This document shows positions 1 to 32,000 of a stretch of DNA of 32,000 nt, one piece after another. Both the position numbers and the translations under genes were made by a program. The stretch lies in assembly GCA_016700015.1 (NCBI GenBank), contig CP064995.1, forward strand, positions 420,001-452,000, written 5' to 3'. Origin of the DNA: Candidatus Saccharimonadota bacterium. GTDB lineage: Bacteria > Patescibacteriota > Saccharimonadia > Saccharimonadales > Saccharimonadaceae. Every line of letters begins with the position of its first letter. Positions within the stretch are counted from its first letter, which is position 1. The notes under the pieces were generated by a model. It did not search any database. It saw only the letters and a program-made list of their open reading frames with translations, and had not been told where the DNA came from.

Positions 1-1073
1 TAAGCGTGGTCGCTCGTCGTCAGTCGTCGCCAATCCGCGATGAGATCAGTATCATTACTACGAAGAATATCACCCTCGAGCGCGTAGAGGTGGTGCATGG
101 CTTCATGCTGCATACTATTGCCAAGCCAGGCAGTTAAATCACGCTCGGTATCGGCCCAAGTCACCGTATTCGGCACACTGACATCATCTGCAGGCTCAAA
201 GACATCACACGCTTCGCTCACTGTGTAAAAAGTATTAGCATCGTTGGCTAGCCATTGACGTACGAACTCTTTAAAGAAGTCAAATATACCGGTATCGGCC
301 CACTGGTGCTCGCCAAATGTCTCATAGTCCATAAAGAGATTAATAATTTCACCCTCATCACCAAGTGCACTATTCGTCCACTCGTTAAACGTATCGGCTT
401 TAAGCGGAAATTGCTCCCAGTCTTGATTACTAAAGCGAAAGGCTAGGTCATCGCTCAGACGATAGTTCTTCATAAGTAACCGGATGTTTTTTGTGCCGGC
501 TGGTCGATACACATAGTTTGGGCTACGCCAACCGAGTACCGGATCCCAACCCTCTGCCAAGATACCTTTGTAGCCATAGTTGTCGGCCCACTTAGCTAAT
601 TCATCGTTATATGCTAGCTCGGTGTTACGGAACACACCGGTCTCGACACCAAAGAGTTCGCGAACTTTCTGGCGATGTATGTCAACCTGACGCTCAAATT
701 CGCTATGGGTATAGAAAAAGGCGAGTGAGTGATAGTAGGTTTCCGAAACAATTTCGACGCGTCCACTTGCTACTAGCCCCTTAAAGCTTTCAAGTACGTC
801 AGGTGCCCATTGTTCAGCTTGCTCGATAAACGTACCTGTGATGCTAAGTGAGACCTTAAACTGTGGGTGCGTATCGAGCAGCTCTTTGAGTAGCTTATTC
901 ATCGGTCGATACGATTTTTCGGCTACCTTTTCAAAAATAACTTTGTTGTCTCGGTGCGTCTCGCTAGTACCCATGAAATACTCATGGTTTACAGCCGTGT
1001 CAAACACAGTATAGTCACGCACGCGCCAGGGCTGATGTACGTGCAGATAGAGGACAACGCCACGACCTATCAT
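1..1073 (-). CDS. glycoside hydrolase family 57 protein (alpha-amylase/branching-enzyme-like); C-terminus cut by window edge
   Basis: Not in the ORF track because it runs off the window. My own minus-strand translation from ATG 1073 gives MIGRGVVLYLHVHQPWRV...SGRVEIVSE...FRNTELAY...MDYETFGEHQW...WRRLTTSDHA. The HQP, GxxEIV, TEL and DYETFGE blocks match GH57 conserved regions. The start overlaps the upstream stop (ATGA). Confidence 0.75.
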   Translation of the reverse strand, partial: MIGRGVVLYLHVHQPWRVRDYTVFDTAVNHEYFMGTSETHRDNKVIFEKVAEKSYRPMNKLLKELLDTHPQFKVSLSITGTFIEQAEQWAPDVLESFKGLVASGRVEIVSETYYHSLAFFYTHSEFERQVDIHRQKVRELFGVETGVFRNTELAYNDELAKWADNYGYKGILAEGWDPVLGWRSPNYVYRPAGTKNIRLLMKNYRLSDDLAFRFSNQDWEQFPLKADTFNEWTNSALGDEGEIINLFMDYETFGEHQWADTGIFDFFKEFVRQWLANDANTFYTVSEACDVFEPADDVSVPNTVTWADTERDLTAWLGNSMQHEAMHHLYALEGDILRSNDTDLIADWRRLTTSDHA

Positions 1074-2299
1074 GCTGTTGCACCCACCTTCATGCGGCGA
1101 TAGAGAGCCATGCATTTACGGGCAACATCGTTCCACGACAATTTGGCATATTCGTTTTTGACATCTGTTTTCAATGACTGCTTAAGGGCGGGCGAGGTGG
1201 CGATACCAACCAGCTGATCAGCAAGCTTGTCGATATCCCAAAAATCATAGCGAAAAATACTATTCAGAACCTCACCAACACCAGACTGTTTGCTGATAAT
1301 CAGAGCGGTATCGTGGTGTGCAGCCTCGAGTGCCGTCAAGCCAAACGGCTCGCTAACACTGCTCATGACAAATATATCAGCAACATTGTAGGCGTCACGC
1401 CACTGCTTACCACGTACAAATCCCGTAAAGAATACTCTGTCAGCAACTCCAAGGTCAGCAGAAAGCTGTATGAGTTCATCGCGCTGCTCGCCATCGCCAG
1501 CCAACACCAAGGCAAGTTTGTCATATTTCTCGCAAGCCCTCGCAAACCCACGCACAAGGTTAACAAGCCCTTTTTGGACAGTGAAGCGAGTAACAGTCGA
1601 TATAACCGTGTGACCCTCGGCACGAAGTGCCTCTAGGTAGCGATAGGTGCGCCCATCGTAGTCATAATTACCCATTGTTGTTACATCGATAGCATTGTGA
1701 ATAACTTCAATTTTATCAGCTGGGATACCATACTTATGAACAATGATGCTCTTTGTAATGTTGCTGACGGCGATTACTCGGTCGGCCATCATGAGACCTT
1801 GATATTCAATTTCATGTACAATCGGATTGCCGCCGCCAAATGTACCAGCACGATCAAACTCGGTAGCGTGAACATGAACGACCAGTGGGGCGTCGGTAAG
1901 TTGTTTAGCGCGCATACCTGCTTCTATTGTCAACCAGTCATGAGCATGAATGGCATCAGGGTTGCCGTTCTTTTTTACGAAACGCTCGACAAATGCAACA
2001 TAGCGCTTTTGGACACCGCGCATCGACTGAAGATCGTTTGCATGAACTTTACCGAGATCGGGCTGATCAACATATTTGGTGTCGTAGGCGCCCATTATAC
2101 CAAACTTATGAATAGGATTGAGGCTCGTCGCCGAATGAATAGTCATGTATTCGGTATCAGGGTGGTGTGCAGAATAGGGAAGAACAAAGTCGATTTTGGC
2201 ACCATGTTGCGCCAGTGCTTTGCTCATATGGTAGCATGCGACTCCAAGACCCCCACTGTTGTGCGGAGGAAGTTCCCACCCTAGCATTAATATGTTCAT
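1070..2299 (-). CDS. glycosyltransferase, GT4/GT5 glycogen-synthase-like
   Basis: 409-aa ORF. The N-terminus MNILMLGWELPPHNSGGLGVAC and the C-terminal SEPFGLTALEAA block are typical of retaining GT-B transferases. It is coupled to the GH57 gene. Confidence 0.75.
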   Translation of the reverse strand: MNILMLGWELPPHNSGGLGVACYHMSKALAQHGAKIDFVLPYSAHHPDTEYMTIHSATSLNPIHKFGIMGAYDTKYVDQPDLGKVHANDLQSMRGVQKRYVAFVERFVKKNGNPDAIHAHDWLTIEAGMRAKQLTDAPLVVHVHATEFDRAGTFGGGNPIVHEIEYQGLMMADRVIAVSNITKSIIVHKYGIPADKIEVIHNAIDVTTMGNYDYDGRTYRYLEALRAEGHTVISTVTRFTVQKGLVNLVRGFARACEKYDKLALVLAGDGEQRDELIQLSADLGVADRVFFTGFVRGKQWRDAYNVADIFVMSSVSEPFGLTALEAAHHDTALIISKQSGVGEVLNSIFRYDFWDIDKLADQLVGIATSPALKQSLKTDVKNEYAKLSWNDVARKCMALYRRMKVGATA

Positions 2300-2496
2300 T
2301 TTACTTCACACGAACGATAGTCCGCCCTGTCCCCTCGTGGTGTTATAGGTCATTTCCTGTCTATTATAGCGATTGGCTTATGCTTTTTGCAACAGATTAT
2401 GTGAAAAATATCACAAGCGGTATAAGGTTTTCCACAGTTTTATGATTTTCAGCCGTGGCGGTAATGTACCACATCTGGTATAATTAGCGTTTGTAC

Positions 2497-2572
2497 AGGG
2501 GTGTAGCTCAATTGGTAGAGTAGCGGTCTCCAAAACCGTTGGTCGTAGGTTCGAGTCCTATCACCCCTGCCA
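2497..2572 (+). tRNA. tRNA-Trp (anticodon CCA), CCA end encoded
   Basis: Hand-folded 76-nt cloverleaf. Acceptor AGGGGTG/CACCCCT, D stem GCTC/GAGT, anticodon loop CTCCAAA, T arm GTAGG-TTCGAGT-CCTAT. An extended -10 (TGgTATAAT) lies at 2476-2484. Confidence 0.9.
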
Positions 2573-2609
2573 CGAAATAAGCCAGGCATTTGCTTGGCTT
2601 ATTTCGTGG
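2552..2609 (+). repeat. repeat copy 1: tRNA-Trp 3' 21 nt plus long hairpin
   Basis: CGAGTCCTATCACCCCTGCCA (2552-2572) is followed by an approximately 18-bp hairpin CCACGAAATAAGCCAGG/CTTGGCTTATTTCGTGG (2570-2609). Confidence 0.85.
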
Positions 2610-2740
2610 TCGAGATATTAGTCGAAGCTACGACCAACGAAGTTGGTTGGAGGTGAGAAATGCCAGTGGCATTTCGCAAGGACGTCAGCCGGAACAAGCT
2701 GTGCTTGTTACCGCGCTGCGTCGGGGTCGCGGAACGTGAC

Positions 2741-2794
2741 CGAGTCCTATCACCCCTGCCATAGAAATAACCGGCTTTGATGCCGGTTATTTCT
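2741..2794 (+). repeat. repeat copy 2: orphan tRNA-Trp 3' end plus homologous hairpin
   Basis: The identical 21-mer occurs at 2741-2761 with no upstream tRNA body. It is followed by a 13-bp hairpin AGAAATAACCGGC/GCCGGTTATTTCT (2763-2794). Confidence 0.85.
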
Positions 2795-2808
2795 TGTATT
2801 AAAGCCTA

Positions 2809-4398
2809 CTAGCGTATTGCACGGCGACTTGAAGCATAGTAAGTCGCTGCACCAATAATACTACTGAGGCCGACGCCCCCACCTAGCACGTCGGCAAGGC
2901 CGGTATGAGGAAGCTCGACAGGCTCGTCTGCCTTGGGGTTCGGTGTAGACGCTTCACACTTGCTCATATCTGTCGTGTGTTTGGTTTCATCGTAGTGATT
3001 CTTTGGCAGTGTTTTCTTTTCTTTGGTCGCAATGACACACACGTAGATATCCCCACACTTGGTGATATCGGTTGTCATATGACTTTCGTCATAGTCGCTG
3101 CGGTCAATAGTGATGATTTTGTTCGTGCTAGTGTCACAAACCGTGATGTTTTCTTTCGTGGTTGTAGTGGCGTCGTCACAATCATCTGGGCTGCCGGGTA
3201 CAGTTGGCGTATCGACACACACGGTATTTTTGTGGGTGCCACTAGCATACTTCGCATACTTTGCGGTAAGAATGAACGACATACTTTCGCCAACTTTTAG
3301 TTCAGTAATGGTGTAGGTCCAGTTATTGTCCTTTACCATACCTTCACTGGAACTTAGTAGCGTCACTTCTTTTGGCGCTTTGTCGGTGACAACAGAATTC
3401 TTTAGCGCGACATTACCGGTGTTGGTAACTTTAATCTCGTACGTGAAAGTTTCGCCTACTTTTACCACTGCTGTTTTGCTGCCATTGACAGTCTTTTCGA
3501 TACTAATTTTGGGCTTGTCTTCGGTACAAAGCGGACTGTCTTTTGGTAAGTTTTCTTTGCCTGGTACAGCACAGGGTTCGACGGTGACAGTGACAAACTT
3601 GGCACACGCATCGCTCGAAACATTGCCGAGACTCGTCAGTGCGATCGCCTGAAGTTTGTAGGTACCTGGCGTCGACAGAGTCATCGTAACCGTACTTGTC
3701 GATTGGCCAGTGGCACCCGGAACACCAGCGATGGTGTTGCCCGCCGGACCGTAGGCATAGTAGTGAATCGCGCTGATCGTGGCACCACCACTTGCAGAAG
3801 CGCTGCCGGTAAGGCGGAAGGTCGTACGGTTAATTGTGTCAACCGTCAGACTATTACACGTTGCGACTGGGACTTCAACCGGTGTCGCTACTAGCGCGTT
3901 ACCACAAGAGTACATAACAGCAGCAACAAATTTACCATTGGCATCGAACCATATATGAACGGCAATCGCATCAACACCTGCGGCGTAGTTGGTACCGGTG
4001 TAGCGCTCGTAGTAGGTATGACCATTGATATTGACCGCCCAACTACCACTACTGTATTGACGACCAACACTAATCGCTTTGCGTGCAACGACCTTGCCGC
4101 CATAATATACATCACCCGCCTTGGTGACGTATCCTTGCTTTTGTGTGCGACCATTGATCATACCTGCGCTAATGCCGTAGTGGTTATATAGAGCGGGCAG
4201 GTCACCAGTCTTGTTGGCTGCATATTTTGCAGCTAACTCATCTGAGGTAATAGCACCACAGTAAATAATCGAGTTATTATCACAGTCGCGGGCAGAAGGG
4301 TTGAGGGCATTTATTGAGTCGCCCGCAATCAGCGCATAGCCCGTAAATGACACAACTGCCGCTACTACACCTACTAGCAATGATTTTAGTTTGTTCAT
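2809..4398 (-). CDS. LPXTG-anchored cell-surface protein with DUF11/CARDB-like Ig-fold region
   Basis: N-terminal signal/TM (MNKLKSLLVGVVAAVVSF). The C-terminus has LPHTG, a hydrophobic stretch and RRAIR, which is a sortase signal. The block KVGETFTYEIKVTNTGNVALKNSVVTDKAP is DUF11-like. RBS GAGGAGG. Confidence 0.8.
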   Translation of the reverse strand: MNKLKSLLVGVVAAVVSFTGYALIAGDSINALNPSARDCDNNSIIYCGAITSDELAAKYAANKTGDLPALYNHYGISAGMINGRTQKQGYVTKAGDVYYGGKVVARKAISVGRQYSSGSWAVNINGHTYYERYTGTNYAAGVDAIAVHIWFDANGKFVAAVMYSCGNALVATPVEVPVATCNSLTVDTINRTTFRLTGSASASGGATISAIHYYAYGPAGNTIAGVPGATGQSTSTVTMTLSTPGTYKLQAIALTSLGNVSSDACAKFVTVTVEPCAVPGKENLPKDSPLCTEDKPKISIEKTVNGSKTAVVKVGETFTYEIKVTNTGNVALKNSVVTDKAPKEVTLLSSSEGMVKDNNWTYTITELKVGESMSFILTAKYAKYASGTHKNTVCVDTPTVPGSPDDCDDATTTTKENITVCDTSTNKIITIDRSDYDESHMTTDITKCGDIYVCVIATKEKKTLPKNHYDETKHTTDMSKCEASTPNPKADEPVELPHTGLADVLGGGVGLSSIIGAATYYASSRRAIR

Positions 4399-4576
4399 GG
4401 GGCACCTCCTCGCGCAAAAAACAGGTTATTCTCTTTTGTTTATACCAATGTATTTACAATTTGTCAATAAGCTATAATAATATATAACTCTTATGCTTAC
4501 ATGGTTAGCCTTATAGGAATGATGTAATTTACGCCTTTACGACCAAAAACAACTAAGAAATTGCTATACTTAGGGT

Positions 4577-5149
4577 ATGCAATCGTTACGACTGGCGCGT
4601 CCGCACGCGATTATGATGGTAGGTATCCCAGGCTGCGGTAAAAGCTTCTTTGCTAGCAAATTTGCCAACATGTTCCACGCGCCCTATGTAGATAGCCTCG
4701 CACTCGAGGCATTGGCGAAAGATAGCGAGGCAGCGGGCAAGCTTATTTCGCTTGTCATGGGAGAGTTATCAAAAACGGGACAAACATTTATATTTGAAGG
4801 AAACAGCGATAGTCGAGTACGCCGAACAGAATTTGCCAAATGGGCCAGGTCAAAGGGTTTTCAGCCACTTCTTGTATGGGTACAGACCGACAAAGTGACT
4901 TCTCTGAACCGCACACTAAAAAATGGTATGCTTGACCGTGATGAATTTGCCGACTATGTACGTGATTTTAGCCCGCCACACCCCGACGAAAAGCCACTTG
5001 TTATCAGCGGCAAACACACCTTCAACAGCCAGCTCAAGGTAGTGTTGGCGCAGCTTAGCCGTGAGAATCGCCCAGAGGCTACTCAACCAGTAGTACTAGC
5101 CGCTGCTGTGCCTCCAAGATCCACGACACGTCCAAGTATCGTGAGATAA
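4577..5149 (+). CDS. P-loop ATPase/kinase (AAA_33 / zeta-toxin-like fold)
   Basis: Walker A GIPGCGKSF near the N-terminus; 190 aa. TGcTATACT lies 6 nt upstream of the ATG with no SD. Confidence 0.6.
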   Translation: MQSLRLARPHAIMMVGIPGCGKSFFASKFANMFHAPYVDSLALEALAKDSEAAGKLISLVMGELSKTGQTFIFEGNSDSRVRRTEFAKWARSKGFQPLLVWVQTDKVTSLNRTLKNGMLDRDEFADYVRDFSPPHPDEKPLVISGKHTFNSQLKVVLAQLSRENRPEATQPVVLAAAVPPRSTTRPSIVR

Positions 5150-5152
5150 TGT

Positions 5153-5851
5153 ATGGCAAGTTTTGTCGACGCAGAATTTGGTGAAATCACTATTCGACGC
5201 GTGGCCCATGCTCGATATGTGCGCATAAAGGTACGTACTGATGGTCGGTTTGAAGCAACCGCACCACTACTAACTCCGACGCTTTTCATCAAAAAGATGG
5301 TAACTGATTCCCGCGCCAAGCTGCGCAACCTCGCAGCGCATACTAGTATTATGCACCCCTACGTCGATGGCCAGCAGATAGGAAAGGAGCATGCTATCGC
5401 CGTTATCCCCACAACTATGGTTACCAGTGCGCAGGTAAGTACTCTAAGGAACCGGATCATCGTCAAACTACCCCCAAACTCCACGCTTGCTGACAAATCG
5501 ATCCAGCAGTCCCTTCGAGTCGCCGTGGCCAAAATCTTACGCAAAGAAGCACGCGAGTATTTACCAAGTAGACTGTCGGCGCTTGCGAGTACTCACGGCT
5601 TTCGCTACGCAAGACTTCGCTTTAGTCATAGTGGCGGTCGCTGGGGTAGCTGCACTAGTCAGGGCACCATTAGCCTCAACATCGCGCTCATGAAGCTACC
5701 CGACACACTGATTGACTATGTTCTCATCCACGAACTTTGTCACACCAGACACATGAACCATAGCCCCGCCTTCTGGCAAGCTGTTGAAACAATCGACCCG
5801 CTCTACAAAACCCATCGTAAGCTCCTCAAAAAACACACACCGATTATATAG
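5153..5851 (+). CDS. DUF45/YgjP-family zinc metallohydrolase
   Basis: C-terminal HELCHTRHMNHSPAFW (HExxH) in the typical YgjP context; 232 aa. Sits 3 nt after the preceding stop. Confidence 0.75.
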   Translation: MASFVDAEFGEITIRRVAHARYVRIKVRTDGRFEATAPLLTPTLFIKKMVTDSRAKLRNLAAHTSIMHPYVDGQQIGKEHAIAVIPTTMVTSAQVSTLRNRIIVKLPPNSTLADKSIQQSLRVAVAKILRKEAREYLPSRLSALASTHGFRYARLRFSHSGGRWGSCTSQGTISLNIALMKLPDTLIDYVLIHELCHTRHMNHSPAFWQAVETIDPLYKTHRKLLKKHTPII

Positions 5852-5890
5852 TCTTGTGGCAATAGCCATATGCGGTATAATATAGCTATT

Positions 5891-7507
5891 ATGAAAAAAC
5901 GGGCGGGGCTCAATGTCAATCAGCGGACTGCGGCGATCGTTCGTCTAGCGGGACTTGTCTTGCCGGTTATGTTGCTGCTGTATGGGCTTCTTATCCAGAC
6001 AGGGGTGATTGTTTCGCCACACTACGCCGGCGACTGGGTATTTCTTGCTATCGCCATATCCTGGCTAGGCTTGAGTATATTTCAGTTTCTAGTGCTACCT
6101 AAATCTAGGCGTATGTCTGCCATCAGATTAATCCTCTTCCACATTCTTGCCGCACTCTATTTATTGTTTGTATCGGGATTCAATATGCCGTTTACCGTCG
6201 GGTGGATTGTACTGCTACTAGCCTCATTTGCCTACTTTTCGTCTGATGGTCTGTATCTTAGTGTATTTGGGCTATTTGCGACCGCTCTCGCCGACATACT
6301 GCTCCATATTGACAACCCAGACTATATTATCCAAAACATACTCTACTTTGTCGGCACACTCGCAGTAGGTCATATCGCGGGCTCGATTAGTAAGGCGCAA
6401 GAAATCGACCGCGAAGAACTAACCCGCAGCCAGGCGGAGGAGCTGCTACAGCGTGATCGTATGATCACTATTGTCAATAACCTCGCCGACGCGATACTCA
6501 GCACCGATAAAAATGGCGTGATACAGGTCTACAACGCAGCATGCCTAAACCTCATTGATACCAACACCAGCCTCGAGGGACAGAAGATCGACGCTATTTT
6601 GCCGCTTATCGACAAAGACAATGCGCCGTTCAAGTTTACCCGTGAGCTGAAAGCCGCTTCGACAGTGCAAAATAGAGATGACTTGAGTCTCAAGATCGCG
6701 GGCGAGCTTATACACCTCAGTGTCATCTACTCACCAATTCGTGGCGTCGATAGTCATGGTTCTGACGGTTCTGACGGCTACATTGTTATTCTACGCGACA
6801 TCACCAAGCAAAAATCACTTGAAGAAGAGCGCGACGAGTTCATTAGCGTCGTCAGTCATGAGCTGCGCACACCAATTACCATTGCCGAGGGCACACTGAG
6901 CAACCTGCAGATTATGATGGATCGGAGCGATATCCCCACGACTACGCTCCAAGACAATGTGAAAGTTGCACATGACCAAGTACTGTTTCTTGCCAAAATG
7001 GTGAACGACCTGAGTACACTAAGCCGTGCCGAGCGTGGTGTCGCCGATGCCCCAGAGGCTATCGATGTGAGCGCACTCATCCACGACCTCTACAACGAGT
7101 ATGCGCCGCAAGCCGAGGCCAAGGGATTACACTTCAACCTAGACCTTTCGCCACAGCTTGGCGAAGTAGTAGCGAGCCGCCTATATTTAAAAGAGCTGCT
7201 ACAAAACTTTGTCACCAACGCAATTAAATATACCAAAGAGGGTGAGGTGGTTGTCAGAGTGAAAAAGCACGATGACACGCTTGACTTCAGAGTATCTGAT
7301 ACCGGAATCGGCATGAGCAAGAGTGACCAAGCACATGTGTTCGAAAAGTTTTGGCGTAGCGAAGATTACCGCACCCGGGAGACGGGTGGTACGGGTCTCG
7401 GCTTGTATGTTGCAAGAAAGCTTGCAAAGAAACTCGGTGTTACTATTGAAATGACCTCTCGACTCAACCACGGGTCGACGTTTGGGTTTAGTATGTCACG
7501 TCGCTAG
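5891..7507 (+). CDS. membrane sensor histidine kinase with PAS domain (no adjacent response regulator)
   Basis: N-terminal hydrophobic helices, a PAS-like block (ILSTDKNGVIQVYNAACLNL), H-box SHELRTPIT, N-box NAIKYT, G-boxes DTGIGM and GGTGLGL. The start was moved to ATG 5891 because TATAAT (5876-5881) lies downstream of the track start. Confidence 0.8.
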   Translation: MKKRAGLNVNQRTAAIVRLAGLVLPVMLLLYGLLIQTGVIVSPHYAGDWVFLAIAISWLGLSIFQFLVLPKSRRMSAIRLILFHILAALYLLFVSGFNMPFTVGWIVLLLASFAYFSSDGLYLSVFGLFATALADILLHIDNPDYIIQNILYFVGTLAVGHIAGSISKAQEIDREELTRSQAEELLQRDRMITIVNNLADAILSTDKNGVIQVYNAACLNLIDTNTSLEGQKIDAILPLIDKDNAPFKFTRELKAASTVQNRDDLSLKIAGELIHLSVIYSPIRGVDSHGSDGSDGYIVILRDITKQKSLEEERDEFISVVSHELRTPITIAEGTLSNLQIMMDRSDIPTTTLQDNVKVAHDQVLFLAKMVNDLSTLSRAERGVADAPEAIDVSALIHDLYNEYAPQAEAKGLHFNLDLSPQLGEVVASRLYLKELLQNFVTNAIKYTKEGEVVVRVKKHDDTLDFRVSDTGIGMSKSDQAHVFEKFWRSEDYRTRETGGTGLGLYVARKLAKKLGVTIEMTSRLNHGSTFGFSMSRR

Positions 7508-7519
7508 GACGATGACCGT

Positions 7520-8305
7520 TTACTTTATCTCAATGGCCTCAAGGTACTGGGCTACAAGGGTCTGAGTGATACGCATATACCGTTCGATACCTGTGGCATC
7601 TTCTGTGTAGAGTGGTCGATAATGTACTCGATCACGATGATACACGTCACGGCGCCGGTCTGCTGGATCTGGTATATACGTGCCGCTCTCATCGTATAAT
7701 GAACGAGTCCCATTGATCTCTCGATAGGTAACACCGCCATTTGGCAACCTCTCTCTTTCATCCTCAGACCATTCCGCAGAATAAATGTCTGGCTCCGAAG
7801 CAAAAAACTGCGGCTCATGGGGGTCGCCATGAGCAAGCGTTTCGTAAAGGTATCCGTCAGTAGGGAGCAATACGTGCAGCATACTGTCGTGTGGCCTACC
7901 GTACGCATCAAGCTGCTTCGGCTGGGTAAATCGACAGCCGAGAAACATCCCAAAATCAGAGCCAGCTTGTGATGCAGAAAAACGATATGGTACTTCTTCG
8001 CCATCCCTATTGATCACTATGCTCTCCCGAGTTACATCACACCCCGCCTGCTCATAAAGAACGCGTACGGCCTCTTCAAGCCCAAGCATTGCCAGCGCGA
8101 GACGGCGATTTGGCGTATCTCTTGTCTCTATCGCTGTCTGCCACACATTGCATTTCTCGAGCATTACTCGCTCCTCGTCTGTCAACGGATGCTGGAGGAG
8201 TTCATCAGTCTCAAGGCTCAAAAATGCGCGTAACCGAGCAATCGCCCTTTCGCGCTGCTCAAAATCAATTCCATTTGCTAGTGTCTCGTGGGTATTCTTT
8301 GTCAT
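7520..8305 (-). CDS. hypothetical protein (about 261 aa)
   Basis: Long ORF with no motif I recognise. The start is placed at ATG 8305 (MTKNTHETL), behind TTGCAT-18-TACACT and 6 nt. Confidence 0.55.
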   Translation of the reverse strand: MTKNTHETLANGIDFEQRERAIARLRAFLSLETDELLQHPLTDEERVMLEKCNVWQTAIETRDTPNRRLALAMLGLEEAVRVLYEQAGCDVTRESIVINRDGEEVPYRFSASQAGSDFGMFLGCRFTQPKQLDAYGRPHDSMLHVLLPTDGYLYETLAHGDPHEPQFFASEPDIYSAEWSEDERERLPNGGVTYREINGTRSLYDESGTYIPDPADRRRDVYHRDRVHYRPLYTEDATGIERYMRITQTLVAQYLEAIEIK

Positions 8306-8364
8306 ACGGCTAGTGTACCCGACAAAACTCAGGACATGCAACCATGAGAACTATCTGTTTATTA

Positions 8365-8393
8365 TTGACAAAGCTCTCGAGGTGACATATACT
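8365..8393 (+). promoter_or_regulatory. secE-nusG promoter
   Basis: TTGACA (8365-8370), 17-nt spacer, TATACT (8388-8393). A 7-bp hairpin AGTCTGC/GCAGACT follows in the leader. Confidence 0.6.
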
Positions 8394-8443
8394 ACTCTTG
8401 ACAGTCTGCAACAAGCAGACTTATTAAATTGGGAGAAGTGCCC

Positions 8444-8809
8444 GTGGCAAAAGCTAACAACACAAAAGACACTACCAAGATCACTCGCATCTCTGCAAAT
8501 GACTCCGGTTCGAAGTCAAAAAAAACCGTCAAAGCGCCAAAATCCAAGCCAGACTCTAAGCACAAGAGCGAGCAGGCAACAGGCAGAAGGCCTGTTTTGA
8601 CACAGCTGCCCGTGAAAAATCCGCTCAGCCCAATTACTCGCTATGTTAAAGGAGCGTGGTACGAGCTTCGTCAAGTCCGCTGGCCGGACAGGCGTAGTAC
8701 CTGGGGTATGACCGGCGCGCTGATCGCCTTTACCGTATTCTTCTTGGTCGTTATCATACTGCTTGACGCAGGGTTCCAACAATTATTTAAGCTAATCATA
8801 GGGAAGTAA
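8444..8809 (+). CDS. secE: preprotein translocase subunit SecE with Lys/Ser-rich N-terminal extension
   Basis: C-terminal block YVKGAWYELRQVRWPDRRSTWGMTGALIAFTVFFLVVIILLD is the SecE signature plus TM. GTG 8444 is preferred over TTG 8429 because of the GGGAGAAG RBS. The exact start is uncertain. Confidence 0.85.
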   Translation: MAKANNTKDTTKITRISANDSGSKSKKTVKAPKSKPDSKHKSEQATGRRPVLTQLPVKNPLSPITRYVKGAWYELRQVRWPDRRSTWGMTGALIAFTVFFLVVIILLDAGFQQLFKLIIGK

Positions 8810-8815
8810 CCATAC

Positions 8816-9364
8816 ATGGCACAGAAAAATCGTTACGACAGTACCCGTCAGTGGTACGCAATCCACACTTACAGCGGCTACGAAGAAAAAGTTGCCGATA
8901 GTATAAAAACTCGCATTCAGGCAGTTGATATGGCCGACAAGATCTTTGACGCCATGGTGCCAAAGGAAAAGCAAATACAGATCAAAAACGGCAAGCGCAA
9001 GGTTGTCGAAGCAAAGATTTTCCAAGGCTATGTTCTGGTAGAAATGAAGCTTACGGACGAAACATGGTATATTGTACGAAACACCCCAGGCGTCACCGGT
9101 TTTGTGGGTAGTGGCACCGAGCCAACACCTGTGAGCGATGGTGAGATCGCCAAAATCAAGAAACGTATGGGCGTCGAAGACCCCAAGCATCAGATTGATT
9201 TCCAGCCAGGAGAAGTTGTCAATATCACCGACGGTCCATTCAAGGGCTTTGATGGCGCGGTGAGCGAAATTGATACCGCCAAGGGCAAGCTAAAGGTGAT
9301 GGTCAGCATGTTTGGCCGTGATACCCCTGTTGAGCTCGACGCGTTGCAGGTCAAAAAAGTATAG
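8816..9364 (+). CDS. nusG: transcription termination/antitermination factor NusG
   Basis: NGN domain (WYAIHTYSGYEEKV) and KOW motif (GEVVNITDGPFKGFDGAVSEID); 182 aa. Confidence 0.95.
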   Translation: MAQKNRYDSTRQWYAIHTYSGYEEKVADSIKTRIQAVDMADKIFDAMVPKEKQIQIKNGKRKVVEAKIFQGYVLVEMKLTDETWYIVRNTPGVTGFVGSGTEPTPVSDGEIAKIKKRMGVEDPKHQIDFQPGEVVNITDGPFKGFDGAVSEIDTAKGKLKVMVSMFGRDTPVELDALQVKKV

Positions 9365-9380
9365 TCCAGTGTTTTTCACA

Positions 9381-9409
9381 AGCCGCCACCTACTGTGTGG
9401 CGGCTTTTT
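9381..9409 (+). terminator. intrinsic terminator after nusG
   Basis: AGCCGCCAC/GTGGCGGCT stem followed by TTTTT. Confidence 0.8.
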
Positions 9410-9415
9410 GTATTA

Positions 9416-9443
9416 TTGACTTTCTCTCGCCAGGTGCTATAGT
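9416..9443 (+). promoter_or_regulatory. promoter of GC-rich cassette 1
   Basis: TTGACT (9416-9421), 16-nt spacer, TATAGT (9438-9443). Confidence 0.6.
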
Positions 9444-9481
9444 ATATTTTGTTCTATCCCGCACTAGCGAAAGGGAACACC

Positions 9482-10081
9482 ATGGCACCTGCCACGAACC
9501 CAAACAGCATCCGAGTTGAGATGCTGAGGGCTGGTATCGCCGAGGCGCAACGCCTGCGCGATAAAGCGCTCAGCGACAACCGAACCTGGCTGTTCTTCAA
9601 TCGGCGCGCGCAAGAGATGCAAGCCGAGCTGGATGTGCTTGAAACGCCCAAGACGGCGCAGCCATCCTTGGAGGAGCTGCTCACTGCGCTATATGGCTCT
9701 ACCGTTCCTCTTGCCGAACCCACCGACTGGGACGAGACATTCGAGCGGCTGTATGGCAGCGCCAGCGCCGCTTTTGAGCGCTTTCTCGACACGGCTGGTA
9801 AGCGCATGATGGAATTGACAGAGCAGCTTAACAGCCTTGGTGAAGTTGCCGCCGACAAGGCGACCGATGCCGCCGGGGCCGCACAGGAAGTGTTCGGTGA
9901 CGACATCGACGACCTGGCAAAGGCTCTCGAACAACTGCAGGCCACGGCCACCAGCCAGGCCGAGCGAGCGCTCGATGGTGCCTTGGCCCGCTTGGCAGGT
10001 ATCGCCAGTGGTCTGGCCGAGACGCGCGAGGCCTATCGTCAGCGCCGGGCTGAGCGCCAAGCTGGCAACCCCACGTCCTGA
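9482..10081 (+). CDS. hypothetical acidic, Ala/Glu/Leu-rich helical protein (199 aa)
   Basis: ATG 9482 lies behind RBS GAAAGGGA. Third codon positions are G/C-biased in this frame. There is no TM segment and no known motif. The overlapping ORFs in other frames are GC artefacts. Confidence 0.6.
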   Translation: MAPATNPNSIRVEMLRAGIAEAQRLRDKALSDNRTWLFFNRRAQEMQAELDVLETPKTAQPSLEELLTALYGSTVPLAEPTDWDETFERLYGSASAAFERFLDTAGKRMMELTEQLNSLGEVAADKATDAAGAAQEVFGDDIDDLAKALEQLQATATSQAERALDGALARLAGIASGLAETREAYRQRRAERQAGNPTS

Positions 10082-10089
10082 GCCAACAT

Positions 10090-10130
10090 GGCGGCATTGT
10101 GTAGTAACCCTACGCAATGCCGCCTTTTTT
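10090..10130 (+). terminator. intrinsic terminator of cassette 1
   Basis: An approximately 15-bp stem GGCGGCATTGTGTA/TACGCAATGCCGCC followed by TTTTTT. Confidence 0.85.
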
Positions 10131-10137
10131 CATTATC

Positions 10138-10170
10138 TAAAAAACACCCCCATGTATCACATGGAGGTGT
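10138..10170 (-). terminator. intrinsic terminator of the ABC exporter gene
   Basis: The minus strand reads ACACCTCCATGT-GAT-ACATGGGGGTGT followed by TTTTTT. Confidence 0.75.
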
Positions 10171-10194
10171 CACAGGAACGAGTCCCAACACTAC

Positions 10195-11985
10195 TTAAGC
10201 AACATGCTCACTGCCAACCTCAAGCGCATTCATGCGCCGATAGGTGTCGCTGGCGACAAGCAACTCGTCGTGACTTCCACTAGCGCTAATTGCGCCTTGC
10301 TCCATCACCACGATCTGATCGGCATTCCGCACTGTGCTAAGGCGGTGGGCAATGATAAACACCGTACACACTCGCCTAGCAATCAATTGGTCAAGCGTCT
10401 CTTGCACCTCGGCTTGGCTCATCGCATCGAGTGCGCTGGTAGCTTCGTCAAGAATGAGAATCGCTGGCTTCATGATCAGTGCCCGGGCAATCGCTAGGCG
10501 CTGCCGCTGGCCGCCACTCAGTGTCAAACCGTCTTCGCCAATGCGCGTGTCGTAACCACCGGGTAGCGCCTCAATAAACGCGTGAGCGCCGGCCGCTTTC
10601 GCAGCCGTCACTACTTCATCAAGTGAGGCATCCGGACGCGCGATGCGAATGTTGTCGGCAACCGACCGGTTAAACAGCTCGATTCGTTGGTTCACGGTGG
10701 CGATCATTTCGTTGCGATACCGGCCGTAGTCGATATTGCGTAGATCAATGCCATCGATCGTAACGCTGCCATCAAGCGGATCATGCTCGCGACCGAGCAA
10801 TCTCATGAGTGTACTTTTGCCACTACCACTTTCACCGACAAGCGCGAGTGACGTAAACGCCGGTACATTCAGCGACAGGCTACAGATGGTTGGAGTATCT
10901 GCCTGGTAGGCAAACGTCACCCGCTTAAACGACACCGCACCTTTCATGACGCGTGGCCATTGGGGCGCAAGGGTGTTTTGCACTGTTGGCGCCGTATTCA
11001 TGAACTGTAATAGTTCACGTAGTGCCTCTTGACCACGACTTAGCACGCGCTGAAAATCGCTAAGGCGCCAAAAGTTACTATACGAGCGTTCCATCCAGGT
11101 AGCGGCCAGCACTAGCGAACCGAGCTCAGGCGTGCCACCACTTTGCAGCGTAACCACGCCCATAAGGGCATACAGGGCACCGCGGCTTAGTAGCAATACA
11201 TCGTCTTGGACCGACAAACGCTTACTCCACGCACGGTGGCGGGGGTATTCGTCGTGCCAAAACGACCGCAGCAGTTCTTCGTTGTAGTCGGCGAAGTGCT
11301 CCTCCATACCGAGCGACCGAATGGTTTGCCAGTTCTTGGTGAGCTCGCTGCCGTTATCTTCTACCTGTCGCATACGAGTTTGAAATTCCTCGCGGTGCGG
11401 TCGCATGTGACGCTCGCTGCGGTAGAGTACCAGTCCGTAGACAAGCATTGTCGCCACACCAAGCACACCGAACTGCCAACCGATAAAGAACATGAAGATG
11501 GTCGTAAAACTGATGCGCAGCAACACCGGTATAGTGTTAAACAGCGCTTCATCAAACAGCTCCTGGAACCGCGTGACGTTTTTGCCAACCATCGACTCTT
11601 TTTCGCCTGTGCTATGACGTGTGTGCCAATCGGCACTTTGGCGGAGGAGTAGCCGGTTGCCATACCCCCACCAAACACGCCAACACCCCCAGAACACATC
11701 GTTGCGATGCAGTCCCATGCGATTAGCAAATAGCTGTCCCAGTTTGTAAAGTACGACGATGCTCACCGCGTAGGCGAACACACGGCCCAACCAGGCATCC
11801 TGACGACTGGTCAATTCGTTCATGATATACATCACGGGCAGAGCTTGGAGGACTTGAAACACTTCAGTCAGAAGCATCCAGGCAAACGTGCGCATGATAG
11901 CACGACGAACAACCGGTAACTCAGGGGCAATGGTAGGATCGGCTGCCATGGCGCGCAGTATTTGGCGCAAATGTGTAAGCAGCAT
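10195..11985 (-). CDS. ABC exporter, fused permease/ATPase (MsbA/multidrug type)
   Basis: Walker A GESGSGKST, signature LSGGQRQR, Walker B ILILDEATS, and an N-terminal 6-TM-like domain. The start is set at ATG 11985, behind AAGGAGG and 7 nt. Confidence 0.9.
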   Translation of the reverse strand: MLLTHLRQILRAMAADPTIAPELPVVRRAIMRTFAWMLLTEVFQVLQALPVMYIMNELTSRQDAWLGRVFAYAVSIVVLYKLGQLFANRMGLHRNDVFWGCWRVWWGYGNRLLLRQSADWHTRHSTGEKESMVGKNVTRFQELFDEALFNTIPVLLRISFTTIFMFFIGWQFGVLGVATMLVYGLVLYRSERHMRPHREEFQTRMRQVEDNGSELTKNWQTIRSLGMEEHFADYNEELLRSFWHDEYPRHRAWSKRLSVQDDVLLLSRGALYALMGVVTLQSGGTPELGSLVLAATWMERSYSNFWRLSDFQRVLSRGQEALRELLQFMNTAPTVQNTLAPQWPRVMKGAVSFKRVTFAYQADTPTICSLSLNVPAFTSLALVGESGSGKSTLMRLLGREHDPLDGSVTIDGIDLRNIDYGRYRNEMIATVNQRIELFNRSVADNIRIARPDASLDEVVTAAKAAGAHAFIEALPGGYDTRIGEDGLTLSGGQRQRLAIARALIMKPAILILDEATSALDAMSQAEVQETLDQLIARRVCTVFIIAHRLSTVRNADQIVVMEQGAISASGSHDELLVASDTYRRMNALEVGSEHVA

Positions 11986-12501
11986 AAACAAGCCTCCTTG
12001 TGTGAGTAGGGTTAGAGTAATGTTGGAGTGATCACCTGCGGGATTGCCGCAAACGACCACCTATGAGTTAAAGCTACTATCAATCTTGAAAATATCTTGA
12101 TATCGCCTGATATGACAGTAGGCGGGAGATGTTTGCAAGATAGAACGTACCTTACAAACAGGTATTACACTGCGCCCACTGTACCGAACATAATTGTCGC
12201 CATTACGAATTGTCCTTTCCATTAGAATTGATTGAAAATGCGCCATATCCCGCGTGGTGCGAGCCCCCAGCTTTATGGGGCGCCTGGCATAACTTGCATT
12301 ACATCCTGTAGTTACAGGGGTAATAACAACCGAATTTTGTATACGATTCTCCCGTGCCTATGATTTTGTTAGTGGCATTCGCTAGAGAACGTCGATGTTT
12401 TCCCCTATAAAACTACACGTGTTTGTGTGCAAGATATAACGCTCTTTCCATACTAGCACACTTTTTTACTTTTGTCAATAGGTAGAGTATAATCGAACCA
12501 C

Positions 12502-13569
12502 ATGCATCACTTCGACGCCCATGATCGCGCCACTATGGTGGCAGCCCGCAGCCAAATCCGTGACGCAATGAAGCCTATTGCGGCTGATATCGCCCACGGA
12601 GTGCCATCATTCGAGGGATTTGTTCTTTTCCAGCAAGATGTTTACCACACCGATAGCGCTGGCGCGCTGACACAAGTCAATAACCCCTATATACCTGCAG
12701 AGCGACTCAAGTTCCAGCAAGAACATATCGCCAATCGTCGCGTCGACCTACAGGTCTCAACACTCGGTCAAACATTCACAAATGGAGCGTATAGGCTGGA
12801 AGAAAGTGCTATGAACCCCAACCACCTCGTGGCAGGCATCCATATTCCAGAGCAGATAGGCAGTCGTGCTGCAAGTGTATTTCAACTCGCATTTACCAAA
12901 TCACTCAGCTCTCCAGCCCCTGATCAACTTGCTGCAATAGAGCAGTACTGGCGGCACATTGAGCCTCAGATCCTGCCATATCTGACCAAACTACATCACT
13001 ATGCCTCTCGTTACCCAAACTGTTCTGTTAGCGACGCGCTCTTGCTTGACACCCCTACCACCCCAAATGCCTTTGTTGTTGCCTGGGATACCTCTGGTTC
13101 ACGTCAAATTGCACATACACGCTACCCACAACTGCGTGATCACCTCACCCGGTCTGGCGCAATCTACCACCAGTTCGTCAAAGACTATGGTGGCCGCTTA
13201 CTGCGCCCAACTGGCGACGGTCAGGCGTTTGCCTTTGAAATTCCGTCGCCACAATACGATAGGCTCTCAGACGCCTCTATCGCTAAATTCGCTTATCGCA
13301 CTGTAGTACCAGCAATCAAACACATCCTATCTGCGACAAATAGTAGTCCGGCTGTACGTTTTGCGATTGGACTAGGCCGCATCGAGCACACCACCTTCGA
13401 CACCAGTAGTCCAGTACTATGGGAACTTGCCGATACCCTCGACAGCCTACCGCGTAATGAGCTAGTAGTCGGTTTCACCCCGCGCGTACTACAGTGCCTC
13501 GGCGTCACCGCGCAGGAACTCGACCGGCTTACATCTGAACATATTCAAGCGCGTATTATTTTGCCGTAG
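12502..13569 (+). CDS. hypothetical protein with degenerate class III nucleotidyl-cyclase-like C-terminal domain
   Basis: AFVVAWDTSGSRQIA, GGRLLRPTGDGQAFAF, VRFAIGLGRIE and VLWELADTLDSL align by eye to the cyclase blocks FxDIxGFT, GGxxxKxxGDxxMxxF, RIGIxxG and GDxVNxAxRLES. The N-terminal 190 aa are unknown. TATAAT lies 8 nt upstream of the ATG with no SD. Confidence 0.45.
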   Translation: MHHFDAHDRATMVAARSQIRDAMKPIAADIAHGVPSFEGFVLFQQDVYHTDSAGALTQVNNPYIPAERLKFQQEHIANRRVDLQVSTLGQTFTNGAYRLEESAMNPNHLVAGIHIPEQIGSRAASVFQLAFTKSLSSPAPDQLAAIEQYWRHIEPQILPYLTKLHHYASRYPNCSVSDALLLDTPTTPNAFVVAWDTSGSRQIAHTRYPQLRDHLTRSGAIYHQFVKDYGGRLLRPTGDGQAFAFEIPSPQYDRLSDASIAKFAYRTVVPAIKHILSATNSSPAVRFAIGLGRIEHTTFDTSSPVLWELADTLDSLPRNELVVGFTPRVLQCLGVTAQELDRLTSEHIQARIILP

Positions 13570-13590
13570 CACAATAGCTTAGCACAGTCA

Positions 13591-13679
13591 TTGATTATTT
13601 ATATATTATATGATATAATTATAATGATGCACGCGGTTTTCGCGTGTAGTTCCCCAACAATCCGAAAGCGAGGTATGGA
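13591..13679 (+). promoter_or_regulatory. promoter plus 5' UTR hairpin module (copy A)
   Basis: TTGATT (13591-13596), 17-nt spacer, TATAAT (13614-13619). Then hairpin CACGCG-GTTTT-CGCGTG (13630-13646), ACAATCCGAAAGCGAGG RBS and ATG 13680. Confidence 0.65.
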
Positions 13680-15035
13680 ATGCGAGTTCGCATTCTGGCA
13701 CTCCTGGCCACCCTGATGGTCGTCCTGTTCGTCCTGCCGTCGGCGGCACACGCCGCCGATTACTGGTCCGGCCCAGCGTCGGCCATCAAAGCCGGTAAGC
13801 ATGTCGTGGCCGACCCGAACCTCAAGCTCATCAGTGACGCCGATAAGGCTGCGCGTGAGCAGCAGGTAGTGGCGTCGGGACGCGCCATCTTCGCCGTCGT
13901 CATCGACGAGGCGCAGGTGAGCACCGACAAGTCCACCTGGCTCAGCGCCTTCCACAGCGCCGTCGGCAAAGACGGTCTGTACATAGTGCTCAGCAACAGG
14001 GGCGCGCTAGACGCTCGCGGCTTCAGCACGCCGAATGCGGTTACTAACGCTGCTCACCAGCTGGCCGTCAACACCGGTCAGAAGGTGCAGGCCAAAACCA
14101 TCTCCGACGTCAACGGCGCCCTGAACGACATGATCGCTCAGGCCACTGCGCTGGACTGGACCGTGATCAAGACCACGACTACGACATCCGGCGCGTCGAC
14201 CACATCGTCTTCCGGCAGCTCCCCATGGGGCTGGATCCTCGGCATTGCCGGGGTGCTCGGACTTGGTGGTGTGGTGGCATGGTTCATCGCCCGCGCCAAG
14301 CGCAAGCAGCGCGAGACAGAGGCAGCAGCTGAGAATGCTCGCTGTGAGGCGGAGCGCAGGTCTGCAGCGCCCACCTGGCCAGTACCGTCAAGCGCCCCAC
14401 AGGATGCGCCCGGGCCGTGGTCTTCCACGCCGTCCGCCAGCAGCCAGCCCACGCGCTTGGTCACGGTGGACAGCTTCCAAGACCGCGTAAACCATGGCGA
14501 CGACGTGAAGTTCCGACCGCGCTCCGGCTCGGGCGGCGAGACCATCGTCTACAACGCGTCGCCGACACACCGGTGCAACCACTACTACGGTGGCGGTCAG
14601 TGGGGCCCAGCCGGGTACTACAGTGACCCGTTCTGGACGTACATGGCCTGGAACCAGTTCGTGTGGCTGTATGGGGTCAACCCGTACTACCCGCACTACT
14701 GGGACAACGGCGGACACGATTACGACCGCAGCTATGCCGATGGGTCGCGCCATGCCGATTCGTCCCGGACCTCGTCCGGCTCAAACGTCACCACCGGTGG
14801 CGAAACTGAGCCGGTTGAGACCGAGAACGACTGGAGCTCCAGCTCTAGTGGGACTTCCACTGGGCAGGAAACTACGCCAGTCGAAACCGGCTCAAGTTGG
14901 GGCAGTAGTACCCCGTCGGCGCCCGACCCGACACCGAGCTACTCCGCGCCAGACCCATCCCCCAGCTACTCGGCACCAGTGGAAACAGGGTCAAGTTGGG
15001 GAAGCTCCGACTCCGGCAGCAGCTCGAGCTGGTAG
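13680..15035 (+). CDS. GC-rich signal-peptide/single-TM protein with Ser/Thr/Pro- and aromatic-rich C-terminal tail
   Basis: Signal peptide MRVRILALLATLMVVLFVLPSAAHA. An ectodomain of about 150 aa is followed by a poly-Thr/Ser linker, a TM segment (WGWILGIAGVLGLGGVVAWFIA) with RAKRKQR, and then a low-complexity tail. A hand-counted 60-nt sample is about 62 % GC. Confidence 0.7.
   Translation: MRVRILALLATLMVVLFVLPSAAHAADYWSGPASAIKAGKHVVADPNLKLISDADKAAREQQVVASGRAIFAVVIDEAQVSTDKSTWLSAFHSAVGKDGLYIVLSNRGALDARGFSTPNAVTNAAHQLAVNTGQKVQAKTISDVNGALNDMIAQATALDWTVIKTTTTTSGASTTSSSGSSPWGWILGIAGVLGLGGVVAWFIARAKRKQRETEAAAENARCEAERRSAAPTWPVPSSAPQDAPGPWSSTPSASSQPTRLVTVDSFQDRVNHGDDVKFRPRSGSGGETIVYNASPTHRCNHYYGGGQWGPAGYYSDPFWTYMAWNQFVWLYGVNPYYPHYWDNGGHDYDRSYADGSRHADSSRTSSGSNVTTGGETEPVETENDWSSSSSGTSTGQETTPVETGSSWGSSTPSAPDPTPSYSAPDPSPSYSAPVETGSSWGSSDSGSSSSW
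14811..15032 (+). repeat. in-frame degenerate tandem repeats (PVET-x-SW-SS, APDPxPSYS)
   Basis: PVETENDWSSSSSG, PVETGSSWGSSTPS and PVETGSSWGSSDSG, plus APDPTPSYS/APDPSPSYS. The corresponding DNA repeats start near 14811, 14877 and 14976. Confidence 0.8.
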
Positions 15036-15047
15036 CCTACCTACTAT

Positions 15048-15100
15048 GCGGAGAGCGCCGCGCCTACCCACAGCGGTAGCGCGCGGAGCTCCCCGCTTTT
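15048..15100 (+). terminator. intrinsic terminator
   Basis: Long GC hairpin GCGGAGAGCGCCGCGCCTAC...GTAGCGCGCGGAGCTCCCCGC followed by TTTT. Confidence 0.8.
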
Positions 15101-15108
15101 CATTTTGC

Positions 15109-15137
15109 TTGATTTTTGCATCATTCTACGCTATAAT
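15109..15137 (+). promoter_or_regulatory. rplK promoter
   Basis: TTGATT (15109-15114), 17-nt spacer, TATAAT (15132-15137). The leader contains a 9-bp AT hairpin ACTAAATAT/ATATTTAGT (15151-15178). Confidence 0.65.
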
Positions 15138-15200
15138 CGCATTGTTACGCACTAAATATGCTTCACCTTATATTTAGTAATCAAAAGGGAACTATTCACT

Positions 15201-15626
15201 ATGGCAAAACAAGTTATTGGTAACTTGAAACTACGCATACCCGCAGGCCGCGCCACCGCTGGTCCTCCAGTTGGTTCAACTCTTGGTCAGTGGGGGCTCA
15301 ACATGATGGATTTCATCAATCCATTCAATGAAGCAACCAAGGGCGACATGGGCAAAGACGTAATTGTACACATAAAAGTGTATGAAGACCGTACCTTCAC
15401 CTGGAAAAGCCTCGGTCAGCCAGTCGATGACATGATCCGTGCTGCCATTGGCATACAGAAGGGCAGTGGCAAGCCGCATGCCGAAAAAGTTGGCAAAATC
15501 ACTCGCGCGCAGCTCGAGGAAATTGCCAAGGCAAAGATGGACCAGCTCAACGCTATCGATATGGATGGCGCCGTGAAAGTTATCGCCGGCACTGCACGCA
15601 GTATGGGCGTCGAGGTAATCAACTAG
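15201..15626 (+). CDS. rplK: 50S ribosomal protein L11
   Basis: PAGRATAGPPVGSTLGQWGLNMMDFINPFN is the L11 N-terminal signature; 141 aa. Confidence 0.95.
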   Translation: MAKQVIGNLKLRIPAGRATAGPPVGSTLGQWGLNMMDFINPFNEATKGDMGKDVIVHIKVYEDRTFTWKSLGQPVDDMIRAAIGIQKGSGKPHAEKVGKITRAQLEEIAKAKMDQLNAIDMDGAVKVIAGTARSMGVEVIN

Positions 15627-15844
15627 TGAGCGTCGTCGCAGGCTGGCAGGACATGTCGCCGGGTACACACCACCCTCAAGCACGCGTTACAATGCTCGAG
15701 AACTATTTAGCCGAACATAGCGACAGCCTTGATCCGCTCGAAATCAAACGCCTTCAGGATCACCTCGCGCGCGCTACCGAAGCGCTCAGTACGCTTGATA
15801 GCGAGCGTGAAAGATACCTTGAGGGACTCCCACATACTGACTAG
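15626..15844 (+). CDS. small hypothetical helical protein (50-72 aa; start uncertain)
   Basis: GTG 15626 overlaps the rplK stop (TAGTG). Alternative starts are ATG 15653 and ATG 15692. A terminator follows. Confidence 0.35.
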   Translation: MSVVAGWQDMSPGTHHPQARVTMLENYLAEHSDSLDPLEIKRLQDHLARATEALSTLDSERERYLEGLPHTD

Positions 15845-15865
15845 AATAAGCAGCCTCACCACCAT

Positions 15866-15897
15866 AAACACCCCGTATGCGTATGGGGTGTTTATTT
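15866..15897 (+). terminator. intrinsic terminator
   Basis: AAACACCCC/GGGGTGTTT stem followed by ATTTG. Confidence 0.7.
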
Positions 15898-15921
15898 GAT
15901 CGTGCCTTATACTGGCTATGT

Positions 15922-15951
15922 TTGACACGCATAGTTGGTATGTAGTACAAT
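15922..15951 (+). promoter_or_regulatory. promoter of small GC-rich cassette
   Basis: TTGACA (15922-15927), 18-nt spacer, TACAAT (15946-15951). Confidence 0.55.
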
Positions 15952-15998
15952 TCACAGACTCGTCGCATACTCTTGCGGCACGTACCAAAGGGAGACAT

Positions 15999-16289
15999 AT
16001 GTCCCAGCCCAGTGTGAAAAAGCTCCGCCTGGCCCTAGACGGGCTCGAGGCAACGATGGCCGATCCGCTCTCGACGAGCGAACAGGTCAACGCGGCAGAA
16101 GCCGCAGTCACCCAACTGTTCGGCGACCTCGAGGTGTTGCTGGACGAGGCTCGCACACGTTTTACTGAGCTAATGGCTCAGGGTGCAGGCGATGAGCCCA
16201 GCAGCCGACTGGAGCGTCTACGCGCCTACCTGCATCAGTTGTTTGCAGTCGACGAACCTCTCGTCGTCTCGTCAAACGACGTCGGATAG
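15999..16289 (+). CDS. hypothetical acidic helical protein (96 aa)
   Basis: ATG 15999 lies behind AAAGGGAG. The track start at 15918 lies upstream of the promoter. No known motif. Confidence 0.5.
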   Translation: MSQPSVKKLRLALDGLEATMADPLSTSEQVNAAEAAVTQLFGDLEVLLDEARTRFTELMAQGAGDEPSSRLERLRAYLHQLFAVDEPLVVSSNDVG

Positions 16290-16297
16290 GTCGCATA

Positions 16298-16343
16298 CCC
16301 CCGCACACACCCACATCGGGTGAGCGCGGGGGATTTCCATTTT
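16298..16343 (+). terminator. intrinsic terminator
   Basis: CCCCCGC/GCGGGGG stem followed by ATTTCCATTTT. Confidence 0.65.
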
Positions 16344-16407
16344 GGTACGAAACAAAATAAAGAGGGTAGCTACATCATGAAATAGGGGTATAATACTGTT
16401 CAGGTAT

Positions 16408-16485
16408 CGGGGTGTGGCGCAGTCAGGCAAGCGCGCACCGTTCGGGACGGTGAGGTCGTGTGTTCAAATCACATCACCCCGACCA
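16408..16485 (+). tRNA. tRNA-Pro (anticodon CGG), CCA end encoded
   Basis: Hand-folded 78-nt cloverleaf. Acceptor CGGGGTG/CACCCCG, D stem GCGC/GCGC, anticodon loop TTCGGGA, T arm GTGTG-TTCAAAT-CACAT. TATAAT lies at 16389-16394. Confidence 0.9.
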
Positions 16486-16504
16486 AGTTATCGATTTTGA
16501 ATAC

Positions 16505-16581
16505 TTGATTGCTGTGCCATTTTGTGATATAGTACTACAAACGCGCGATCGCGCGTGTACCTACAATCGAAAGGGGCACCA
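16505..16581 (+). promoter_or_regulatory. promoter plus 5' UTR hairpin module (copy B)
   Basis: TTGATT (16505-16510), 17-nt spacer, TATAGT (16528-16533). Then palindrome ACGCGCGATCGCGCGT (16541-16556), ACAATCGAAAGGGG RBS and ATG 16582. Confidence 0.65.
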
Positions 16582-17226
16582 ATGCCCAGCAACGCTCAGA
16601 GCTTCAGCAAATCCCTGAAACAATCAGGGCAGCGCATCAGTACCCGACGTCTCGTCACGAGCATGTTCTCGATGACCATAGGGTTGGGTGTGCGCACCAC
16701 CAGTGCTCTGCGTGGAAGCGACGTGAACTACGTGAACAACAGCCGCCCGCTGACGCCCAGACGCCGCCTCGCCAATGGTGCGGCGCTGGCTTTCACCGCC
16801 AGCGCCATGGCAGCAAATGCCTACTGGCTCTTGCAGCGACGTGACCCGGGGGTTGCGGCCAAAGCTGGTCCGGAGTACGCCGACACTTCCACTCTCGTGG
16901 GGAATGTTGTCGGCTCCATGCTGACGCTTGGCCTTGGTGCTCGAGCGCTGACCAAGGGCACGTCCCTAGTCCGCAAATACCCGACCTCACGGGTCGGTAC
17001 GGCCATCACGACCATCGGTATGGTCAGTGCAGTAGACCTTGGTGTCGAAAGCGGCCGCGAGCTCTACCGGCGCCGCGAGACAATCATGCCGGGTATCAAG
17101 ACTCTGTGGAGCAACTTGGTTCCCGCCCAACCACAACTGTCGAACAAGGACATCGACAGGCTGCTCATGGAGTACTACAGCCGCAACGCGGCTCAAAACC
17201 CTGGCCCCCAGGATGCCAAGTTCTAG
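16582..17226 (+). CDS. GC-rich hypothetical protein, probably membrane-associated (214 aa)
   Basis: Weakly hydrophobic Ala/Gly-rich segments (GAALAFTASAMAANAYWLL, VGNVVGSMLTLGLGA, VGTAITTIGMVSAVDLGV). G/C-biased third positions. No known motif. Confidence 0.55.
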   Translation: MPSNAQSFSKSLKQSGQRISTRRLVTSMFSMTIGLGVRTTSALRGSDVNYVNNSRPLTPRRRLANGAALAFTASAMAANAYWLLQRRDPGVAAKAGPEYADTSTLVGNVVGSMLTLGLGARALTKGTSLVRKYPTSRVGTAITTIGMVSAVDLGVESGRELYRRRETIMPGIKTLWSNLVPAQPQLSNKDIDRLLMEYYSRNAAQNPGPQDAKF

Positions 17227-17236
17227 GGCCCCACTC

Positions 17237-17263
17237 CCCCCGTTCCGGACTTCGGAACGGGGG
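17237..17263 (+). terminator. hairpin terminator
   Basis: 11-bp stem CCCCCGTTCCG/CGGAACGGGGG. The T tract is weak (ATTCAATTTC). Confidence 0.6.
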
Positions 17264-17288
17264 ATTCAATTTCAGGTATACTAAACAC

Positions 17289-18188
17289 ATGTCGCATCGC
17301 GCACACAAGCACCAACAGTTTTCGTTTACACGGCGCCACTGGCCAGTATTGTTCGTGCTACCGCTTTTCGCCGCCGTATGTCTGCTTTTCTTGGCTTACA
17401 GCCATAATCAGCAGGTGAAGGCTGTCGCAAAACTCGAATCTGATCAAAGAGTTGCTTTTGCAAAAATTGATGCACAGGTGAAAGCAACACTTCAAAAACG
17501 AATTGATGATGCACATAGGGCAGAAGCCGAGGCAATCGCCCGCGCTAAAGCAGATGCAGCTACTCGTGCTGCGCAAACGACACCCAAAGTACCGCTGTCA
17601 TCAACAGCCAGCGCTACAAACTGCGCGATTAAAAATCCCGATTCGCTTCAGGTAGTGATCAACAAAAAGCATTGCTTTTCACCGCTTGAATGGTCGCCCC
17701 CTGACCTCATTGATGCCGGTGGAGCCCTGCTACGCGCCGAAGCCAGCCAACAATTCCAAGCGATGTCAGCGGCAGCTGCGGCGGCGGGACAAGGATTTGG
17801 TGTCAGCAGTAGTTATCGATCATACACCACCCAAATCACCACTTACAATTACTGGGTGAGCATTAGCGGCAGCGTGCAGGCCGATACGTATAGCGCACGC
17901 CCAGGCTATAGTGAGCATCAGTCGGGCCTCGCTATCGACGTCAAGGCTGGCAGCTGCGCTCTCAGCTGTTTCAATGGCAGCTCGCAGTACTATTGGCTCG
18001 CTGAGTATGCAGCTGACTATGGCTTTATCCAGCGCTATCCAGAGGGGCTCACAAGTATCACCGGCTACGAACCCGAGCCCTGGCACTGGCGCTACGTCGG
18101 CACGGCTGTCGCAAAAGATATGAAAACAAAGGGTATTCAGACACTTGAGCAGTACTACGGCATCACTGGCGGCGACTACGCAGGCTAG
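17289..18188 (+). CDS. VanY/M15B-type D-alanyl-D-alanine carboxypeptidase, membrane-anchored
   Basis: N-terminal TM (WPVLFVLPLFAAVCLLFLAY). The blocks SEHQSGLAIDV and EPWHWRYVG are the zinc-binding signature of the M15 family. The start is set at ATG 17289. The upstream part of the track ORF overlaps the previous gene. Confidence 0.8.
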   Translation: MSHRAHKHQQFSFTRRHWPVLFVLPLFAAVCLLFLAYSHNQQVKAVAKLESDQRVAFAKIDAQVKATLQKRIDDAHRAEAEAIARAKADAATRAAQTTPKVPLSSTASATNCAIKNPDSLQVVINKKHCFSPLEWSPPDLIDAGGALLRAEASQQFQAMSAAAAAAGQGFGVSSSYRSYTTQITTYNYWVSISGSVQADTYSARPGYSEHQSGLAIDVKAGSCALSCFNGSSQYYWLAEYAADYGFIQRYPEGLTSITGYEPEPWHWRYVGTAVAKDMKTKGIQTLEQYYGITGGDYAG

Positions 18189-18625
18189 TTGATGCGCTCC
18201 ACAACAACAGGCTCAACACCATGCGCATCGAGCACATCTATCAGTGGCGATGAGCAAACATACAGCACCACGCGGCGCCCCAGCCTGTCAATCTGCTGGA
18301 CACGCAATCTTCCGGGGCAACCCATAGTCAACTTTTCGCATACTGACTGACTCGTCGCTATCTCGACATCCAATTCATCGAGCTGCTCAGCCACAAGTTT
18401 CAAGTAGTCACCATGTCGTTCCGTCGCCACGATGCGAGCATCTGCCTCACTGATGCCACTAGCGTCAGATAGTCGTTCAACTATAAGATCTAGTGTTGCA
18501 GGGTTGAGTGCCAGGTCAGTCTCGGTCTTTTTTGCCGCCTCTAGGCCATCAGCGTGCTCAATAAGACGACGTACTGGGCCGCAGTCACATGCTTCGGGTA
18601 CTGGATATTCACCAACAAACTTCAT
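18185..18625 (-). CDS. hypothetical Cys-containing protein (146 aa)
   Basis: ATG 18625 (MKFVGEYPVPEACDCGP) lies behind TAGACA-18-TACTAT and 9 nt, with no SD. No known motif. Confidence 0.5.
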   Translation of the reverse strand: MKFVGEYPVPEACDCGPVRRLIEHADGLEAAKKTETDLALNPATLDLIVERLSDASGISEADARIVATERHGDYLKLVAEQLDELDVEIATSQSVCEKLTMGCPGRLRVQQIDRLGRRVVLYVCSSPLIDVLDAHGVEPVVVERIN

Positions 18626-18932
18626 TGTACTGCCATAGTACTGCCCTGGGCCCACCAATGTCTAGCATAACCAATAAATAATACTACGATTATCGTCTTG
18701 ACCATGATTAGCTGGCCTAGCGTACAATGAATATAGGTTATGGTTGTACTTGCACCCTGTGCATTTCCACAACCAAGCCATATATGCACACGTAGTTCGG
18801 TCAATCTGATTGCACTACCGTTATCACGACTTCAGACATACGCTGTTCTCGCTAGTAAAGTGGGGCAGGTCAGCGGTCTTGTCGTTCATACTCCACCACT
18901 TACAAACACGTAATATCATAGGAGAGTATGCT

Positions 18933-19172
18933 ATGAACAATCACATTTACAGTCCTGTTTCCGTCACCGGCGTAGGGTTTGGCCGCGATATGCAGCCAAT
19001 TCCAAAGCGTATGGAATGGGCCGGGCGCACGTACAACTTTGTTGACCGTGGCATCCGCGCTACCATCCGTCGTGGTGAGAATATCTGGAGTACCGTCACG
19101 ATCAGTGATGGCAGCCAGAGCTTCTGCTTGCGGCAGAGCGGCACCAGCTGGACACTACTTAGCGTCAGCTAG
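18933..19172 (+). CDS. small hypothetical protein (79 aa)
   Basis: ATG 18933 lies behind AGGAGAG and 6 nt. A terminator follows. No known motif. Confidence 0.5.
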   Translation: MNNHIYSPVSVTGVGFGRDMQPIPKRMEWAGRTYNFVDRGIRATIRRGENIWSTVTISDGSQSFCLRQSGTSWTLLSVS

Positions 19173-19192
19173 CGCCGTACAGGACGAAGAAT

Positions 19193-19219
19193 CACCCCCG
19201 AGTAGTCGGAGGTGTTTTT
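19193..19219 (+). terminator. intrinsic terminator
   Basis: CACCCCCGA/TCGGAGGTG stem (one mismatch) followed by TTTTT. Confidence 0.7.
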
Positions 19220-19293
19220 CGTATGGCTATGGTAAAATATTAAAAATTATAGTATAATTATTCTACTCGCTCAACGACAACGAAGGGAACTTC

Positions 19294-19584
19294 ATGGAAC
19301 AGCGAAGCAAACTGATCGGCGGCGCAGCCATCGGCGGAGCAGTACTCCTTGGCACGGCGCTCCTGATGCGAGCCCACTCGCGCAGGCGGCTGCACCAGCG
19401 CTACGACGCCGGGGTGATGAGCCAGCTCGGTGGTGACCCTGATGATTATCAGGGCCTTGCCGACGAGCTCACTGGCCGCACAGCAAGTGAACCACCCAAC
19501 CAGGCTGCGGCCTGGAGGCGCGCACGCAAACAGTTGCGGCGCATGCCCAAGTGGATGCGCAAAGTCGGCCCCGACCGGCCATAG
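19294..19584 (+). CDS. GC-rich small single-TM basic protein (96 aa)
   Basis: TM segment LIGGAAIGGAVLLGTALLM, then an Arg-rich tail. TATAAT at 19253-19258 and RBS GAAGGGA. Confidence 0.55.
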   Translation: MEQRSKLIGGAAIGGAVLLGTALLMRAHSRRRLHQRYDAGVMSQLGGDPDDYQGLADELTGRTASEPPNQAAAWRRARKQLRRMPKWMRKVGPDRP

Positions 19585-19596
19585 CGCATCCGCTCG

Positions 19597-19632
19597 CGCC
19601 CAGTTCTGCACTACTGCAGAACTGGGCGTTTT
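19597..19632 (+). terminator. intrinsic terminator
   Basis: Perfect 14-bp stem CGCCCAGTTCTGCA/TGCAGAACTGGGCG followed by TTTT. Confidence 0.9.
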
Positions 19633-19738
19633 AAATTGTGTATGTGGTCGGTTGATGTTGTTTTTCTACAGATCTATGGTATAATATTGATAAAGCTTCA
19701 TACTCGTGAAGTGTTCCTTGAAACGAAAAGAGGTTGAC

Positions 19739-20578
19739 ATGGCGACTCCGGTGGCTCAAATCGATACCGTGCGTGAATGGCCAGCCGACATGGCTGGGCA
19801 GCGCGTCGGATGGATTGCCGTCTGGAAGAGGGACGGGCTTGTGTTTGTTCGTTTTGCGTCAGCAAAGGTTTGCACACAGGGAGCACGCTGGATAAGCGTC
19901 ACATACCCTGGCAACGAGCCGTTCGATCAGTGGGATGGCCTTACGGACGCGGTGCACTATCAGACCGCTTGGAAGCTTGGCAAGCCATTCGAGATCCATC
20001 TTCCCCAGAATTTCGTGGACGTAAGTCTAAATGGCCAGCTGATCAATTACTTCGGCGACACACCTGACGACAAGATTGCTTGGGTGAATAGCCCGGCCGA
20101 ACTACTGGCCACGCTGCGCGAGAAGCTGGCACTTTGCGGTGCGTCTGAGTTGTTTGACCGCATCTACTACAACTACAACACCTTGTTGGCACACCCGCGC
20201 TTCTGGCGTGGTCGCGGCCTCGACAGTCATGATCATGCACTCAGCATGCTATTGGCTGATCCGCTGAGTCACGGCGCGACACTCGAACAAATCGAGCTCA
20301 TCTCCGGTATTCTTGACTGGATCGAAGAGATGACGAATTGCGCAGAGCAGGTTGATAAGGCTATCGGACTGGGTTGGGTCAAAGATGGCAACTACAGGAC
20401 GAAGCGCAACAAGCAGGTGCTCCTGGAGCTCGCTGATCGAGCCAGAGGTACGCAGATCCCGCTGCTTGTCATTAATGATCGGCCGGACGAATATAGGCCG
20501 CAGCTACTCGAGCACATGCTCGAGAACGCCCGAAACGCGCTCGACGCCATGCGTGCGATCTACGAGCACGAGGAGTAG
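19739..20578 (+). CDS. hypothetical protein (279 aa)
   Basis: ATG 19739 lies behind AAAAGAGG. The promoter is TTGTTT-16-TGgTATAAT (19658-19685). No known motif. Confidence 0.55.
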   Translation: MATPVAQIDTVREWPADMAGQRVGWIAVWKRDGLVFVRFASAKVCTQGARWISVTYPGNEPFDQWDGLTDAVHYQTAWKLGKPFEIHLPQNFVDVSLNGQLINYFGDTPDDKIAWVNSPAELLATLREKLALCGASELFDRIYYNYNTLLAHPRFWRGRGLDSHDHALSMLLADPLSHGATLEQIELISGILDWIEEMTNCAEQVDKAIGLGWVKDGNYRTKRNKQVLLELADRARGTQIPLLVINDRPDEYRPQLLEHMLENARNALDAMRAIYEHEE

Positions 20579-20595
20579 ACTTCATAGCTGCTCTA

Positions 20596-20613
20596 GCCCC
20601 TCTTCGGAGGGGC
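20596..20613 (+). terminator. hairpin terminator
   Basis: GCCCCTC-TTCG-GAGGGGC. The T tract is weak. Confidence 0.6.
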
Positions 20614-20624
20614 ACTTTCATGCC

Positions 20625-20724
20625 TAGACAAATGTGCGGAAACAATCTATAATACAGCTATTACAAATCAATGACGGGAGGCGACAAACTCGCCGCTACT
20701 ACCGCAGAAAGGGTTTAACCACCT
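20625..20724 (+). promoter_or_regulatory. rplA-specific promoter and leader
   Basis: TAGACA (20625-20630), 17-nt spacer, TATAAT (20648-20653). The leader carries GACGGGAGGCGACAAACTCGCC, a hairpin at 20680-20694 preceded by GGGAG. Confidence 0.6.
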
Positions 20725-21729
20725 ATGGCTAAAAAAGCCGAACTATTAGAAGAAGCTGCAAAGCTAAAGATTGAAGTGCCAGCAAAAGCAACGATTGCCG
20801 ATATCGAAAAACTTATTGAAGGCGCTAAGCCTGAAAAGCGTGAAAAAGTCGAGAAAGAGATTGTAGCCGAGCGTGAGGCCGTGGTCGCAAAGGCGGGTAA
20901 GCGCAGCGAAAAAGCTCTCAAAGAGTCTGAAGAAAAAGCCGACAAAGAAGCCCGCAAAGAAGTTGGCGATACCACTCCTCAAAATGCTGATGCCGCCGAG
21001 CACCACAAAAAGGGTCCGGCACCCAAAATCCGTCCGCTTGTCGAGCGCCGCGGTAAGAAATTCCAGGCAGTAGCCAAACTAGTTGACCGTAGCAAAGTCT
21101 ATTCACTGACTGAAGCGATGGAGCTAGCCGAAAAGACTAATCCGAGCAAATTCGATGCAAGTGTCGAGGTGCATGTACGCTTAGGTGTTGACCCGCGCCA
21201 GGCCGACCAGAACGTCCGCGCGACGGTGGGCTTACCGCACGGGACCGGCAAGACCATCCGCGTTGCCGTGTTCGCTCCAGAAGCCGACGCTGCTGCTGCC
21301 AAAAAAGCCGGTGCCGACATCGCCGGTGACGAAGAATTCGCTAAGCAGCTTGAGAAAGAAGAGCTGAACTTTGACGTACTAATCGCAACCCCTGCCTACA
21401 TGCCAAAACTCGGCAAATATGCCCGTTTGCTTGGTCCACGCGGCCTGATGCCAAACCCCAAGAGCGGTACCGTGGCAACCGATGTTGCAAAAGCCGTCAC
21501 CGAAGCCAAAGCCGGCAAGGTAGAATACCGTGTCGATAAGCAAGCAACAATCCACCTAAGCATCGGCAAAGTGTCGTTTGGTGCCAAAAAGCTCGAAGAA
21601 AACGCCGCGGCGTTCTTTGCCAGCCTGCAAGCCCAAAAACCAAGCAGCCTCAAGGGCATCTACGTGAAATCGACCACCATCGCCACCACCATGGGCCCTG
21701 GTATAAAGATCGAAAATCAGGCAAGCTAA
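20725..21729 (+). CDS. rplA: 50S ribosomal protein L1 with about 107-aa Lys/Glu-rich N-terminal extension
   Basis: From about residue 108 the sequence matches L1 ([39 protein letters not shown]). There is no internal start near the homology boundary. Confidence 0.9.
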
Positions 21730-21786
21730 ATTAGTAGAAATTCTCTGCGCAAACTCACATTAAACTGAAGTATAGGAGTGAAAAGT

Positions 21787-21812
21787 AAACGGCGTCTTAC
21801 GACGCCGTTTTG
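21787..21812. terminator. bidirectional terminator between rplA and the convergent gene
   Basis: AAACGGCGTC-TTAC-GACGCCGTTT, flanked by A and T runs. Confidence 0.8.
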
Positions 21813-21836
21813 TTTACTGAGAGATTATGTTCAGGC

Positions 21837-22316
21837 CTAGTGAGCAACGCTTGACATGCCGGTGCCAGCATAGTAGTCATAGGCCTTAAATACGAAGTTA
21901 CTATTCAAGCAACCAGCTGCCGAATAAGTAGAGTAGTCCGAACTATACGTACATAAGATTGCCCAAGTCTGCCTTCCAACAATACCATCCTTTGTGAGCA
22001 AAACGGTCTGCCATGTGTCCTTTATGGTAACTGAGCTGTGAGCTTGAATGTTGGTAATAGCACTCTGTGTCTTTGACCCAAACTTACCATCAACAACCAG
22101 AGGAGTACGCGTCCCGAGGATATTGCTATTATTCGCATAAACTTGGTTTGAAAGAGCCTGAATATACTTAACACATGTCTGCACCGTTAGGTTATAGCTA
22201 TAAACATTGTCAGCACACGCTGCGCTTGCAGTCTGCGCATTGGCAACGCTTGTCACCCCAACCGCGCCAATTAGCGCGAACATAGCACCGAACACTCTTA
22301 TAGATTTTTTCATCAC
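21837..22316 (-). CDS. secreted protein with peptidoglycan-binding (PG_binding_1-like) domain
   Basis: Signal peptide MMKKSIRVFGAMFALIGAVGVTSVANAQTASA. The blocks VDGKFGSKTQSAITNIQ and DGIVGRQTWAIL are the PGB motif. RBS AAGGAGG. Confidence 0.65.
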   Translation of the reverse strand: MMKKSIRVFGAMFALIGAVGVTSVANAQTASAACADNVYSYNLTVQTCVKYIQALSNQVYANNSNILGTRTPLVVDGKFGSKTQSAITNIQAHSSVTIKDTWQTVLLTKDGIVGRQTWAILCTYSSDYSTYSAAGCLNSNFVFKAYDYYAGTGMSSVAH

Positions 22317-22343
22317 ACCTCCTTTACTCCTCCATTCCGTTTT

Positions 22344-23369
22344 GAATCAGGACACCCGATGCTAGACAATACACACCATGAAGAAAGCATCAAAGGTAAC
22401 GGATGCCGAGCGAAGCGAGATAGACATCCTCCATACCAAAGGCTATTCTGCACGGGCCATCGCCCGTGCATTGGGGCGCAGTCCCAATACCATTGCGACC
22501 GAGCTGCAACGCAATAGCCTCAAGGATGGGAGATACGTCGCTACCCACGCCAAACACAAAGCCTATGTACGGCGTAAGTATGCTCGCTACCAAGGCAAGA
22601 AGATTCAAGACAATGACGAGCTTCGCTCGTTCATCGTCCTGAAACTCTCTGAGCACTGGAATCCAGACGAGATAGCCGGCTATCTCAGAGCCAACTCAGC
22701 GCTTGGTATCTATGCCAGCAAGACGGCCATCTATGAATGGTTGCGCAGTGCCTGGGGACAACAGTACTGCCCGTTGCTGTACTCGAAGCGTTACCGCAAG
22801 AAACCACGCAGACAACTCAGGGCGGGTCACGTCATGATTCCCGACCGCACTTCCGTCACAGAGCGACCGCTGGTCGCTCTAGACCGAGCCGAGACCGGTC
22901 ACTGTGAATACGACAGCGTCGTGAGCAGCAAGCACCCAGGGAGCGCCTCTGCACTCGCTGTCCTTACCGAACGGTCTTCACGACTGGTACGAGCGAAGCT
23001 CGTACCTAACCTGAAGCCAGAGCCGTACGCACACACCATCTCGCGACTCGCGAGTGGGCTGGGGGTTCGCAGTATGACGACCGATAACGGCATCGAGAAC
23101 AGGCGCCACGCACTCGTCACTAATAAGACGGGCGCGCCCGTCTTCTTTACTGACCCCTATTCCTCTTGGCAAAAAGGCAGTGTCGAGAATGCCAACAAGA
23201 TGCTGCGTCGCTACTTCCCGAAGGGCACCGACTTTGCTACAGTGACACAAACGGATGTTGACAATGCGCTAGCACGCATTAACAACAAGCCGAGGAAGAT
23301 CCTCGGCTACAAAAGTTCATTACAAGTTGCAAAAGAGAAAGGATTAATTCTAGAGGGAGTGTCCTGATT
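22344..23369 (+). mobile_element. IS30-family insertion sequence (about 1.03 kb), apparently intact
   Basis: Terminal inverted repeats AATCAGGACAC (22344-22354) and GTGTCCTGATT (23359-23369), with a further imperfect match including CTAGA. They enclose a single transposase ORF whose stop lies inside the right IR. Confidence 0.8.
22378..23367 (+). CDS. IS30-family DDE transposase
   Basis: N-terminal HTH (ILHTKGYSARAIARALGRSPNTIATELQRN). DDE blocks GHCEYDSV, TTDNGIEN and GSVENANKMLRRYFPKG. Confidence 0.9.
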   Translation: MKKASKVTDAERSEIDILHTKGYSARAIARALGRSPNTIATELQRNSLKDGRYVATHAKHKAYVRRKYARYQGKKIQDNDELRSFIVLKLSEHWNPDEIAGYLRANSALGIYASKTAIYEWLRSAWGQQYCPLLYSKRYRKKPRRQLRAGHVMIPDRTSVTERPLVALDRAETGHCEYDSVVSSKHPGSASALAVLTERSSRLVRAKLVPNLKPEPYAHTISRLASGLGVRSMTTDNGIENRRHALVTNKTGAPVFFTDPYSSWQKGSVENANKMLRRYFPKGTDFATVTQTDVDNALARINNKPRKILGYKSSLQVAKEKGLILEGVS

Positions 23370-23450
23370 GGGGGGTGAATTTAGGACTACTAGTATAACC
23401 TTGTTATACAGCACGCTGGGTGGAGCTGTCAATGAATGTAGAAAGCCAGG

Positions 23451-24332
23451 CTAACCGATTGATTTTCGTACCAGCCATATGTCGACTAACTCGCGCGCAA
23501 AGTGAGCGATATCTTTCCGTAGCCGTATCAATTCCTCGCGCTCATCGTCATCAAGGAAAACACGCGAGGAGTGCGGTGCATTCCATTCCTTTTCAACACC
23601 TTTATGCGATACACTTGTCAAATACAGGTGACTATCTGATCGCCCCGTGTAGGTGGTACGATTCCCGATATATACCCGCTCACACGGGATTTCTTTATTG
23701 CCAATACGCTTATCAAGAAATAGGGCACTAGTTGCTTGAAAGCCGACTCTGCCCAATGCCGCAATTGCGTTGCTGATTGAGTAACCGGTAGCGACGTATT
23801 CTGTGATAATCAGAGCTTTATCCTCGTGCGATAGAGCAGTAAAGTCGGGTACTCGCAATTCATCTATCCTTCCACTAACGAATAGGCGGCGCGCTGGCGG
23901 GAGATCGTGCATGACTCTCACGATATTGATTGCTTGTCCTATAATCAAAGCGGGGATTCGCCCACTTGTATCTTCACCAACGATTGCAGTATATGTATCG
24001 GCATCGTCAAGCACAGCGAGCGCCGATGAGATAATAATCTCGCGCAGCTCAAGTGAACGGAGTATTGAGTTGTACTCGTAAGGGTCGGTTATTAGCCATG
24101 GATAGATATCCTGGCAAGCAGGACCAACAATCATCGGCTTATCTTGGTTACGATAAGTCTCATCAAATACACCGCGTTGCAACAAACGATTGCGCTCATA
24201 GCTATCAGTAATAATTACATGATGATCTTCCGGTACTGCCGGTGGCTGACAGGCCAATAACTCATCTTCCCATGGTAACTTAGAGGACGAATCGCTACCT
24301 AGGGCGTAATTCTCACGACTATTTCCAGTCAT
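23451..24332 (-). CDS. phosphoribosyltransferase-fold protein (non-canonical PRPP motif)
   Basis: AIVGEDTSGRIPALIIG (PPi-loop-like) and ALIITEYVATGYSI (PRPP-loop-like, with TE in place of DD). The start is at ATG 24332, behind TTGACA-17-TGgTATAAT and 9 nt. Confidence 0.5.
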   Translation of the reverse strand: MTGNSRENYALGSDSSSKLPWEDELLACQPPAVPEDHHVIITDSYERNRLLQRGVFDETYRNQDKPMIVGPACQDIYPWLITDPYEYNSILRSLELREIIISSALAVLDDADTYTAIVGEDTSGRIPALIIGQAINIVRVMHDLPPARRLFVSGRIDELRVPDFTALSHEDKALIITEYVATGYSISNAIAALGRVGFQATSALFLDKRIGNKEIPCERVYIGNRTTYTGRSDSHLYLTSVSHKGVEKEWNAPHSSRVFLDDDEREELIRLRKDIAHFARELVDIWLVRKSIG

Positions 24333-24421
24333 TATAATTTCATTATACCATATAATATAATCTATGTCAATATATTTATGGTAAATTATATTCACTGCTG
24401 TCTATTTGCTATCATAAGCGT

Positions 24422-24877
24422 ATGAGGAAACCACGGTTAAGCACCGGCCCAATCGTTCGCACCAGGGAAATGGAGCGCAAATATAAGAATCATCGCAAGC
24501 TACTGGAAAAAAGTAATTGCGATTTTTGCGATTTCACACCTGTTTCCAAACAGGTACGGCGTGAGTTCGCACACTTCTGGCTCGTCGATAATATTTTTCC
24601 CTACGCACTATGGGATGGCTGTAGGGTACTCGAACATTTATTGCTTGTGCCGAAACGTCATGTTATCTCACTAAGCGAACTAACCGCTATCGAAAGCGCC
24701 GAGTATGTGCAAATTATCAGCAACCTAGAAGATAGTGGCTACGCAGTCTATGCTCGACCCGCAGTATCGTCGGCAAAATCCGTGCCGCATCAGCACACGC
24801 ACTTCATACACATTGACAACATTAAGATTAAGACCCTTTACTATAACTATTCTCCCCACATGTTGTACTTTACATAA
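24422..24877 (+). CDS. HIT-family (histidine triad) nucleotide hydrolase/transferase
   Basis: C-terminal VPHQHTHFIH (HxHxHxx triad); 151 aa. Confidence 0.7.
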   Translation: MRKPRLSTGPIVRTREMERKYKNHRKLLEKSNCDFCDFTPVSKQVRREFAHFWLVDNIFPYALWDGCRVLEHLLLVPKRHVISLSELTAIESAEYVQIISNLEDSGYAVYARPAVSSAKSVPHQHTHFIHIDNIKIKTLYYNYSPHMLYFT

Positions 24878-24943
24878 CTTTACTAGTCATACGTGTTGAT
24901 TTGCCTCATACTAATTGGCATACGAAAGCAAGGAGGACCACGT

Positions 24944-25909
24944 ATGACGAAGCATTCCTATGAGACACAGTATCTTGATTTACTACGCAACATTCGCGAC
25001 AATGGCGATGACACAACCGACCGTACCGGCGTGGGCACGCGCGGTATTATGGGGGCACAAATGCGCTATGATCTGCGCGATGGATTTCCATTACTACAAA
25101 CGAAGCGAGTGCCACTTGGCGTAGTGGCAACAGAACTGTGCTGGATGCTGCAGGGACGAAGAGATTTGCGCTACCTCGTGGAGCGCAACTGTAACATTTG
25201 GAACGAATGGCCCTATGTCAACTATATGCGCGCTACCAGTCAAGCCCTGCCACCCCAAGACTCAGATGAGTGGAAGGGCAGCATGGCCGACTACATTGAG
25301 CGCGTCAAAACAGATGACGAGTTTTCTGAAGAATTCGGCGATCTTGGTCCGGTCTATGGCTACCAGTGGCGCCACTGGCCAGATGGATCGTTCAATGGTA
25401 TCGATCAGCTCGGCAGTGTGCAGGAGCAAATAAAACGAGGTTCTGATTCGCGTCGGCTCATCGTATCGGCTTGGAACCCTGCCGATATTGAAGAAATGGC
25501 AGTAGCCGGGCTGCCCCCGTGCCATATGATGTACCAGTTTAAGCGCTGGCCCGATGGCTCACTCGACATGGGGCTCTACCAGCGCAGCGCCGACATGTTC
25601 CTGGGTGTGCCGTTCAATATGGCGCAGTACGCGCTACTGCTCACCATGATGGCCGAAGTAACCGGCACCACACCGCGCTATTTTACGCATAGCTTTGGTG
25701 ACGCGCATATTTATACCAATCACTTTGATCAAGTTGAAGAACAGTTGTCGCGTGAGCCGCTACTCGCAACTCGTTTATTAAGTGGGGCACCGCGCATTGA
25801 ACTTAGCCCCTACGCCGACGCAAAAGATGTCGCTGATTTCGAGCCTTCAGACGTGACGGTGGATAAGTATTTTCCAATGAAGGCGATAAAGGCTCCTGTA
25901 GCGATATAG
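24944..25909 (+). CDS. thyA: thymidylate synthase ThyA (long form with insert)
   Basis: Blocks DRTGVGT, YGYQWRHW, PPCH, DAHIYTNH and C-terminal IKAPVAI. ATG 24944 lies behind AGGAGG. Confidence 0.95.
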   Translation: MTKHSYETQYLDLLRNIRDNGDDTTDRTGVGTRGIMGAQMRYDLRDGFPLLQTKRVPLGVVATELCWMLQGRRDLRYLVERNCNIWNEWPYVNYMRATSQALPPQDSDEWKGSMADYIERVKTDDEFSEEFGDLGPVYGYQWRHWPDGSFNGIDQLGSVQEQIKRGSDSRRLIVSAWNPADIEEMAVAGLPPCHMMYQFKRWPDGSLDMGLYQRSADMFLGVPFNMAQYALLLTMMAEVTGTTPRYFTHSFGDAHIYTNHFDQVEEQLSREPLLATRLLSGAPRIELSPYADAKDVADFEPSDVTVDKYFPMKAIKAPVAI

Positions 25910-26426
25910 TCGCTGGAGCAATCCGCTGATAGGTGACAAAATCCATAGGGTAGGCATTCAGCCCACGGCGAACAGGAAAGTACTCACGCTCGGTTTCGGC
26001 CCATTCGTCTGCTGGCAGCGCGGGGAAATGGGCATCACAATCTGGGAAATCCGCCGCGATCTCTGTCGCGTACAAGGTGTCGGTAAAGGGAAGCGCCGCG
26101 ATATACATCATTTGTCCGCCAATCACGATTGCCCGACGCTGCTGGTGCTCGGCGAGTTCGTAGGCCTGGCTGGGTGTTTCTACTACCGTCACACTCGGGC
26201 TATGCGAGAGGCGACGAGAACTAACAACAATATTTGTGCGCACATTGCTCGTGAGCGGAGCATCGAGTGATTCAAACGTTTTGCGCCCCATGATCAACGC
26301 CTTGCCAGACGTGAGGTTACGAAATCGCCGCATATCGGCAGACATTGTGCCATACGGCCACGGCAGGTGGTTGTGGCTACCAATTTCTCTACTACACCCA
26401 TAGGCAACAATCATTTCGTGTGTCAT
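25803..26426 (-). CDS. folA: dihydrofolate reductase with about 37-aa C-terminal tail
   Basis: EMIVAYGCSREIGSHNHLPW...FRNLTSGKALIMGRKTFESL is the DHFR signature. The start is uncertain (26426, 26414 or 26441). The 3' end overlaps thyA. Confidence 0.85.
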   Translation of the reverse strand: MTHEMIVAYGCSREIGSHNHLPWPYGTMSADMRRFRNLTSGKALIMGRKTFESLDAPLTSNVRTNIVVSSRRLSHSPSVTVVETPSQAYELAEHQQRRAIVIGGQMMYIAALPFTDTLYATEIAADFPDCDAHFPALPADEWAETEREYFPVRRGLNAYPMDFVTYQRIAPATISLQEPLSPSLENTYPPSRLKARNQRHLLRRRRG

Positions 26427-26494
26427 AGCGTATGCTATCATACTACCATCTTGAAAAATATGACAGATTACTGATGTAAAATTGTACGCCACGC

Positions 26495-26570
26495 TTGCGG
26501 TATAGCAAAACCATGAGTAGAATTAAACTAAGTGGGCGGCCTGGTAGCAGGGCCGCTTTTTGGAGGGAAT
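26495..26570 (+). promoter_or_regulatory. dcd promoter plus leader hairpin and T tract
   Basis: TTGCGG (26495-26500), 17-nt spacer, TAGAAT (26518-26523). Then GCGGCC-TGGTAGCAG-GGCCGC followed by TTTTT (about 26535-26561), immediately before RBS GGAGGG. Confidence 0.45.
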
Positions 26571-27341
26571 ATGCCACAGGTGAGGATAGAACAGGGCAGA
26601 GTAGTGCCGCAGGGAGGGGTATTTAGCGACCTTGAAATTCAAGCCGGGCTTGAAGTCGGGCATATTATTTGCGAGCCAGCACCCAGTGCTATTAATGGAT
26701 CAAGTATCGATGTTAGCCTGGGCTATTACTTCTACCATGCCAAGGGAAACGAGGGTGGCGACAACTTGTTTAACCCGTTTGACGAAGCGGATGTGCGACG
26801 CTACTATGGCGACTACTACGAAGCGAAGCCGTGGGCAGCTGTACGACGAAAAATCGGCAATAGCAGTGTAGCTTCAATCGAGCACCTAGCCAACATTCCC
26901 GATGATCACCCAGTTATTGTGCTTCGGCCCAACGAACGAATCCTCGCTCATACGCACGAATTTATTGGCATATTGCCGCCAGGCACCACAAGCATGCAAG
27001 CCCGTAGCACTACAGGACGCATAGGAGTCAGCGCCTGCTACTGTGCTGGCTGGGGGGACCCTGGCTATGTGAACCGCTGGACGATGGAAGTCCATAACCT
27101 TAACGAAAACGAGCATGTGGTACTACCTGTAGGCTACAAACTCGCGCAAATCGTGTTTAGTAGCACCGGCCCTGTCGGTACTGAATATGCTCTAGCTAGT
27201 GGCAATTATCAAGACATCCCGAGTATCGATCTCGCTGCCATTAAAGCCGCGTGGCATCCCTCACAAATGCTGCCAAAAGCATATAAGTCAGGATTTATAT
27301 TACCAACGCCAGCGAAAGGACTGTCTAATGGCTTCAAGTAA
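26571..27341 (+). CDS. dcd: dCTP deaminase family protein (long form)
   Basis: INGSSIDVSLG, ARSTTGRIG and DPGYVNRWTMEVHN align by eye to the E. coli Dcd blocks INGATVDVRLG, GRSSLARLG and DPGWSGCIVLEFYN. Confidence 0.85.
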   Translation: MPQVRIEQGRVVPQGGVFSDLEIQAGLEVGHIICEPAPSAINGSSIDVSLGYYFYHAKGNEGGDNLFNPFDEADVRRYYGDYYEAKPWAAVRRKIGNSSVASIEHLANIPDDHPVIVLRPNERILAHTHEFIGILPPGTTSMQARSTTGRIGVSACYCAGWGDPGYVNRWTMEVHNLNENEHVVLPVGYKLAQIVFSSTGPVGTEYALASGNYQDIPSIDLAAIKAAWHPSQMLPKAYKSGFILPTPAKGLSNGFK

Positions 27342-28014
27342 TAAAGAATTCGGTAAATATTTTGTCATTGAAGGCAACGACGGCACTGGCAAATCAACCC
27401 AAGCTGAGCTGCTCGGCCAGTACCTGCAGAACCAACTCGGCATCGAAACCTTCGTGACGCATGAACCGGGCGGCGTGCCGATTGCCGATGCACTGCGCGA
27501 AATAATCAAAAATGGCGAACTGGAGCGCGATGCCGATACCAACATCCTCATGTTTACCGCCGCACGGCACGAGATTTGGAAACGTGCTCGCCAATCTCTT
27601 CAACTCGGGCACTATGTTATCAGTGCGCGAAATTATTATTCGACTATCGCCTACCAAGCAATTGCTGAACGAACAGGTAGTTTCTTGCAAGCTATGGAAA
27701 AAGCCGACGAAATCGTGGCTCTCACACGTCAATATACCGATGATCTCTATATGACACCAGATGGACTCGTCGTCCTCCAGATGCCGACGTTCACAAGGCG
27801 CCTGAATATTGGCAGCCGCGGCAGAGTAGACACGCCCGACACGTTTGAGTCACGTGGTGACGAATTTCAACACCGAGTCGACGATGGGTATGATTATGTT
27901 GCCGAGAAATTCAACGCTGTCCGAATCGACACAGTAGGTAGAGACAATCGTCAAAAAACAATCGAAGAAGTGCATATCGAGATACGCAAAGCATTTGGCT
28001 TTGACGCGAAATAG
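27328..28014 (+). CDS. tmk: thymidylate kinase
   Basis: KYFVIEGNDGTGKSTQAELL P-loop. ATG 27328 lies behind GAAAGGA and overlaps the dcd end by 14 nt. Confidence 0.9.
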   Translation: MASSNKEFGKYFVIEGNDGTGKSTQAELLGQYLQNQLGIETFVTHEPGGVPIADALREIIKNGELERDADTNILMFTAARHEIWKRARQSLQLGHYVISARNYYSTIAYQAIAERTGSFLQAMEKADEIVALTRQYTDDLYMTPDGLVVLQMPTFTRRLNIGSRGRVDTPDTFESRGDEFQHRVDDGYDYVAEKFNAVRIDTVGRDNRQKTIEEVHIEIRKAFGFDAK

Positions 28015-28016
28015 AT

Positions 28017-29069
28017 TTAGTGTTTTTCTAGGCCAGCGATAAGAGATGCGTAGACCGTATCGCGAGCATCTTTATCGGGGATTTTAAGCAGTACTTTGGC
28101 ATTTTCTTGCCCTATGAGCGCTACGTCGTAGTCGGCGAGAGCGGCGGCGACCGCCTTTGCGCCAACAATTGGGTGGAAATCGGCCGAACGCTCGTGGTAA
28201 TTCAACCGATCTTTGTAATCATAGCTGCGCAAATAATAGCTAACGCTCAGCGGCTGCGCATTGATGAAGAGCTCTTCGCCACTAGGGAGCGTAACAAGCT
28301 GAAGGTTCGACTGCACGTCAACGAGTTCAACATCATCTGCGAGCAATACCACCGTAGCCTTACGTATAAGTTCGAACCTATTACCAGGAGTATTAACCTC
28401 AGCTGCGACACGTTTTTGTACTAAAACACCCGTGTCATCTAAGAACTGCCAGCTGCCAAAATCGCCGCCTTCGGGGTTTCGCCAGCCTATGACAGCCCGA
28501 CCAGCCTTCTGGAGATCCATTAGCTGCTGCTGCACCTGTGTGTCGAGCTCGGCAAGTTGCGCCTGGCTGAATGGCAGTGTTAATTTATGAGTTTCAACAC
28601 TTGTCATTTCAGGGTACTCAGCTATCAGCGCTACAAGTTCAGCAAACGATGCCACACCAGCGCGTGCATCTTGGATAGTCTCTAGCATAGCAGCTGATGG
28701 CCTACGGGCGTGAACTGCTGCATATAGCCGTTCGTAACCAACACTATTATGGCTGCACCGAATGGTAATTTGTTTTTCGATTTCATCAACAATTTTCGTA
28801 AAGTAAGGTTCTGGCACACCCGCTGCCTGACACATGCTAAGTACCCGCGCCCTAAGGCTAATCTTTGCTGCTTCAGTATAAAGCGCACCCCCAGCTAGCT
28901 TGACAGCGTATGGGTCGAGTGGCGTCGGCAAATAATTAACAGCATCGTCGTTAGTATCTGGCATATCCCACGCTAGCGTGACCGGCTGATTAAGTACGTC
29001 GATATCGCTACTAGGCGCCTGGGCTGCTTCGGTGTATTCACAGCCCAACATTTTTATTACTCTTTTCAT
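28017..29069 (-). CDS. hypothetical protein (350 aa)
   Basis: Long ORF with no known motif. TGcTATAAT lies 10 nt upstream of ATG 29069. An alternative start is at 29051. Confidence 0.55.
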   Translation of the reverse strand: MKRVIKMLGCEYTEAAQAPSSDIDVLNQPVTLAWDMPDTNDDAVNYLPTPLDPYAVKLAGGALYTEAAKISLRARVLSMCQAAGVPEPYFTKIVDEIEKQITIRCSHNSVGYERLYAAVHARRPSAAMLETIQDARAGVASFAELVALIAEYPEMTSVETHKLTLPFSQAQLAELDTQVQQQLMDLQKAGRAVIGWRNPEGGDFGSWQFLDDTGVLVQKRVAAEVNTPGNRFELIRKATVVLLADDVELVDVQSNLQLVTLPSGEELFINAQPLSVSYYLRSYDYKDRLNYHERSADFHPIVGAKAVAAALADYDVALIGQENAKVLLKIPDKDARDTVYASLIAGLEKH

Positions 29070-29124
29070 TCGGTGACATATTATAGCACAGTTCGCAAGT
29101 TTATTCTTGAACTGATAAATGATA

Positions 29125-29328
29125 TTGAAAATAATGAGGCTAGCTGCTATACTCCATTGTAGACATTACCAAAGACAGTAGCGGGCCAGTGTGCCGATAA
29201 GAATGCTACCGAGGGAATTACACTTTTTCCATGGTCTTTGGTGAGCGCCAAAGATTTTTTGTTGCTCACCATATGTCGAAACTTAACAATGTGGTCGAAT
29301 ACCAAATCAAAGTAAAGGAACTCTATCT
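29125..29328 (+). promoter_or_regulatory. rplJ promoter and L10-leader-like attenuator
   Basis: TTGAAA (29125-29130), 17-nt spacer, TATACT (29148-29153). ACCAAAGAC (29168-29176) can pair with GTCTTTGGT (29234-29242). Alternatively, TCTTTGG (29235-29241) pairs with CCAAAGA (29248-29254), followed by TTTTTT (29255-29260). Confidence 0.65.
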
Positions 29329-29853
29329 ATGGCTATTAGCAAAGATAAGAAACAAGCTTTGGTCGGTGAACTAAGCGAGCTATTCGCAAACGCAAAAGGC
29401 ACGGCTGTTGCAAAGTACCAGGGTATCAGCGTCGCTGATCTGCAGGCACTGCGCAAAAGCGCCCGCGAGGCTGGTGTGACAATTAAAGTTGTCAAGAACC
29501 GCCTAGTGCGCGTTGCAATGGGCGACAATGCTACCTACAAAGGCGCATCTACCGATGCACTTGTGGGTCAGCTGCTCTACGCATTTAGCGATAGCGATGA
29601 AGTCATGCCAGCAAAGGTGCTGAACGACTTTGCCAAAACCCATCCCGAGCTCAGTCTTGTGGCGGGCTTCAGTGGCGAAGGCGTCACGCAGTCTGCTGCC
29701 GATGTCACCGCGCTTGCTGGCTTGCCAAGCAAGAACCAGCTTATCGCCGAAGTGGTGGCGCAATTGCTTTCACCAGTTCACGATGTCACCAATGCACTCT
29801 CTGGCAACCTCCATGCGTTGCTCGACGGTGTCGAAGCCAAAGCTGCAGCGTAA
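29329..29853 (+). CDS. rplJ: 50S ribosomal protein L10
   Basis: 174 aa. The sequence KQALVGELSELFANAKGTAVAKYQGISVADLQALRKSAREAGVTIKVVKN is L10-typical. Confidence 0.95.
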   Translation: MAISKDKKQALVGELSELFANAKGTAVAKYQGISVADLQALRKSAREAGVTIKVVKNRLVRVAMGDNATYKGASTDALVGQLLYAFSDSDEVMPAKVLNDFAKTHPELSLVAGFSGEGVTQSAADVTALAGLPSKNQLIAEVVAQLLSPVHDVTNALSGNLHALLDGVEAKAAA

Positions 29854-29868
29854 GCTGCAAACATCATT

Positions 29869-29883
29869 CACCCCCTAAAGCCG
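29869..29883 (+). repeat. 15-mer CACCCCCTAAAGCCG, copy 1 (after rplJ)
   Basis: Exact 15-mer, followed by hairpin CGGTA-CCCG-TACCG, CGTTG and TACGGCGGG. Confidence 0.8.
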
Positions 29884-29956
29884 GTACCCGTACCGTTGCC
29901 TACGGCGGGCTGGACAATTCATCAATCGATAACTATCCCATGAAAGGACACTTGAC

Positions 29957-30337
29957 ATGGCAGACGTAAAGAAACTTGCAGAAGAGCTTACAAAGCTTAC
30001 TGTACTTGAAGTAAACGAACTAAAGAACGTCCTCAAAGACGAATACGGCATTGAGCCAGCTGCTGCTGCAGTTGCTGTTGCTGCCGGCCCAGCTGCTGAC
30101 GCTGGCGCTGCAGCTGCAGACGAAAAAACTGAATTCACCGTCAACCTGAAAGACGGTGGGGCACAAAAAGTTGCCGTCATCAAAGCAGTTAAAGAAATCA
30201 CCGGCCTTGGCCTTGGTGAGGCAAAAGCACTAGTCGACAACGTACCAAGTGTTATTCTTGAAAAAGCCAGCAAAGACGACGCCGAAAACGCCAAGAAGCT
30301 TCTTGAAGAAGCTGGCGCAGCTGTCGAGCTCGCGTAG
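29957..30337 (+). CDS. rplL: 50S ribosomal protein L7/L12
   Basis: 126 aa. Ala-rich hinge and C-terminal domain [24 protein letters not shown]. Confidence 0.95.
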
Positions 30338-30347
30338 TAAGTTATAC

Positions 30348-30362
30348 CACCCCCTAAAGCCG
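30348..30362 (+). repeat. 15-mer CACCCCCTAAAGCCG, copy 2 (after rplL)
   Basis: Exact 15-mer, followed by hairpin CGATGC-TAC-GCATCG, CGTTG and TACGGGGCG. Confidence 0.8.
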
Positions 30363-30476
30363 ATGCTACGCATCGTTGTACTTTACGGGGCGACCACATT
30401 TGTTGATGCAATAGCCACTCTGTAGTGATACGGGGTGGTTTTGTATTGTGGGGTAGTCTCAGGTAGGTCAAAATGC

Positions 30477-30505
30477 TTGACTTTTTATGATTGTCGTGCT
30501 ATAAT
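30477..30505 (+). promoter_or_regulatory. consensus promoter of the GC-rich cassette after rplL
   Basis: TTGACT (30477-30482), 17-nt spacer, TATAAT (30500-30505). Confidence 0.7.
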
Positions 30506-30544
30506 GGTATATAGTAAGCCATAATCCATCTAGTAAGGAGCACC

Positions 30545-31192
30545 GTGGCTCGTACCAGCACAGCCCGTCGTCCGCAGTCGCCGAAGAGCATCGCTGTCGT
30601 CCGCCATCGTGCGGCCGCCAACCGCGCCGCGTTCATGGCGAAGATCGTGGTGTTCGACGAGCACGGCAACCTTGTCGAAGACAGCTCACACCCGAAGGCG
30701 GGTGTGAAGTACGACAAGTGGCGCAAGCAGGGCCGGGCAGAGAAGCGCGCCCGGCGCCAGGACCAGATGGCCGTCTTCACCCTCGCTGAGGGCGTGGCGG
30801 ACACGGTCGACTGGCGCCCGCCGCGGGCGTATCGCAACTCGCTCACTTCCCGTGAGCGGTTCCGCATCGCCAAGTGGGAGCGCGAAGCGCGCCGCCGCGA
30901 GGCAGAGTGGTGTCGGCAGGACGCCGAGATGCTCGCCGCCATGGACAAGGCGATGGCCTTTGTCGAAGACAAGGAGCCCATCGCCCCAGTCGCCCCCGAG
31001 CGCAACTTCGGCCTGGCAATGCGCCAGCGAGCCGAGCACGAACGGCATGCATGGACACCCCGGCCCGACAGGCCGCGAGTCGTGCTGCCGCCGCACCTGC
31101 GGGTGCCGGAGGACGAAGAGCGCCGCGTCACCGGCTACCGCGGTGGGCGAACTCGCCACCAGCAGGCTCGGCTCACCTCGGGCGCCTTCTAG
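30545..31192 (+). CDS. very GC-rich, Arg-rich hypothetical protein (215 aa)
   Basis: GTG 30545 lies behind TAAGGAG. Third positions are almost all G/C in this frame only. A hand-counted 60-nt sample is about 68 % GC. The four overlapping ORFs in other frames are GC artefacts. Confidence 0.6.
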   Translation: MARTSTARRPQSPKSIAVVRHRAAANRAAFMAKIVVFDEHGNLVEDSSHPKAGVKYDKWRKQGRAEKRARRQDQMAVFTLAEGVADTVDWRPPRAYRNSLTSRERFRIAKWEREARRREAEWCRQDAEMLAAMDKAMAFVEDKEPIAPVAPERNFGLAMRQRAEHERHAWTPRPDRPRVVLPPHLRVPEDEERRVTGYRGGRTRHQQARLTSGAF

Positions 31193-31201
31193 GCGCCACT
31201 A

Positions 31202-31250
31202 CGGCCCGACCGTTCCTTTCCCTACAGGGATTGGAGCGGCCGGGTCGTTT
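31202..31250 (+). terminator. hairpin terminator
   Basis: CGGCCCGACCGTTCC pairs with GGAGCGGCCGGGTCG (15 positions, with two GU pairs and one mismatch), followed by TTT. Confidence 0.5.
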
Positions 31251-31427
31251 CATTTGTGGCATAGCAAACTTACACAGAACATGGTCTAGCCACATATAAA
31301 AATTACAACGACTTTTATTTTACCTCATATTACCGTGTGGAAAATTTCGGGGTTGACACCACGCCTCGCACGCGGTATATAATGAGGGTATTACTACACA
31401 AAACAGACAAGGATTGCGAGAACTAAT

Positions 31428-31943
31428 ATGTCTGAATTACCAGAAAAACAAGTCAAGCGGCTCAAGTCGCTCATTCAGGAAGCAGAAACCAACCTAGCGG
31501 CCGCTAAAGAGCTGCTGATTAGTATTATCGGCGATGATGGAACCGTGGTCACGCCTACCAGTAGCCGCGAAGAAGTCAGTGGTAAAGTGATCGAAGGCGT
31601 GTTTGACGGCCAGGTCATGATCGGCCCAGACGGCAAAAGCTACCCCGTGCCCGCCAACTACGCAAGCAAGAGTAAGCTGGTTGAAGGTGACATACTGAAG
31701 CTCACCATCGCCGACGATGGCGGCTTTATTTACAAGCAAATCGGTCCGATCCCACGCAAGCAAGTGATTGGTACACTCGTTCAACACGACGGTGCCTACT
31801 ATGTCGAAGCGAGCGGCCGCGAGTACCACATTCTGCTTGCCAGCGTGACCTATTTCCGTATCAATATTGGCGACCAAGTCACCATCATCATTCCCGAAGA
31901 CAACCCAGACGCTACCTGGGCAGCTGTCGAAGCAGCACTCTAG
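31428..31943 (+). CDS. hypothetical protein (171 aa) in native-type composition
   Basis: The promoter is TTGACA-17-TATATA (about 31354-31382). N-terminal helix, then beta-rich repeats. No motif I can name. Confidence 0.6.
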   Translation: MSELPEKQVKRLKSLIQEAETNLAAAKELLISIIGDDGTVVTPTSSREEVSGKVIEGVFDGQVMIGPDGKSYPVPANYASKSKLVEGDILKLTIADDGGFIYKQIGPIPRKQVIGTLVQHDGAYYVEASGREYHILLASVTYFRINIGDQVTIIIPEDNPDATWAAVEAAL

Positions 31944-32000
31944 CCGCACGTCGCATCACACATTTGGCACACCTGCTGTATTTGCATGTGTGTCTTTTTG

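Follow-up and report, generated by a model that had tools for sequence, protein, structure and literature searches.

What keeps the secE-nusG-L11-L1-L10-L12 gene cluster in order when its members are spread out by some 25 kb of other genes, and why is such dispersal tolerated? The question is posed by a stretch of 32,000 nucleotides of a Candidatus Saccharimonadota genome (the window), in which tRNA-Trp, secE, nusG, rplK, rplA, rplJ and rplL are all found, on the plus strand and in canonical order (Table 1). The recomputed gaps are 5871 bp from tRNA-Trp to secE (start at 8444), 5836 bp from nusG to rplK, 5098 bp from rplK to rplA, 7599 bp from rplA to rplJ and 1090 bp after rplL; a first-pass annotation of this DNA had these gaps right, as well as the members, co-orientation and order of the array (Pfam, ARAGORN, Rfam). 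It also placed two tRNAs inside the junctions: the window holds only two, of which tRNA-Pro(CGG) lies in a junction and tRNA-Trp opens the array.

Table 1. Features of the window (hyp, hypothetical gene; x/12, match to the promoter consensus; promoter and terminator entries are predictions).
Feature	Position	Strand	Basis
tRNA-Trp (CCA), array head	2497-2572	+	ARAGORN; Rfam tRNA 70.4 bits
21-nt perfect direct repeat of tRNA-Trp 3' end, att-like scar	2741-2761	+	repeat search
Surface protein, DUF11 domain, C-terminal LPHTG (by eye)	2809-4398	-	Pfam
AAA33 kinase-like, YgjP-like metallopeptidase, PAS histidine kinase (HK)	4577-7507	+	Pfam
907-bp segment with hyp7520 (273-aa ORF 7520-8341)	7491-8397	-	blastn
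secE-nusG unit	8444-9364	+	Pfam; promoter-like site 8365-8393 (11/12); terminator 9380-9406
SecE	ORF 8429-8809, start 8444 per gene callers	+	Pfam
NusG	8816-9364	+	Pfam
Terminator hairpin after nusG	9380-9406		fold
nusG/rplK filling: hyp9449 (+), ABC exporter (-), hyp12502 (+), hyp13680 (+)	9449-15035		
GC-rich 1.6-kb segment with hyp13680	13526-15124	+	blastn, GC
rplK promoter-like site TTGATT-17-TATAAT	15109-15137	+	10/12
rplK (L11)	15201-15626	+	Pfam
rplK unit: rplK, abutting 72-codon ORF 15626-15844, terminator hairpin	15201-15895	+	Pfam, gene calls, fold
Terminator hairpin after rplK and 72-codon ORF	15864-15895		fold -19.3 kcal/mol, z -3.8
rplK/rplA filling: hyp15918, tRNA-Pro(CGG), hyp16555, VanY carboxypeptidase, hyp18185 (-), hyp18810, orf96, hyp19706	15918-20578		
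tRNA-Pro(CGG)	16408-16485		ARAGORN
rplA promoter-like site TAGACA-17-TATAAT	20625-20653	+	11/12
rplA leader, L1-binding-site-like stem-bulge-stem	20660-20724	+	covariance model
rplA (L1), 334 aa, N-terminal extension ~110 aa	20725-21729	+	Pfam
Bidirectional terminator after rplA	21787-21810		fold
Small secreted protein, weak peptidoglycan-binding motif	21837-22316	-	Pfam
IS30-family insertion sequence, 1062 bp; transposase 22378-23367	22327-23388	+	NCBIfam NF033563
hyp23451 (-) and HIT-like protein (+), GC lower (0.45)	23451-24877		
dTMP block: thyA (+), folA (-), dcd (+), tmk (+)	24893-28014		Pfam
hyp28017, divergent gene between tmk and rplJ	28017-29069	-	gene list
rplJ promoter-like site, with TG	29125-29153	+	10/12
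L10 leader 5' of rplJ	29151-29269	+	Rfam RF00557 49.3 bits vs gathering score 44
rplJ (L10)	29329-29853	+	Pfam
rplL	29957-30337	+	own translation; tblastn in relatives; Ribosomal_L12 Pfam on L091 and L095 orthologues
rplJ-rplL unit with terminator 30413-30440	29329-30440	+	Pfam, tblastn, fold
Terminator hairpin after rplL	30413-30440		fold
GC-rich ~0.85-kb segment after rplL with hyp30545	30449-31301	+	blastn, GC
hyp31428, 171 aa, function unassigned	31428-31943	+	homologues in relatives

Is the arrangement real? The source is a metagenome-assembled genome of heterogeneous composition (GC per kb ranges from 0.43 to 0.65 along the window), as might be expected of a chimeric contig in which parts of the array had been fused to unrelated sequence. 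Against this, ten independent assemblies of the same species, from different samples and with identical L11, show the layout at 96-100% identity, and its backbone is common to the closed S. aalborgensis genome and a sister species (L091); an assembly or binning artefact is vanishingly improbable and is rejected. The wider comparison, made on 20-kb loci (L numbers), covers these ten contigs, S. aalborgensis and 80 species-level loci, Saccharimonadia-type throughout. The window belongs to a Saccharimonas-type member of the Saccharibacteria (TM7): the best relatives of L11 are Saccharibacteria without exception, L1 is 81% identical to the S. aalborgensis protein, and one protein has an exact match on a Saccharibacteria contig of 1.01 Mb in NCBI. 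The order is kept in all of these, the rplK/rplA and rplA/rplJ junctions are usually interrupted, and in a handful of relatives (L071, L074, L077) the cluster is close to compact. The split is not peculiar to one locus in one genome: the dispersed cluster is the standard layout of the whole lineage.

The array appears to be made up of four transcription units that are complete in themselves: secE-nusG, rplK (with a small ORF), rplA, and rplJ-rplL. Each is probably flanked by a promoter-like site on one side and an intrinsic-terminator hairpin on the other. The proposal that each ribosomal protein gene has a promoter of its own holds at the level of consensus matches (Table 1), and that of flanking terminators at the level of predicted hairpins (folding z-scores between -3.8 and -5.6 for the four of them). 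Promoter-like sites are frequent in this DNA (28 between 8000 and 22500, vs 10.5 expected from shuffles). Of 78 relatives, 65% have a site matching at 10/12 or better 57-148 nt (mostly 65-110 nt) 5' of rplK, while only 5.6% of random 150-nt windows contain one, and the TATAAT of rplA is kept in aligned relatives. Judged from sequence, these promoters and terminators may work as predicted; read-through between units may also occur.

Two of the units also have leaders. Directly 5' of rplA is a structure, AAUCAAUG..GGGAGGC[hairpin]GCCG..ACC.CAGAAAGG, that resembles an L1-binding site; a covariance model matches it at 20644-20733 (82.7 bits) and finds one match in the same place in 51 of the 51 loci that hold rplA, including loci in which rplK and rplA are adjacent, and no match elsewhere in the searched loci. 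Pairing extends to 95% of cells, with compensatory changes in 8 of 12 pairs, which 0 of 500 shuffles matched. The support is comparative: as a single sequence the leader folds no more stably than shuffles (z -0.86), and it has no match in Rfam. Binding of L1 is putative. The L10 leader region in front of rplJ is conserved in 28 relatives.

How might such units permit dispersal while order is retained? The rplA unit would rely on a promoter and an L1-site-like leader that belong to it alone, and the rplJ-rplL unit on its L10 leader. Because each unit would carry its autoregulation in cis, DNA entering between units would leave their expression coupled, and the gaps would therefore be permissive sites where genes pile up; order would be preserved because the units themselves are apparently neither inverted nor translocated. 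That the split is tolerated since each unit is self-contained is likely, and the explanation as a whole (four autonomous units, permissive gaps, and a filling of mixed age comprising old shared blocks, recent arrivals and genes exchanged between genera, the last accounting for most of the hypothetical genes) is one that we hold with good, if not full, confidence.

The first-pass annotation had seen in the locus a serial insertion hotspot. Turnover at three junctions is indeed extensive. Among relatives the nusG/rplK, rplK/rplA and rplA/rplJ gaps range from 38 to 8725 bp, from 245 to more than 10000 bp, and from 277 to 7404 bp, with 25, 28 (in 44 loci) and 20 distinct architectures, respectively, and architectures are almost never held in common below 95% NusG+L11 identity. 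The corresponding ORF families number 43, 58 and 61 and the singletons 36, 38 and 35, all of them upper bounds because the greedy ORF call (at least 70 codons) is crude. The internal junctions AAA33/YgjP, secE/nusG and rplJ/rplL are never occupied among the relatives; secE and nusG lie 2-135 bp apart in 72 loci, and rplJ and rplL 26-225 bp apart in 26 loci.

Four junctions show recent insertions or indels. 1) Between HK and secE, the hyp7520 segment (no family match found for hyp7520) is polymorphic within the species, being present in L082 and L084 and replaced by 108 bp in L081. 2) In front of rplK, the segment with hyp13680 (GC 0.65, GC3 0.78, a single homologue among 5.8e9 proteins) is absent from the sister species, 87 bp standing in its place in L091 (blastn). 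3) Between rplA and rplJ, the IS30 of the first-pass annotation is confirmed (NF033563 at 2e-59, 201 bits, cut-off 80) and is absent from the near-identical contigs L081 and L083; it has a 99.6% identical copy in another species, lies in at least 19 contigs and has no match in the plasmid collection. Its single transposase, length of ~1.06 kb, terminal inverted repeats and strain polymorphism are those of the IS30 family; unlike in the typical description, a target-site duplication is not definable, because the flanks differ between strains. 4) After rplL, the segment with hyp30545 (GC 0.70, GC3 0.84, two homologues only) has its own promoter-like site (30477-30505, 11/12) and no counterpart in L095 (window-vs-L095 blastn); the next gene follows rplL by 250 bp in L095 (gene calls) and by 250-382 bp in most relatives.

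The DUF11 surface protein gene is clade-specific at tRNA-Trp/AAA33 (with homologues at the corresponding position in L003, L004, L022 and L032); the ABC gene of nusG/rplK recurs in L015, and together with hyp12502 in L091 and L095; the HIT-like gene is common to L033, L075 and L095; hyp28017 has a 47% identical counterpart in L091, where the small secreted protein was not found. Purifying selection acts on the inserted genes (dN/dS 0.08-0.45).

Some of the filling is old. AAA33-YgjP-HK stands before secE in identical order and at tight spacing in 56-57 loci, with tRNA-Trp, on either strand, immediately 5' of AAA33 in most relatives: this block is old and lineage-wide. Of 41 informative relatives, 28 have at least one gene of the dTMP block after rplA, and thyA-folA-dcd-tmk is likewise an old, widely shared filling, as are tRNA-Pro, VanY and hyp18810 after rplK, which recur in more distant relatives. 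Did everything, then, enter once in an ancestor, with present variation arising by differential loss? Both blocks are common to most of the 80 relatives; the rplK/rplA filling is colinear in same-species contigs and in L091; and oral and gut clades are without dTMP genes, consistent with loss. The singleton families and the rarity of common architectures argue the other way, as do the presence and absence of IS30 among near-identical strains and the deviant composition of hyp13680 and hyp30545, which are missing in close relatives. An ancient arrangement alone is improbable and, as a complete explanation, largely refuted. Identical insert content across the lineage was named by the first-pass annotation as speaking against a hotspot; the AAA33-YgjP-HK and dTMP blocks, old and widely shared, speak against it in this way, and the remainder turns over. 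The hotspot reading is supported in part, by three highly diverse junctions, with empty internal ones and recent events at four, and fails for the part of the content that is old and for the rplK/rplA filling, colinear in the species and its sister. These gaps may vary no more than other inter-operon gaps of the same genomes.

A more serious competitor is general gene flux: a backbone conserved genome-wide, with single genes coming and going at practically every boundary between transcription units, so that nothing but the ease of recognising its anchors makes the array stand out. McLean et al. 2020 (PMC7427843) describe very high synteny with single-gene loss and gain in G1 Saccharibacteria; variation is also found at HK/secE, at GT4/AAA33 and within the dTMP block, and IS30 sits in many unrelated contexts. 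Yet the 28 architectures of rplK/rplA in 44 loci are far above the 5 of HK/secE in 62, and we consider flux alone plausible at somewhat less than an even chance. Site-specific integration at tRNA-Trp or tRNA-Pro att sites, with integrative elements bringing in the filling, is decidedly unlikely. Its traces are the 21-nt repeat 189 bp downstream of tRNA-Trp, a degenerate inverted tRNA-Trp fragment (2614-2646), the switches of tRNA-Trp orientation among relatives, and the position of tRNA-Pro(CGG), which heads the variable region right after rplK in the wider clade. The repeat, however, encloses only 168 bp and not the LPXTG gene; no tRNA-Pro 3'-end repeat was found; nusG/rplK and rplA/rplJ are without a tRNA; and among 31 scanned ORFs there is no integrase or recombinase, the IS30 transposase being the sole mobility gene.

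The autonomous-unit layout invites comparison with what is known elsewhere. Integration hotspots between core genes, as Oliveira et al. are said to have described them in 2017, are stretches of the chromosome in which genes acquired horizontally are concentrated. The Saccharibacteria junctions resemble them in being core-bounded, in holding many accessory families across genomes, some of deviant composition, and in the presence of an IS; they differ in that no integrases, prophages or defence genes were detected and in that old housekeeping genes make up much of what they contain (those of dTMP synthesis in the window, those for enolase and Sua5 in another clade). That environmental and host-associated members keep a common gene order and gain or lose single genes agrees with the passages searched in McLean et al. 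2020 (PMC7427843), a genome-scale study; those passages hold no dispersed ribosomal protein cluster, autonomous rplA unit or junction-level turnover.

The genes, order and orientation are identical to those of secE-nusG/rplKA/rplJL-rpoBC of E. coli and other model bacteria, which share separate promoters before rplK and rplJ, the L10 leader (RF00557) and a terminator after nusG. Unlike in those bacteria, rplK and rplA are neither adjacent nor translationally coupled, three junctions hold 5-7.6 kb of additional genes, and rpoBC does not follow rplL. In its place relatives have hyp31428 (82-89% identity in 17 of 18 loci with a match, 76% in L057; no match in Pfam, NCBIfam or PDB). Since nusG/rplK and rplA/rplJ are transcription-unit boundaries in model bacteria as well, only the rplK/rplA split breaks a canonical operon; in proteobacteria this block is reported to be the most conserved one, with splits falling mostly at rplKA/rplJL (PMC4481853).

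L1-interacting RNAs directly 5' of rplA are known from Actinobacteria, Cyanobacteria and Chloroflexi, and also from archaea in which, as here, rplK is unlinked from rplA (Fu et al. 2013, PMC3616713). The Saccharibacteria leader shares with these (e.g., that of Methanococcus vannielii) the short stem, the internal bulge with invariant G/A (GGGAG), the second stem, and the position immediately 5' of rplA beside the ribosome-binding site. In the cases of Fu et al. rplA is co-transcribed with rplK (bacteria) or rplJ-rplL (archaea), whereas the Saccharibacteria leader has a putative -10/-35 promoter of its own and rplA is predicted to be monocistronic.

All six genes of the secE, nusG, rplK, rplA, rplJ, rplL cluster are present in the window (mapped by a six-frame ORF listing with Pfam and NCBIfam scans), co-oriented and in canonical order; five were identified by Pfam and rplL by other evidence. 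The coordinates and gap lengths of the array in the first-pass annotation were reproduced on recomputation, and its observation of an ordered but split cluster is confirmed: rplK and rplA lie 5098 bp apart, with eight ORFs and one tRNA between them, and rpoB-rpoC do not directly follow rplL, the hypothetical genes hyp30545 and hyp31428 standing there instead. Transfer RNA scans find two tRNAs in the whole window, tRNA-Trp and tRNA-Pro(CGG); of these tRNA-Pro alone is a junction insert, not two as had been claimed.

Features of the window, in their order along it (minus strand and base composition where reported)
Feature	Coordinates	Strand	GC	GC3	Remark
GH57 fragment	6-1064	-			
GT4 glycosyltransferase		-			
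tRNA-Trp	2497-2572				last 21 nt, 2552-2572
Degenerate inverted tRNA-Trp fragment	2614-2646				
21-nt repeat of tRNA-Trp end	2741-2761				
DUF11 surface protein		-			C-terminal LPHTG motif by eye
AAA33-like kinase					
YgjP-like peptidase					
PAS histidine kinase (HK)					
hyp7520		-			
secE					
nusG					
hyp9449			0.62	0.69	
ABC exporter		-			
hyp12502					
hyp13680	13680-15035		0.65	0.78	
rplK					
orf72					72 codons
hyp15918					
tRNA-Pro(CGG)	16408-16485				
hyp16555			0.61	0.72	
VanY					
hyp18185		-			
hyp18810	18933-19172				79 aa in gene calls
orf96					
hyp19706					
rplA					N-terminal extension, 20725-21060
PGb (small peptidoglycan-binding-like)		-	about 0.45		
IS30	22327-23388				1062 bp
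hyp23451		-	about 0.45		
HIT-like			about 0.45		
thyA					
folA		-			
dcd					
tmk					
hyp28017		-			
L10 leader	29151-29269				60 nt before rplJ
rplJ					
rplL					
hyp30545	30545-31192		0.70	0.84	
hyp31428	31428-31943				171 aa

Two proteins of the array deserve separate mention. Hyp31428 occupies the usual place of rpoB after rplL in 18 relatives, but does not follow rplL in L091, the sister species. Among those 18 its identity is 76% in L057 and 82-89% in the other 17, which is the conservation level of the ribosomal proteins, and Pfam, NCBIfam and PDB sequence searches gave no match to it. L1 carries a Lys/Glu/Ala-rich N-terminal extension of about 110 aa, its Pfam domain beginning at residue 137; among the 120 closest relatives listed, L1 is mostly 323-354 and up to 389 aa long.

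Is the split layout an accident of one assembly? It recurs in ten contigs from independent metagenomes, with identical L11 and with DNA 93-100% identical to the window, so that a chimeric assembly is rejected. Beyond the species, comparison was made with the best 80 relatives by L11 among species-representative genomes (L11 identity 82-92%; almost all carrying the names Saccharibacteria, Saccharimonas, Saccharimonadales or Nanosynbacter), their loci covering 10 kb to either side of the anchors; the relatives listed by an L1 protein search all have at least 73% identity, and L1 is 81% identical to that of Candidatus Saccharimonas aalborgensis. Searching the 80 loci with all window proteins (tblastn) shows the order AAA33-YgjP-HK-secE-nusG-rplK...rplA...rplJ-rplL-hyp31428 to be general; in most loci AAA33 is closely preceded by tRNA-Trp, whose strand varies. 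This is the synteny comparison that the first-pass annotation had proposed: the order is kept, and occupancy differs from junction to junction as tabulated.

Gaps between neighbouring genes in the relatives (occupied: gap >400 bp)
Junction	Range	Median	Occupied
AAA33>YgjP	3-149 bp		never
secE>nusG	2-135 bp		never
nusG>rplK	38-8725 bp	160 bp	30/76
rplK>rplA	245-6840 bp	about 2.6 kb	43/49
rplA>rplJ	277-7404 bp (7599 in window)	3.4-4.1 kb	30/31
rplJ>rplL	26-225 bp		never

Values of about 250-330 bp for rplK>rplA represent true adjacency, since tblastn does not align the N-terminal extension of L1; in nine further loci a search of 10 kb downstream of rplK did not find rplA. These statistics make it the rule in the lineage that rplA is separated from both rplK and rplJ, and the closed S. 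aalborgensis genome has both splits. L071, L074 and L077 come close to a compact cluster, which may be either the ancestral state or a secondary reduction. Farther upstream, pieces of the canonical neighbourhood (tRNA-Thr, tRNA-Tyr, tRNA-Thr and a 72-aa ORF, L33-like by eye) are found in relatives (L001, L029, L034-L036, L042-L046, L049, L053, L068, L069), split from secE by GH57, GT4, tRNA-Trp and the AAA33-YgjP-HK block; dispersal therefore reaches beyond the reported array.

In E. coli, secE-nusG, rplKA and rplJL-rpoBC are three separate units, so that only the rplK|rplA junction (the interval between these two anchors) is a true operon break. In this lineage rplA has its own -35/-10 promoter-like site ahead of a conserved 65-nt leader, AAUCAAUG-NN-GGGAGGC-[variable hairpin]-GCCG-N7-ACC.CAGAAAGG-N-AUG. 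A covariance model built from 17 sequences has exactly one match, directly upstream of rplA and ending at its start codon, in 51 of 51 rplA-holding sources, and none in 13 loci without rplA; an L1 site upstream of rplK is rejected, the model finding no match there in any locus. The 12 pairs of the leader form three helices in which 95% of cells are paired (36-56% in slid controls); compensatory changes occur at 8 of the 12, and the observed covariation values were reached by none of 500 shuffles. GGGAG is invariant, forming the bulge of a short stem with conserved G/A residues, and AGGAU in the ribosome-binding region is paired within the outer helix. This succession of stem, invariant-G/A bulge and stem fits the published description of L1-binding sites, and binding of L1 is predicted; the model adds a candidate regulatory RNA of the L1 type in a phylum that Rfam does not cover. 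No 23S rRNA lies within the window or the relatives' loci.

The neighbouring units also have signals of their own. The three promoter-like sites claimed for rplK, rplA and rplJ are found, and strong predicted hairpin-plus-U terminators follow nusG, rplK plus orf72, rplA and rplL. At rplK, a promoter-like site with at least 10 of 12 matches is present in 65% of relatives (5.6% of random windows), 57-148 nt and mostly 65-110 nt upstream; rplJ retains the L10 leader (Rfam RF00557, 49.3 bits against a gathering threshold of 44). Judging from this anatomy, the split would be tolerated through separate predicted control of rplK, rplA and rplJ. Loci in which rplA still directly follows rplK (L033, L054, L080) have the rplA leader too; the insertions are thus not what made rplA autonomous, and its autonomy may be the older of the two.

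What fills the junctions is partly old. In 56-57 loci AAA33-YgjP-HK precedes secE; of 41 informative loci, 28 have one or more of thyA, folA, dcd and tmk after rplA, thyA often just 60-130 bp away; and tRNA-Pro(CGG), VanY and hyp18810 follow rplK across the window's wider clade, the place being taken in other clades by different housekeeping genes: by Sua5/YrdC and enolase, by an FAD-linked oxidase, or by what we read as a fused trehalose-phosphate synthase/phosphatase. Other segments are recent: the IS30 described below, 907 bp with hyp7520 (108 bp in its place in the same-species contig L081), 1.6 kb with hyp13680 (absent from L091), and about 0.85 kb with hyp30545 between rplL and hyp31428, a gap of just 250-382 bp in most relatives. 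Crude ORF clustering yields 43, 58 and 61 families at nusG|rplK, rplK|rplA and rplA|rplJ (36, 38 and 35 of them singletons), in 25 distinct architectures among 76 loci, 28 among 44 and 20 among 29, and in only 5 among 62 loci at HK|secE. Pairs of loci with at least 98% NusG+L11 identity share the same state in 95%, 70% and 45% of cases at the three junctions; for pairs below 95% identity the shared fraction is down to 1-6% at rplK|rplA and rplA|rplJ, and at nusG|rplK it reflects mostly a common empty state. The same core-gene interval accordingly holds many different accessory families across genomes, at all three junctions.

The proposal that the locus is a serial insertion hotspot, judged among the array junctions, is on this evidence partly supported: the many families and architectures at three junctions speak for it, while the old shared blocks speak against it, as does the short-range stability of the rplK-rplA filling, whose eight genes keep their order in every contig of the species and also in the sister species, at a dS of about 1. 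The alternative of identical insert content across relatives holds for AAA33-YgjP-HK and the widely shared dTMP genes, but most architectures differ. At strain level, window positions 4394-26686 are 100% identical to L081 from rplK rightwards and 96-97% leftwards, where dS is 0.03-0.42, highest in hyp9449 and hyp13680; the two form a strain-level recombination mosaic that breaks near hyp13680/rplK. Hyp18810, which recurs between rplK and rplA in ten relatives and is without family assignment, is 97-98% identical to its sister-species counterpart, its neighbours 76-83%.

The one discrete mobile element is IS30, absent from L081 and from a second same-species contig, L083. Its DDE transposase is of IS30 type (NF033563, 2e-59, 201.5 bits against a cut-off of 80), and its terminal inverted repeats, by eye, have an 11-nt exactly complementary core, AATCAGGACAC (~22346-22356) and GTGTCCTGATT (~23360-23370). 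The empty site of L081 reads TTTA-TAA-CTAG and the window TTTA[IS]CTA-CTAG, strain differences blurring a 2-3 bp duplication. A copy 99.6% identical lies one gene upstream of rplA in L096 (5260-6316). This strain has the L1 of S. aalborgensis, and its rplA DNA matches that of the window at only about 74%; the disparity implies a recent transfer of IS30 between species. Beyond the element L096 has truB-rpsO where the window has the rplK side, pointing either to a rearrangement associated with the IS or to a chimeric assembly at low coverage. A preference of IS30 for the neighbourhood of rplA is rejected as ascertainment bias: the transposase is multi-copy, with neighbours that vary among the at least 19 short contigs carrying it, and its position is therefore not array-specific. 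A search for it on plasmids found no match. In the window the element ends about 12 bp ahead of the PGb start codon (22316-22330), sparing the Shine-Dalgarno sequence and removing the native upstream region.

Could the tRNA genes have served as integration sites? The perfect 21-nt repeat of the tRNA-Trp end bounds just 168 bp; a separate terminator-like hairpin follows each copy, and the degenerate inverted fragment lies between the two copies. The segment 2497-2800 looks like the scar of a past integration or inversion at tRNA-Trp. None of the 31 window ORFs scanned has an integrase or recombinase domain, and tRNA-Pro is rejected as an att site, its 3' end having no repeat in the window. In the same-species contig L084, 99.8% identical, about 60 extra nt with an internal hairpin (10634-10697) interrupt the T-arm of tRNA-Pro(CGG) (window ~16464); possible explanations are a small inserted mobile element, a tRNA allele that has been disrupted, or an error of assembly.

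Several inserted genes stand apart in composition from the core genes (GC 0.48-0.54, GC3 0.41-0.57; window 52% GC). Hyp13680 and hyp30545 have one or two homologues among 5.8 billion proteins, and searches with them returned same-lineage proteins alone and no outside donor, which speaks neither for nor against an origin in an actinobacterial host; an NCBI protein encoded on a 1.01-Mb Saccharibacteria contig has the same sequence as hyp30545. Both genes come with a near-consensus promoter-like site, and hyp13680 with a predicted signal peptide and membrane span. Hyp13680 is 81% identical between strains otherwise 96-97% identical in DNA at that part of the locus. For inserted genes with orthologues dN/dS is 0.08-0.45 (hyp13680 0.32, hyp9449 0.23-0.45), and they are therefore real genes evolving under purifying selection. 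Defence-island or prophage content is rejected: ten unknown junction ORFs compared with PADLOC and PHROGs gave no families, the sole match being a weak LeoBC-like one to a low-complexity stretch of hyp13680. One can imagine that in Saccharibacteria young, fast-evolving genes peculiar to the lineage preferentially land or arise at the flanks of autonomous, highly expressed ribosomal-protein units, on the strength of the scarce homologues, high GC3 (0.78-0.84) and near-consensus promoter-like sites of hyp13680 and hyp30545, the dN/dS of hyp13680 and hyp9449, and the predicted signal peptide and membrane span of hyp13680; we consider this unlikely. Were it true, moving L1 autoregulation to rplA would have been what first made the most conserved operon of bacteria accessible to such gene gain.

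The interest of the arrangement is that a whole lineage of ultra-small epibiotic bacteria has kept the order of this block, yet pulled it apart, with rplA as a predicted self-regulated single-gene unit. It offers a natural test of whether ribosomal-protein operons are held together by cis regulation or by co-transcription, and of where compact, highly syntenic genomes can still acquire genes; variable junctions between universal markers would also make handy strain-typing or gene-capture sites in Saccharibacteria metagenomics. Within limited full-text searching, no description was found of a dispersed cluster or an autonomous rplA unit in the phylum. In proteobacteria, rplKAJL-rpoBC is reportedly the most conserved gene block, and splits fall mostly between rplKA and rplJL (PMC4481853); for G1 Saccharibacteria, PMC7427843 describes high synteny with single-gene gain and loss. 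E. coli L1 binds the rplK leader and represses rplK-rplA, the translation of rplA being coupled to that of rplK (Fu et al. 2013, PMC3616713). L1-interacting leaders directly before rplA are described in the same paper for Actinobacteria, Cyanobacteria, Chloroflexi and archaea with unlinked rplK, and the putative saccharibacterial leader has the same position. No new mechanism is revealed. The cluster, the leader type and the flux of genes between core genes are all known, and it is their combination that, in the literature searched, has no earlier description.

Follow-up and report, generated by a model that had tools for sequence, protein, structure and literature searches.

GC-rich orphan genes in variable gaps between the ribosomal-protein-region genes of a Saccharibacteria chromosome

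Natural competence has been described for Saccharibacteria (PMC11665869). In most of the phylum, the secE-nusG / rplK / rplA / rplJ-rplL cluster is interrupted by kilobase-scale variable gaps, whose size between these same core genes ranges from 50 bp to 8.7 kb over about 160 loci. The content of the gaps differs from relative to relative among the loci compared, i.e. the gaps turn over. An 8-kb element with a GC content of 0.62-0.75 is found in L020, another Saccharibacteria MAG, where it begins at a tRNA-Pro(CGG) gene and carries a conjugation-type gene set including a serine recombinase, a Replic_Relax protein, a coupling protein and a methyltransferase. The coupling protein is of the actinobacterial type, with its best plasmid matches in Embleya and Streptomyces (33-37 %).

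The window analysed here, a stretch of 32,000 nucleotides, stems from the chromosome of a Saccharibacteria episymbiont, which agrees with the lifestyle considered as a possibility in the initial annotation, and its gene cluster is interrupted in the same manner. At least ten independent assemblies from different samples show the same arrangement with little or no difference. Conserved anchors delimit the gaps (Table 1); nusG is 93-99 % identical in relatives, and the gene for a 171-aa protein at the right end, in which no Pfam domain was found, 88-98 %. Eight ORFs within the gaps are the subject of this study. They are probably independent, taxonomically restricted orphan genes residing in turnover gaps between conserved genes of the ribosomal-protein region, and not one system.

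Table 1. Features of the window, with composition and codon-usage values of the eight ORFs
Feature	Position	Strand	GC	GC3	z	Remark
secE	8444-8809					just upstream of nusG
nusG	8816-9364	+				left conserved anchor, variable gap 1; identified by translation
Promoter of ORF 9482	9416-9443	+				sigma-70-like, TTGACT-16-TATAGT, with TG
ORF 9482	9482-10081	+	0.63	0.69	4.7	
Terminator after ORF 9482	10090-10124	+				scan: hairpin, 15-bp stem then T-run
Promoter of ORF 13680	13591-13619	+				sigma-70-like, TTGATT-17-TATAAT, with TG
ORF 13680	13680-15035	+	0.64	0.78	10.0	
Hairpin after ORF 13680	15050-15106	+				GC hairpin and T-run, by eye; missed by scanner
rplK (L11)	15201-15626	+				conserved anchor separating gaps 1 and 2
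ORF 15626	15626-15844	+	0.56	0.58	0.3	
Promoter of ORF 15999	15922-15951	+				sigma-70-like, TTGACA-18-TACAAT
ORF 15999	15999-16289	+	0.61	0.69	3.0	
Hairpin after ORF 15999	16298-16344	+				GC hairpin and T-run, by eye
tRNA-Pro(CGG)	16408-16485	+				insertion hot spot immediately 3'
Promoter of ORF 16582	16505-16533	+				sigma-70-like, TTGATT-17-TATAGT, with TG
ORF 16582	16582-17226	+	0.61	0.73	5.2	
Hairpin after ORF 16582	17237-17263	+				scan: 12-bp stem, T tail weak
ORF 19294	19294-19584	+	0.66	0.72	3.2	
Terminator after ORF 19294	19596-19629	+				scan
ORF 19739	19739-20578	+	0.56	0.67	4.1	moderately GC-rich
rplA (L1)	20725-21729	+				conserved anchor separating gaps 2 and 3
L10 leader	29151-29269					just upstream of rplJ
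rplJ-rplL	29329-30337	+				L10 at 29329-29853; L7/L12 at 29957-30337
Promoter of ORF 30545	30477-30505	+				sigma-70-like, TTGACT-17-TATAAT, with TG
ORF 30545	30545-31192	+	0.70	0.84	8.9	GC-richest of the set
Hairpin after ORF 30545	about 31203-31259	+				hairpin and T-run, by eye
171-aa gene	31428-31943	+				right anchor of ORF 30545 slot

GC richness (GC 0.56-0.70, GC3 0.67-0.84) and an excess at synonymous sites (z = 3-10) mark seven of the ORFs, the z-score relating observed GC3 to the GC3 expected from the amino acids of the protein under core-gene codon usage. Core genes, by comparison, have GC 0.48-0.55, GC3 0.40-0.60 and z between -3.3 and 2.3; the GC3 of nusG is 0.56, that of ribosomal-protein genes 0.40-0.56, and the GC content of the whole window 0.516. 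The G/C-dominated third positions described by the initial annotation are thus present in all ORFs, including 19739, except 15626. Its hand-counted values (62 % at 13680, 68 % at 30545 and 48 % in nusG) come close to the computed 0.64, 0.70 and 0.48, and the comparison with core genes that it had proposed demonstrates that the synonymous shift is real. In five of the products the combined share of Ala, Arg, Gly and Pro is 0.32-0.44, versus 0.22-0.32 in core genes. The codon preferences of the ORFs correspond to a GC-shifted native pattern in which CGC, GGC and AGC are still the top codons. In seven loci of this clade, a GC3 of at least 0.68 was reached by 28 of 72 genes lacking a Pfam domain but by only one of 77 that have one (Mann-Whitney p = 4e-7), in a comparison that counts orthologues from several genomes as data points and in which these are not independent.

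The -35/-10 pair ascribed to each ORF was recovered as a sigma-70-like site for 9482, 13680, 15999, 16582 and 30545. ORF 19294 has merely a -10-like TATAAT (19253-19258) with a weak -35, and no promoter of its own was found for ORF 15626. Hairpins of their own, likewise attributed to all ORFs, were recovered by scan in three cases and by eye in three more (Table 1). Equally good promoter-like sites are located at secE, 12502, rplK, rplA and rplJ, and a GAAAGGGA-type ribosome-binding site is common to orphan ORFs and ribosomal-protein genes. Thus, the one-gene-one-promoter layout is a property of the region and not of the GC-rich genes, and because native genes carry the same signals, host-type promoters and ribosome-binding sites do not demonstrate the domestication that had been suggested.

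Sequence comparison indicates that the ORFs are real protein-coding genes. The dN/dS values of the six ORFs measurable (0.16-0.67) reflect purifying selection, the annotated frame is the sole frame open in all orthologues, and synonymous changes occur inside conserved peptide blocks. The ages of the ORFs differ: 13680 and 16582 are restricted to this species, another five also occur in congeners, where they occupy the same junctions, and 30545 is part of a wider family; in L179, other GC-rich orphans occupy the same slots. No similarity among the eight ORFs was found. Given these differing ages and the lack of mutual similarity, the assumption of one undescribed system was not borne out. Orthologues throughout the lineage had been named as an argument against foreign origin, and this applies in part: for six of the eight, congeners contain an orthologue in syntenic position that shows the GC excess too. 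As for presence or absence at the junctions, content changes among relatives, and the ORFs are confined to a narrow clade.

In support of this confinement, no homologues of the ORFs were found in 160 other Saccharibacteria loci around rplK. Searches of Pfam, NCBIfam and PHROGs assigned the ORFs to no family, PADLOC gave no hit for the five ORFs submitted, phage and plasmid records held no relatives of the two ORFs searched, and viral-contig scans were negative. ORFs 9482, 15626, 15999, 16582, 19294 and 19739 were compared with family libraries and local loci, three of them also with viral contigs. Among 5.8 billion proteins, the sole homologue of ORF 13680 was a strain allele (81 %), in a search that scored the 8000 candidates with the highest number of words in common with the query and in which the low-complexity tail may have displaced distant relatives of the ectodomain. 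For ORF 30545, neither the same 5.8 billion proteins nor an exhaustive HMMER profile search of 1.84 billion representatives yielded a relative outside the narrow Saccharibacteria clade.

The products, described beforehand as secreted, membrane-bound or charged helical proteins without enzyme motif, fit this description roughly as far as predicted features go, and no Pfam domain was found in any of the eight. Two structure predictions were both of low confidence. ORF 9482 encodes an acidic, predicted helical protein of 199 aa without signal peptide and with only a sub-threshold, apolipoprotein-like Pfam match. Its orthologues follow nusG in L177 (89 %) and L178 (72 %) and are absent from L179 (dN/dS 0.26-0.43). 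Since its gene tree conflicts with the genome tree, polarisation of substitutions is unreliable, and the polarised counts are small. The 451-aa product of ORF 13680 is predicted to comprise a signal peptide (1-25), an ectodomain (26-165), a Thr/Ser linker, a transmembrane segment (182-206), a Trp/Tyr-rich cytoplasmic region and C-terminal Ser/Thr/Gly repeats. The gene is missing in L177, L178 and L179; it is under constraint across every domain (dN/dS 0.2-0.44) and represents the strongest divergence hot spot between strains, reaching 5-37 % nucleotide divergence versus 0-3 % in neighbouring genes. Strains that are nearly identical elsewhere diverge most at 9500-10100 and 13500-14897, i.e. at ORFs 9482 and 13680, and these two most variable ORFs are situated at apparent recombination break points.

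ORF 15626 (72 aa, acidic, predicted helical) has a GTG start overlapping the rplK stop by one base, an overlap kept in L177 (66 %) and L178 (53 %). ORF 15999 (96 aa, acidic, predicted helical) has orthologues in L177 (74 %, GC3 0.82) and L178 (57 %, GC3 0.79) with a dN/dS of about 0.25. ORF 19294 codes for 96 aa with a predicted N-terminal transmembrane segment and a basic tail; orthologues exist in L177/L085 (64 %, dN/dS 0.29) and L178 (82 % over 72 aa), where the gene caller chose the antisense frame. The soluble 279-aa product of ORF 19739 is the most constrained of the set (dN/dS 0.16-0.22; L177, 77 %; L178, 75 %). ORF 16582 specifies a basic protein of 214 aa (pI 10.9; 139 aa in the shorter NCBI annotation) and is this species' cargo directly 3' of tRNA-Pro(CGG). 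The tRNA gene is located at this position also in L177, L179, L015 and L020, and the sequences of relatives diverge directly after its 3' end. At this site L177, L178, L179 and L015 contain other cargo or none, and ORF 16582 is absent from all four. The L020 element begins at this same tRNA gene; a foreign high-GC origin of the orphan genes is therefore conceivable.

The Arg-rich product of ORF 30545 (215 aa, pI 11) belongs to a family of six proteins, found only in Saccharibacteria and all encoded downstream of rplL and directly upstream of the 171-aa gene. The family evolves rapidly (dN/dS 0.67) apart from two conserved blocks, and in all four copies checked the annotated frame alone is open. 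GC3 is 0.79-0.89 in all six genomes despite a dS of 1.1-2.3 in the flanking genes in four of five comparisons, which does not fit an unameliorated recent import.

GC richness is thus real and inherited, with no sign of recent uptake from a host. Orphan genes of bacteria are usually AT-rich, and this, together with the synonymous GC3 excess, speaks for a recent transfer from high-GC Actinobacteria hosts or mobile elements, with the ORFs as host-derived or host-mimicking factors under native promoters. The species-specific ORFs 13680 and 16582, the position of the latter where L020 bears its high-GC island, and natural competence point in the same direction. Nevertheless, we consider such a transfer unlikely. 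The protein searches for 13680 and 30545 beyond the narrow Saccharibacteria clade, and those among phages, plasmids, viruses and PHROGs, turned up no homologue and no donor; congeners have inherited six of the eight at the same junction; high GC3 has persisted in the 30545 family; codon preferences are native apart from the GC shift; and no mobility gene adjoins any of the ORFs, the IS30 element of the window being a separate, strain-specific insertion. Of the foreign-gene interpretation in the initial annotation, the GC3 shift, the narrow clade, the changing gaps and the L020 element speak for it, whereas the missing donor and the inherited GC3 do not. Somewhat less doubtful is a long native history of the genes without any foreign DNA, in which a persistent force keeps them GC-rich. 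This force could be selection on amino-acid or codon composition (for proteins that are rich in Ala, Arg, Gly and Pro and disordered or charged, or for mRNA properties), or else GC-biased gene conversion acting at hot spots of recombination. The 30545 family, the GC3 excess retained by orthologues of 9482, 15999, 19294 and 19739, the amino-acid bias, the break points and the native-like codon preferences are all consistent with this. Amino-acid content, however, cannot account for the GC3 excess, since it is already factored into the expected GC3, and the low GC3 of highly expressed ribosomal-protein genes shows that ordinary translational selection points the opposite way. Published effects of GC-biased conversion in bacteria amount to a few percentage points, not 15-30, and two of the ORFs are species-specific.

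De novo birth inside GC-rich DNA, for instance in decayed remnants of integrated high-GC elements, is a fainter prospect. Such DNA contains few stop codons, so that long ORFs abound and can be recruited when a promoter and a ribosome-binding site emerge, and three to five reading frames are indeed open over stretches of more than 90 codons in the GC-rich segments. Charged, low-complexity or predicted disordered products without any domain, fast evolution (dN/dS up to 0.67), the lack of outside homologues in the searches of 13680 and 30545, and the L020 element as an instance of high-GC mobile DNA entering these slots would agree with it. On the other hand, Pfam searches of the alternative-frame ORFs found no domain, what a six-frame comparison with the L020 island detected (38.6 bits versus 33.6 in codon-shuffled controls) is compositional noise, 13680 and 19739 resemble ordered multi-domain proteins (dN/dS 0.2-0.4), and the 30545 family is old. 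An artefact, i.e. spurious frames in non-coding GC-rich DNA or a chimeric MAG with a high-GC contaminant, is highly improbable. GC-rich DNA does yield shadow ORFs, and in L178 the antisense frame of the 19294 orthologue was called, but the idea is contradicted by the recurrence of the arrangement in the independent assemblies, by the native genes and AT-rich native promoters that flank the segments on either side, by dN/dS values below 1 with synonymous changes within conserved peptide blocks, and by the annotated frame alone being conserved as open.

If the eight ORFs are independent orphans in turnover gaps, as we favour, the conserved flanking genes would supply homology for the exchange of alleles and cargo in a naturally competent lineage, and the 3' end of tRNA-Pro(CGG) would add a site-specific integration point. 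Each ORF would be transcribed alone from a native promoter, except for 15626, which may be translationally coupled to rplK. GC richness would then mark a class of young, fast-evolving genes, its source being either the DNA of origin, be it high-GC DNA of mobile elements or of a host, or a force acting persistently, for instance codon selection or GC-biased gene conversion; the 30545 family downstream of rplL, if no other ORF, would require such a persistent force. The predicted products comprise a type-I membrane protein whose ectodomain varies, a second, small membrane protein, and otherwise small proteins of acidic or basic character. They most likely work at the cell envelope or serve as small accessory factors, and a role at the interface with the host would be plausible.

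The high GC content that the initial annotation had noticed by eye was borne out by the GC and GC3 values computed for each ORF (see table). Seven of the eight ORFs depart from the host genome in base composition and codon usage, with GC3 z values of 3-10, against a GC of 0.48-0.55, a GC3 of 0.40-0.60 and z between -3.3 and 2.3 in the core genes used for comparison. Codon preferences in the GC-rich ORFs are a GC-shifted version of the native preferences. The domain-less minus-strand genes 7520, 18185, 21837, 23451 and 28017 are not GC-rich (z below 0).

Features of the window, with composition and conservation of the eight ORFs (named by their start; z, observed GC3 against that expected from the amino acids of the protein under core-gene codon usage; last three columns, protein identity to the window copy in related Saccharibacteria loci)
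Feature	Position	Status	Basis	GC	GC3	z	L177/L085	L178	L179
tRNA-Trp	2497-2572								
secE	8444-8809	conserved	translation of long ORFs						
nusG	8816-9364	conserved	translation of long ORFs						
ORF 9482	9482-10081			0.63	0.69	4.7	89 %	72 %	absent
ORF 13680	13680-15035			0.64	0.78	10.0	absent	absent	absent
rplK	15201-15626	conserved	translation of long ORFs						
ORF 15626	15626-15844			0.56	0.58	0.3	66 %	53 %	absent
ORF 15999	15999-16289			0.61	0.69	3.0	74 %	57 %	absent
tRNA-Pro(CGG)	16408-16485								
ORF 16582	16582-17226			0.61	0.73	5.2	absent	absent	absent
ORF 19294	19294-19584			0.66	0.72	3.2	64 %	82 % over 72 aa	absent
ORF 19739	19739-20578			0.56	0.67	4.1	77 %	75 %	absent
rplA	20725-21729	conserved	translation of long ORFs						
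L10 leader	29151-29269								
rplJ	29329-29853	conserved	translation of long ORFs						
rplL	29957-30337	conserved	translation of long ORFs						
ORF 30545	30545-31192			0.70	0.84	8.9			

Judged by their substitution patterns, the GC-rich ORFs are evidently genes. Against the 96.9 % identical strain L083, dN/dS is 0.26 for 9482 and 0.31 for 13680. Against congeners it amounts to 0.28-0.43 for 9482, about 0.25 for 15999, 0.29 for 19294, 0.16-0.22 for 19739 and 0.67 for 30545, which contains two well-conserved blocks with synonymous changes still inside them. Several frames are open in this GC-rich DNA, yet the annotated frame alone stays open in every orthologue. GC-rich orphan genes are prone to wrong-strand annotation: the public gene call at 13029-13364 of L178 is an antisense shadow ORF of the 19294 orthologue, whose conserved frame lies on the plus strand at 13032-13247. 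At least ten assemblies, made independently and from different samples, show the same arrangement, and a chimeric assembly is therefore ruled out. The window proteins exactly match QQS22372-QQS22397 of a complete 1,011,181-bp Candidatus Saccharibacteria MAG.

The secE-nusG-rplK-rplA-rplJ-rplL cluster is usually contiguous and in the window is interrupted by 5.8, 5.1 and 7.6 kb of other genes. Such a split is common to other Saccharibacteria and not peculiar to this genome. In about 160 loci of Saccharibacteria, anything from about 50 bp to 8.7 kb separates nusG from rplK, rplK from rplA and rplA from rplJ; kb-scale gaps interrupt the cluster in most examined loci (L001-L165; window 8429-30337), most of which have more than 1 kb between rplK and rplA, and a thyA-folA-dcd-tmk group is often located between rplA and rplJ. 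L1-mediated co-regulation of rplK and rplA is presumably uncoupled in the split cluster. Of the best 80 rplK relatives in reference genomes, nearly all carry the label Saccharibacteria or Saccharimonadales, and the literature searched contains no description of a split rplKAJL cluster or of GC-rich orphan genes in this group.

Several other features of the region deserve mention. Two proteins with no Pfam domain are strongly conserved across Saccharibacteria: a 79-aa protein (18933-19172; 95-97 % identity in congeners, 50-77 % in more distant relatives) and a 171-aa protein (31428-31943; 88-98 % in relatives). The convergent thyA (plus strand) and folA (minus strand) genes at 24944-26441 overlap at their 3' ends by about 107 nt, as they do in L085. 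An IS30-family insertion sequence occupies 22327-23388; its transposase is encoded at 22378-23367, and AATCAGGACAC occurs in inverted orientation near both ends. The element is missing from L083, otherwise 97-99.9 % identical, where the empty site is seen, and is unrelated to the GC-rich ORFs. Also not present in L083 is a 907-bp segment at 7491-8397 between a histidine kinase gene and secE. It carries ORF 7520-8341 (minus strand, 273 aa, no domain, not GC-rich) and represents another variable slot; in L178 this position is taken by a homologue with 41 % identity.

Homologues of the eight ORFs were found in none of 160 other Saccharibacteria loci centred on rplK. Graded relatives were fetched with VanY (17289-18188) as a neutral anchor, and ribosomal protein L1 identity served as the gauge of overall distance (L177/L085 96 %, L178 93 %, L179 84 %). 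Orthologues in congeners lie at the same junctions as the window copies without exception, and L179 carries seven different orphan genes with a GC3 of 0.72-0.87 in the same slots. ORFs 13680 and 16582 are sporadic in close relatives, but 9482, 15626, 15999, 19294, 19739 and 30545 are syntenic in congeners. Presence differs across L177, L178 and L179, so that the genes must be of different ages. Paralogy was rejected, as no similarity was found between the eight ORFs. The ORFs do not form one system.

None of the eight ORFs has a significant family match in Pfam, NCBIfam or PHROGs. Nor did GenBank phages and PLSDB plasmids, searched with two of the ORFs, or IMG/VR contigs give any match pointing to a phage or plasmid origin. 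The large protein collections were queried with two ORFs, 13680 and 30545. Among 5.8 billion proteins, 13680 matched only a strain allele. For 30545, one relative (50 %) was found in a large protein collection, and an exhaustive HMMER profile search of 1.84 billion representatives gave six proteins, all from Saccharibacteria. As far as these similarity searches reached, the ORFs have no detectable homologue outside a narrow clade and qualify as orphan genes.

The GC richness is inherited. GC3 is 0.82 and 0.79 in the 15999 orthologues, 0.71 in the 19294 orthologue and 0.69 and 0.70 in the 9482 orthologues. The 30545 product, a basic protein, belongs to a family whose members begin with MARTT, are rich in Arg in the centre and carry a LPPHLRVPEDEE motif at the C-terminus. 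In all six genomes the family gene is found downstream of rplL, with the conserved 171-aa gene directly after it, and has a GC of 0.65-0.70 and a GC3 of 0.79-0.89 between flanks of about 0.50-0.55 GC. In four of five comparisons the flanking core genes reach a dS of 1.1-2.3, indicating that synonymous sites have turned over while the family stayed GC-rich. In L181, three sulfur-related genes (Pyr_redox_2, DsrC, DrsE_2; 632-2931) are located between rplL and the family member. In seven clade loci, 28 of 72 Pfam-less genes but only 1 of 77 Pfam-bearing genes have a GC3 of 0.68 or more (Mann-Whitney p = 4e-7), a comparison in which orthologues are counted more than once. GC-rich islands are present in about half of 120 loci. 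The rplA-rplJ gap of three loci (L126 9622-11406, L127 14294-15223, L042 15852-17276) contains a GC-rich gene (0.58-0.64) in other Saccharibacteria genomes with a GC of 0.43-0.50. A Pfam scan of the L126 and L042 genes revealed a secreted protein with a bacterial Ig (Big_8) domain, which in L126 also has acidic repeats; the L127 gene looks similar.

The initial annotation had described the ORFs as self-contained cassettes. Promoter-like sites indeed precede five of the six clearly GC-rich ORFs, the exception being 19294 with only a -10-like element upstream, and a hairpin with a T-run follows all six (three by scan, three by eye). The start of 15626 overlaps the rplK stop codon by its final base, and no promoter precedes it. 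However, this layout is not special to the GC-rich ORFs. Equally good promoter-like sites are found at secE, 12502, rplK, rplA and rplJ, and a GAAAGGGA-type ribosome-binding site is common to the GC-rich ORFs and rplK, rplA, rplJ and rplL. Native genes share these signals, and the cassette layout is therefore a property of the whole region. The genes 12502, 23451 and 28017, unlike the GC-rich ORFs and ribosomal-protein genes, do not show this type of ribosome-binding site; their mRNAs look leaderless because the start codons lie 7-9 nt downstream of a TATAAT box (12502; 24332 and 29069 on the minus strand). A series of short, unrelated genes of unknown function in one orientation also recalls integron gene cassettes. 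In the window, however, each gene has its own promoter and terminator with core genes in between, and an integron array was dismissed as neither attC-like repeats nor an integron integrase were seen: the window has no direct repeats of at least 30 nt and no tyrosine recombinase among its ORFs.

Two of the genes differ sharply between strains. Differences between the window and L083 are concentrated at 9500-10100 (8-34 % per 100 bp) and 13500-14897 (5-37 %) with sharp break points; from 14897 to 22326 there is a single difference in 7.4 kb. The 13680 and 9482 proteins are 18-19 % divergent, whereas their neighbours are 98-100 % identical. Synonymous divergence (0.43 for 9482, 0.35 for 13680) exceeds that of every other compared gene (at most 0.22) by a factor of at least 1.6. 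Moreover, the L083 allele of 9482 has diverged further than the orthologue of L177, a more distant relative, and the 9482 gene tree is discordant with the genome tree. All domains of 13680 have a dN/dS of 0.2-0.44, which gives no sign of positive selection, and the pattern looks like that of old alleles exchanged by recombination in conserved flanks. Divergent alleles between near-identical neighbours, raised synonymous divergence, sharp break points and the conflicting 9482 tree are shared with variable surface-protein loci of the antigen or receptor type, whose alleles are exchanged by recombination. In contrast to such loci, positive selection, silent cassettes, repeats or a diversity-generating retroelement were not found in the window, and 9482 is devoid of an export signal. 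A retroelement target was likewise rejected, given no template/variable repeat pair and no reverse transcriptase among the window ORFs, and repeat-mediated variation was rejected for want of repeats.

The 13680 product is a predicted type-I membrane protein with a signal peptide (AHA/AD cleavage site), a 140-aa ectodomain, a Thr/Ser linker, a single transmembrane segment and, on the cytoplasmic side, a conserved block rich in Trp and Tyr; strains differ in how many repeats stand at its C-terminus. The succession of signal peptide, ectodomain, transmembrane segment and a Gly/Ser tail that ends in Trp resembles that of TPM-domain membrane proteins (PF04536). The assignment was discarded, as there is no Pfam match at E up to 0.1 and no relative among solved structures. 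AlphaFold2 single-sequence models of residues 1-207 (pLDDT 47) were unusable for fold comparison; 19739 reached a pLDDT of 39. One transmembrane segment is predicted in 19294; 9482, 15626 and 15999 encode small, acidic products with a predicted helical structure, and 16582 is basic. A role in anti-phage defence was also rejected: a PADLOC scan of 9482, 13680, 16582, 19739 and 30545 gave no known defence family, its sole match being 18 bits over the linker and transmembrane segment of 13680.

Actinomycete integrative conjugative elements of the pSAM2 type integrate into a tRNA-Pro gene, and one window slot begins exactly at the 3' end of tRNA-Pro(CGG). The sequence 3' of this tRNA is different in every relative, with 16582 in the window, four genes in L177 and nothing in L015. 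In the Saccharibacteria MAG locus L020 (CAURWV010000002.1), an 8-kb island with a GC of 0.62-0.75 (10707-18750) begins exactly at this 3' end, a short way beyond rplK. The genes on it code for a large serine recombinase, a Replic_Relax protein, a type-IV coupling protein, an MT-A70 methyltransferase and a tyrosine integrase. In the plasmid database, the best matches of the coupling protein are from Embleya and Streptomyces (33-37 % identity). The far flank of the contig matches no other locus. Unless the contig is chimeric, the island is by its predicted gene content an actinobacterial-type conjugative element in a Saccharibacteria MAG, and high-GC mobile DNA of this type therefore reaches the slot. 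Unlike this island with its recombinase, relaxase-like protein and coupling protein, the window GC-rich ORFs are accompanied by no integrase, relaxase or att repeat. They occur as one to four single genes per slot and not as an island, only 16582 is adjacent to a tRNA, and most are vertically inherited within the genus. A repeat of the tRNA-Pro 3' end that could mark an att site was found in none of the window, L020, L177 and L179. One strain assembly, L171, has 60 nt inserted within the tRNA-Pro(CGG) T-arm (about 10648-10707, window 16464), which may represent an assembly error, a small mobile element or an intron-like insert.

The foreign or host-derived origin proposed by the initial annotation is supported only in part. 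The deviant composition fits it, as do the changing sequence 3' of tRNA-Pro(CGG), the L020 island and the natural competence of Saccharibacteria (PMC11665869). Against it, codon preferences are native ones shifted towards GC, no donor emerged from protein-collection, phage, plasmid, viral-contig, family-library or alternative-frame searches, and no homologues were found in other taxa or mobile elements among those searched. Foreign DNA read in another frame was rejected, since ten alternative-frame ORFs have no Pfam domain. A tblastx match of 38.6 bits between 13680 and the L020 recombinase region contains stop codons and is compositional noise, because codon-shuffled controls reach 33.6 bits. 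Substitutions polarised among the window, L083 and L177 are more often GC-to-AT than AT-to-GC in nusG, ABC and 9482, but the numbers are small, and the discordant 9482 tree makes the polarisation unreliable. Recent host-to-epibiont gene capture, a tempting claim, is unsupported and was removed by the analysis. The ORFs are best described as orphan genes occupying core-flanked hot spots of gene turnover. They are accessory genes of odd composition, confined to the clade, mutually independent and mostly inherited vertically within the genus. Like ORFan genes elsewhere, they are short, fast-evolving, of unknown function, patchy in close relatives and located between conserved genes, and the variable content between invariant core genes is that of known turnover hot spots. 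In bacteria, orphan genes tend to be richer in AT than the genome that carries them. By contrast, the window ORFs are GC-rich at synonymous sites, the excess is kept in orthologues, and one family has held its GC3 over long divergence, which is an unusual pattern.

A more far-reaching reading is that in this Saccharibacteria clade high synonymous GC marks a distinct and actively maintained class of fast-evolving orphan genes; we regard it as rather unlikely. High-GC DNA from actinobacterial hosts or their mobile elements would feed the class, being captured by competence and tRNA-Pro integration at core-flanked hot spots and recruited as new envelope or host-interface proteins. Alternatively, GC3 would be kept high by selection.

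The compositional oddity itself is genuine, is passed on by descent and goes with clade-restricted genes at hot spots of gene turnover. Saccharibacteria live as obligate epibionts and have tiny genomes; most determinants of their host range presumably lie among genes of unknown function. The strain-variable membrane protein 13680 and the Arg-rich family downstream of rplL make a short testable list. If the maintained-class reading were true, in its DNA-capture or its selection version, composition would be a genome-readable marker of the epibiont's host-interaction gene set.
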